Origin: Seison nebaliae
Taxonomy: Eukaryota
NCBI GenBank assembly: GCA_023231475.1
Contig: JALJEE010001312.1
Coordinates: 1-64,000 of the forward strand
DNA length: 64,000 bases
Direction: 5' to 3'
A program made the translations under genes and the position numbers. Of the stretch, positions 1 to 64,000 are shown piece by piece. The number at the start of each line of letters is the position of its first letter. The first letter of the stretch is position 1. Below the pieces are notes generated by a model. The model was not told where the DNA came from. It saw nothing but the letters and a program-made list of their open reading frames with translations, and made no database searches.

Positions 1-330
1 GCTTTATTTCCAATAAAGTTGTGGAATAATTATTCACGAACTATGCATGATCTACCACGTACCAATAATTGTTCGGAAGGACATAATAATACAATAAAGA
101 TCTTTGTGAAAAGTGGTTGCTTAACGATGAACCGTTTCGAAGGAAAATTGACCCAACTCATGAAGAAGGACAGGGTAGAGTATGAGGTGTGGAATAAGAA
201 TGAAAGAATTCGTCGAAGACGAAAGAACATCTTAAGGGATGAGAAATTGAAAAATACGTTGAACAATTTTAATTCAACGTACATCGTCCGATATCTCGAC
301 GACATTCACGAAATTTATCAATTTATATAA
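1..330 (+). mobile_element. C-terminal end of a Mutator/MULE-like transposase (truncated by window edge)
   Basis: WNNY..DLPRTNNCSEGHNN matches the Wxxxx..PRTNNxxEGxxN motif around the catalytic Glu of MULE transposases; AATAAA at ~360; followed by subterminal repeats. Confidence 0.75.
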
Positions 331-420
331 TTTATTTCATATGAATGTATATATGCCTAAATAAATTTAACATTTTCCAGAAATATTCCGTTTGCCGCTT
401 TCTTCAAAAGAACGAACGAT

Positions 421-604
421 AAGAGATTTGGCTACGTTCCAGATCAAGAAAAAATATTTGGCTACATTCGAAGTGAAAAACAAAGATTTGGCTACGTTCC
501 AAATGGAAAAAAAAGATTTGGCTACGCTCCAAATGCAGATAAGAGGTTTGGCTACGTTCCAAATGTTTTTTTTTTAAAAAAATTGATTACATTCCGGTTA
601 CGGG
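421..604. repeat. 30-bp tandem repeat (5 copies plus a degenerate 6th), likely subterminal repeats of the MULE element
   Basis: Core (A/G)TTTGGCTAC(G/A)(T/C)TC in units starting at 421, 451, 481, 511, 541; degenerate ATTGATTACATTCC near 581. Confidence 0.85.
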
Positions 605-2823
605 TTCGATCATTGCTCCAATCGGGTTAACTTGTTATAATAGGTGAACAATCGATTGCAATATCAGGTAAGGGAGAAGAAGTGGCTAAAGAAATTTAAA
701 GTATTTCACTAATAGTTAACAATTACTAAAGGCTACTCTTAGAATGGCGTTACGATAAGTCATGTCAGTTTTCCGGAATTTTCTCTTGTTATAAGTTTCC
801 ACATTTTTGTTCTGTATTCAAGTCTACATATGGCAGTTTAAAAAACTTTTTGAGGTATCAAAATTCTGGAGCCGTGAAAAAATGATGTATAAGATACGAC
901 ACTCTATCGATATTTAGCTATAGAGATTATAATCAATTATTAGTAGCGTATATTAGTTATAGTATTCAACCAATTTGTTGGATGTTTGAAAGTTTAGAAT
1001 GGTCTTTAAACTAAGCCAGTAGAAGGAAAGTAGAATATTATACAATGGTTATAGTCATTAAACGATCAACTGATAGTTATAATTTTTCGACTTATTACAG
1101 ACTTTCCTGCATTGTCTTTGCACAGTCAAAAAAGGTGTGTACTGACAGAATAAATGATTTTATTATGTGGTAAATCCCATAATTTAATACTTACGAAGAA
1201 ACAAAAAATTAGAGATTTCTGTGCTCTATTAAATTTGGATAGTAAATTGAAAAGAAGAGAGTAAATATATTTTATATTTCGATTAATGAATTGTTGCAGG
1301 ATTATTATGAATATGTTTATCGGATTACTTTTTTTTTCATAAAGGTAAAAAAATGTGAATAAATGAAAATTCTGATATCTAAATGTGATAAATTTCAACT
1401 CGTAGTCTGATGTCCTATCAATCTAAACGAACGAAATATAAATCAGTTTGACGTCATTGAAAAAACGAAAAAGAAGCAAATAATACAATTAAACGACAAA
1501 ACAACTTATATATTTTGATTTTCAATATACATCCAAACAAAGTCAAAAAAATAAATGGTCAGATAAAGTTTCTTTTATGAATTTCAAACTGATAATGTTC
1601 TTAAATGGACAATAAAATTTTCGTGAGATAAAATGAATTTACATGTTTTTAGTTTGAAAATGATTTATATCTTTTCATCTTCGAAATTCGGGAAGGATAA
1701 TTCTAAACAATTTTGTTTTCATTCAATTTTTTTTAATGAAAGCGAATTTTGTTATGTCGGGAAATTCGTTTTGTAGAAATTTCAATGTTTTCCGTCTAAC
1801 GACACAGTAGAAACATCATATATTAAAATTTATACGAAATTAATTTTCTTTTTATGATTAATTTCATTTTGCTAATTTTCTTTTACGGAAGAAACATGTT
1901 GTTTCTGTTAAATTAGAGCTGATATCTAATTACCCGGTATATATGAAACAAAAAAAATTCGATGAACTGAAATTGATGTAAGAATTTCACTGTATTTTTG
2001 TCAAATCTTCAACTACTAGTCAATTAGGATAAAAGGAATTCTGTGAAGAGACAGGATATTAAAAAGGAGATTAAGATGAGAATAGAGATTATTTTTTAGG
2101 AAGAATTTGATTAAAATTTTCATATTCTAACCAATATACATATCGGAGACTTGTTAAATTATAATTGATAAATCTCTTTCATTCCTGAGGCACATTTGGT
2201 CAGTTGACTATTGACAAATTTAATTTACATCGAAAATTATTTGAAATTGCAGAGATGCTAAGTTAAAATGGCTAATTTCGTTCAAGCATAATTTTTCGAC
2301 TACAAAGAAGGAATGACGTAAAAAAATCTTTCATGTCGAAGAATTATACAAAATTTAATTGTGAAAATTCGCGTGATAAAATTTTCATCTTTCTCGATAA
2401 GTGGACATGAAAAATAATGCACATTCGTTGGAACGATTAATTGATCTTCCACTTTATATTTGACTACGAAATGTAATTTTTCTCCTTCAGAATATTTTTC
2501 TTACCGATATAATGTCCGTTATCTTATTTTCATCCTCCTACCATACATTATTTATAAGTTTACTTAATATAATTAAAGTTAGTAGATATTAGTCTAGGGT
2601 TATTACAGAAAAACCTTACTTCTTAATTAACCTTATGTATCTACTACTGTCAATATCGACAAAAAAGATTACTGCTAATTATGATTGTTAAACTTCCGTT
2701 CCTAATAAATTTATTTATCAAATATAAAATTATATTTCATTTTCAACATACTTTTGAAAATTAATTTTTCCCTACCATTTCTATTTTTTCTCCAATTTTT
2801 CTTTTCAACTAATAGACAGGAGA

Positions 2824-3981
2824 ATGTGTCGTATAATTTTTGTGAATAATCCTTTGCAATCGTTCAATAATTTACAATCTCAATTTGTTAAATTCGATTG
2901 CGCTAATCCTGAATTCTGCTTTCCACAATTAACCAATTTTAATGAAAATTTCCCGACGGAAGAAAATAACGAGAAAGCATGTTCTTTATTATCCCATTCT
3001 TCGCCATTCGTTAATCAAGATGAAGAAGAGCAATTAAAATCGATAGTAAATGGTTCATCTTTACTGTTACCAAAAAATGAATCTAATTTGAAAGCTGTCA
3101 ATCCAATCGATTGGGAAGAAAGAGAATCGAATGAAGTATCCCCCAAAATTCGTACAACAGAATTTCAAAAAATCTTTCGTAATTCATTTGTACATAAAGC
3201 ATTTTATGTCTGCACATATAATCAGAAGAAGTGTCTCTATTCAACACGTTCGAAGACGAGATTCGAGGAACATGCACGATCTCATTGTGGTTACAAACCA
3301 GTTCGATGTACCATTCCTGGTTGTAAGTATCGGACAGTTCGGGAAGGAGACATGAAAAAACATCTAATTATTCATACGGATATAAAGAATTTTCCTTGTC
3401 CTTATAAAAACTGTAGATTTCGGTTTGTTTTTCTTTCTTCATTTTAATCTTCGTACAATTTTTTATACAGAGCTCGATACCGCCAGGGACTTGTGATTCA
3501 TTTGAGGAAACACACAGGTCATCGACCTTATGTCTGTGAGTTTCCCAATTGTACATCAGCATTCACGCAGCCAGGAAATCTGAAGCGTCATCAAATCATA
3601 CATGCATCTAAAAAGAATCATCATTATTGTTGTAGATATTGTCCCTTTGTCCATCAGAACGAACAAATAATTCATCAACATATTGTTATATGTCCAAATA
3701 TGGTCATATCACAACAAACACAATCAGTCAAACCATATCATATATGTCGAATTTGTAATAAAATCTACAAGACGAAATGTGACTGGATTGACCATTTTCC
3801 CAAATGTAGCAAATCTATTAATAATTTGGAAGATTCAGGTATTGATGATACATCGACAATATCGACAGACATGGATAACTCACGACGAACCTCTCGACAA
3901 ATGGAAGAGTGTGAAGAAAAGAAGTTGTTTATCCCATTTAAGAAACGTATATTAAATGAGTATCTTAATAGTATCAAATGA
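2824..3981 (+). CDS. C2H2 zinc-finger transcription factor, 2 exons (intron 3423-3470)
   Basis: Multiple Cx2-4C..Hx3H fingers with HCGYKP/HTDIKNFP/HTGHRPY linkers; a 48-nt GTTTGT..ACAG intron joins CPYKNCRFR to ARYRQGLVIHLRKH in frame. Confidence 0.9.
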
Positions 3982-4538
3982 AAATTCCTTCACTTTCATA
4001 ATTGAACGAAACTAAAGAAGTTTATTTAAAAGTTGTTTTTTGAAAATTTCTGAATTTAATCCGATATCTATTATTATTTCTTGTGATTTGTCATTTCTAT
4101 AATAGAAATTCTATTAAGTCTACTCTCACCTTTCTTTATATATTATTGAGTTTTGTATCTTTTTGACAATTTTGTTTCTCATTCGCATTACTGCTACAAA
4201 TACTTTCATTTCATCATAACATATTCTTTTCCCGAAAAACTTGCATCATCGATTTCTATGAATTTGAAAATCAATCTATGAGATTTTAAAAATAATTAGG
4301 AGTGTCTAAAGTAAACTATCGATGCTTTTATCAAATTATTTTAGTTTCAAAATCAAACATTTTACGATTTCCCAATAAAATTTATATCAATAAAAAAATT
4401 CGTATTTATTAAAATTTTTTCTGTTATTACTTAATTTCGATAGTTTTAATATTATTCATTTCATATAGAAAGCAAAACAAATTGAGTGGTAAGTTGAGAA
4501 TGTGCTTTCCGTCATCTAACTATGACGTAGGAATGTGT

Positions 4539-6374
4539 TTACATTATCGAACATTGACACATCGCTTCAATGATATCCCTCGGCGATTCTTCGAATGTCT
4601 GAAATTTCTTTGTAGAAACATCTTCAAACTTCTTATCTGAATTTGCTTGCATACTTCCGCTTGGTTCATTTGCTTTTCCATTAAACTTTAATTTTTTACG
4701 ACGAAAACTCGAATATTTCTTAATAAATGATTGTTTCGTATCTTTATCTCGACGTTGAGTATGTGTATCGCAATCGAAATGTAATTTCGATGGTTTGAAT
4801 TGTTTTGTTAATTGGATTGTTCTACGAAAGAAGATTGGTAGTAAGTTATGAAGGTCAGGTATGAAATTGTCTTTTGATAAAGCCAATTGAGCAAAGACAC
4901 TAATCTCTTTCGCAGGAATATACCATGGCGCTAAAAATAAGAGACCAGTAAATACATTGACAACTGATGAATATGAATGGCAATCACAGAGAACATGTTC
5001 CACATTGGCGAAGCCGCTGTTGATAAGAATTTCCAATGCCATTTTCGATGATGTTAATTTTTGATGATTATCATTATTTGAATTGGTTTTGATGGAACAA
5101 GCCGTATATATGTCACGATCATTCATAAATATCTGCGGCATATCTGTATTATCTTGCTTTTTGATTTGAGAGGACCATTTAAATTCTTTTGTTACTGCTG
5201 ATTCTTTATTTTCATTAATTTGCATAATATCAGAATGGAGACTACTTTGTCGTTTTAATAATAAATTTTTTGTTCGATTAAATGGTTTAGTACCCAAATC
5301 TTTTGAAAGATGACGAACATAAGGATTCTCAATATCTTTATTCTCAGGAGAAATCTGATAAATATTTTCGACTAAATCAAATTTATTACCTACAAGCAAA
5401 ATAGGTAAAGTGGCAGCATCCAAATTATCACGACCTTCTTTGATCTCTTTCAAATAATTGTTAATAACGTCTAATGTGGAAGAATCTTCCAACGAATAAA
5501 CTAGAAGGAATGCATCTGCTTCGTTAATCGATATTCGTCTCATTGCGGGAAATTCGTTAGTTCCAGACATATCAACTAACTCGATGTAAAGTGATTCATT
5601 ACAAACGAATGTCGATGGAATAAATGGACTGTCATTGGCTGATCGTTTATTACGTGATGCACAAGTTCCAAAATGAAAATCGAATTTATAAATATCATCT
5701 TGTTGTGTCTCGAGATAATGTTCAACAAAGTTTTGAAAGAAGAATTGATGAAATAAACTCGTCTTTCCCACTTGACTCGCTCCCATGATGACGATCTTAT
5801 ATCTCTGTTGTGGGACTTGATCTTGAGACAAGGATGATAATATATTTTTCATCATAATAGTCGTATCTGATCCTAAATAATGAAATATGTTTTTATTGTC
5901 CATGTCTTTGTCTGATAGTGCAGCAGCATTTTTTTCCGTCGACAAATGACTCACAACCGACCGTTCGTTAATGGGATTGGTGGCAGATGTTAAGCCAACA
6001 TTCTTGTCATCTACTGTGGTCAATACTTGATTTCTTGGAGGATACATATTCTGTTTCCTTCTGCCACGTTTAGCATTAAATGATGAATTAAATCGACGAG
6101 AAAAGCTTTTGGTCATACCATTCTCCTTTGTGACTTGGAGAGATGAGTGTATAATCGATTTAGGAGAAGACGATTGAACAGTAAATGATTCTGCTTCTTT
6201 CGTTTCATACGACGTCGATGATGTTGATGAGATTACTGTAGTCGATATGGGTACTGTTGTTGTTGTTGTTGTTAATGTGGATGAGCAATTATTGCTGTTG
6301 TCAAGCAATTTTGTATTGAATTTGAGCATACTAGACAAGAGGGTATTTGCCTGCTCATCGGTGGTCGTTGTCAT
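4539..6374 (-). CDS. RASD/Rhes(Dexras)-like Ras-family GTPase with long extensions
   Basis: G1 GASQVGKT, G3 DMSG followed by FPAMRRISI (RASD/DIRAS signature), G4 NKFD, C-terminal CAAX CSIM. Confidence 0.8.
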   Translation of the reverse strand: MTTTTDEQANTLLSSMLKFNTKLLDNSNNCSSTLTTTTTTVPISTTVISSTSSTSYETKEAESFTVQSSSPKSIIHSSLQVTKENGMTKSFSRRFNSSFNAKRGRRKQNMYPPRNQVLTTVDDKNVGLTSATNPINERSVVSHLSTEKNAAALSDKDMDNKNIFHYLGSDTTIMMKNILSSLSQDQVPQQRYKIVIMGASQVGKTSLFHQFFFQNFVEHYLETQQDDIYKFDFHFGTCASRNKRSANDSPFIPSTFVCNESLYIELVDMSGTNEFPAMRRISINEADAFLLVYSLEDSSTLDVINNYLKEIKEGRDNLDAATLPILLVGNKFDLVENIYQISPENKDIENPYVRHLSKDLGTKPFNRTKNLLLKRQSSLHSDIMQINENKESAVTKEFKWSSQIKKQDNTDMPQIFMNDRDIYTACSIKTNSNNDNHQKLTSSKMALEILINSGFANVEHVLCDCHSYSSVVNVFTGLLFLAPWYIPAKEISVFAQLALSKDNFIPDLHNLLPIFFRRTIQLTKQFKPSKLHFDCDTHTQRRDKDTKQSFIKKYSSFRRKKLKFNGKANEPSGSMQANSDKKFEDVSTKKFQTFEESPRDIIEAMCQCSIM

Positions 6375-9300
6375 ATTTGCTTATCCGCTTCAATGGAGAG
6401 ATGAATTAATTTCGTGAAAATCGGAAAATTCTAGATAAGAATATTAAAAATCTTTCGATAATAGAAGAAGAAGAAGAAGCAGAAGAGCAAAATGAGGACA
6501 AAAAAATTAAAGTTACACAATTTATTAATAGTCTTACATTGAACAATAACAACATTTAGAATAATATTAATAATAATCATTCTTTCTATTAACATATCCT
6601 ACAAGATAATAATATATTTGAAACATTTTATTGATATTAGGCATCTGGTGATGATTAGAATGATGATGATATCTTCTCGAGAAAGAATTGCTTCTTCTAT
6701 GAATATCATAAGATGTCGAACGATCTCAATAATTCTGATAATACAAAATTACATATTTTACATTTAGCTAACTACCATTAAATATCTTGCCAATGAAAGA
6801 AGAAAAAAAAAATGTAATTTCGTTTTAACACTCCGAAATCATCACTCGATATATCTCGAAAGATTCTCAATATCAAAAAAATAAAATCTCTATTAAAAAT
6901 TCATATTTAGGGAAATTAAGTAAATTAATAAAATTGTTTTATTATGTCCTCATCTCGATAAAATAAGGAATTGTCCTAAGAACATCGAGAAAATAAGTCT
7001 TATACAATTGATTCGTTGATTTTTTTATTTCCATCCGTTGTTCCGATTCCATCATTTTATTTATCGTTGAAATGATTATACAATGTTAATTTGTTGGTTG
7101 GAAGTATTGCATGAAAGAAGAATGAGTGAATGAATTATATTTCAATTCTCTCTTTCAAAACATAAAAAATGTAGAGATTTCTAACATCTCCCATTTTCTC
7201 TACTCTCCCTCACTCCGAATAGAACACTTCCCGTTAAAACATACTATTATGTGTATATTATAATTAACGATAAAAGATTTAAAGGAATCGAATCCGTTAT
7301 AAATTTCACTGTATAATAATATCAAATTACTTCAATTAGTCAGTAAGTATTCCTTTGAAAATAAACTTAGGAGTGCTCCGCCAACTAACTCGTATTTAAG
7401 AAAGGTAATCTCCTAATATCTTCCATTCCCCTCAACCTAATAGATTATCTTCATCAAATCATCTTGTAAATCTTTCGAGAATTGGAAAGGAGAAAATGAG
7501 AGAAAATATAATTCATTTCATCTGTTAAGAGATTGTAAGAGATGTGTCATGTTATCCATGTCTATTCTCCCATAGCTAATGTGGAGATGATGGAAAATGT
7601 TTTCAATGCAATGTTGATAGTTTACTATTGAGAATGAATTAAATCAATGCATCATCATACACTTATTCATTATCAAACAATCCAACATATTCTTCCCATA
7701 TTTGTCATTCCTTCTTCTCTCATAACTGCACCATTTTCTAAACGACAATCAGATGGAATGTTAATAAATACGAAATGATAATAAAAAAGTCTCACCATTT
7801 CCTCATTTACGGCGATGACGAATTGACATTATGTTTGATTAAATCTGTGAAAATAATGATAGAAACAATGATGGGAAACATCATTAGTCTAACTTACATT
7901 TTTATATTTACTATATGAGACATTACATCATCTTGCATTAAAACAAACCATTCTTTGATATTCAGTAATGTGACAATTTTGTTTTTTAGGGACATAATTA
8001 TCGTTGTAACTCATTTGTCTTTTCTTCGAAGCTAATCACGTTAATAATAGAATCGTTATATCATTATCTACTTTACATCCTATAATAGGCAAACCGAAGT
8101 AAATACTTTTCACAATTTATATACCTCTCAAAATGACCATAATAGTTATAAAAAAATTAACAACTTCCACTGCTATCTATTGTTTTTCCTTTCATTCCGA
8201 ACGAAATTACTGATCCATATTTCTAGTTTCTAATTCGTTCGTTTTCCTATTTTTCTTCTCATCAAATTCATGTAATTTGAAGTTATTCAATCATATTTTT
8301 CCACCTGAGATATTAACAAACTATCCTTCGAAAACATTCTCCATGCAATATTTAGTCTTTTGACTATCCTTCAAATTTTTCATGAGAATTCCCTCACGAG
8401 ATTTAGTTGACACAAAAACCAACTTCTTATAATCTCAAATTAATTTTGAAATTCCTTATAAAAATATTGACGAATCGTCTTTCCATCGTTCCTGAGATTT
8501 TTAAAGAGCAAAAATAATTTTTCTTTATCAAATAAATATTCGATTTCTAAAATTTAATAGATCTCGTTCAATTTGGTCGAAATGCAGAACACAATAATTT
8601 CAATTGTTCACAAATTGTCCACTGTTACTTCTCTGTATCGAAGAAAAAAATGAAAACGAAATGTTGAAAGTTTGGGAAATGCAGAGAAAATTGTTGAACG
8701 AAATTCGTAAACTTTCCGTTGATGCATACTTGTATGTAATGCATTGAACTTACATAAAATATTTGGTTTGTCATTGAATAATTATTGCACATGTCAGGTC
8801 AATATTGTTACTTCTCCATCTTCGATCAACTTCTGAACATATAATCTGCAATTGATGCCATACTACGCTGCCATAGAGAAGGAAAACCATTTCCAATTTC
8901 TAACATAATCACCAATCCAAAAAAAAATTCAAAAAAGAAAATCGAAAAACTTCATAATAACAAGTCATCACTAGTCAAGTATTAATTATAAACAAACAAA
9001 AAGAAACTTCTTTCTTTGGAGGAGGAAATTTTTCGTTCTTTTGGTGTAAAAAAATACAAAAATCTAATTTTCTCGTGACTAACAAGAACAAGTGCAGCAT
9101 CAATGCAAAACAGACAAAATCAATTTATCAAATTATTTATTCTCCAGAAATTTTAACTAATGTTGTTTGAGAAGTAAATAGAGGGAATTATATTTTGATT
9201 TATCAGAAAATTGACATTTTCCTCCTCTCAAAATACACTTTAACATATTTGAAAGTTACATAACTAAAATATTAAGAAATTTCCTCCTATTTTGTTAAAA

Positions 9301-9580
9301 TCAAAATTACTTCATTATTTCCGTTCGCGAGTAAAGTTAACGGATGAATATAAGATTGTTAATTTTTTTTATGGGAAATATTCGTTTAAAAAGTTTATGG
9401 GAAAATGAATAAGGAGAAATAAAATGATTGATTTAATTGTTCAATAAGATTTGGTAAAAAAATTTTGGATGAAATAGGTAAATATTGGAAAAAGAACGGA
9501 AATGTTCTCCTTGATCGAAAAATGAAATTGAAAAAAATGTTTTACCAGAAATTCTGCTTTCAATTCACAAGGTTTGCTTT

Positions 9581-12150
9581 TCATGAATCGGCAAATTTAT
9601 CGTTGCTATCGGAGGATGAACGATGATGAATGTCGTTCTTGTTGTTGTGGTGATTGTTTTTCATATTTTCTTCTTTTATTCTTTTCTTCTCAGACACAAT
9701 TCGTAGATTAAGAGCATAATTCTATGAAATTCAATGAGAATAATTATATTTGACCAGTCAATCAAGCTTAGTAAGGAAAATAAACTTCAATCATATTTAC
9801 TGATAAGAAACGAAATCTTTTCTCCAATTCATTCATTGTCGTTGACATTTCTAACTTTTCTAACAACGACGATGATTTCATGTCATTCCTACAATTTTTA
9901 TTATTAGTAAAGAAAAGTTAAATGGAAAAGATTTGGAAATGTATTTTCGTAAGAATTATAACCTATAAGAAAGTCGAATATTCTTCGAAAAACAAATTAG
10001 TAATCTCTTCTCATTTACTAATTTCATTTTCCTTAAATTCTCATACTTACTCCCAATATCCTGATATTTTGCACGAAATTGACTTGCTTGTTGTTCCAAC
10101 CTCTTCAACTTGAATTTTAACTCTTGCATCTGTCCCAATAATCGAGGTATGGCAGTTTTTCGATGGAATTGCACGAATGAACTGAACAATTGTTGTTGTT
10201 GTTCTTCTGATCCCCGTCCAAAATATGATAACGGAAATAATTTAGAATCGGAATTACTAGAAAATAATAAATTAAAATATTAAATTAATGTGAAAGAAAC
10301 CAATGACGACGAAGAAAAAGTTTCAGATCTTTAGTAATTAATAGAATAGTGGATGAGTATTGATTAGGAAATATAGTTAATCCGATTAATGTATTTTGAT
10401 GATTCAATGAAATTTGCATTAAGGAATTGATAGTTGAAGGCATAAATTTCGGATAATAATCAACATGGTTTAGTTTAATATCGAAATTCTGATTATTCTC
10501 ATACGAAATTTGCTGGGATAATTTCTCTCGAACTTTTCCCAATTGACTAAAATAATTGACATTAATTGCAATGAGATTACCATTAAGGAAAGCATAATAT
10601 GAATTGAGATTACTCAGATTTCTCATTAATATGACTCGATTGTTGGAAACATGCCCAACGATCTCCTTCGACTCAATAACTGCTAAATAAGAATTAAATG
10701 TCTTCTCAATTATTACGAATGAATGAAATATCATTGACGATGTAATTTTCGATGGATCGATATGAGGAGTAACAATGGCAATTGCCAAATTATCATTCGG
10801 ATTACCTAGAGCGATAATACCAATCGCTTCTTCATCACCATAATTATTATCATTATTTTCCGGTTTCCATAGTAACGGACCAAAAATTTTTTTTCTAGGA
10901 CAAAATCGATTTCTGTCGTCCTCCACAATTACACCATTGGACATTGATGTTGGTAAATCACCGACATCAACATCACTCTGTATATATTCATCTTCCTTCG
11001 CCAATAACTGTAAGATATACACGTCGCAAGACGAGGTGAGAATGTAGAGAGGATGTCGAATTTTTTCGATCGAATTCTCCACCACCATTCGTCCACAACC
11101 AACATCAAATGAGATACAAGACGAGTCAACTGCTGAAAATGAATGTTCGATATCATTCGTCTTCGTTTTTAAACAATTACATTCGGTCACTTCATCGCAA
11201 CAAGAGAAATTGGTAGATATTAGACTATTCTGTTCGACACAAGTACCATCGTCACAGGTGAGGAAACCATCAGATAATTGAGATAGACAACTAGTTGTTG
11301 TCTCTTGTGAATTTTGTCGATATATCGATTCACCAAAAAGATCTTGTTCTTTATTTTGTAAAGATTCTTTCTTTGTCGAAATATCGATGACAACACCGGA
11401 AGTCGTATATTTAATCAATTCCATATCATTATCTGGTGTAGTGGATCTTGAAAAAGAGACTGGTTGAACATTTGAATTGATCAATTGAGAGAGATTAATA
11501 TAATGAAAGCATCGGAATAAATGATCGTCAACATTCTTTCCATAAATATGTAATTGATTACAATTTATTCGAATAATCAGATATAATGTCGGATAGTTAA
11601 TCAGTTGAGATTGAAACGATTTGATGTCATTAATGTTTAGTGAAGTATCAGTTAGATCGAGTTGTAAGATTGTTTCACCATTTCGTATTTGTCCCGTAGT
11701 AGATTCGTGGTTGAGATTGAAAACATTAACTATCTTCTTCCCGTAAACACAAATTGACGATCCATTTAAATGGTTCGAATCGACAACATACAAGATCTTA
11801 TCATAACGATCGCCTTCTAACAAATTGACGGTGAATGACTTCTTAAATAGATTCTTCCACAAATTGAGAGATGTCTCAAAATTCCGAATAGATTGATGAT
11901 GCGCTTGAAAATTCTTAAGATTCTCCTCTAATAACTTCACTGAAATCGAATAAATCGCATTTTCGTTTCTACTGAAAATGTAAAGGAATTTCTCATCAGA
12001 AACAACCATTCCATTAGTGTCATGCCAAATCCGTGTATCTTTATCCTCATTCTCTCCATTCTCAATAACTTCACCTATATCGATTGATGACGATTCTAAT
12101 AAATCTTCGATATCATCTTTAGATACTTGAAGAATATCAGACGAATCCAT
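9581..12150 (-). CDS. NUP88: Nup88-like nucleoporin, 4 exons (introns 10257-10300, 9889-9962, 9722-9785)
   Basis: SFDVG, PLYIL and KIFGPLLWKPENNDNNYGDE resemble Nup88 propeller motifs (FDFG, PLYIL, GPLxMxP..DNYG); C-terminal coiled coil; GT-AG introns keep frame to TGA at 9581. Last exon is less certain. Confidence 0.65.
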
Positions 12151-14423
12151 TCGAAATTTTTTTCTTTTAAATAAATTTCTTTCAACAACTAAATTTTTAT
12201 TTTAAATTCATCTAAAAGATTGAGGACATGCAGTGCCTTTACTAAATAATTTGAAAAATTAAAGACTCACAAGTATTAGGTAAAATTTAATTCTTCAGTT
12301 CTATGTTTAAAATAATGTCTTTCACTCCCTCTCCTTTTTTTGATTACTAACATAATTAAATGATTCAAATAAAAATAAGTTATTATTTCCGTTTTTAATT
12401 ATTTAGCTCACAACAACCAACAAAATTTACTAAACTTAAAATTTTAAATTTAAATAAATATAACTTATTTTCTTTTCAATTGATATAAAGAATATATTTT
12501 GCTTTTGTTAAATCGATATAGAAAACAATTTCTTTTCGCCCGTCACAATTCGCCGTCGAATGGGTTTCATTCGAATGATATTGAATTTATCTAATATTTA
12601 TTTACTAATATTCAATTATCTAATGATACGATGTATAATGATTCTAGAAAAAATACTCTATTTATTATTATCTGTCTTTATTTTAATTCTTATATTTTTT
12701 TAAATAGACAGTCCGTCGGTGGTAGCCATAATTTTAATTTATGTTTTGTCTATAAGTAAATTACATTTGTACAATCATTTGTTGTTATCACTCTAACTTG
12801 TTCTCCCTTCATCCTAACATACATTTAGTTGATAGGTAGCAACATTCATCTTCTCTCCATCATCTTGTGCATTGGAAGAAATAATCGATATATTAATTCT
12901 AATTTTCTTCTTTACATTCAAAGAACCCATATTCCACAAATAGATAATATAATTTAATTAAACTTCCAAATTCTATGGAGACTAATTTCTTTCAAAACTT
13001 TTTATCCGTGGGACAATAATGTTGAAAATAGAATGAGTTTGGTGCAAATTCTTTATCACTCACTCGTCGTTCTAATAGGATTATCTGTTAAGAAGAATTA
13101 TTTTACTTCTTAATAAGCTAATTTGGGGAAATGTTACTCGTAAGGATTGAGAGACAGATATACTCCCTTATGAGCTTTCGTCTCATTTAGAAGAAAAACT
13201 GATATGTCTACATCTTTTTACGCCAAATTGATATACTGTTTTTTCAAAATTTTCAAACAGATATATTCCTTTTTTTAAATACTTAACGAATAAAATAATT
13301 AGAAAAAACGATTGAGTCGTTTTAATATTATTCTATGTAATAAAATATTATCTAAAAATTAAAACTATTACGTAGTGAAGATCTTATTTAGTTAAGGTTT
13401 TATTTCCACTTTTATCTATGGTTCAGAAAAAAACAGAAAGAATAATTTTATAAATGATGACATTGGTATGCGATTGTAATGTGAAAATGAAATGTTCATG
13501 TACATTGTTGTGAAGCGGTCAGGTGGCATTTAAAAAATACTGATTGTAGGATTGTTTATGGATTGTTACTCTCTTCTACAACTATATTATTTATTTTAGA
13601 TAAATAATTTTTCACTAAAACGACATTTTATAATTGAATACATTTTAGTTCCAACTGGATATTTATAAACATTTTTAGATATTTTTTTCGCTCAACTTTT
13701 CTAGAATTTTTTTTGTTTTCTATTGTTGATACATGTTCACAAATTGTTTATTTTTTAATTTTCTCAATTTCTCTCAAATGTTATTATTATGTATCACAAT
13801 CATTATGATTATGTTAAATGTTTTTACAACAGATTCTGTTGGACAGAAACGCGATAATGCAACATATATATTATATTCTTTTTCGGAAGAGAATACTATT
13901 TGACTACCATATTTTGAGTTCCTTTAGCATCGCCAGCCTAGAATGATGAAGTTTATTCTGAATCTGATGCAGTCGCAGATAACAAGTCAGCAAAACGAAA
14001 TTGCATAAGTGACAAAATCCAATTTCTAATTCTATTTTATCTTCAGTATATTGTATTTTAGATAAATTTATTTGCTTCCACGATGTTGATGCTTGCAGCT
14101 AAGTTTTAAATCATTTTATTCTTCTGAAAAAGTTCAATTAAATTTAAATAATTTAATTAAAAGACCATAATTGAGACGATAATTTCTTTGCTTGGGATAA
14201 TTATTACCCAAGATATAATTTTTCTTTTAAAATCTAATTTAAAATTTTAATGTTTATCTTCTTTGTTTGTTAGATTTAAAAAAAGAACATTTGTTAAAAA
14301 AATTCCCAAAGATATCTTATTCACAATTGTTCATAACCAATCATATGTACGTATATGTAGATCTGTTCGATAGAGAAGTACGTATATGAAATTGGAAAAA
14401 TTAGAAAGTATAAAAGTGAAATA

Positions 14424-14976
14424 GTGTCCAGAAGAAATAGTACAATACGTACAATGAATAAGAGAAGAATTGTCCGAGAGAATGAAAAAAAATTATAGAA
14501 ATAAGATATAATTGTCCGTTTTCGACTATCAACTGTGGAAAACTAAAAAACTAACATAATTGAAAAATTGTCCGATGCTTTTTGTAATTTATTAATGAAC
14601 GACAATTTTCGAATGTCCGAATGATCGGAATATTCCTGATGAATAAGTTAAAGGATAACAGATTTGTTCTCTCATAAATTAGAAAAACAAAATAATGTTA
14701 AACTTTAGTAGTTTGTTACTGAAATCTAGGAAGAGTAGAAGCAAAATTATCCGAAGATTTATTTAATACTTAAATTTAAGACCAACTGACCAAATTTTTT
14801 AGAAGAGAAGAGTAGAAGAATTCACCGGAAGTATCAGACTTCCTGTCGCTTTTTTCAATTTGAAAGTAGAAATTTAAATTATGTACAGCTGCCCGTTATA
14901 CGTATATTTTAAGTGATTCGACGAATCGTTAAGGCAAATAAAAAAAAAACGATAATTGTCTAATGGACAGAATTAG
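14424..14976. repeat. Dispersed AATTGTCCG-like motif cluster, possible decayed non-autonomous DNA transposon
   Basis: About six copies of an AA(T)TGTCC/T motif in ~550 bp (near 14424, 14468, 14511, 14566, 14613, 14954); no ORF. Confidence 0.3.
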
Positions 14977-16892
14977 AAGAATTGCATAGGGCGTATCTCT
15001 CGTAGGTTTTAACGAATATTCTAATTCACTAGATTAGATTCTTTCACTAATACGAATCATTCGTGCTCAAATTAAGTCGAAGAAAGAATAGATTATGTTG
15101 GAAGGTGAAATTGAAGGAAATATTGTTTGTTTTCGTAACGATTATTGTTAACAACGTTTTCCTTAATAAGAAAGGAGAGAAGTCGTGGAAAAGAATATCA
15201 TCAAATTGGAAGTTGCCAAGAGAACGAAAATAAAAGGATTATTTTATAACATCTTTTATTAATATTTTGTCTATTCTTTTCTAGTCGATTGATGATGAAG
15301 ATATCACATATTCTTTCTCTCATTAATATATATTAATTTAATATTCATCTCATTCTCATACACATTCATATCGATATACGTTCTATATTATTTGCTTATT
15401 ACAAAATAGGAAATATGCGAAGACTTACAGCTAAAAGATGAATATATAATTTTCCAATTGGTCTTCTCATTATTATAAGAGATTCTCTATACGCGACTCA
15501 CTTATCAATATGACCTATTGTAAAAATCTATTTCGTCCTTCCCACTTCCACCCAGAGATAACACCTACAACATCATCAATCTTCTTGTTGTTGAACAGAA
15601 AAATTAAAAATTTCTTCCAAACACCAAATGAACATTTTCTTTTATTTTCTTTCTTTATTCCTCATCTATTTCCCATGTGTTCATCTTCAATAATCGCCTT
15701 CTATTCAATTACTTCAAGTGATTAGACACAATTATGTTTTTCCTCTTTTTTTTACTTAAAATTACAAAATTACATAAGATAATGTAAATGAAGATGAAAA
15801 GATAATTCAACGTAGTCAGAAATTGTACCGTTAAGAACGGCAATTTGATTTAGAAAATCAACGAAGTGAGCGACGAAAAAATTCAGTGGAAGAAATGAAA
15901 TATAGTTATCGATATATATATATATGAGAAATGTTATGGAAATATAAATAATGTTCGATAATTTTCCTTTTTTTTTGTCCTTCAATAATAGTTTAAGTTA
16001 ATTTTTAATTAACAACTTTTTTTCTTTTTCCTTTCTTTCTTTTATGGGCAATAATATATTTAATCAGTAATAATCAAAGATAAAAAATTCTGATTTTTGT
16101 CTACCTGAAAAAGGAGGGTTGATTGACGTTATGTCCGTGGCTTTTTATCTCCATTGATTTTCCTATGACGTTTTTGTCCTCTTCCATTTATATAAAATTT
16201 ATATTAGAGATTCTTTCATTAAATTATTTCTTTTCTCTACATATTCCTTCTTAATGGAAAGCTGAGACGAAGGACAAAAGAGCCATAAGACAGAAAAGAC
16301 ATATGATATTCCATAGAGTATTTTTGAGATAACAAATATCATTTCTCTTACGCAATTATATTACGATTAAAAATACATTTTTACATATTCCTCCAATTTA
16401 TCCACAGTTGACGACATATTTCCATTGACAACTTTATCACAAGATGTATGAAAACGGAATTACATAAATTAGATTTTTTAATAGAAAGACGTCATTTTTA
16501 AAATAACCATACATAATATTGAGTGTGTGTAGCGCATTGGTCTATGCACGTTCCTAACGTCACAACGATTGCATCACTGAACGTAAGAAAGGTGATAAGT
16601 CAAACAATATTCAATTACCCAGATTAGGATTTCACAAAAAAAAATAATACAAATAAATTGAATCATATGGCTTTTTTGTCACCGTGATTGTTCTGTGTCA
16701 GGACTCTTGTGTCTCATGACTCTTTTGTCCTACAATTGGAAATTTTCTTGGATTTTGTAAATAATTTCTCTCATCTCTATTTTATTATTCATTCAAACGG
16801 TTTTATATACGTAATTTTATTCATATACTGATTTTCATTCTATTACATAGAATGAACTTTTAATAATTTTCGTTAACATTCCTAGTCATCAC

Positions 16893-18413
16893 ATGAACAT
16901 ATCAAGTAAAAACTCGTCTTCAAAATCATCAACTTCTTCATCTTCATCTTCTTCACAAAATTCATTTCATTTCAAATCAACATCCGTCGTCACAACACAA
17001 GTTACACCAGCCATAAATGAAGCATTGAAAGATTCAATTGAAAGTAATTCAGCATCGTCTCATGTGTGTAGTATTGTTTATTCGGACCGTCAAATAAGTA
17101 ATTCATCAATATCGTTAAATCGAAAGAATTCGAAGAAGAAAAATCTCAATTCTTGTACTACCACATTCTCACCACCTATCTGTCACTCTGAATCACAACT
17201 TGCTCATTCGATTAATGAAATGGAATATAATAAAACGGATAATATTTCCATAAAAAGTTCACAAATTACTACAGATAAATCAGCATCATCATCAACGAAA
17301 CCAATATCAAGTAATAGTGATAATAGTCGTCAAGAATTGTCGGGAAAGATCCATAATGATGAAGAAGTGAAAGAAGTAGAAAAGTCAATATGTGATAAAA
17401 TTAAAGCTAATTCAATTTTAACAATTAATCATAAAAGCGAAAATTTATTATTGTCAGGACCGGCGTATGATGAAATGGAGAATAATAAGTCAACTATCTC
17501 GTTATTATCTTCAACAAATCGCCAACAAACCAAAAGTGGTTGGAAGAATTATTTCAATGAAATTCCAGAAGTGATTAGTTTGAATGTTGGTGGAACGATT
17601 TATACGACTGCATTATCGACATTACAACGATTTGATAATTCTATGTTGAATGTTATGTTCACTGGGAAATATAAATTGTCGACTGATTCAATGGGAAATT
17701 ATTTTATTGATCGAGATGGTCGAACATTTGGTCATATTCTCAATTATTTGAGATGTAACGAATTACCACCAGAATCAGTCGCTCCGGATGTTTATCGTGA
17801 AGCAGAATTCTATTGTTTGAATGAGTTGGTTGAACGATTAGAGATTCTTTCACCAAGAGTCATCACAATGTTAAGATACAATCGACGAAGTTTGAACTTA
17901 CCAGATTATGATTGTGTGAAATTGACTGTTATCGAATGTGCCAAATCGAAGATGCCATTCAGTAACAAATTCCATGTTGCATTAACACAAAAAGATAACA
18001 GTAATCGATTAAAAGGAACTATTCCATGTTTCAATTGTGCGAGAGAACTAGTCCATGTCGATCATACTTGTACATTCGAAGGTGTACCTAGTGACATCTC
18101 GTTAAATCTCCAAAATGAAATGGAAAAAGCAGAAGTTGATTCTCTTTATCACGAGCCACAACATCAACAACAAGCGGTTACGATGGAGAATTATATCGAA
18201 TTTCTAATTGATGATTTGAAACGATCTGGTTTCGATATTCGTTCCAAGACTGTCGTCTGCAAATTTAGCGTACGCTGTTCTTCATGTACCTTGTCGGGTT
18301 TGTATACGGCTGGTGGTATTTTGGCACCAAGAGAATGTCCCAACATGGCATATTTATTATCTTTCAATTGGAATTCAAAATCAGAGAATGACAGACATTT
18401 TCAAAACGAATAA
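16893..18413 (+). CDS. BTB/POZ (T1-type) KCTD protein, KCTD7/KCTD14-like
   Basis: PEVISLNVGG..YTTALSTL..SMLNVMFTG..YFIDRDGRTFGHILNYLR..ELPP..VYREAEFY; Ser-rich N-terminus; single exon. Confidence 0.88.
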   Translation: MNISSKNSSSKSSTSSSSSSSQNSFHFKSTSVVTTQVTPAINEALKDSIESNSASSHVCSIVYSDRQISNSSISLNRKNSKKKNLNSCTTTFSPPICHSESQLAHSINEMEYNKTDNISIKSSQITTDKSASSSTKPISSNSDNSRQELSGKIHNDEEVKEVEKSICDKIKANSILTINHKSENLLLSGPAYDEMENNKSTISLLSSTNRQQTKSGWKNYFNEIPEVISLNVGGTIYTTALSTLQRFDNSMLNVMFTGKYKLSTDSMGNYFIDRDGRTFGHILNYLRCNELPPESVAPDVYREAEFYCLNELVERLEILSPRVITMLRYNRRSLNLPDYDCVKLTVIECAKSKMPFSNKFHVALTQKDNSNRLKGTIPCFNCARELVHVDHTCTFEGVPSDISLNLQNEMEKAEVDSLYHEPQHQQQAVTMENYIEFLIDDLKRSGFDIRSKTVVCKFSVRCSSCTLSGLYTAGGILAPRECPNMAYLLSFNWNSKSENDRHFQNE

Positions 18414-18708
18414 AAACAATTTTTATTTTTTCTCAGTTGATTTTCTCCTTTATAAAAGTGTTTTCTTTCGAATAAATAGAAAGTTTTCATTTTTAAACTT
18501 TTACTTATACAACTTTGTTAGTTAGAGATAATTGAAAGAAGAAAAATTTCAATAAGAAATTATACTATAAGTTTAATTCAGTCAATCCATTAAAGAAGAA
18601 AATATATGGAATATGAATATTATGATATAAAATATATACAAAATTAAATAATTTTTGTAAAAAATGTAAAAATAAATTGGTTAAAGTTATTAAGAATGGA
18701 AACATAAA

Positions 18709-19590
18709 TTATTTTGATAATTCTTTTCGATCTTTTATTCGTCGATTTTGAAACCAAACTTTCACTTGATCTACACTCAATCCCAAACTTTCTGCTAAAC
18801 GTACACGGTCATTCCCAACCATATATTGTTGCGTACAAAAAGCATTCTCCAAACCGACTAATTGTTGATTCGTAAAAATTGTTCGGAATCTTCTCGATTT
18901 CTTTCCATCTTCGGAAACTTTACTCGATATTTTCGAATCATCACTACTACTACAATTGCTCGTAGTTCCTATTCCATCAGATGAGGTCACCGTTTTCCTT
19001 TTTGGCACAATTTTTTTCTGTTGTTGAGTCTGAACATTCTTTCTATTTGCAATTTTCGCAGGTTTAATTTCTTCATTTTCTGGTATAGGAGACAGTTTCC
19101 GTTTCTTATCATGAGTTGTGGAATCATCATATGACATCGAATCAACAAAAGCAGAAATAAATTTTCCAACATCATCTTCATTGTCTATTGTGGTCGTTGG
19201 TTGATTATCGATATTCGTATCGAATTCACATAATTCAGGTGACGGAGATGATTCAAGATGTGATGTATATTGAATTGGACTGGGAATATTATTTACCTGA
19301 TTATTCAAATGAATATTTCGTTGGATGAGTGCATTTAAGAGAATTGATTGTGGATATTGATTCAAATTAAAAGACGATTCAATAGTGTCACTGGAATTCT
19401 GCTGATTAGTCAACTGATGATGGAGATTACAATTTGATTCGATTCGTTTCCTTTTACGATTGTTAATAATTAATTTTTTGGACAATCCACTAGAATATTC
19501 ATTAGTGTATGTGAGTGGTTGGATAATGTCGTCGATGCAGAAAGAACTCGTCTTATGATTCGACATTTGTGAATTGTCGATAATTTCCAT
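18709..19590 (-). CDS. Not: Not/Noto-family homeobox transcription factor
   Basis: Homeodomain [24 protein letters not shown]...[18 protein letters not shown] is characteristic of Not; N-terminal eh1 motif SSFCIDDII. Confidence 0.85.
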
Positions 19591-20272
19591 TTAAAGATGT
19601 TTTGAATGAAATCTGTTTGGGAAGATGATAGTAATAAATAAAGTAATCGAATGACAAAGTGATAAATGTGTTATTAAGATTAAATACAAAATACAATCAT
19701 TTCCTCTATCCGTCTTGTCGATTAGTGATAGTGTTAGAAATTGTTTGATAGATAGAAGATAAAGATAAAAGCTATTTTACCGTGTGTCAAACAACAGAAA
19801 ACATTTTAATTCGATGCAGTGTCAACTAGAAAAATGTGAATGTATGCATAGGCAATGTGCGGTGAAAGATTAAGAAACATTAAATAAATCTCTTGTTAAG
19901 ATGAATTCAATAAGCGAATATAATTAGTTAAGCACTTCGATCGTCGATAATCATCATCATTACCTTTCTAAATCAATTTCTTTTGCTTTCTTCTCTTTTT
20001 CATCCCTACGTAACCGCAAATGTAATCCAGTGTGAAAGAGCAAAATATTAATTTGGGAACGTTTGTGATTTCTTTTATAAGAGAAACAAATTTAAACTAT
20101 CTTCATTTCCTTTTCTCATTTAAAATTTGTTACGAACAATAGTAAATATTAATAGTACGAAATTCATCAATTGCCTTTTGCAATTTCCTCCTCTTTCATA
20201 AAAAAGATCGAATCACTTACACAACTTAAGTGAGAGAATGTCTCAAATCATATCTGAGTGCCAATCATATCT

Positions 20273-20492
20273 AGGTGTCAATTGGGTTCAACATTTCCTA
20301 CAAATAAACAACTTCCGATTAAAATCGATTTTCAACGAAAAATATGTAGATACAATAACTGAACGACAGACAATTCGGAGATGCGACTTTTAGGAAACTC
20401 CCTATTACCTAAAACACACTATCTATAGTGTAGATGTTGTATAGATTATATACTGTATGGTGTCTGAATTGTCGCATCTCCCAATTGACACG
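20273..20492. repeat. Imperfect inverted repeat, possible MITE remnant
   Basis: CAATTCGGAGATGCGAC (20371-20387) versus GTCGCATCTCCCAATTG (20471-20487), 16/17 complementary; TGTCAATTGGG at ~20276 is also complementary to CCCAATTGACA. Confidence 0.5.
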
Positions 20493-21829
20493 TCTTCTAA
20501 TTGTCAAGTCGTCTAATTGTCTGCCCTCTTACAATAACTATACGTTGCGAAGTAGCAACAAGTAAAACATGAGAAACTTATTGGTTTTTTTTAAATAAAA
20601 AAGTGTCATTCTAAGGAATATTTTAATATCTTAAAATAATAATACTCATCGTATTTTGTTTAAGGATTCAATTCGATATCGCTATTGATGGTATAAGAAA
20701 AAAACATTAGTTTTTATTTAATTATATTTAATTTAAATTTCTAAATACACAAATTACTAGAAATAATTATAAAATGTCATTAGATATTGAATATATATAT
20801 TATGAATAGAAATATTTCTAATAATCTTATTTAAATTTCAAAAAAAATTATATTAGTTAAAATCAATCAAAATGTATCAATTTTATGAATTTCGGACTAA
20901 AGTAAATTAACTGCAAACTTTTGTTTTCGAAATCTCTGGGAAAGAAATGGAATGTCTTGAAATATTTCAATGAAATTATCGATTAATATTATGAAAGAAA
21001 ACACGAACGAAAAACATAAAAAATGAGTAATCGAATTAGATATATTGATTCACAAAAGGAGAGCAATGACGATGTGAGTCGATGGACAGATCTATTAAAT
21101 TAATATTAAATGAAAGATAAAAAAGAAATTTAAATTTAATGTTGACTATTTAGTATTGAAATGAATATAGGCTATTGGACAAGATCGAAAGGTCGGCAGC
21201 AATCACCTCGTTAGTAATCGCGTCGTCGAGCCAATACAAAACATAACGCGGAGGAAAAAAAGAAAATGAAGAAACTCGTTCCGCATCGTTGACTTTTTTG
21301 GATTTATTGCAACAAAAGAAGACGAATTCATCATATTCAACTGAAATAGATAAATAAATTCGATGAACCAATAGACGAAGAAATGATGATTGACGTTCAT
21401 TCGATTTAGGATGAAGTAGAATGTTGGGACGAAATGCTTTCTGACCACGATATTGGCAACTTTCCTTTCCCTATGTTTCATTTTTTCTCATTTCTATTCT
21501 CTTTCATTTCTTTACCTCATTTTGATGCATCCATCCACTTCATCCACTGTCCACACCGTCTCTCCATTGTATAATTTCGATGTTAATTTAGGAAAGTTTT
21601 CCGATACAAATTTTTGTAACATATCAAATTCAAGAGACAAAATAAACATCTTCATTCTAATTTACTAATAACATGTAATAATATAAAAATATAATATTTC
21701 TTAATTTCTTTTAAACTTTTTCTTCGATCTAAATTGTTCACGACATTAATCTGGAATTCTCCTTTTGGTTTATATTATCAAAATAAAGGAAAAATATTTC
21801 GAAATAAGATTTTCATCGATCTAGAAAAT

Positions 21830-23254
21830 ATGGGTTCCGATAGCAAGTTAGATCGTTTTCATTCCCGTTTTCATATTTACATCAATCATCAATTTACTAG
21901 ACAATCAAAAGAGAAGAGAACTTCCAAACAATCGTCACATGCTCAACAGCCACCTGAAGTGATGGGCTCATCTCTCGCTACTGCCTATCGTCCAAATAAA
22001 GATAAACATCATGCTTTATTACGTGCAATTTGGAATGTGAATCGACAATTAATGCCAAATGAGAAGTTGAAGGAATTAAGAGAATTAGTCGAGACAAAAG
22101 GACAAGATGTTAATACTATGTGTGATATTTTACACGAACAGACATGCCAACCTATAGCTCAAGCACCACCGTTAATTATTGCCTGTTTTGAAGGTGATGC
22201 AGACATCATTAAATACCTAATAAGTGTTAGTAAATACGTTAAATAGACAATGCCAAAATATTTTCCTGTTATTAAACATCATTAGATTGGTGCTGATCCG
22301 AATTTAACGGAAAGTGAACATCATCTCACACCGATTCATATCATATGCGATGCTGAGTATCATGGACAAACAATTCAAGTTACAAATTATTATTAATTTC
22401 CATTTTTACAGATCATTCTCCATTTGTACAGCAACGAGATCGTGCAGAAATACTTCGATCTCTTTTAAAGAAAAGTGCAAATCCTAATCATTTAGACAGA
22501 AGTAATATGGCAGCAATACATAAGTTTGAAGGAATTATTTATTTTAAAGAACATTTATCCTCTTCTCATATTAGAGCAGTAATACATGATCGACCAGACT
22601 GCGTAGCTGCATTACTTGACGCGAAAGCTGATTCGAATGCATCATTTCTCGGTGACACTCCATTGTCAATTGCAGCAAGACATAATCGTAAGAAGATTGT
22701 CGAGTTCTTTAAACCTTTTTCTTTATTCTTCTTCTTATTATACCTTTTGGCTAGTCTATTATTAAGTCACAAAGGTACGAATGTTAATATGAAAAATGAT
22801 CAAGGTGGAACTGCATTACATTTTGCCGCTGCCGGTTAATTTTCATTTAATTTCTTCTTCTTCTACAACTTCTTATTTTCCATCGTTCTTTCAGCAATCG
22901 TTGATAGTACGGAATGCGTTGAAACTTTAATTCGACATAACGCTAAAGTAAATTCCTCTGATAATCGAGATAACACGCCAGCAATGGTAGCAGCGTTCTT
23001 TAACAAACCGAGAATTCTAACGACTTTGATTAAAGCCGGATCAGATATTACGGTAAAGAATAAGGAGGGTTAGTCACCCATTTGTATGTGGATATCTTAA
23101 TAATCTTCCAATTATAGATAAGGATGTTTATTCAATCGCTAATGATAAAGATTACGATGAATGTGCAGAGATTGCTGCAAAATACTTAGCGAAGAAAGGG
23201 ATCAAAGTCGATGATTTAACGAAACAAATGAAAGATACGAAGATTACAAAATAG
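21830..23254 (+). CDS. Ankyrin-repeat protein, 8 exons
   Basis: PPLIIAC, GADPN..LTPIHI, GDTPLSIAA, GGTALHFAA, NTPAMVAA repeats; seven short GTT..AG introns give a continuous frame from MGSDSK to TKITK*. Confidence 0.88.
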
Positions 23255-25649
23255 TTATCGATACATATTCGAGTGTATGTAACTTTCATTAATTCTTGTT
23301 ATTCTCCAGAAATACACAAAAAATACAATAATATTTTACGTAAGATTATTCTGTTTGCTAATAGACACAAAGCAGATATGGTACAGAGATGAAGATTAAT
23401 AATATTCTAATCTCTGATCTCTAATAATTATTCATCATCATCATCTTCGTATCTCTCTTTATTTCTCATTCTTTCTCTCCTTCTCTCTTTCTCTATTACT
23501 TCGCATTATCCATATTCATCATTATCTTTGTTATTATTCTTATTTGAGCTGATCTTATCAGATCGCGAATATATTGAGGAATCTTATTATTTTATTCCTA
23601 TTTATTCAACGACTCCATTTGGGCATAAGACTCAATAGTAAACGAGAGGAGGTATAAGATTTAACGTATTATTTTAAAAACTCTGATTTCCTTGATTAAA
23701 AAATATTAATGTTTTATATAAATAAACAAATTGAATAAAGCTTAAAATTTGATTCCCCTCAATTTTTCTAAAATTTTCCAATGGAACCTTAAGTATGAAG
23801 AACAACTTTCCTAGATCATGTGGATGGATCATAGATGTAAGTATTTTAATGGATTATATTCGAGTAGCCCAATAAACACTATGTTCAATTAAGTTGATGA
23901 TGATTAAACTTTTATCTTTTACTTTGTTGTAGAATGAAATGATATGAAATGTATATCTAATATATATACGATGTTAACGTAGAAATAGAAAAAGATTATT
24001 TATTCTTTAATTAAGAGTAATTTGTATCGGATCAACTCACAAACGTAATTATTTATAATTAATAGATAAAAAAAATATTCATCTTATGTAGACTTATAAG
24101 AGAGATATTTCTTTTCAATTTAGTTCAAACAGAGATAATGTTTACTTCCATCAGAGAAAAGAAATATGTTTTATCTATTTAAAGCGAAGAACGTTCTTTT
24201 TGAAAATTATTTTTTCCAACAATCCTATTTTTCGGGTGTTTATAAATAAAAAAAAATCGTCCATATAATTGTTGAAAATAATAGGGAAAAGTCGATAGAA
24301 AGCTTACTTTTTAATTCGGTTAAATAACTTTACGTCTACACATTTCCCCTAAATTATGTGAACTGGAGATTGAGGTTCAACATCAACTCTCCCTTTTACC
24401 ATTAACACTCCGTTTCATTTATACGTCAATTGGAAGGAGATGTCTCAATAAAAGGGTGTACGAAAGAGAATTCGATATGTCATCTGTCAAAATTAACCAA
24501 AAATAAATTTCTATTATTCTCTTTTTACCTATAATGTGACTCTTCCTCCTATTATAGTTATTGATTCTGTTTGGTTTTAAATATTATTTCCTATATTAAT
24601 TTGAACACCCCATGCTTTTTTAATTGAGAGTGACAATTTCCAATTGAAATTTGTTTGGACATTTCTTTACTTTGACATTAACTACCTATAAAGTCTAATA
24701 AACTGTGTTTGTAATGAACACCTTCTCATAACTTGAAATTAGAGCACTAAATGAATTGAAAATTGTAGAAGTATTCAAAAATGTTGAATAGTTTTCATTG
24801 TGAACTATTGAAGTTAATAAGAGTAAATTTCTAACATTATTCATACAATTGTAAATGGAATTTGTATTTAAAAAATTTTAGTTAATAGGAAATTTGTCGA
24901 ATTTGTATAAATGTCCCTCTAGTGTCATGATATAGTTATACACATTACTAAATAAAGAAATGGAGATAGATGTTATGTAATAAAAAATTAGGCAAATAAT
25001 TGTTTTCATTTTTTCTTCCCTATCATAGAATCATATTGAACTATTCTTTTAAAAGTGCTATAGGTGCTTCCTCTGTCTCGTGTAAGTGAAGAGTGTGTAA
25101 TGAGAAATTTATTCTTTTTTCTTTGTATATTAAAATAAGGAATGTAAAAAGAGAATACATCCGAATTTAATAGAATTAAAAAGGAAATGTATAAAAAAGA
25201 ATTATAATAATAAAATTGATGGATGAATTCGAGCCCTTACTGGAATTCGAAGGAAGGTACTCTTCAATTTATTTCGATTTGTAAAATACGGTACAAATTA
25301 TTATAATTATCGTTTTTTTGATTTAGTGAGTATTAAGAAAAAAAGAGAAACTTTAGAAACTTTACAAGAACAACCAATATTCCAAGCTGAATGTTTCATA
25401 TGAAACTTCTCTTGTTATTTAATGTACAGAGGTAAATTGAGAGATTTTATTGTATATTTATCTAAAGTAAATTGATCCTTCTCTGCTGAATAAAAAGATT
25501 TTGGTTTTTGGTTTCTTCTGCTACTTCTTTAATTAATAAAGTTCATTGTTCAATCATTAATTTTTCATTGGTCATCAGATTTCTGAATGTGTTTTATGAA
25601 GTTTTCACATGAGCATTTAAGGTGGAAAATTTAATGTTAATTTGAGGTA

Positions 25650-27851
25650 ATGAATGAATCTAAATTAATAAACTCACTGGAAGATCTTCTGGAGACTCCA
25701 AGCCGATCAGTTCAACGAATCTCTGAAACAGCTGATGGTACTTCGCTTTCAACTGAGCTTGAATCTAATCATGACTCTCAACAATCGCCCGCCCCACCAC
25801 CACAATCACAACAACAACAAATAACATCATGGAGTTTTAATGGAGAAGAATTCAATGCTACTTTTAAGAATGATAATATTTTATCCAATATGCCAGCGAA
25901 TAATGGTAAAGTTAACATGAATTCGGCGTTATCAGCAACAATTATTTCTTCTTCTTCTACCACTTCGGAAATAACTTCAAATGTGAATGGATTACCATCT
26001 TCATCTTCTTCTTCTTCTTCAACCACTTCTTCATCCGCTTCTTCAACTACTGTAGTACCAATATCAACAAATATTACGACAAATGTTATTATGAATAATT
26101 TTGATAAAGATATAACATCTATTAGTCATCTGAATCACGTAACAACTAATCTATCGAATTGTTCTAATCTAAACCAGAATAATCTTTTATTTACATACGA
26201 TGAGAATACTTATGGTCATGATCCCACTTATTACACTGACGCTTATTGGGAGAATAATATGTCACCATCGATCGATCACACTTACCAATTGTCCACCACT
26301 TCAAAGACATCAATGAATTTGAATGATGATAATTCGATAATAGAGAAAGAGAAATTGAATAAATATCAAGTGGACAATATCAGAATGCAGGTATTGAAGG
26401 GAGATTACGAGACACTGAAACGTCTCCTCCTTCCAATGACGAGATATTCATCTGAAGCAAAAAGTGCAGCTACACGTTCGGCAGTGGAAGCCATTCGTTC
26501 CATCACATCTAACCACTCGGCAGGTTGTGATGATAATCAATTTCCTTCACTCAAAGCCAATTCCGCTCAATCATTGCCAGATGAAAGTTTTTATTATATT
26601 TCTAATCGTAAAAATATCCTTTTATGATGTTTAAACGATAACGATAAGAAATAGCTTCTTATCGATCTTGATTTTAAAAGAGAAAAAATTTAGAAATTTT
26701 GATATATATGCTTATCGTTCGCTTTTTGCGAAAAACAGGAGGATAAGATTTGAAGAGGTGGTGTATTTATGTAATATATGTATGACATATATCTATATTA
26801 TTTTTTTGTTTTTCTTACTTATCCTTCTGTTTTTCCCAACAAGTTCATGATAAGTATATATATATAGAAAAGTAAATGGAGAATTTGGATTGTTTCAACT
26901 CCAAGAACTCCCAACCGATAAGAAGCTATTTCTTATCGTTATCGTTTGGGCATCACTACATTTTAATAATTCTTATAGCGACTATGATGGGTACAATGAA
27001 CAATCAACTACCATCACTAGTTCCATATGTGGGTACGGAAGGAAACGAATCATTGAAATCTTTATCAAGAGGTTTCAGTGAATCGCATGCGAGGAATCGT
27101 TTCGAAACGATGCATATTATACCATCATCGTCTATGTATCGGACACAACAATCAACACAACATATCAATAATTATAGTCTTCATTCAGGAGTCACTCCAC
27201 ATAATAGTCATGATGCCTATGGATATTCAGTACCTACACCAGCAGGACTTTATATTAATGATTATGAAGGTGCTGGTCGCAATTCCGACATTTATTTCTC
27301 TCAGCAACCTCAATGTACAATGAACGACATATCATCATATGCAGTGGCGAACGATTATGAAATGCGTCGAGCGAATGAACAACAATCAATTATACCACGT
27401 TCCATGTACTATCAACAATCATATGGAGCGAATGACACAGACGACCCAAATAATATGATGATATATGATCCAATAATCACAGGAACAAGAGATTTGACTA
27501 TCGCTCACACTTCATCAATTCAACACGAAAAAGAGAATATCGAACAAAATGTTAATTCATCATTCTTTGAAATTTTTATTTTAATTTCTATTTTTCTATT
27601 AAAGAAATGGAGGAAAAATATGGATATTGCAGAATCTCGTAAGAAAGGTATCTTTTGCTAATATGTCGATTATGTTACACCATCACACATCTACAGCTAT
27701 GTTATTGCATCGTTTTAAAAATGACAAAGTCTCTCTTATCTTTTCTTTTTGTCATATTTCATCAGCTATACCATCTTCATTATCATCATGACCATTCGAC
27801 ATTTTTACCATATATTAGAAGTTTCATTTCGATGATAATATGAATATTTGA
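25650..27851 (+). CDS. Uncharacterised multi-exon protein, Ser/Asn/Thr-rich; 3' structure uncertain
   Basis: Two long ORFs joinable in phase 1 by an intron ending TATAG at 26978; 54-nt intron 27551-27604; short basic exons KWRKNMDIAESRKK and AMLLHRFKNDK. No domain recognised. Confidence 0.55.
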
Positions 27852-30800
27852 TATGTCAGATCACATCAGATCAAATATGTACGAGAGAGAGGGAAAACGA
27901 ATTTACAACTAAACACGTATTTGACACAAAATAGAACGCAAAGAATACTTTAACAACAGTCTGAGTGAAAGTCGAATTATAAAAAGATTCGATGAACATC
28001 AAATAATTTTATTTCTTTCATTTGATCTCTAGTCAATGATTAATTAAGAAGAAAGAGATATATGATCATTTTAATTTTCATCGATCAAATCTCCATCCAA
28101 AATAATAAGAAATGATCCTCAATTTATTTCTTTGAGAATGGAGAAATAGATAAATTATATTTCTTTTTTTCTACTTTGTCCAAATTTATTTCAATATTTA
28201 TGTGATTGGAAAACAATAAAAATGAGAGACCCATTTACTATCAACCAATTTATTTTATTTTTCATAACATTCTCAAAATTACAAAAATTATTTCTGATAT
28301 TACCATTCTCCTTTTTTTACTACCATCTTATCTCATTATTCTTTTTTTGGTTTTTGAAAAATGTTTTGAACGATTCATTCACAATATCATCATTTCTAAA
28401 GACAAAACACTTAACCTTTTCTTGCAACGTTTGAATGTTTTTCTATTGTTATTTTACTTATTTTAATAAACCATATTCGATAAAACTTATCAGGATGTTC
28501 GATCATAGTTGGTAATTTTTTGACATTCTTAACTCCTATTTTCAATAATTACCCAAAGAATGAAAATAAAGATTATGAGAATAATAAAAAAGATTATGGG
28601 AAACTTAGCATTAATCAATGTAGTAGTAGAAGTGGATTTATGTTCTTGGACTATGTTCTTCGTTATTTGAATGAAGACAAAGCTATCCCTTAAATATGAA
28701 AGATCTAGTTACCTTACGTCGTTGCATAAACTAATATAATTGTTGACTCTGCATCGTTCTCTCAGAAAGATCAACTTTTCCTTTCGACGTATCGCACTAC
28801 TTCTCATGCAAACAGGAATATTTCGTCACACCATTACAAAGTATTTTGATGTCAACAGGGAACGGATTACTCTCGAATATGTTTCTTTCTTGCCTTCCTA
28901 CTTGGTCTATCATATTTCTCAGTTATTTATTAATATACATTTTCAATTACTTTGCATCATATTACATCATTACAAATATCATATAGAACATTTAGAACTC
29001 GATTTTTTTTCATTGAAATTCCGTTTTTGAGTCTTCTAACAGTAAGACTTTATAATTGTTTCTGTTCTCTCTTGGAGCCATCTTAATTCGTTTATTTCGG
29101 TCTACAATTGGCATATTTTGAGATTAGTTTGCTACTTCCACTAAAGAAGCAATATTTTTTAAAATGTTTATTTTTATATAGTATATAAAAATAAATATAT
29201 ATAATATAATATATATATATATATATAAACAACCAATATATAATATATACCAAAAATAAATTTATTAAAAAATGTTAAAAATAAAAAAATGCGTTATGCT
29301 TAAAATTAAAATGCTTCGAATTAATGAGTTTAAAACAACTTAGTAGGTGGGACATCTTCTTAATGCAATTTGTGAATATAAGTTCAAAGAGGTTTGGATT
29401 ATTATTATTATTATTATTATTTATTACTCACAAATAGTGAAGGAAAATTCCCATGAAAGATAAAATATAAAATAGGTTAAACCAAAGAACAAAATTAAAA
29501 AAAAAAGAGAAAGGAAGAAAGGAAAAGTTATGTCACGAACACTCATGACGAAATTTTAGAGTACTGTAATAACCGTACAAGGTGTTCCCGTTCAAAAACT
29601 CCGTTTCATACTATTACAAGTTTCATAATACAGCCGAAGATAGTTCAGAAAGAATCTCCACAGATTTGTGGGAATTGTATTTGGCTAACGGTCTACTGCA
29701 TCTCCGCTTCATCGGAAGAATATCGCGAAAGTTCTAAATATATCTATGCCTTCACCGACTATTCATCATCATCATCGTCATCATTGAAATGGCAAATGAT
29801 GATAATGCGGAAGGAGAAAAAGAAGTTGAGAAAGAGGTATCAGAAATATATCATGATATATCATTCTCGTCTGCAGACGAGAATATTCGACATCATATTA
29901 GATAACCAATGTTTAAGGACTTCAGTAAGTTTGCAGAACGACCGAAAGGTTTGAGGCCTTTTGAGAAAGGTTACCATTGGAAAGAGGAGAGCGATTGTTC
30001 TCACTCTCGTTATTACGATTAGCTTCTGAATTCCGTAGAATTCATGGTTTCATTGTTTTATTGTGGAGAAAAGAATAGCCGGAATAGATATAAGAAAAGA
30101 GATTCATGAACCAAAAATGATAATGCTCTATCCTTAGTTTCCGAATTGCAAGTTTTCGAATAACGTCGTTTAATTTTCCTATAAGTTTCACCATTGAATA
30201 AAGCATATTTTATTGTACTTTATTTTAATAGATTGGTTATATAATTCTTGGACACATTCTTATGTATATAGTTATACTATATTATCTTATACTATTCGCT
30301 GTTCTTTCAAGATAAAACGATGATAAGTAAATAGGTAAATTGTTAGGGTTTACACAAGGATTTTATCAGCAACTACGATATTCTGTCAAATTGATGTTGA
30401 TCACTATGTAGAATCAGAATAATCACATAAATCCTAAAGTTTCAAATTTTAGAACACCACACACGAAAATGCCACTACATGTACCAACGAAATTAAAGAT
30501 ATTTGAATATTATTATTATCGCTTTCGATTACTAGCAACAGATATTGTTACAATAGAAGAACTGACGTATGAAGTTGATGTGATTTAAATGGTTGAGTAT
30601 TAATTATTAAAATTTTTCATTCAATTTATCAATTTGAAAATTTTTGATGAGAAAGATGAGGGCTTAATTCGGCATTATTAACTCTAACAATCTAACAAAT
30701 CTATAAATTATAACCAATGAAAAATTCCCAGAATTTGTTCAAATGAGATAATGAACCAGAAACTTGACAGCCAATAATTCATTGCATTTAAATTGGAGAA

Positions 30801-32481
30801 TTAGCGGAATTGTACGACAATTATTCGTTTGACTTCACATTTGTTTGATTAACATCAATTACTGGTTGACAACATCTGATTGTTAACATCCGATATTTGG
30901 GTGATCAAAATGCAAAAAAATAAACTTGTATTCTGAGCAAGTGAACTTTACTTTATGAATCTTCACTTTGCTTCAATATGTTTGACATATCTATAATTTA
31001 TCTTTAATTTCTTCAGTTGGTTGCAATTCCGTTCCGATTATTAGAGGGAAATAAGACATATAAATCAGATGATTTTTCCTGCAATATTATCATTATTTGG
31101 AATAATAACAGCTTGTTTCGTAGAATTCTTTTTTTCTTCTTCTTTCAGAATCAGTTATAGGCAGTGTTTATGAATTGTTAATATGAATGAAATATCGACA
31201 ATTATATTGACATGATTTACACTGACAAGTTTTTGTGAAATACTATCGTTAATTGATATCGACTATATTTAATTATTTTACAATTATGATTCATAATTTA
31301 ATATCATCTTCAATTATTTAATTTATGTGTATTTAACTGAAAAATTTTGAAAAGAAAATAGTTTCTCGTCTTGAAATCCAATTTTATTATTTATATATTC
31401 TTTATGAAACTATAATTCTTTATAATATTCATGAACAGGATGGCATTGCGTCGTCATCATCTTCAATATTTATTTAGATTGTTTGCCAACAATTAATATT
31501 AGTTCCGTCCCAAAATACGAAATTTTAGAAAGTTTGGAGTTTTCATCAGAAAAAGAGTCTCGTTGAAAAATATGGCAATAACTCATTATTAGGCACTCTT
31601 CTTACAAATTAGAGACTTAATGAAAAACGAATATCAGAAAAGTTGTGACTAGTGGGTGGAGCTCTTATACGCTAACATATTTCTCTTGCTAATCATCGTC
31701 CAATTATGTAATTACTTTATCAGTTAGGTAGTTAATAGACGAAATAAGTACAAAAATTAAGTCTGTAAAGCAGGAACAGCCGAAAAATGTTTCAAAGAGT
31801 TTCAATGTTTTTAGATCGAATTTTACTTCCCAATTCTATGACACATACGTCGTATATGAAGTTGATGAAAAAATCTCACTATATGAACAAAATGGGAGGA
31901 AATTATGAAATTTTGAATATATTTCTCATGCATTCTTCAAGATTCATTGCTTTAAATGAATCGATCATGCGATTGTTCGTTTCATGTAACAACGGAAACG
32001 ATGATTCAACTTAAATAAAGTATCGCCTCCACAATGTTTATCTAATGCGTAGTAGTTAGGGGAGAATATTGAGAATAATTTTATTGATAGTGGGTGATTC
32101 CTTCATGTAATTATTATTATGATCAATATCTTCTTCCTTTCTAAACGAATCGAATTCTTATCTGACTATTTCATTCACACTCAAAATATCCGGTGAAATG
32201 CCTTTTCTTCTTCTACTATCTTTTCTATTGATGATAAGATGACGATAGTAAGAATATCATCTTCCTCTTTCGATACCCATATTACCAATTCCTCAATGAA
32301 TATAAATTAGTTAGCATGATCAATTGAAATTATCAAAAAAAAATTTCTTGCTGGAAAAGATATTAGGAAATTCAATATTATTATCATTTCAATATACGAT
32401 TTGTGATTATTTCATTTAATATTCCTTCAGATTACCTTTTTCCGTCACCTTTTCATTTTCTTTATTTCATAACAGTAAATC

Positions 32482-33413
32482 ATGTTGTTCGTCAACTTTT
32501 TTCTATTGTATGTCATTTTAGCACTTTCATGGGAATCAGAAGCAAAAGGTTTAATTTACCTTTTTCCAATATTCGTTCATACATAACTTTTGTTTTAATT
32601 TCCTACCATATCTTTTTGTTAGATGACGGCCAAAAACGAGGTGGATGGATGATGCCTTATGGTAGGGATTTGGAGAATGTGGAGAAAATTATTAAGAACG
32701 ATCTAAATAATCTTCTATTAAGTTCGTATTTATTTGATTAATTTTGAATCGAATTTTTTCATAAATTTCTCAGAATCTAAGAGAGGGGGATGGATGATGC
32801 CTTATGGAAGAGACTTATCTAATCAAGGTACTATTTTTTTCTTGAAATTTTATCTAATTCCATATTTGGTTAGTTAAAAGAGGAGGATGGATGATGCCTT
32901 ATGGACGAGATCTTTCCTTACAAACTTCTCGTCGCGCCGACATAAGTTTGAGTTTTGGTTGAACTTTTATTTTCTAAATTTTAATTGTTAGAAATGCCAT
33001 ACAATAATGCTTGGACCACACTGTATGGACGAGAAATAAAAGAGAACAAAAGTTTTCTAATTTTTGTTTATTAATTTTATATCATAAAACATATATATTC
33101 AGAAAAACGGACAGAGAGTTATAGTTATGATGTAAAGAATGCAGATGAAACTTTGAATGTAGCGAAAAAAATGGCCACTGCTCGTAATGTTTGGAATACT
33201 TTAGGTCGTGAAAGAAAAATCGAGTTTCTGGCTAGGCTGCTAGCTCGAGCAGAGAACGAAGATGAGTTGATGAATGATATAAAGAACGATCAGAAACCAA
33301 AAGAATTGAATGTTATTCTGAACCACCAAAGACCAAGAACCTTTAACGAATGGTTATCTGGTTTGGCAGATCCAACAAGAAGCGGTTGGTCTATTGCATA
33401 TGGACGAAAATAA
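32482..33413 (+). CDS. Neuropeptide precursor, Wx3Yamide-type, 6 exons
   Basis: Signal peptide MLFVNFFLLYVILALSWESEA; 3x KR-GGWMMPY-GR, NAWTTLY-GR, R-NVWNTL-GR, R-SGWSIAY-GRK*. Exons 32482-32548, 32623-32721, 32774-32827, 32874-32945, 32992-33051, 33103-33413. Confidence 0.9.
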
Positions 33414-34125
33414 TCGGAGAGATATATTCAAAAAAATTATAAATGTTTCTTTTTTCCATCTCACCACAAATTAAGGGGAAGGTTTGACTCCTAAAACATT
33501 CCCACCATAATACTAGTCATCGAAAAAGATCGAAATATTATCGGATTGGAAGTAATTATGATATTTTTTAATTTTATGAAAATTTATCATTCTTCTGTAT
33601 TGCGAAAAAAATAATTTTTTCTAATAAAAGTTTCTTCGATTTCTTATTAAAATTTCTCACTAATAGTATTATCTGCTTAATGACTCGCAAGTCTAACGGA
33701 TCGTTCTCTGGATGAAAATTTACAGGTTTGAAAACAAACAAGAAAAATGGTTCTTTTTGCTCCATTGATAAATTCTATGATATTGATCTATTATATGACC
33801 TATGATGAATTATGATTAATAATATTTAACTAAAGGTCGTGAAAGACTACTGATTTTTACCTGCTCATGGCGAGTTTATCCATCGTATACAAATAAGATG
33901 ACAAATTCACCGAAATAGAGATTATTGTTGAGTAACTGGAAAATATAATAGTTGAATCATCATTTCTTACTACATTCAGCTAGAACAACTATTCAATTGT
34001 CAAATATGCATATCCAAAATAATTAAGATTAAGGAGAATAACAATAGGGTGACTGAAAGAATCGGCTTTAAGGCCGTATTAAATGAATCGAATAGGCTCA
34101 TTTACTTCGAATTAAATAAGTTGAA

Positions 34126-35881
34126 TTACAAAGATAAGCGATTGATTTTATAAACAAGTGTTTCCATACATTGTTCGGGATTGACATTGACACCAAACGT
34201 AGCAGCTAAGTTTAACATATTCGCTGTTAACAGTTCATTTTTGTACTGCAATTGATATATTTGGTCTTCCAACTTATCTCTTTCACTCTCCTCTACTTCG
34301 GGTTGTTTCTCTTCTGTTGCCAGTTTCTTTTCTGCCATTTTCTTTCTAACTTTAAGCAATTCATTTTCTTTTTGGGTTTTTCGTACCTTTATCCTTAACG
34401 ATATATTCTCATCAAAAACTGATATATATGCATTCGCTTTGTATAAAGTCGTGAGGAATGGAACGTAATCACTGCCGTTAGCATTTGTAGCTTTCTCTTG
34501 ATTGACGTAGGTCTCTAGTTCCTTTGAGACATAATCGTATTTTTTCCTCAAATCACTTAAATCAATTTTCAATTTCACATTCTCCACAACCGCTTCGCTC
34601 CATGTTTCATTTTCATTTAAACTTTTAATTAGCGATTCTAACATAATAACTTGATCTTTTATTTTATTATTTTGCTCAGTCAACTGCATTTTTTCAGTTT
34701 CATATGTTTGTATTATCATTTTGAGATCAGCTTACATGAAGAAGAATTTAAATTTAATGTGTCTACTAGAAATTATTAACCGATTAAACTGCTCGAAGGC
34801 TTCTCCAATTTAGTTTTGATAAAATCATCGATAATTACTTGATATTCAACTGATTTTTGACACACCACTATGGATAAAAACTTGTTTAACATCGCCTTGT
34901 ATCGATTACATTTTACCAACAATCTAGAATTGTCTTGATGAGCATTTTTAAATTCTAAAAATTGCCGGTGATATTTGTCGGAAATCTTATCATTCTCATT
35001 TTCTAATTCTTTCGTTAATTTATAAAGCTTATTAGAGACATCCGATTCTTTACCATATGTTTGCAGTATATGTTGTATCATCTCCTTCCAAATATCCTGT
35101 TTTAATTGAAAATATGTATTAAGGAAAATATATTTCAAAAATTCTAGATTTTTAATAGCAATTGTCAAACGATTTGATCTTGTGGCGTCATTGCTCTAGA
35201 AAACTGGTTATGCAAATTCGGTAAATTTGCTCCACTTACCAAATTTTGGAAGGTGTCAATATTTGTCTTTCTTTCTGTAATCAAACACATGTCAGTAGCT
35301 AAATCTTTTAATCTTTTGTGTTTGGAACAAGTTTCGTTGTTTAAGAATCTCAATCGTTCTAGTTATGATAGTAAAGAAATAATATAATAAGTTTTTAGGT
35401 AAATCATTAAAACCTTCTACTTTGTGAAGTGTTTGAGGAAGTTCTGTAATTACATTATTTAAATATTTGATATGTTCTTGAACTTTATTTGAAATGAAAT
35501 CATTATGGTTTGTAGCATAAAGCAGTAGTTTCTCAATCATCACATTTCTACTAATTTTCTTTTCTTCAAATTTTTTGATTTCTTCATTGACTTTATTTAT
35601 CTGATCAATATTACAATCTTCTATATTCAAATGTTTTAAGTTTGATTTGATATCTAACAGAACGAAAAAAATAAAAATATAAATAAAAATATTCATTGTA
35701 TTCAACCTGCTAATTTTTCTATTATGTTGTTTGCTAAAAAATTAAATTCTTCAGATTGGTTACCTAATTTACCTTCGACATCAGCCATTAGATTGTTCAT
35801 GGCGGTAATCTTTCCATAATATTGATCGTCCAGCGTCTGATGGAAATTCTTTGTCAATTTTCCACAAATTGAATTATCCAT
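34126..35881 (-). CDS. Uncharacterised coiled-coil protein, 5 exons
   Basis: MDNSICGK start at 35881; four short GTT..AG introns link ORFs 35292-35705, 35165-35353, 34776-35168 and 34126-34719 in frame; heptad-like E/K/L/Q composition. Confidence 0.7.
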
Positions 35882-36399
35882 TTTTTAACAATTCAATAAT
35901 TTGATTTAGATTTGAAATATGCATTTTTTCATTGTTTTATAATCCTATTTAATACAAAAGTTTCAATCACAAATAGTTTCAACACATTGTTAGGCAAAAC
36001 AAACAGTTCTTTAGTTATTTTAACATTTGTTTCAGATATTATAACATTTGTTATAGTATGCTCCCATCAGTACGAACAGGCTTGAAATAATCAATTGAAC
36101 GGAAATGCGAAAAATGAGTGGAATCGAAATGCGATCAAACAGTGTACAGGAGTTACGAAAATATGTTAATTGCATGAAAAGCGGACATTTCGCCTTGAAT
36201 TGCAATTCTAGTAATTGCTGCCCAAAAGAGAAATGATAATGCAATCTGGCTAAAAACCTCAATCGTTCCTGGCCACCAAAAAAATGACAAATTGCTCAAC
36301 GTTGTTTCATTGTTAATAATATTAAGTAAGTAAGAATGCGACACGGAAGACTTATACGTCTTGCAAGTCAATAGAGATTTAGAAAAAAATAAACTTCTT

Positions 36400-37330
36400 G
36401 AAAAAGGCGAATTTAAATGTCAGATTCATCAGCATGGGAGTTAAGTGCATTGAATGCGCGAAGGTAGTGTTTCTTGAAGCAGACATTTATTAATGCTACT
36501 TCCATTTCGTAAAAAATATATCATTTTTGGAAAGTAAATTTGTTAGCAGAAATGAAGAATTAGTATGTGTATAATGAGGTAATGTATTACCTGGTAATGG
36601 ATTGATCAGATTTTTGTAAAGACAAAAGCACCATCATGAAAAAGTCGAAAAGATTTATACGTATTTTAAAATCTTCTACACTGCGTTTCATAAATTGTGG
36701 AACATAGAAAATTTAATGTATGAATGTAAAGCTCTAAAAAATAGTTTCATGCATTCTGGGGCATATTAAAAATCTTATTTCATAATTAATCCAGCTACCT
36801 TTTACATCATTGATTGTTAGTTACCATTTAGGTAATGAGTTATATAGGTTAATAACAACATATTTTTCCTAATTTTTCCATTCTATTTGGATTTTTTCCA
36901 ATAATTGATCGACATTTTCAAAAACCGTATTTTTTTGAATACCCTAAAGATACCTTTTAAGATACCCCAAATGTTTACAATAGGAATTAGATCACAGGAA
37001 CGTGCTGTATGCTCAGAAAAATTTCAACCCATATCATTAATTTTATCCATTGAGTATCTATATTTATGGATAGATGTTAAATTTTTCTGGAAAATAAAAT
37101 TATTTCCTTTGAATTCCAGCATATATTATTATTTATTCAGAATACAATCCAAATTTTGGGTAATTAAGAAATAGAAACTAAATTCGCAAAAAAATTGGTG
37201 AGACCGAAAAAATTATTATTCTGATAGTCGAAAAATTGCCCACGGCCAAGTGGAATGTGAGAGAGGAGAGCATCCGGTACATATTCATCTACTTTGAAGC
37301 GAATAAACATATTTCTGGCATCAGATAAGG
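36400..37330 (-). mobile_element. Highly decayed non-LTR retrotransposon (LINE) RT/3' remnant
   Basis: Fragmentary minus-strand motifs in the expected order (CLFA ~37305, KHLGYL ~36970, RAFNAL ~36450), broken by stops and frameshifts. Confidence 0.35.
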
Positions 37331-37388
37331 ATGAAGGATATATAATTTGATAATAAGAACAAAAATAATGGAGTGGAGAATTAAATTG

Positions 37389-37660
37389 TTAACATTGCAG
37401 AAATTCCGGAAACGGAAACGGCGATGTCAAAATGTTTTCCGACAACGAGAGATACTTCTCAAGCAGAACCCCCGGAAAAAGAGGTAGTTCTACAATGGAA
37501 AACATCAGAACTCTGCAAAAAGGTCTAGGATGACCGAGTAAGATTCGAATGCACCGATTATACGCTTTGTCTAAGGAGTCTATGGATTTATTGGAAATAC
37601 CAGGGCTGCTTGGAGTCCATAGAAACCGCAACAGAAGGTAAAGAACAATTTTATCTTCAA
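37389..37660 (-). mobile_element. LINE ORF2 C-terminal fragment
   Basis: LFFTFCCGFYG, then (frameshift) LDKAYNRCIRILLGHPR..LMF..LPLF, resembling the post-RT YG..W..L..AYN..R.LL..PR..MF pattern of non-LTR elements. Confidence 0.55.
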
Positions 37661-40600
37661 TTTGAGAGGGAGATATTTACATCTATGATGAAAGGAGTAG
37701 AAGCTTCTTATGAATTTACGACAAATGCTGTCAACAAACGAAGAACTTCTTTTCCTTTTATCGATCTTTACCGAATCAAACTCGTTCGATGCATCCAGAT
37801 GAATGTAATATTTCCGAATATCTATGTTTTACAATTTTTCCATGATCTTAATGAGACAATTGGAAACACAAATCGGACGGAATGATTCGACCTCATTTTG
37901 ATTTTTTTTCTGATTCTTGGGAACTGGTACCACTAAGAATGATCGTATATCCTATATGATTATTTTTCTTTCTTCAACATGAATATAATCAAAAATACTG
38001 AATACAATTTAGAATATTTAAAATGAATTATCTGAAATAGGAAAGAGGAAATAAAAAAATTTAATTTCATTTTAAAATTTTGGTGGAAATTTTATGAAAT
38101 CTCGAAACTTTAATTTCCTGTTCTACAGGTTTATTCTACTCGTTGTACTGACTCAAGGGAATTACGATTTAGCGAATTTTTGAATGTTCATTTTCATGAG
38201 AATTATGAGAAGGGGACACGTTTGAATCAATATTGAGAAGATATTTGAATTCCATGTGGAGATAGAATGGAACGACACGAGACAAGAAGATCGATAGTAG
38301 TAGCAGTTGATTAGGGAATTTTATGAATATTAACAGATGCTTTATTTAGAATGGGAATATTAGAGAGAATTGGAGGAATTATTTGTCGGATAACTAGATG
38401 ATTTATTATGAAAAGGGCAAACTGAAGGAGAGAATGGAAGCAATATAACTTATTTTCCATTTAATCGTCCAACAACTCAAAGTGCAACCGGCAGAGATGA
38501 TGGATACGATATTGATGAATATGATTGAGAGTTTCAAATAAAATTCCTACCTTTCATTTGACTGTGTGGGGAAGAAACATTGTTGTCAATAAGTATTCAA
38601 ATGGAAGAATTACATGAAAATGGTAGTTCTTTCCATTCATTGGGGATTTTCTATCGTTATATCATTCTCATGATGTAAATGTCATACTAAATTAAATGTA
38701 ATTGATGAACGAAGCGACAATTGAACGAAATTCAACATTAAAAATTCTTTATATTATATCCAGACCCAATTTATTTATTTTGACGAATCGTTATCGTATA
38801 ATTGCCATGTACCGTTCCAACGGTGATTATTATTAGCGATATCACAACTATTTCTCGTTCATTGGTAGAGGAAATCTGAGAGAAATTTTGTTTTTCCCAA
38901 TTTTCAAAAAGAGGAGAAAATCCTTAATTATGATAATACTGATAAGATTCCCGTTAGAATTCCTTCATTGACATTCAATTCTCATTTATGACTAATTATG
39001 GAGTGAGGTGGTTCCTCCAAATTGCATGCTATCGCCCAAAATTGGGATCATCATATTCTTCATCATCTTTTCTATTTATCTTCACCTTCTCCATCGAATT
39101 ACGTATTCATTCGGTCGATTATAATGTAATTGACTGAAAGTTTTCAATTTGATTTCCATCTTAAATGAAACTGATGATAATTCTAATTTTTTAATTGGGA
39201 ATTTTAGTTTCGAATAACATCATATTCTAATCGGATTTGTGTCAAATATCATTATAATTTCATTATTTTATTCTCATACGAAAAATATGAGAAAATTCTT
39301 TCAAATTCTTTTCTACATATTATTATTATTATTATTATTTATTGCTCACAACATATTGAGAATTGAATGAGGAAATATTCGGTCGAATATGAAAATATGA
39401 ATGAAATCAATGGGAATCAACTGTAATAAATAATATATATTTAAAATTAATTTGATTCACATTTTGAATGAAATGAACTTGAAATGTTGATAACTGTTTG
39501 AGGTAAGAACGGTATCATGTCATGTAGATATATTCGTCGAATGAAGTAAAGAAATTTAGTTCATTAAATTGTTGGTGGAGAATTGTCGTAATCGATTGTC
39601 TATTTGATTGATGGAAGTGGCGATTCTTCAGACGTTTTAAGGGAATATTAATTAATTATTTTAAAGAAAAAAAGGAAACAGTTTCGCTGATAAGTTCATT
39701 TAGTTGGAGATGTGAATGACGGCATGTTAATCGACTATTGTGATAATTATCTGTAGGCGATCGTGCAGAACTTGTGAAGAGGAATATTTGAAGGGGAAAC
39801 CAATCACCATAATATGGATGTCATAATTCTATTATAATTTGTTGACATTAAATGTTCAGGAAAGAAACGAACAATATTAGACAAATTTTATGAATGAGAA
39901 AAAAAACAATTTCTCCAATTGCCAATTGTTGGCGGGTTGTGGAAACGATTTCCCCGAATAATTGCTTCAATAAAAATTCATGAAATTTCCAATTTTCTAA
40001 AAAGAGGTTGATGGTTAATGATTTCGGGGAGAATGGGATGAGAGGAGTGAGGGGATGGAATTGAATAGAAGAAGAGAATGATTATTGATGATTAATATAA
40101 GTTGGATGCATAAAAGAAAGAAGGAAGATGAAGAATGAGAATAAATTAGTTAAAATTAAGAATCACTAAGTATTTATGTAGTTAATTGAAAAGTGAATGA
40201 GTAGCGAATGAGCAAGAGGGGGTGGGCAGGCAAGAAAGGCGCTTATCCCCATTTCGTCTTCATTTTAAATTGTTTAGAGAAGAAGGAAAACAATTTGTCC
40301 TCTCGGCGAGCATATGTGAAAGAAACCGTCAAATTGAACAAAATCCCTGGTCAATTGTAAGGAAACAAATTAAAGAAAGAAAAGAAAAATTTTCGTTCTT
40401 TTTTTTTTGTGAGAAAGAATGAGTATAAAGTGCAACAATCGAAAATCTGCTTTCAACAACAATAAATGGACACCACGACATCAGGATTTAAAATAATTCT
40501 TCCATTCTACATATATGTTCGATATATGCGCAGTTAGAACAATCGATAATAATAAGAAGGAGGAATTCTTTATTGAGAACTATCCGATATTATAACAATT

Positions 40601-42555
40601 ATTTTGGGAGGGAAATGAAAGTCGCTAGTTAGTTAGTTAGTTGTTAGGTATGTGCAGATATGTCCCATCGAATAGTTCATGTTCCAATTCAATTTTCTTA
40701 TTACAATTCTTGTTTTATTATAGCAATATTCTTCTTATTAGCGTCCTTTCCATCGACATCGACAGATTCCGCATAGAATAAGTAATGAAGGTAGAAAGTT
40801 CCCTTATCTTTCCTTCTTTCTTCTACTATCATCATACACTTCCATTAATTCCTGCACATCTCCATATATATATACATATCTTCTTCGCCCCTACTGGAAT
40901 GATGATAGTTGAGGCAATTTATTAGAGTGAAAGAAGTTGGAATGATCGGGAAGATTCTCGTTAAATTTCATCATTTCCAAATCGAAAATCATCATTTGAA
41001 CTGTGAGTTCATTTAGTCGGGTGATTCCGTCCGGCTGTCTGTGTACCGTAATAATGGTACTAAGTACGCTCTGGGAGAAAGTAAGTGTTGGGGAAATGAT
41101 AATTTTTGTTATTCTTCTAATTGTTATACAAGGCAATTTTTGCACATGGCGAAAGAGGAGATTGTCCCTGACTCTAAGTCCATAAACCGAAAATAACACT
41201 ATATTCTCCTCAAAGATTGTAGTCTCTGTTTTTCTAATTAAAAAGAAGAAGAAGAAGAAAATGTGGCCATTTAACATTTCACGCACGTTCAACATGAACG
41301 AAATATATGTGCAAATTCCCGTGCCGTCTACGTCTATTTGGAAGTGAAAGACTTCCCCGAAATAATGATATTGTCCGAAACGAATTCGCCATAACAACCG
41401 ATCATTGGATGTTTTTATTTCATCTCGCGGCCAACTGGATCGTACTAGATTGTTCCATTACCCAATTGACTAATGTATCAATTGACTTAAATAAGCAATC
41501 ATCACAAATATGATTATTTTAAGCGGTGATTCGTTTCAATTCTTTTCCTTTTTTTTTCTTCCACCATTTTATTTTCCTGCATTACAAACTGTTTCGTCTT
41601 TTTAGAACCCGAGAATCTGTAGGTCAACAGATCGATGACACTCCTACTCATGTCACGTAAGTGGAAAGTTGAAGGAATTCTTTAAAAATCATTTGAGAAG
41701 TAACTGATTGATCTTGCTATTGTTCTTGTTTCTCTTCTTTTTGTTGTTGTTGTTGAGAATAAATAAAACTTTGTCGATTAGGAGGAATAGCTACTGTATT
41801 AATGTCGATCATACTTCCTCTTGGGCGAATGCATAAACGCTAATTTCGTTGTATGAAGACTTGGCGGAGTCTAATGAATTTCCGTTGTCCTTATGCATGG
41901 TTATGTGCAGTTGCGTACTTAATCAACAATCATTAATCATAATGATCTCCAACGACATTCTCTTGACTATTGACAATGTGCTCGTATTAACTAATAATCA
42001 TTTTCAAATGTATTTTCTCAGAAAACATTTTAAATGTCATTTCCGAAATCCTTTCCTTCACCATTGCTCCCCTCCCGCTGGATTCTCCCTCCCCACTTTC
42101 TCCACATCACATCATTGAGATCGTATCATAAATTCATCGAATCTTTTATTTTAAATAAACATCATTATTTATATTATCCAAATCACTCATTCTCATTCCT
42201 TATCATTTCTATTCTTTCTCTTCTTTTTTATTTAACTTTCTTCGTCTTGCATCATTTCACCTTCTCCTCTACAATCGCCCAATATCTCTATATTTGTTTC
42301 ACAGTTGTCGATTGTCCACCTTCCCAATCAAAAAGACGAATAGAATAAACAAAGCTAAATAAATTTTAACAGGAATAACCATCGTTCATGATGTATATGT
42401 GTGAGGAGGAGAAACAAAAAAAACATTCTCCAAATCTAATAAATTTTTCAATTACTTCTAATTAGATTGTATTTGGAGTCATGATATCGACCAGTTCCAA
42501 GTAGCTTATGATCGAATATAATATATTCATCACTCCACCATTGTGACATGACGTA

Positions 42556-45500
42556 ATGCCAACGAATCAACGTGGTTTACTTGCCCCACAAAATACTTTT
42601 CTCGAAACTATCATCCGTCGCAGTAATGGAAGTTGTTCGTCATTTTCCCTCTCATTTCATATTTCTCAATATTTATAGGTAATGCATTCATCTTGTCAAA
42701 TGCTTCCATTTTCGAACATCCCATTGTCTACGTCAGTAATGGATTCATCGAAATGAGCGGTTATTGTAAATCGGATCTGATGCAGAAACCATCAAACTGC
42801 TCATTCATGTACGGTGAATCGACAAGCGATGTAACGAAGAAAGAAATCGTCAAAGCATTCGAGGATGTGTTTGCTGCTCAATTTGAAATTGTTCTATATA
42901 AAAAGAATGGTTAAAATTTTTAAGCTTAATCGGAACCATATAACGGTCAACCCTTTCAGCTTCTCCTTTTTGGGTAACGATGCACTTCGCGCCAATTACG
43001 AACGAAGATGATGTTGTTGTATTATTTCTGATCGGTTTCGTGGATATAACCGCTCTCAAATGTCCTATCGAAGATTCAACTACAACAAAAGGTTTTTAAT
43101 TTATCGAAATAAAAAAAATTACCATAATTTATTCAAAAAAACTATTTACAGCGAGTAAATTTGTTCGTTTAGCGAAAAGTGTAACAAGAAAACCGAAATC
43201 GACATCAGCCGAAGTCAAAGAAGCTGACGTGAATCGAATTGAGACACCTGAAATCCCGCCGTCTCCGGCTAGTAATCCAAATGAAGAGATTCTGCAAAGT
43301 GATGAAAACTATTTTAAGAATGTTCTTCGAACTTCGTTCAAACGATTCCAACGATCGCCAACTGACATTAGTCGAGCAGCGAATTCGAATGATAAAGTTG
43401 ATGAACAGATGACAACTGTAAATGTGTCGGAGACGGAACATGAAATGAGAGACGGTAAATTTTCTAATCTTTGTCAATGTTGTCGAAGGAAGAAGATTAA
43501 TAAGAAAATTGAATTAAGTGAACATCATGGAAATTCGAATAATTTTGGATTTAACTCACAAACTAAAGAACCGCATTCTAACCGGTCCAGTATGAACACG
43601 TTGAATCCAAATGATTTAAATAAACACAATACGTCTCGAAGGAATTCCTCATTAATTGATAGTAATATTCCATCGATTATGAACGCCATTTCCAGTACGG
43701 AACCGATCGAGTTCAATAAATTAACAAATAAAAAGAATGTGAATGTGAAGAATCGTCTTCAAAGTGCCATGAAAGGATTGATAAAACCATCACAATTGGC
43801 TCAAGTTCATCATTCACTTTTGTTTCTTTTATTCAGTTCTTTTTTTTATTCAGATGTTTAATTTGAGTTCAGATGTCCTTCCACAATATCGACAGGAAGC
43901 ACCAAAAACTCCTCCTCATATCATTCTCCATTATTCATTATTCAAAAGTATTTGGGATTGGATCATTCTACTACTCACATTCTACACGGCATTATTCGTT
44001 CCTTATAATGTGGCATTCAATTCGAAGACGTTGGATGATATCGCCATTCTAGTCATCGATTCAACGGTGGATGTGATATTTGTGATTGATATCATATTGA
44101 ATTTCCACACAACATTTGTCGGTCTTACATTAATCTTTAAATTTTCATTCATCTTCACTTTTTTCAGGAACTAACGGAGAAGTGATCAGTGATCCGAAAA
44201 TGATACGAATCAATTATTTGAAATCCTGGTTCATTATCGATTTGTTAAGTTGTTTGCCATATGACGTATTCAACGCATTCCAACATGTACAAGATGTTAA
44301 TTTATTAAACTTAAATAATTGAATTAATTTAATTGACATTAATTTCATTTTTTCAGAATATTTCACGATTATTCTCCTCATTGAAAGTCGTACGATTATT
44401 GAGGTTGGGTCGAGTAGCTCGAAAACTTGACCAATATTTGGAATATGGTGCTGCTGTTCTCCTACTACTTATTTGTCTATTTTTATTGATTGCACACTGG
44501 TTCGCATGTATCTGGTACACGATCGGATATTATGATACACATGTTCGATTTCCATAACATGATTTTCATAAAACCATAAAATTTCCATACAGACGAACGG
44601 TTTGAAATATTCGTGGATTTATCAATTGTCATTATTAATCGCTTGTAATGGCGGTGGCAATTGTAAGGTGTCTGATGATGGATTGATTCATATCAATAAT
44701 GGAACTCAAGTTAATTTTTAAATTTGAAATTTTATTTTGAAAATATTGAACAGATTCCTCCGTTGCCATCGAACGCGGAAGCGTATATCACTTCACTTTA
44801 TTTTACCATGACATCATTGGTAACGATTGGTTTTGGAAATGTGGCAGCTAATACGATTGCTGAGAAGATCTTTTGTATTTGTATGATGATGATTGGATGT
44901 TAAATTTATTTTTTCATTTTCATTCTAAAAAACCGTTCTTTTTTAAGCATTGATGTATGCTACTATTTTTGGTAATGTGACAACGATCATCGCCCAAATG
45001 TATTCATCAACTCAACGATATCATGAAATTCTGAAGGATGTTCGACGATTTATGAAATTGCACAATATGCCCAAACAATTGACGGAACGTGTGCTAGATT
45101 ATGTCGTTTCGTCTTGGGCTTTGACAAAGGGAATCGATTCCTCCAAAGTACTCACTTATTGTCCCAAAGATATGAAAGCGGATATTTGTGTTCAATTGAA
45201 TCGACAGGTATTCAATGAACATGCCGCTTTCCGATTAGCCAGTGAGGGTTGTCTGAGAAGCTTAGCCATCCATTTTGAAATGGTACATACCGCTCCAGGT
45301 GATATGTTGTACCATTCCGGTGAATCAATCGATGGTTTAAGTTTCATCATTTCCGGCTCATTAGAAGTCATCCAAGACGATGAAGTTGTTGCAATATTAA
45401 GTTATTATTTTATTGGAGAAATATTAATAATTAAAATAATAAATTTCATTCATTAAGCCAAAGGAGATATTTTAGGAGATTTATTTTGGAAGGAATCCAT

Positions 45501-47497
45501 TCAAGGATTAGCAGCTGCACATGTTCGTGCATTAACTTATTGTGATATTCATATGATAAAGAGAGAGAAATTGATGGAAGTTCTCAACTTCTATCACGCT
45601 TTCGCCAATTCGTTCGGTAGAAATATTAAACTCACTTACAATCTACGTCATCGAGTTAGAAAATTTAAAAAATAAATTTAGTTTGAAAATATTTATTTTT
45701 TCATCATTTGTAGCTCGTTTTCCGAAAAGTGGCTGATGTGAAACGTGAAAGAGAATTGGAGTCTGCAGGAGCTCTGGCCAACATCTCTGAATTATCCGAT
45801 GATCATCCGGTAAGGAAATTGATGTTCAAATTCCGTAAAGTTTTCTTTAATTTAATTAAAAATTTTAATTTGTGATTTTAAAATTATCATTCTTTCCAAG
45901 CACGAACATTTGGATAAGAGCGATGATGAAATTAAAGATGATTCTTTGAGTGATATTCAATCAGGAGAAGATGAATTAAGTTTGCCATTTAATTAAATAA
46001 TAAATGATCGTAAATGGGATTTAGTGGACACGATCACACCAGTGAAGAATGCGAAACAAATGAAGGAATTATTCAAACCGAAATCATCCTTATGGAACAA
46101 ACATTTATTCCATAAAAGTTTTCAAAAAATTTTTAAAGATTTTTTTTCATTTTCAAATTCTCATCAAAAAAGATGATGGAGAAAAGAATGTGAAGGAGAC
46201 GTCATTTGTTCAAAAGGAACAAATAAAATTGGAGAATAACTCAGAGATCGTTCAAGAGATTAAAAACACTCCGGAGAAAACTTTAGTGACTTATGATATT
46301 TTAGTGAAGGTGTTGAAAGAATTTCATCCGGAGGGCGGACGAACATGTCATGGAAATGAATCGAATTCATTTGAAAAAAAATTCTCATCAGAGATGGTAG
46401 ATATCAAAGATAAATTAGCACAAATTGATGTGTGTTTAAATGAATTGATTCAAATTATGAATACGATGCAAATGGATCGATTCAATGGATTGACGGTAGA
46501 GAGTGTAAATGAAAGGAAATCGGCTGATTATCATGGACATGAAACAGATACAAATAACAATACCGGTTTAATGATGATGACGGCGTTGAATGCGAATAAT
46601 GGAAATGAAGGAATACTTTCTCACCATCATCATCACCATCACAAATCTCAGATAGATAATGGATTGCAATTGAAAGCAATTCGAGTAAAGAGGAAAGGAA
46701 TGTTCAAATCTCCAATTGATGATCATGAAGATGATTCGACGTCACATAAAATTGCATCTTTTTTCAAATTCGGACGATCAATTTCGGCGAAGAATTCCGA
46801 GGCACTTCTTGTCGCTCAAAACTCTCAATTGAAGCTTCAAGAGGAGACTAATTCAAGACAAACGATCAAAGAACGAAAGAAGAAGGAGAGACATCGTGTC
46901 AAGTTGTCTCGATCTGATGTTGCCAATTCTTCAACAGTGAGTAATTATGCTGATATAAATTCATCGGAATCGACGATTAATATAAAGAAACAAAAAGATA
47001 TTGTTGAGCCTCCTACTAACAATAATTCTTTCAATAATAATAATTCGATAAAGAAAAAAAATCGAAAAAGAATAAAACAAAAAATGACAATTACTGAATC
47101 GACAAGTAAAGTTCCGTTAATTATGAAATCCATGTCATCATCAACACCATCATTAATATCAATGAATGTTTCCCATTCAACTGATCAACACACTCACTCC
47201 ATCGATCATAAACGATCAGATAAACCTCTCGTCATATCACCACGTCATCTTCGCGTCTCTCACATTTTCGATGAGACGACAAATAGCAAAAAATCTTCTT
47301 TTTCTAAATCATCATTTCAACATTTACCCGAACTCAATTTGCCAACAACCAGCAACGAATTTTCAAATGATACAATGACTTTCCAATATTCGGATGAGAA
47401 GAGAAACACAATTAACTTACCCAAATTAGAGAAGTCCAAACATTCGACAGATAAACATCAGAATAAACAACAATTTGATAATTCACGAAAATTTTAG
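42556..47497 (+). CDS. eag: Ether-a-go-go (Kv10/KCNH1-5 subfamily) voltage-gated K+ channel, 14 exons
   Basis: [15 protein letters not shown] cap, PAS domain, [15 protein letters not shown]4 [14 protein letters not shown], pore [37 protein letters not shown]; 13 introns of 44-61 nt. Confidence 0.97.
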
Positions 47498-48068
47498 TTT
47501 AATTCCATCAACCGGTTTCCGAGATTTCCTAAAAAAGATTTCCTAAAACAATTTGTACATAACAACTCGATGCAAATTTCCGAAAGAAATTTTTCTTTCA
47601 CGAATTTTCTTTATCAAACTAAATTTTTTCTTTTTCTTGAACATAATTTTTTGTTCAAATGAAATCTGACCCAAATCTTTACATAATTTCCTTATCAGTT
47701 TCTGAATGACTCTATTAAATTTATTCAACATTTCTTCTTTTCTTTCAATTCATTCAATCGGAAAATTGTATTTTCAACTGTCTTTGTCGAGCTCGAATCG
47801 ATTCTTTTGTGTTTTGGACAAATTCCTCTTTGTCAATGACATAGATGATAAATAATGGAAATTAACGATCTCATCATCAGTTTTGAGAGAGAAGAAAAGA
47901 TGAGAAACAAAAGGAAATCATTCAAGGAATATTCCAATTACATAAGAGACGAACGATAGTAAGGAATGGTTCATTTAAGAAAAAAACAGTTCTCATCATA
48001 ATCTTCTCATCTGAAATTATTTTAGAGTTTTTAATTTCGTCATTTTCAAAAATTGTTCGTAGAATAAA

Positions 48069-48372
48069 ATGAAATTTTCAATTTACATTTTAACCGTTTT
48101 CCTTCTCGTCGTTCTGTTGGTGGGGAAGAGTGAAGAGAAATCAGCCAACTATCTTTCGGAACGAGATGATATCGGTTAAATTTTTAATTTTCCTCAATTT
48201 TTTTTAAAATATTTTTCTTTCAGATAATGGAAATCCTGATTCTTTCCTTCATGATGGAAATCGTCGAAAACGTTTCCTGTTCGGTAGTGCGCGTGAAGAG
48301 GCAGATGAATTACGTGAAGAATTGAATGAGGACAAGGTCGAATTCAACGAGGAACGAGTAGGAAAGAAATAA
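48069..48372 (+). CDS. Small secreted prepropeptide (84 aa), Glu-rich amidated mature peptide; 2 exons (intron 48175-48223)
   Basis: MKFSIYILTVFLLVVLLVGKSEE signal-like N-terminus; RRKR site; FLFGSAREEADELREELNEDKVEFNEERV-GKK*; AATAAA at 48471. Absent from the ORF track because it is split by the intron. Confidence 0.82.
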
Positions 48373-48489
48373 AGAAGAATTTATGTTTTTCTGGAGAGAA
48401 GTGACATTTGATTCTGAATAGAAATCGATGAAAATTTAAATTATTATTATTTCATTATTTTTGTCTTTGCAATAAACTTTTCTTTCTTC

Positions 48490-49966
48490 TCATACTTTCG
48501 GTTCTTTCCATTGAATTGTTTTCAAATCAATTCCTTCTTGAACCATCTCCCATAATGGACTTTAATTACAAAAAAAATAATTGAAAATTGAAAAATATTT
48601 AAAATTATTTTTAAAAGAAAAATATTTAAAAATATTTTTAAAAGAAAAATTTTAACCTCATTTCTCTTAATCGTTTGACATGATAAATTATTTTATTCGC
48701 TGTAAATTCTATATCGGCTTCTGTTGTATATTTGTCGATACCGAATCGAATTGAAGAATGAGCTAAATCTTCATCTTGTCCTAATGCTCTCAATACATAT
48801 GATGGTTCAAGAGATGCACTTGTACATGCCGAACCGGAAGAAAGAGCGATATCTTTCAATGCCATCAATAATGATTCGCCTTCGACATAAGCGAAAGAAA
48901 GGTTAATACAACCGGGATAAGTATGTTCAATTGATCCATTTCGATAAACATGACTCAAATTTTTCGTAAGAATATCTAGAAGTAAATTGGACAAATTTCG
49001 AATTCTTTTCAAATATTTTTCTTTATTTTCTTCACATAATCGTCCCGCTTCTCCCATTCCAACAATTAATGGAGTTGGTAATGTACCTGAACGTAAACCA
49101 CGTTCTTGACCTCCTCCTGAAATTTGTGGTATTAATCGAACTCGAGGACGTCGACGAACATAAAGAGCACCGACTCCTTTTGGTCCATAAAATTTATGGG
49201 AACTGATCGACATCAAATCGATATTCATTGAAGAGACATTAATTGGAATCTTTCCAAATGCTTGAGCTGCATCTGTATGAAAGAATATTTTATTATTTCG
49301 ACAAATCTCTCCAATCTCATTAATTGGTTGAATGACACCAATCTCATTATTTACCATCATGATGGAAACGGCGATGGTTTCTGAAGAAATAGAATTTTCC
49401 AATTCTTCTAAATTTATTCGACCATCATTCTCCACTGGGAGATATGTTATACGGAAACCTTTCTGCTCTAAATGACGACAACTAGCTAATACACATTTAT
49501 GTTCCGTTTGACAAGTGATCAAATGTCGTTTCTTTTCCGATTGATAAAATTCAGCGATTCCTTTAATGGCTAAATTATTCGATTCAGTTGCACCACTCGT
49601 CCATATGATTTCTTTTGATTCTGCTCCAATTATCGATGAAATTTGCTCTCTTGCTTTCTCTACTGCTGCTTCACTCTCCCAACCATAAGCATGAGTTCTC
49701 GAATGAGCATTTCCATATCTCTCACGGAAATATGGCATCATTTTTTGGATTACTCTCTCATCAACACGAGTAGTGGATTGACTATCTAAATATAATGGAC
49801 GTCCATCTACATTCCCTTTTCGATATGGTGATCGTTCACCACTCTCATCATAATCATCATTCGCTTCATAATCTTTCGGAATTCTGGTGCCATAACATCG
49901 GGATGGAAGACTGAGAGATTTGTGGAGGGAAAAGTTGATAAATCGTTTCAACTTAAATTTATTCAT
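48490..49966 (-). CDS. NFS1: Mitochondrial cysteine desulfurase, 2 exons (intron 48560-48656)
   Basis: YLDSQSTT, GNAHSRTH, SISSHKFYGPKG (PLP Lys), SSGSACTS (catalytic Cys), spliced C-terminus MSPLWEMVQEGIDL; basic N-terminal presequence. Confidence 0.97.
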
Positions 49967-50153
49967 TCATCAAACAATCAATTCTCTTTTTTCCTTTCAA
50001 AGAAAAATATCTAATTTTATCCATAAAAAGAAAAATTTGAAAATTAAAATTATTTTCAAAGATTAACAGAAAATAATGAAAAAAAATTATTTTGGAGAAG
50101 AAAACGGAAAATAATCATAAAAAATTATTTTGGAGAAGAAAAAAGAAAAAATT

Positions 50154-51985
50154 TTAATTCGAAGAAAAATTTTTTTTATTTGGTTTTTTATTATTTTTTC
50201 CAATCGATTTAAATCCATAACGAGTTTGACGTTCATCAGTTCGATTTCTAATCGAAATAGATCCCAAATCGACGGGTGGTGGTTCGGTGAAACCGAAAGA
50301 CGATGCCACTTTCTTCAGATCGAGTGAAGCGATTTTGAAGACGGTTTTCATCGAATGTGAATTATATGAACGAAGATAAGATTTGAATGCATCTCGTGCC
50401 GACATATGAAGATAATAATTGCTCTTGATTAATTTCTCTAATTGTTCTTGAACATTTGGAATTTTATTCCAGGAGAAATCAAATTCCTGTAATTTCACTT
50501 TAGATTTCTTCAAATATTTCAAAAATCCCATTTCTTCCGGTCTTAATATCATCAAAGCATTACCTGATGCACCTGCTCTCGCTGTTCGTCCCACGCGATG
50601 GATATATTCTTTCGGATCATCAGGAGGATCATATTGAACAATCCAATCGACTTGTGGAATGTCTAATCCTCTCGCTGCTACATCGGTACACAAAAGAATT
50701 CCTTGTTCGATTTTGGAAAATTGAAGAAAAGTTTGAGTTCGTTTCGCTTGTTTCTGACGTCCCTAAATATCCGAAAAAAAATTATTTAAAAAATTTAAAT
50801 TAAAAAATTAAAAGTTTTTTCAATTAATAACTAACATGAATACAAAGTACAGGAAGATCGATATAATTGAGTAATTCATGGAAATATTTCACAGCGAGAC
50901 ATGATGACATGAAGACCATTAATTTCTTTTTACGATTCCGTCGAAGGAATGTGTAAAGAAGTAAAAACCGTTTCTCTGATGGAGCAATGACATATCCTTG
51001 TTCCAATCCTTCAACTGTCGCCTCGTCAGCTTCATCATTCACTCCCATATATAACGGTTCTTTCTTAAGTGACATTTTTGCCAAATCTTCAATTCGTCTC
51101 GTTTGAGTTGCAGAAAATAACATTGTTTGTCTCGTTTCTATAAGTTTATATGGAAATAAAATGGTTTTTAAATTGAAGAAAAATGAAACTTGGGAGAAGT
51201 GAAATTATTTGTTTCATATCCTCTTCGAATCCGATGTCCAATAATCGATCAGCTTCATCGATAATAAGAACTTGAAGATTTTTTACAAGGAAATTATCTG
51301 TCGATCGTAAATGATCGAGAATTCGTCCCGGAGTACAAACCAAAATGTTAATTCCTTTTTCTAATTTTTTACATTCGTCTGATCTATTACAACCACCCAT
51401 ACATAAACCGAATGTGTGATGATGATATTTTAATATATCTTTCAACACACCAAATATTTGAATACATAATTCACGTGTGGGCGAGATGATGAGAACACCA
51501 GTGCCATTTCGTGGCATAAATTTCAAACGATGAATAATTTCAATTGCAGGTAAAAGAAAAGCTAATGTCTTTCCACTTCCAGTTTTCGCTGAAGCTAAGA
51601 GATCTTTTCCTCCAATTAATGGATCTAATGATTGCTCTTGGATTTTTGTCATAAATTTCATTTGCATATCATTCAATCCTTTCAATGACTTTTCACATAA
51701 AACGTCATTGCGAGATGCAAATTCTGTTTTAGTCAATAATGAATTATCTGAATTATTTTTCTTCGCTTCATTTATCTCCTTCAATTCTTCTTCGATTTCT
51801 TCATCAATTTCCACCGTTTCATTCTTTACAATTTCATCTTCTTCTTCACTTTCTTCTTCATTATCTAAAATTTCATCTTCTTCTTTTTCTAAAATTTCAT
51901 CTTCTTCACTTTCTATTTCGTCTTCAATTATCTTTTCTTTCTTTTCTTTTTCTGATTTCTTCGAATTTCTTCCTTTCACTTTCAT
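50154..51985 (-). CDS. DDX18: DEAD-box RNA helicase DDX18/Has1, 3 exons
   Basis: [54 protein letters not shown]; two GTT..AG introns. Confidence 0.96.
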
Positions 51986-52476
51986 ACTTCGTTAATGTAA
52001 TGAATCAATAGAATTATTTAGTTATGTTACTTATCACGCTTTTTCTACGATTCGTCTCAGCTGTCAATTTGAAATATTCATATTCTGTAAATTGATTATG
52101 AATTGGAAGATTTTGGATTTAAAAAGAAAAAAACATTCAAGTTACTTCAAAGGGTATTATATTTAATTATTTCATATTGAACTATATCAATTATGATTTA
52201 TCTGAAGATATTCGGATGATTATTCAGATTATTAAAATTTCGATCAAATTTCACAGACATATTTCTAAAAAAAACTATGAAACATTTGAAATTATTAAAT
52301 TATTGATGAATTTGAATTTTTAAGATTTGTTTATTTCTCTTAGGAGATTATTATTAACGTTAGAAGATTTACAATTTAGAGAACAAACATAATCGAATTT
52401 AAATTTTTAACTGGTCTTTTTATGATCTATTCAATATAATTTTCCTCAAGATTATTATCGTCAATTATTGATATGT

Positions 52477-53880
52477 CTAATCGACATAATGTGTATCGTT
52501 CACGATTTCCAAAAACACTTCTCTAACAAACAAATGGTTGAAATATTTCAATATTTTTGGTGTCAATTCGTTAATGAGAATACGGACATTATAAGTTGTT
52601 AAAATCCAGGAAGTACCTTCACTTTTTGTTAAAGTAATTAACCTCTCGACAGGTATATCAATTACCGTGTTCCCCATCATTGTAATCGCATCCACTCGTT
52701 GACATAAGAGTAAGGATTGTTGTTCCTCTTCATCAGTTAAGACATCCGATTCCATTACTCGTTTAATTTCTTCCATAACATAGTGAGCGCAATTTAAAAT
52801 ATCTTCATCCGGCTCATCAAATTCAAGATCTAGTGAGTGCACAGTTTCTATAGGCACATCGGCTGGAATAAGTCTATCGAAACTAATTCCTCGAACTGTA
52901 TAGGCAATAGGACCATCTTTTGAAAGATTCAAATTCAGTTCAAAATCGCCATCAAACAATGGTTCTGGAAGGGTAACAAATCGATAACTAACATGAAATA
53001 CTTCTGGACCAAACATATCATCAATTCTGATTGACATCTGTCTACGAGTAAGATGTTTAAAAGTCGCGAAACCAATACCTGGCATTTCACCGTTGAAACT
53101 TAATGAAATAAATCTCATGTTAAGATGGTAAAAATCACATGTTTGTTGTAATGCAGCCAATGCATTTGGATCCAAATAACTGAGCGCATTTTTTTGGAGA
53201 GACATCATCGGAAATAAAATACCATCCGGTTGCCAACTTGTCGTATCAAATTGAATCAGTCCGAATTTGGTTTTTTTGAAATATCTCAATTTCCAAAAAG
53301 GAATTTCTTCAAATTTCTGAGGCGCCTCTTTAGTTATTCCTTTCATAATTATCTCCCAATAAGTCTCCTCTAATGATAATTCGTGTTTAACGAAAAGTTC
53401 CACCATACTCATTTTCCGTTCCATCTCAATTCGATGAAATTTTGGTCTCTCTGAAGGTTGACTTTGAAAAGCGAAAGATAGGGCTATATGACCAAGTAAG
53501 CCGAAGGGTTCCAAGTCGATTTTTTTCCCTAAACTTATTTCATATAAAGTGTAAAATGCATAAGACCATGGATGGATAACAAAATTGATATTTTTCGGTT
53601 TCTTCTTTCCCGCAATCATATTATAATATTCCAAATAATTCACTTCCTTGAAATCCGGATTTAACACTAAGCATCGTTTCAAGAACTTTTGGGAAGAAAG
53701 GATCAACGTCAAAGTGAATTCGATGGGTAGAAAAGGCTGATTCTGGGTTTTTGAAAACGCCCAAATATCGGGATTAAATGGAATTTTTTTTTCTGCTGCT
53801 TCTAAGTCTCTATAACCTCGACCGCCCGTGTCGCGTTGTAGACCCTGGATTGTAGAGAAGAACCAACCGTATCCGGACAT
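52477..53880 (-). CDS. Uncharacterised intronless protein (467 aa)
   Basis: 1.4-kb stop-free ORF in very AT-rich DNA with globular composition; no family recognised. Confidence 0.7.
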   Translation of the reverse strand: MSGYGWFFSTIQGLQRDTGGRGYRDLEAAEKKIPFNPDIWAFSKTQNQPFLPIEFTLTLILSSQKFLKRCLVLNPDFKEVNYLEYYNMIAGKKKPKNINFVIHPWSYAFYTLYEISLGKKIDLEPFGLLGHIALSFAFQSQPSERPKFHRIEMERKMSMVELFVKHELSLEETYWEIIMKGITKEAPQKFEEIPFWKLRYFKKTKFGLIQFDTTSWQPDGILFPMMSLQKNALSYLDPNALAALQQTCDFYHLNMRFISLSFNGEMPGIGFATFKHLTRRQMSIRIDDMFGPEVFHVSYRFVTLPEPLFDGDFELNLNLSKDGPIAYTVRGISFDRLIPADVPIETVHSLDLEFDEPDEDILNCAHYVMEEIKRVMESDVLTDEEEQQSLLLCQRVDAITMMGNTVIDIPVERLITLTKSEGTSWILTTYNVRILINELTPKILKYFNHLFVREVFLEIVNDTHYVD

Positions 53881-54539
53881 TATAGAATTTAGAAATAAAG
53901 AAAGAAAAATTAAATGGAATTCTTATTTTTCTAGTTCAATTTTTCCTTTTCTAACGGTCATTTCACTTTCACATCAGTCTAATATTATCAATTAGTAGTA
54001 ATCAATTTTTCTCATACATTAGAAATAAAATCATAAAAAAATTGAATTATATATAAGTATAAGAAACATTTTTTAAGTTTCGCTAATTTTTGACTAACAA
54101 GTATTACTTTAGTAGTATTTTTAGCATTTTTAGTACTTTTTTATAAGCGATCCATTTTATAAAAATCGACTCAGAATTAGGTACCGTGCTGAGCGCTTAA
54201 AGATTTGCACAAAAAATGCAAAAAAAAATATTGGTGTATGTTACCAATTTTAATAAGAATATCTATTTCTGGGTTATCGATGATGCTGAAGAAGATAGGG
54301 TAATTTAAATTTTTCAATCAAGTAAAATTTCTTGGATAATGCAAAAAAACCCTTTTCGAACAATGCTCAATAATTACGTAATTATTCGATATTTAAAAAT
54401 TTTTTTTTAATATTCTGTGTCACTTTTCCATGCTGAAACCGAATATTTGACCTAAAATTAGTTATTTTTAAAATTTCTCAACTTAAAATATGATTTTCGA
54501 ATCTCAAAAATAGAGAAAAATGAAGTTTGTTAATTAATC

Positions 54540-54713
54540 GATTATTAAACGATGATTTTTAAATTTATTTTTGTCGAAGTTAGAACTATTTGAAAGAGCT
54601 TGAATTGGGCTATCTAACAGTATGTTCCCTTAAGTATATAATGCTATTTGCAGAAAGTTATGAGCATTTAAAAAATATCGAATTTTGTCCGATTACTTTT
54701 GAATACAGCTGTA
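54540..54713 (-). mobile_element. Possible Tc1/mariner-derived terminal fragment
   Basis: Minus strand reads TA-CAGCTGTATTCAAAAGTAATCGGAC from 54713, resembling Tc1-type TIR starts; partner TIR not found. Confidence 0.3.
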
Positions 54714-54975
54714 TATTTGTTTATATTTAGAAAGAATTTATGAACGTATATCGTTTTCAATACTTAGGTTACGTATATTTAACCTCAATAATTATGAATC
54801 ATTATAATTACTATTTAGAAACAATTATTGTTATTATTTTATTTACTGTTTATTTATATGTCGATTAATATGAGTTTACATAAAATTATTTCAAACTTTA
54901 TTATTTTGATTAACTCTTTAAATTCAACAAACAAGAAAACAATTATAAAGATGCTTTTGATTTATTTTGTTTATT

Positions 54976-56466
54976 TCAAGAAAGTGTATTATCATTCGAT
55001 TGGTTGTTGACTAGTTGTGTCATAATGCCCGTTATTCCCATATATCGAAAACTTTTGATAACTCTATTCAAATTAGCTATAGGAATCGGTTTATCATCGT
55101 TTACCAACATCCAACCTCGTTCTTCCATATTAATTAAAGAGAACTGATGGACTGGCCAACCATTATTCTGTTTTCTATTCTTCCTTCTGTATGTATCAGC
55201 GGCTAACCGGCAAATGGCACCTATCAATAATAGAATTTTTTTACTTTCTTCCTTCAACTTATCTAATATGGCCCGATCATTTGGATGTGTATCTTTAACA
55301 AGTTGATATAATCTTCGATAATAAATGTTTTTACATTCGTTCACTTGTGGTCGGTCCTCATAATTGTGATAATCCATTATGTCCTCATATTTCAAGACAT
55401 ATGGTTGACTAATGTAAAAATTCATTCCTCTGATTTCATATTGATATTTTCCCGTACTTAATTCAATCTGAAAATTTAAGTCTTTCTCATTTAACCATAA
55501 AGGCAGATTCCAATTAGCTCTTTCCATGCCTACTTCGAAGTTTTGTGGAATTTTAAATTTCATTCCAGGATCACCTTTTGAATAAGTATAAAAATAATTG
55601 AAAGCAATCGCAATTATTTTTAAGAAACTATGGTGAATTCTCAATCCCGATTTACTTTCATAAGATAAAATGAGAATATTTGGAACTCCTAAATACCGTT
55701 TGAGACAACGTCGTAATGCTTTTACTGGAATTGGTGGCATTTGTGCTAACGGATCTCTCGCTATCGTATTATACGACCAAACATTCCGTTCGATGTTAGC
55801 CAACCGATTAGTTAATTGAATACTCAGTATACTTTGAGGCATGAAAAATTGTAACATCCAATATGGCTTATATTGAAAAATCTGAGCTTCATCTTCGTCA
55901 AATATAAATGAATTCATCAATATTACTTGCCATCGATCATAATCAGAATTTGCACGTAAATTTTCTTGTACAATTTTCAAACATTCGAATTCATCCGTAC
56001 GATAATTATCGTAATATTTTCGAAAACGTTCATCTCTTTCTGGATTAACTTCGTCAAGTCTCATTTCATAATAATTAGCCAAATAAAAATCAGAAGAAGG
56101 TCCCATAATTGTACTTCCGGTTAGTTCACAACGACTAGCTTTATCAACCGCATCGAGCAAAAGATCGATACTTCTAACATCACGACATGGTTTCAAACTT
56201 GTACAATGTGGATCTCTAAGGACTGTAGCTTTTAATCTCGTTCTTTGTTCAGCTGTACTGTTAATTCTATCAACCAAATATTCGAGTAACTTAGGACATG
56301 ATATGATGAGAGCTAAACAAGCGTTCGTACAACAAACTCCTCCAACATTCCTGAGTTTGGGACCACATTGATTATATGACGCGCTTAAATGATCCAATTC
56401 GACCCAGTTGGACGTGAATGGTAAAAAGGAGAAATCAACAGGAATTTCAGGTTTCATTCCAGCCAT
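54976..56466 (-). CDS. Divergent USP (C19)-like cysteine protease, copy 1
   Basis: Cys box GPKLRNVGGVCCTNACLAL; YEIRG; His/Asp box VHQFSLI..GWMLVNDD. First ATG at 56466. Confidence 0.72.
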   Translation of the reverse strand: MAGMKPEIPVDFSFLPFTSNWVELDHLSASYNQCGPKLRNVGGVCCTNACLALIISCPKLLEYLVDRINSTAEQRTRLKATVLRDPHCTSLKPCRDVRSIDLLLDAVDKASRCELTGSTIMGPSSDFYLANYYEMRLDEVNPERDERFRKYYDNYRTDEFECLKIVQENLRANSDYDRWQVILMNSFIFDEDEAQIFQYKPYWMLQFFMPQSILSIQLTNRLANIERNVWSYNTIARDPLAQMPPIPVKALRRCLKRYLGVPNILILSYESKSGLRIHHSFLKIIAIAFNYFYTYSKGDPGMKFKIPQNFEVGMERANWNLPLWLNEKDLNFQIELSTGKYQYEIRGMNFYISQPYVLKYEDIMDYHNYEDRPQVNECKNIYYRRLYQLVKDTHPNDRAILDKLKEESKKILLLIGAICRLAADTYRRKNRKQNNGWPVHQFSLINMEERGWMLVNDDKPIPIANLNRVIKSFRYMGITGIMTQLVNNQSNDNTLS

Positions 56467-56633
56467 TTTTTTTATGAAAAAAAGAAAAGAGAAAGGAAAT
56501 TGAATGAAAGAAATTTTCAAAGTTTTTTCCATTTCTTCATTCAACTTTTGTACTGAAAGTTTTTTTTTCTTATAAATTTAATTTTTTTTTATCAAACTAA
56601 ACTCAATTTTAATTATGAAACTATACAACTCAA

Positions 56634-58100
56634 CTAATATTCAATTCTTTCGTAAAATATTGATTGGAGATTCTCATATCTCAAGACACGAGCTGCGAGT
56701 TTGATATCTTCAATTTTTATTGGACTTTCGTCACTGATAATCCACCACTCCTCATTCGGTCGCTTGATCAATGAGAAACCATGAACGGTGGCACTTTCAT
56801 ACCGATTGAGTTGTTGGAGATGAGATTTTTCATGAATAGTCCGACAGAAATCTCTGAGAATTATGTCAAATGTTTCTTCCATCATCATAGCGACCTGGGC
56901 AAATTCCATCGTTAACAGATCGTAACCTTCAGGTAAATTATTCATAAATTCATTCAAACGAGCTTTAATATCGATCACACATTCAGTTGTTATTTCATCA
57001 TCTATATCACTCTTCTCCACATCACCATAAACTATAAATTCTTCTTCTTGTAACAAGAAGGAGAAACCTCGAATTTCATATCCGAATTTCAATAAACTAT
57101 TTAGACCCATTTGACTTGCAGTAGTGTCTCTACCAAATGATTCAGGTAAATTGACAGCTAATGGAAGAATGCCGATGGAGAAATCATCAAAACTAATATC
57201 ATCAATTCCATTTCCCTCCATTAATCGTTGTCGAACTACATCGATTATTTTCACCATTTTCAAATATAAATTAGGAGAAATTTCAGGGAGTGCTGTTTGT
57301 TGAAAATTAATTTGAATATATGTCGGTTCTATTCGATGCTCAAGAAGAGCCGCATCTAATTCTTTTCTCGTATCTTCATATAAGGCCAAACTTGGGATGG
57401 CAGGTAATGGTCGATGTTGCCAAAAATTTAGATCGACATCCATTGTTTGAACAATAAAATTTAAATTTAAAAATTTTAAAGATGAAATATATTTCAGACC
57501 GAACATCCGCTCATTAACCATTTCAACAGAGTCACGTTCTTCTTGTTGGAAGATATCTTTAAAAATTCGATTAGACCTGATGAAAGGTGACGCTGTAATT
57601 TTGGCACTTTGTATCGCTTCACATGCCCGATCGATTAGGGCGAAATGAGCTAATATTTCAGTTGCTTCTTCATCACAACCTTGCCATTTATGTCGTTTAT
57701 AGTCGTCATATTGCCGAACTAAAACATAATCGCCACTCAAACCGAACATAGAATCAAGTTCTTCATGTGTATCAGCAGCAATGATTCCTCGATTAACAAA
57801 AGCACCAATTGGTGGGTGCCAAAATGATGGTCCTTTACAATATGGATCTGATGCTATTTTATTTATATATTCATTGAAATCTACTGTCATATTTGATTCA
57901 TATAATTTATTCAAATATTCCATAAGAGAGGCAGATGATAATAAAAGAGCAAAAACTGCATTTGTCATACAAACACCCATTCGACAATGATTCTTTAACT
58001 TTGGTCCCGTCTCATCAGAAAATTCACTTGCTTCCAATAACGAAGTCACTTTCTGTTGGAAAGGTTCATATGGAAAATCATCGGGTAATTCTATTATCAT
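56634..58100 (-). CDS. Divergent USP (C19)-like cysteine protease, copy 2
   Basis: GPKLKNHCRMGVCMTNAVFAL; YEIRG; VHGFSLI..WWIISDE. Confidence 0.72.
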   Translation of the reverse strand: MIIELPDDFPYEPFQQKVTSLLEASEFSDETGPKLKNHCRMGVCMTNAVFALLLSSASLMEYLNKLYESNMTVDFNEYINKIASDPYCKGPSFWHPPIGAFVNRGIIAADTHEELDSMFGLSGDYVLVRQYDDYKRHKWQGCDEEATEILAHFALIDRACEAIQSAKITASPFIRSNRIFKDIFQQEERDSVEMVNERMFGLKYISSLKFLNLNFIVQTMDVDLNFWQHRPLPAIPSLALYEDTRKELDAALLEHRIEPTYIQINFQQTALPEISPNLYLKMVKIIDVVRQRLMEGNGIDDISFDDFSIGILPLAVNLPESFGRDTTASQMGLNSLLKFGYEIRGFSFLLQEEEFIVYGDVEKSDIDDEITTECVIDIKARLNEFMNNLPEGYDLLTMEFAQVAMMMEETFDIILRDFCRTIHEKSHLQQLNRYESATVHGFSLIKRPNEEWWIISDESPIKIEDIKLAARVLRYENLQSIFYERIEY

Positions 58101-58622
58101 ATTAATGAACTATTGTTACCATTCAATGAGAGGAATGATTATACACAAAATAACGGACAGAATAAAACTAAAACCAAACAGAAATATGGAACTATTTACT
58201 ATTTATTGTTCGAATCATTTCTGCTTAAATTTAGTCTTAAATACTTCTAACAAGTTCGTTGTAAGTTAGAAACAAATTATTCAAATTTGTTTAATCAAAA
58301 AATCAAACAACTTCTTTAAAAGAAATAGAGATCTCATGTAAATGGCACAAAACTTTTGTAACTGTTATCAAAATTCTAACAGTTATACTCTTCTGTAACA
58401 GTCTAAACATTTTCATGAGATGTTCACATATTTCTTACGAGTTATATCTGTCGAAATGTCGAAATGAAAGTCACATCTGAGGAGAAAGCAACGGAAAGAA
58501 TTTTAAAAATTAATTTTACAATTAATCTTATTAGTTTTTTGAATTGAATTTGACGAAGAAGAATACAGTTGAAAATGTGCGCGTCAAAAAAATGATAATT
58601 ACTAATAAGGAAGGGGAACGAC

Positions 58623-58630
58623 TATAAAAG
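58623..58630 (+). promoter_or_regulatory. Putative TATA box
   Basis: Consensus TATAAAAG with G-rich flanks, ~32 nt upstream of an Inr-like CTAGTTT and the structured RNA candidate. Confidence 0.45.
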
Positions 58631-58654
58631 GGGACGAAATATTTACTATTTTCT

Positions 58655-59036
58655 AGTTTTATTCATTCTTTTGCGCTTTACTAAAAAGTTAGATTTTTAT
58701 TTTCATCTCTATTCATTTCTATTCATTTCAACTAATTTTATTAGGTCGACGATTTTAGCGGTCCAGTTCCGCCTCGTGGTTGTGGATTTAAAAATAAATT
58801 TGGTGGCGACAACGACAATTCGTCACCAAATAAATCCACAAACCAAATGAACTGGACCAATTATTAATGGTTCTGGAAGAAAGTTCGTTTTAAATTTTTA
58901 GTTCTCTTCTAACATCATCCAATAGAAATAGAACACCTAACTCCAAACCTGTTAGGTTTGGAATTTTCTCAAGAACCAACAATGGACTGACAAAAGACTC
59001 TAATTACAGATGGCTGATCTCAAGAATTATACATTT
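58655..59036 (+). ncRNA. Candidate spliced, structured non-coding RNA
   Basis: Three-segment hairpin 58760-58858 with a G-U pair on the + strand; two intron-like GTT..AG segments (58688-58744, 58883-58925); further stems; no long ATG ORF. Confidence 0.5.
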
Positions 59037-59297
59037 AACTCATCTAATACCTAATACCTAACAATTCTATTAGACATTTTTATTTTAAAATTTATTTACT
59101 TAAATAAATTATTCATTACAATAACTTCTTCAATTAATATTTTTGTTACATTTAATATTCAATTATTTAATATCGCATGATATCCTTAGTTCATCTAACT
59201 TAATTCTTATCAACAAAAACTTCTTAAAAATCTTTAAAAGTTTATCATCTAATTAAAAATTTCTGAAGGAATAAACAAAATTATTCATATAGTTGTA

Positions 59298-60761
59298 TCA
59301 ATCTTTTATTTCAAAAAATAAACTATTTACCATTTCAAGAGTGAGAGATTGATGAGCATCCTTGACATCATCAATTATTAGAGTATCATCATCATTCATC
59401 AACATCCATTTAGTCGTTCCTTTTATTAGAGAATAAAAATGACAGTTACAATCTGAAGATGCTTCTAAATAATCTCTATCGTGTAACAATTGGAAGTAAG
59501 CGCAGATCTTTTTCAAAATTTCGATAATGTTCAATTTGAATATACTTGAAATGTTCGAGATGATTTCACGGGTATGAAATGTGGAAATATAATTTTCGAT
59601 TTGACGATATAGATATGAAGAACAATCTATATGTTTTTCATTTGAATAATCAATATTGAATTTTTTTATTAGATGTCGAATTGTTGAGATGTTGTGGATA
59701 TTATTCTCTACCAGACAGAAAGTTATTCCACGTAATTCGTAGATAGAATCTCCAGTATTTGTCAACGGAAATCGAAGGAAAATGCTGTTGTTCTCATAAG
59801 GGAAGTGTGATAACTTTAAACTTTTAAATTGTAATAGAATATCTATCTCATCAAACAATTCAGCATCATCATAATGTTTGTTGTCATTTGAGATGATTTC
59901 ATAAATTTTATCACCAAAACATTTGATGAGAGACGGATGGAATTCTTCTTTTGTTTCAAAATTGAAATTAATCGAAATGAATTTCGGAATTGATGTCCTT
60001 TCATTTAGACTTCGATCTAATCGTTTAAAACCGTTCGATGATATTAAATCGAAAATATTTGGAGTTATGTAATCATTCTTCCAAAAATATAAAGGATTCC
60101 TGTCAAATGGATCGAGTTGAATGTTAAGAAAATTTAAAGTTCCATACCACATATATTTCCATTCGTCATAAATATTATCACATTTCCATTCGGCTCTCTG
60201 GATTTGTCTATGGAAGAGATCACTCAATATTTTATGCCAATTAATAAAACTTCGATATTTCATCTTTTGATCATTTATGATATCATAACACATTTCCATT
60301 ATTGAAGAAGAATTGGAAGAAGGAAAATTTCTCTTCAATTTTCTTTCTTTTAAATTTCTCAAATAATTTTTTAAAAGATAATAATTTCCAGCTGTTCCAT
60401 ATTTCGAATGGACGATATCTCTCTGAGTGGCATCGAGAAGACTCTGTCCTAAATACTCTTCCACTTTCATCCAACTACAAATCTCAAAATTTTCACCATT
60501 AGGATCTAATATCACTTTCTCCATTTGTTCGTGAATGGTTTGTCTGTCGACAGTAACAATTCGTCGAACTTCTTCCAATAGTTTAGGTGAGGAAATGATT
60601 AATGTTAACAATGCATTCGTCATGCACACTCCAATTTTTTCGTCATTGTAAAATCCAGAAAATTCACCAGAATTCCCATTGACACAAAGTAAATGCAATC
60701 TTTCTCGTTTCTCTTCCATATTATCATATCCCAATGTTAACGGTAAATTTGTCATGTTCAT
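59298..60761 (-). CDS. Divergent USP (C19)-like cysteine protease, copy 3
   Basis: SGFYNDEKIGVCMTNALLTL; YELRG; CHFYSLI..KWMLMNDD. Confidence 0.72.
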   Translation of the reverse strand: MNMTNLPLTLGYDNMEEKRERLHLLCVNGNSGEFSGFYNDEKIGVCMTNALLTLIISSPKLLEEVRRIVTVDRQTIHEQMEKVILDPNGENFEICSWMKVEEYLGQSLLDATQRDIVHSKYGTAGNYYLLKNYLRNLKERKLKRNFPSSNSSSIMEMCYDIINDQKMKYRSFINWHKILSDLFHRQIQRAEWKCDNIYDEWKYMWYGTLNFLNIQLDPFDRNPLYFWKNDYITPNIFDLISSNGFKRLDRSLNERTSIPKFISINFNFETKEEFHPSLIKCFGDKIYEIISNDNKHYDDAELFDEIDILLQFKSLKLSHFPYENNSIFLRFPLTNTGDSIYELRGITFCLVENNIHNISTIRHLIKKFNIDYSNEKHIDCSSYLYRQIENYISTFHTREIISNISSIFKLNIIEILKKICAYFQLLHDRDYLEASSDCNCHFYSLIKGTTKWMLMNDDDTLIIDDVKDAHQSLTLEMVNSLFFEIKD

Positions 60762-63138
60762 TTCATTAGAATCGTTAATGAAAAATGAACGATGATGTGA
60801 TTAACTTACATTTTATTTATTCAAACAGATCTGTCTGATGAAATTCGAAAAATGAATGTCAAGTCTGAAAAAAAAGAAGAAGAACTTTTAATTTTATTTA
60901 CTAATTGTAGAAAAGTTAAAATTTCTAGAAACAATTTGAAGTAACAACTTAATTAAATAAATTAACTATCGTCTAAGAATAATTAGTAGGTCAGTCTAGT
61001 CAAATATTCTAAAGAAGATAAATCTTTCGATTCAGATCGTCCGATAGAAATGTCAGAAAAATTATTACGATATTTCTATTCAATATAAATTTGATATCAT
61101 CACGTAATTCATGTTTGATAGATAGTTGTTACAAGAATGGTTATTTGTGATAAATGAAAATATAATTTTTTCACTCTTAATTCTATGTTTTTATTATTAC
61201 TGAATTAAATGAAATCAATTTTTCTACAATATAAATGGTAACATCTGTCAGATTCATTCAAGCACTATTCAATTTTTGGAGAAGTGTAACATATATCTTC
61301 TACAGAAAAAACTAACAAAGTTTTGTAAGAGAAGCATATGCATATTTTTAGCGATATAATATTCAATAATTATCGTATATTCACAGTCAATAGTTCACAT
61401 GAATACGAATTATTCCGGAAACGAAAGAAGAAATATACTCACGTCAGAGATGAAGTGTTTCGGTTTTTAAAAGTTTTCTCCTCTCAAGAGTTTACTAGTT
61501 GTTGAAAAATCGTTCGTTCTCTAAAATAAACACGGAAATAAGTAATTGACATTGACCGTATAAAACCTGAAAAAACGTTTCCCATACGTAATAAGTTGTT
61601 ATGAAAAATTATCCTTATTATGGTGCGTTAAAGGAATTCTTTGTCCGAATATCAATGAATCAAAGATACACTATAATTTTTATTTGAGGTGTTTGGACAA
61701 AATAGAAGAATAACAACAGTTTGAATTTGGACACGGAAGAGAAATCGATATCAGAGGAAGGAGGTGAGTTATACCTTTGTATATGTTATATAAGCGAGAC
61801 AGAAATTGATGTGTTAGATTTCACGATATAAATGAAAATCCAAATGAAATAATAAACATTTTTTTAAAAAAATTTTATGGAAACTTGTCCGACAAATTTT
61901 AAAACTTTGTCGAGATGTAAAGAGAAGTATTTTTAAACGAACTTGATAGTGAATGAATAATGTAATCAGAATGAGAAGAGAATATGTTCACTTACTAATT
62001 AGTCAACTATCTGTATACTAATGATGAACTAATGATCAATAATCGTATGATTCATCCACAATCTCAATTCGATTATTGAAACGTCTCTCGATAAAAATTA
62101 ATTAGAATAACACCTTCTCCCCCGCAACAAATTCATTTTATTATTTCATTCTTCTCCATCGTTAAATTAACAGGCTTTATATGTTGACACAATATCACAT
62201 TTTACTATTTGTCTCCGGAAAATAAATTGATTTCATGAAATTTTCTTATTCGAAATGAAATCTATCCGAATTCTTCATTCACAATTACCATGTCATTTAT
62301 TGTGCACGAATTAATGAGAGAAAATGAGATTTATATAATTCTCCTTTTATTTAATTGTTTTTTTTTATAGTTTTAATGAGAAATAATAATCGAGTTCTCA
62401 TAATTAAATGTCGCTAACTAAATATTTGACCTTGGAATAAGTAGAATTTCTATATCGTATCACTCTCATTTATTTGAAAGAGACAGACAATTCTTCTCAA
62501 CAATTCAATTCACCTCGACATTCGAACTATCGTATGTAATAAATTGAGAAATTTAAAAGAGCAAATTCTTCTTCATTCGAGAAGTCGATAAAAGTTTGTT
62601 TGGTGTGTAGAAATGAAATTTTTAAAATTTTTCTGAAAATTAATATACGTGTAAAAGTAGCGTATAAGAACTCTCTTTTGTGAACTGTAATTGGATTTTC
62701 ACTTACAAAAATTTCAAAAAAATAATTATGATTCATTATATTTTTCATCTCTTCCAACTACTTTTTGTTTTGCTAATTTATTCAATCTATTAATTTCTTC
62801 ACCTTCCTAATTGACTTTTTTTCGGCTTTAAATTTATTTGAGAATTAATTTCCATTCAAATTCGAAAATGGATCAGATGTAAATGAAAGAAATTATGACA
62901 AGAAGAAGAATAATCAGTTCAAATAAAAACGATCTTCTTCGATAAGTTTTGGAGAAATATTCTTTTTTTTTTTTAAAGTTCATTCAATCGACGTGTATTT
63001 TTTTCTCAATTGTTTGTGCGTGTGTGTGGAATTGTGTGGAATGATGTGTATTTTTTAATTCCAAATAAATTTTTTTATTTATATATTTCTCTTTCTTTCT
63101 TCACAATTAATTTGAGCAGATTTCCCCATCCAAAACAA

Positions 63139-63376
63139 ATGTCACATACCAGTCGTTCCAATAACGTCTCGTCGAGAGGTAATGGAAGATATGCGTCTTC
63201 CGCTTGTCATTCCTCAACATACGACGAGCGATTGGCATTGGTGAGAGAAAAGAAGATAGAATTGGAGAAACAAAGATTAGAGAGAGCTCGATTGGCAATC
63301 AAAGTTCCATCCGGATCTCCACAAGAACATCAGAGAACGATGAGAACTAAATCGAAAATGACATCGTCAACTTACG
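63139..63376 (+). CDS. Probable first coding exon of an unidentified gene
   Basis: MSHTSRSNN..YDERLALVREKKIELEKQRLERARL (short coiled coil), ending at G|GTAATT; downstream exons not identified. Confidence 0.5.
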
Positions 63377-64000
63377 GTAATTTTTCTCTCTAATTAATTT
63401 CTCTTTCGCTTTCCTTCACTAACAACATCTCCAAATTGCACTGCACTTTCATATTTATTTTCTGCTTTTGTTTCTGGTTGAAATTGCTCCGACGAACGGA
63501 TCGAAAAAATTATTTATCGAAATTGTTGTTGTTGTTGTTGATGGAAAAGGATCGTAAATGAGTATGGAATTGGAAAATATGTTGAAATTAGGGAAGAAAA
63601 TAATTTTATTTTTCATCTTCTTTCAACGAAAGAGGAAGACAATGAAATTTTTTAATTCGACGGAAAATTCGACGGTTAGTCTCTTCTCACTTTTCTTCAC
63701 GATCGCTTTGCGGTGAAAAGACGAAGGATTTCCCAATCCGTTCAGGGAGAGCATTTCTCCCAATTACAGCTCAATTGAGAGAGTGAGTCTTAATCGATTA
63801 TTCGTCGACTCATCAAAACCGTTTTTATGGAAATGTAGGGACTTCAGTTTCCGCTTTGTCATCGACAGAATCTTTGTGAGAAGATCCACTTCACAACAAC
63901 AAATTGACATTAGTAGGGAAATTATGAATATTTCTCCACAAACAATCGACGAACTTCCTTCTTTTATTTTATATATCGTTGTCGATATCATCATTTTCTC

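What the first reader, a model, noticed from the sequence alone, without database searches (positions are those of the whole stretch)
3423..51190. Rewired 5' splice-site consensus: almost all short introns begin GTT, never GTRAG
Seen: of 37 introns (44-97 nt) placed by reading-frame or conserved-motif continuity in nine genes, 35 start GTT (GTTAAA, GTTAAT, GTTAGT, GTTTGA, GTTTTC, GTTCGT etc.), one GTC (eag 44122) and one GTA (32828). Positions +4 to +6 are poorly conserved. Known: animal U2-type donors have a purine at +3 (GTRAGT) that pairs with the U1 5' arm. AT richness alone should give A about as often as T at +3. Inference: this lineage has an altered donor-recognition system, such as a variant U1 5' end, changed U6 ACAGA-box contacts or altered U1C/LUC7/Prp8, or length-dominated intron definition.
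Basis: partly seen in the sequence, partly recalled or inferred. Interest (0 to 1): 0.9.

Follow-up and report, generated by a model that had tools for sequence, protein, structure and literature searches.

The report
Rotifer with rewritten intron start signal
In this DNA from the marine rotifer Seison nebaliae nearly all predicted introns start with GTT, while the same introns in related rotifers start with GTA, which likely means that this animal changed the small RNA that reads intron starts.

Summary
The window is Seison nebaliae. I placed 35 introns (44-97 nt) in 8 genes: 33 start GTT, 1 GTC, 1 GTA; the background after GT is 39.5% T. 23 of them reproduce public Seison proteins without mismatch. 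Alignment to foreign homologs, blind to +3, recovers 11 donors (10 GTT, 1 GTC). In bdelloid-like eag loci 46 of 46 counted donors start GTA. Seven eag introns sit at the same position and phase in other animals, GTA/GTG there and GTT in Seison, so old introns were rewritten. Only +3 flipped: G is at +5 in 13 of 35 and at +6 in 0 of 35, so the register is not shifted. The likeliest cause is a one-base U1 change (ACUUAC to ACUAAC, about 50%), as in Entamoeba. It is untested: no genome, snRNA gene or junction read was reachable. Nine literature searches found no report for Seison or any animal. The scan has noted GTT donors before, in protist DNA only.

The parts
3423..3470 (+). Intron of a C2H2 zinc-finger gene (CDS 2824-3981), 48 nt, donor GTTTGT
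   Evidence: Restores the finger and the frame; Pfam zf-C2H2 below cutoff; no in-frame alternative donor
21830..23254 (+). Ankyrin-repeat gene, 7 introns, all GTT: 21847-21900, 22226-22285, 22379-22431, 22524-22574, 22704-22754, 22835-22894, 23069-23117
   Evidence: Public protein P0241 (SNEBB_009277) maps over 348 of 348 residues without mismatch
32482..33413 (+). Predicted neuropeptide precursor (GGWMMPYGR repeats), 5 introns: 32549-32622, 32722-32773, 32946-32991, 33052-33102 (GTT) and 32828-32873 (the single GTA, after exonic AAG)
   Evidence: Frame and peptide-repeat continuity only
34126..35881 (-). Gene without Pfam match in its last exon, 4 GTT introns: 35706-35654, 35413-35359, 35170-35097, 34780-34731
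   Evidence: Frame continuity only; one open frame of 507 aa
42556..47497 (+). eag (KCNH1/5-type) channel gene, 14 introns with donors at 42635, 42910, 43092, 43805, 44122 (GTC), 44296, 44543, 44710, 44899, 45401, 45655, 45840, 45980, 46118; 13 GTT
   Evidence: P0003 (SNEBB_009281) maps without mismatch; 9 donors recovered by 4 of 4 foreign homologs; 7 positions shared with other animals
48175..48223 (+). Intron of a small predicted secreted-peptide gene (48069-48372), 49 nt, donor GTTAAA
   Evidence: Frame continuity only
48560..48656 (-). 3' intron of a cysteine desulfurase (NFS1-like) gene, 97 nt, donor GTTAAA at 48656
   Evidence: Joins to give LREMSPLWEMVQEG; Pfam Aminotran_5; no in-frame alternative donor
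50154..51985 (-). DDX18/HAS1 helicase gene, 2 GTT introns: 51189-51138 and 50835-50763
   Evidence: P0124 (SNEBB_009284) maps without mismatch; both donors recovered by 4 of 4 foreign homologs

Best explanation
The predicted introns in this Seison nebaliae window begin GTT where the same introns of other animals begin GTA or GTG, and the likely cause is a single compensatory base change in the 5' arm of U1 snRNA (ACUUAC to ACUAAC) that would pair with U at +3. Shown at sequence level: +3 is T in 33 of 35 introns; old intron positions were kept and their donors rewritten; the other donor positions keep the bdelloid-like pattern in the normal register. Inferred: these are ordinary U2-type introns defined across 44-97 nt, the weak-exon/short-intron system of rotifers makes +3 a near-obligatory third pair, and the reader of that base flipped in the Seison line. 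Untested: the sequence of U1.
For: 33 of 35 GTT against 46 of 46 GTA in bdelloid-like eag loci, Fisher p=1e-20, with the caveat that those 46 come from one gene. Of GT sites 40-100 nt upstream of true acceptors, Seison uses 33 of 48 GTT but 1 of 24 GTA; the bdelloid-like loci use 40 of 64 GTA and 0 of 47 GTT. Seven of 14 eag introns share alignment column and phase with foreign introns, all GTA/GTG there and GTT here. Other positions run parallel in Seison and bdelloids: -2 A 23/35 vs 22/46; +4 A or T 28/35 vs 41/46; +5 G 13/35 vs 27/46. A change confined to one position is what one base change in a pairing RNA predicts (inference). In-frame GTA sites 9-24 nt upstream of eag donors 44296 and 44899 are passed over according to homology. 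Precedent: Entamoeba GUUUGU donors have a complementary U1 ACAAAC (bioRxiv 10.1101/2022.06.08.495308, Results read). Scored against ACUAAC the true donor beats all competitors in 23 of 29 introns, against canonical U1 in 16 of 29; this is circular and only a consistency check.
Against: No Seison U1 sequence was seen. Most lineages with atypical donors keep a canonical U1: yeasts (69 species), Giardia, Thecamonas, Micromonas and the animal Fritillaria (PMC13326754 passages), though these are +4 or non-GT changes. Unchanged U6 ACAGA can itself contact a U at +3. No junction reads; 12 of 35 placements rest on frame continuity. One window and 8 neighbouring genes only. An annotation-free scan gave only a non-significant GTT excess in the window (odds ratio 1.3-1.6, p 0.11-0.53). 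One donor (44710) is disputed by homologs.
Confidence: 0.5

Rival explanations
1. U1 is canonical; the +3 U preference is set by altered proteins or RNA modification (U1C, LUC7, SNRNP27K, Prp8, snRNA m6A or pseudouridine), helped by a G-U contact with unchanged U6 ACAGA.
For: Canonical U1 is kept in most lineages with odd donors and in Fritillaria, where m6A patterns changed instead. SNRP-27 sensitivity depends on +3 in C. elegans (PMC11347140 passage). ACAGA spans intron positions 2-6.
Against: The U6-paired positions are weak in Seison (U+4 13/35, U+6 14/35, near intron composition), so a U6-led system would be strict only at its wobble position. GTA, which pairs best with canonical U1, is nearly excluded (1 of 24 sites used).
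Confidence: 0.28
2. The U6 ACAGA box changed so that the base opposite +3 is an A and pairs with U.
For: U6 lies opposite +3 after hand-over from U1; one base change would also flip only +3 (inference).
Against: ACAGA is retained in Entamoeba and Fritillaria; it is part of the catalytic core (established knowledge).
Confidence: 0.08
3. +3 is no longer read; introns are defined by length and composition, and T at +3 reflects T-rich intron composition.
For: Introns are short and uniform (median 52 nt) and 51% T; the donor carries little other information.
Against: 33 of 35 against at most 53% expected, p=1e-7; neighbouring +4, +6, +7, +8 are split between A and T; bdelloid-like introns of similar composition keep A.
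Confidence: 0.05
4. Canonical U1 reads these sites in a shifted or bulged register (GT-T-AAGT), as for rare human GTT donors (Roca and Krainer, recalled).
For: GTT starts are the mark of such sites; earlier scan notes describe them in protists.
Against: A shift puts G at +6. Seison has G at +6 in 0 of 35 and at +5 in 13 of 35 (p=6e-5).
Confidence: 0.02
5. Misplaced boundaries, or a local quirk of this window that is not genome-wide.
For: No junction reads; the window's contig was not found in the held part of the published transcript map; donor 44710 is disputed.
Against: Homolog-blind placement gives 0 of 11 purines at +3; 8 unrelated genes on both strands agree; the same aligner returns GTA/GTG in other animals.
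Confidence: 0.07

Closest known systems
Entamoeba GUUUGU donors with co-evolved U1 (ACAAAC); Roy and Bowser, bioRxiv 10.1101/2022.06.08.495308 (abstract, Results parts 1-2 of 3, Discussion part 1 of 2 read; supplements closed)
   Same: U at +3 is the near-universal donor base; register normal, G at +5.
   Different: Entamoeba is an intron-poor protist with a strict six-base donor (88-90% GUUUGU) and both +3 and +4 changed. Seison is an animal with intron-rich genes (14 introns in eag); only +3 is fixed, GTTTGT is 1 of 35, and its U1 is unknown.
Fritillaria borealis non-canonical introns (PMC13326754, passages read)
   Same: An animal lineage with genome-wide departure from the usual splice signals.
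   Different: There 95% of introns escape GT/AG and the U1 5' end is conserved. Seison keeps GT..AG in all 35 placed introns (a placement requirement) and changes +3 of old introns.
Shifted or bulged-register GTT donors (human, Roca and Krainer; recalled, and named in earlier scan notes)
   Same: Donor begins GTT.
   Different: Those are a minority class with G at +6; Seison has none with +6 G and GTT is the majority class.
Bdelloid-like rotifer donors GTA(A/T)GT
   Same: Short AT-rich introns, weak exonic side, near-invariant +3, shared intron positions.
   Different: +3 is A in 46 of 46 counted donors, T in none.

Membership tests
U2-type spliceosomal introns | GT..AG ends with a pyrimidine-rich 3' part | tested here: met
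   35 of 35 GT..AG (required in placement); for 32 tabulated, -3 is C or T in 27, A in 5, T-rich upstream
U2-type spliceosomal introns | Purine at +3 as in the animal consensus GTRAGT | tested here: not met
   1 of 35 purine, 0 GTRAG
U2-type spliceosomal introns | Removal shown by spliced RNA | not testable with these tools
   No RNA run could be laid; laid holders behaved as DNA
Entamoeba-type transformed donor | U at +3 | tested here: met
   33 of 35
Entamoeba-type transformed donor | Strict GUUUGU hexamer | tested here: not met
   GTTTGT 1 of 35; 21 different hexamers
Entamoeba-type transformed donor | Complementary U1 5' arm | not testable with these tools
   No genome held; no Rfam match in the window
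Shifted/bulged-register donors | Consensus moved one base, G at +6 | tested here: not met
   +6 G 0 of 35, +5 G 13 of 35
U12-type (minor) introns | Donor RTATCCTT (recalled) | tested here: not met
   No donor begins GTATCC or ATATCC
Introner-like new insertions | Lineage-specific positions and mutually similar sequences | tested here: not met
   7 of 14 eag positions shared with other animals; intron bodies look unrelated by eye, no formal repeat test run

The most novel reading that the evidence does not exclude
Seison is the first animal known to have recoded the U1:donor base pair: an intron-rich genome rewrote +3 of its inherited introns from A to U in step with a U1 5' arm reading ACUAAC, the mirror image of its GTA-strict bdelloid relatives.
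Probability: 0.47. Interest if true: 0.9.

Novelty: new variant of a known kind. Interest (0 to 1): 0.78.

Why it matters
Transformed donor signals are described mostly in intron-poor protists and yeasts, where few sites must follow a change in the machinery. Here an animal with many introns per gene appears to have flipped a near-invariant donor base at inherited intron positions. How thousands of sites and their reader cross such a valley (two U1 forms, a permissive phase, or a protein change) becomes directly testable, because assemblies and mRNA-seq for two Seison lineages exist (PMC8351084) and relatives give the ancestral state. In practice, aligners and gene finders trained on GTRAG are likely to mis-handle this genome.

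Tried and rejected
No whole genome is held. No RNA holder listed; runs X1 and X2 covered introns and spacers like DNA, X6 and X7 laid nothing; this is no evidence on expression. Rfam: 0 matches in the window. U1 search in the records of L001, L006 and L013: records not held. Published GMAP transcript map (PMC8351084 supplement 2, held cut at 19,906 rows): the hit on contig k141_3999 was chance, since its 42 gaps fit no offset of the window (best 5 of 40); two more signature searches gave only rows whose neighbouring gaps do not fit. The unseen rows and supplement 1 (not read) may bear on RNA support. In rows shown, GMAP wrote 71 of 77 distinct 30-100 nt gaps as deletions rather than introns (my hand count). 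From recall GMAP does so when its splice model scores low; without a control this is a hint only. Annotation-free scan: T versus A odds ratio 1.3-1.6 in the window (not significant) and 0.32-0.42 in L001+L006 (p 0.0002-0.012). -1 G and +5 G tend to exclude each other (2 both, 11 and 11 single, 11 neither; p=0.07): trend only. No fixed branch-point motif was evident. Rows dropped from the bdelloid count: L007 and L013 (duplicates of L006); 9 of 12 L001 calls (duplicates of L002); one L001 GC call that L002 resolves as GTA; one L001 36-nt GTC call with 3 of 8 upstream identity; L004 (no introns aligned, not run); L012 and L014-L016 (not bdelloid-like; no GTT donor among their 18 calls). Seison U1C, LUC7, Prp8, METTL16 and SNRNP27K could not be searched for lack of a query sequence.
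Full report
Source. The window is about 30% GC. Three genes match public Seison nebaliae proteins: eag SNEBB_009281, DDX18 SNEBB_009284 and an ankyrin protein SNEBB_009277. Each maps to the window without a mismatch once introns are removed. Seison is an epizoic rotifer with a genome of about 46 Mb and compact genes (PMC8351084, passages). No whole genome was held.

Observation. I placed 35 introns of 44-97 nt (median 52) in 8 genes on both strands: 33 GTT, 1 GTC, 1 GTA. After GT, the window has T in 39.5% and A in 24.5% of 5,445 sites; inside 32 intron bodies 16 of 30 GT sites are GTT. 33 of 35 is far above either (p=1e-11 and 1e-7).

Are the boundaries right? 23 introns follow the public proteins (22 GTT, 1 GTC), but that annotation may have learned the same signal. 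I therefore wrote a spliced aligner that asks only for GT/GC..AG and gave it foreign proteins: Capitella, Adineta, Lingula and Bombyx eag; Rotaria, Ornithodoros, Phallusia and Tribolium DDX18. All four agreed on 9 eag and 2 DDX18 donors, 10 GTT and 1 GTC. They disagreed with the annotation at one site (44668 GTG instead of 44710 GTT, in a divergent loop) and made scattered low-identity calls in Seison-specific stretches. 25 of 34 introns tested have no in-frame purine(+3) alternative within 45 nt. Junction reads were not available, and the contig was not found in the held part of the published transcript map. An annotation-free scan was too noisy to confirm the excess by itself.

Comparison with relatives. 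A metagenome scan with Adineta vaga eag returned 16 unnamed loci; L001 and L002 reach 92% identity in the best segment, and I call L001-L003, L005-L011 and L013 bdelloid-like from protein identity. The same aligner placed their introns. After removing duplicates and two doubtful calls, 46 of 46 donors begin GTA. They come from one gene and about 12 positions, so they are not independent. Their introns are similar in length and composition (47% T, 33% A). Seven of the 14 Seison eag introns share alignment column and phase with an intron in these loci or in L014/L015, whose best match is Capitella eag; every foreign donor there is GTA or GTG and every Seison donor GTT. The introns are inherited and their third base was replaced.

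What changed. Only +3 flipped. Seison versus bdelloid-like: -2 A 23/35 and 22/46; -1 A or G 28/35 and 36/46; +4 A or T 28/35 and 41/46; +5 G 13/35 and 27/46; +6 T 14/35 and 30/46, weaker in Seison. G at +5 is enriched over intron bodies (p=2e-8) and G at +6 is absent, which excludes a shifted register. Among GT sites 40-100 nt before true acceptors, Seison uses 33 of 48 GTT and 1 of 24 GTA; the bdelloid-like loci use 0 of 47 GTT and 40 of 64 GTA. This looks like discrimination for U, not loss of reading. The two exceptions both follow an exonic G.

Mechanism. Canonical U1 presents ACUUAC to GUAAGU; the fourth letter faces +3. Changing it to A gives ACUAAC, complementary to GUUAGU. This is the simplest cause of a one-position flip, and in the one described +3 U lineage I found, Entamoeba, U1 did change. 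Against it, U1 stayed canonical in yeasts, Giardia, Thecamonas, Micromonas and Fritillaria, and U6 ACAGA can contact U at +3. I give the U1 change 0.5, proteins or modifications with canonical snRNAs 0.28, a U6 change 0.08, relaxation 0.05, shifted register 0.02, and artefact or local quirk 0.07. None of the machinery could be examined.

Prior art. Nine full-text searches returned no description of Seison donors or of a +3 U consensus in an animal; the library lacks most subscription papers. The Seison genome paper mentions 'splice' once, about gene prediction, and 'Seison' with 'spliceosom' gave 0 papers. The 263-species intron taxonomy (PMC11347168) has no hit for Seison, Adineta or GTT in its main text. 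PMC10125929 was seen as passages only and says nothing on Seison donors in them. Earlier scan notes report GTT donors in Bonamia and shifted GTT classes in foraminifer-like and other protists, none in this genome; I did not check them.

Verdict. A real and striking sequence pattern with a strong comparative control, probably unreported for animals, with a mechanism that is one Infernal search away. New variant of a known kind; interest 0.78.

Noticed in passing
L001-L011, L013 (eag loci): The bdelloid-like donors are themselves unusually strict: A at +3 in 46 of 46, no GTG, with weak exonic consensus.
   Followed up: partly
window 35772 and about 35239, minus strand: Two canonical-looking donors (AG|GTAAAT with an AG 39 nt later; G|GTAAGT) lie inside predicted exons of the 34126-35881 gene; good test sites for whether GTA donors are ignored.
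   Followed up: no
window 32482-33413 +: Predicted neuropeptide precursor with signal peptide, three GGWMMPYGR copies and further YGR-ending peptides.
   Followed up: no
window 380-570 +: Four or five FGY(V/A/I)P/R repeats after KR or similar sites; looks like another neuropeptide precursor exon.
   Followed up: no
window 54979-56577, 56637-58109, 59301-60800, minus strand: Three long intronless ORFs share an N-terminal GVC(C/M)TNA motif that recalls the Cys box of ubiquitin-specific proteases (recalled); no Pfam match.
   Followed up: partly
window 18712-19590 -: Intronless homeobox gene with QQYMVG, which I recall as Not-type.
   Followed up: no
window 36700-38300: Multi-copy element: contig depth 5-20 times that of the flank to its left, with many variants, in runs X1 and X2.
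   Followed up: no
window 4542-6380 -, 10288-12201 -, 16851-18410 +, 52480-53922 -: Long intronless ORFs (Ras-like, unmatched, BTB/KCTD-like, unmatched) next to intron-dense genes.
   Followed up: no
PMC8351084 supplement 2: GMAP wrote most short Seison introns as deletions (71 of 77 distinct short gaps in rows shown, hand count); transcript gaps cluster at 42-65 nt.
   Followed up: partly
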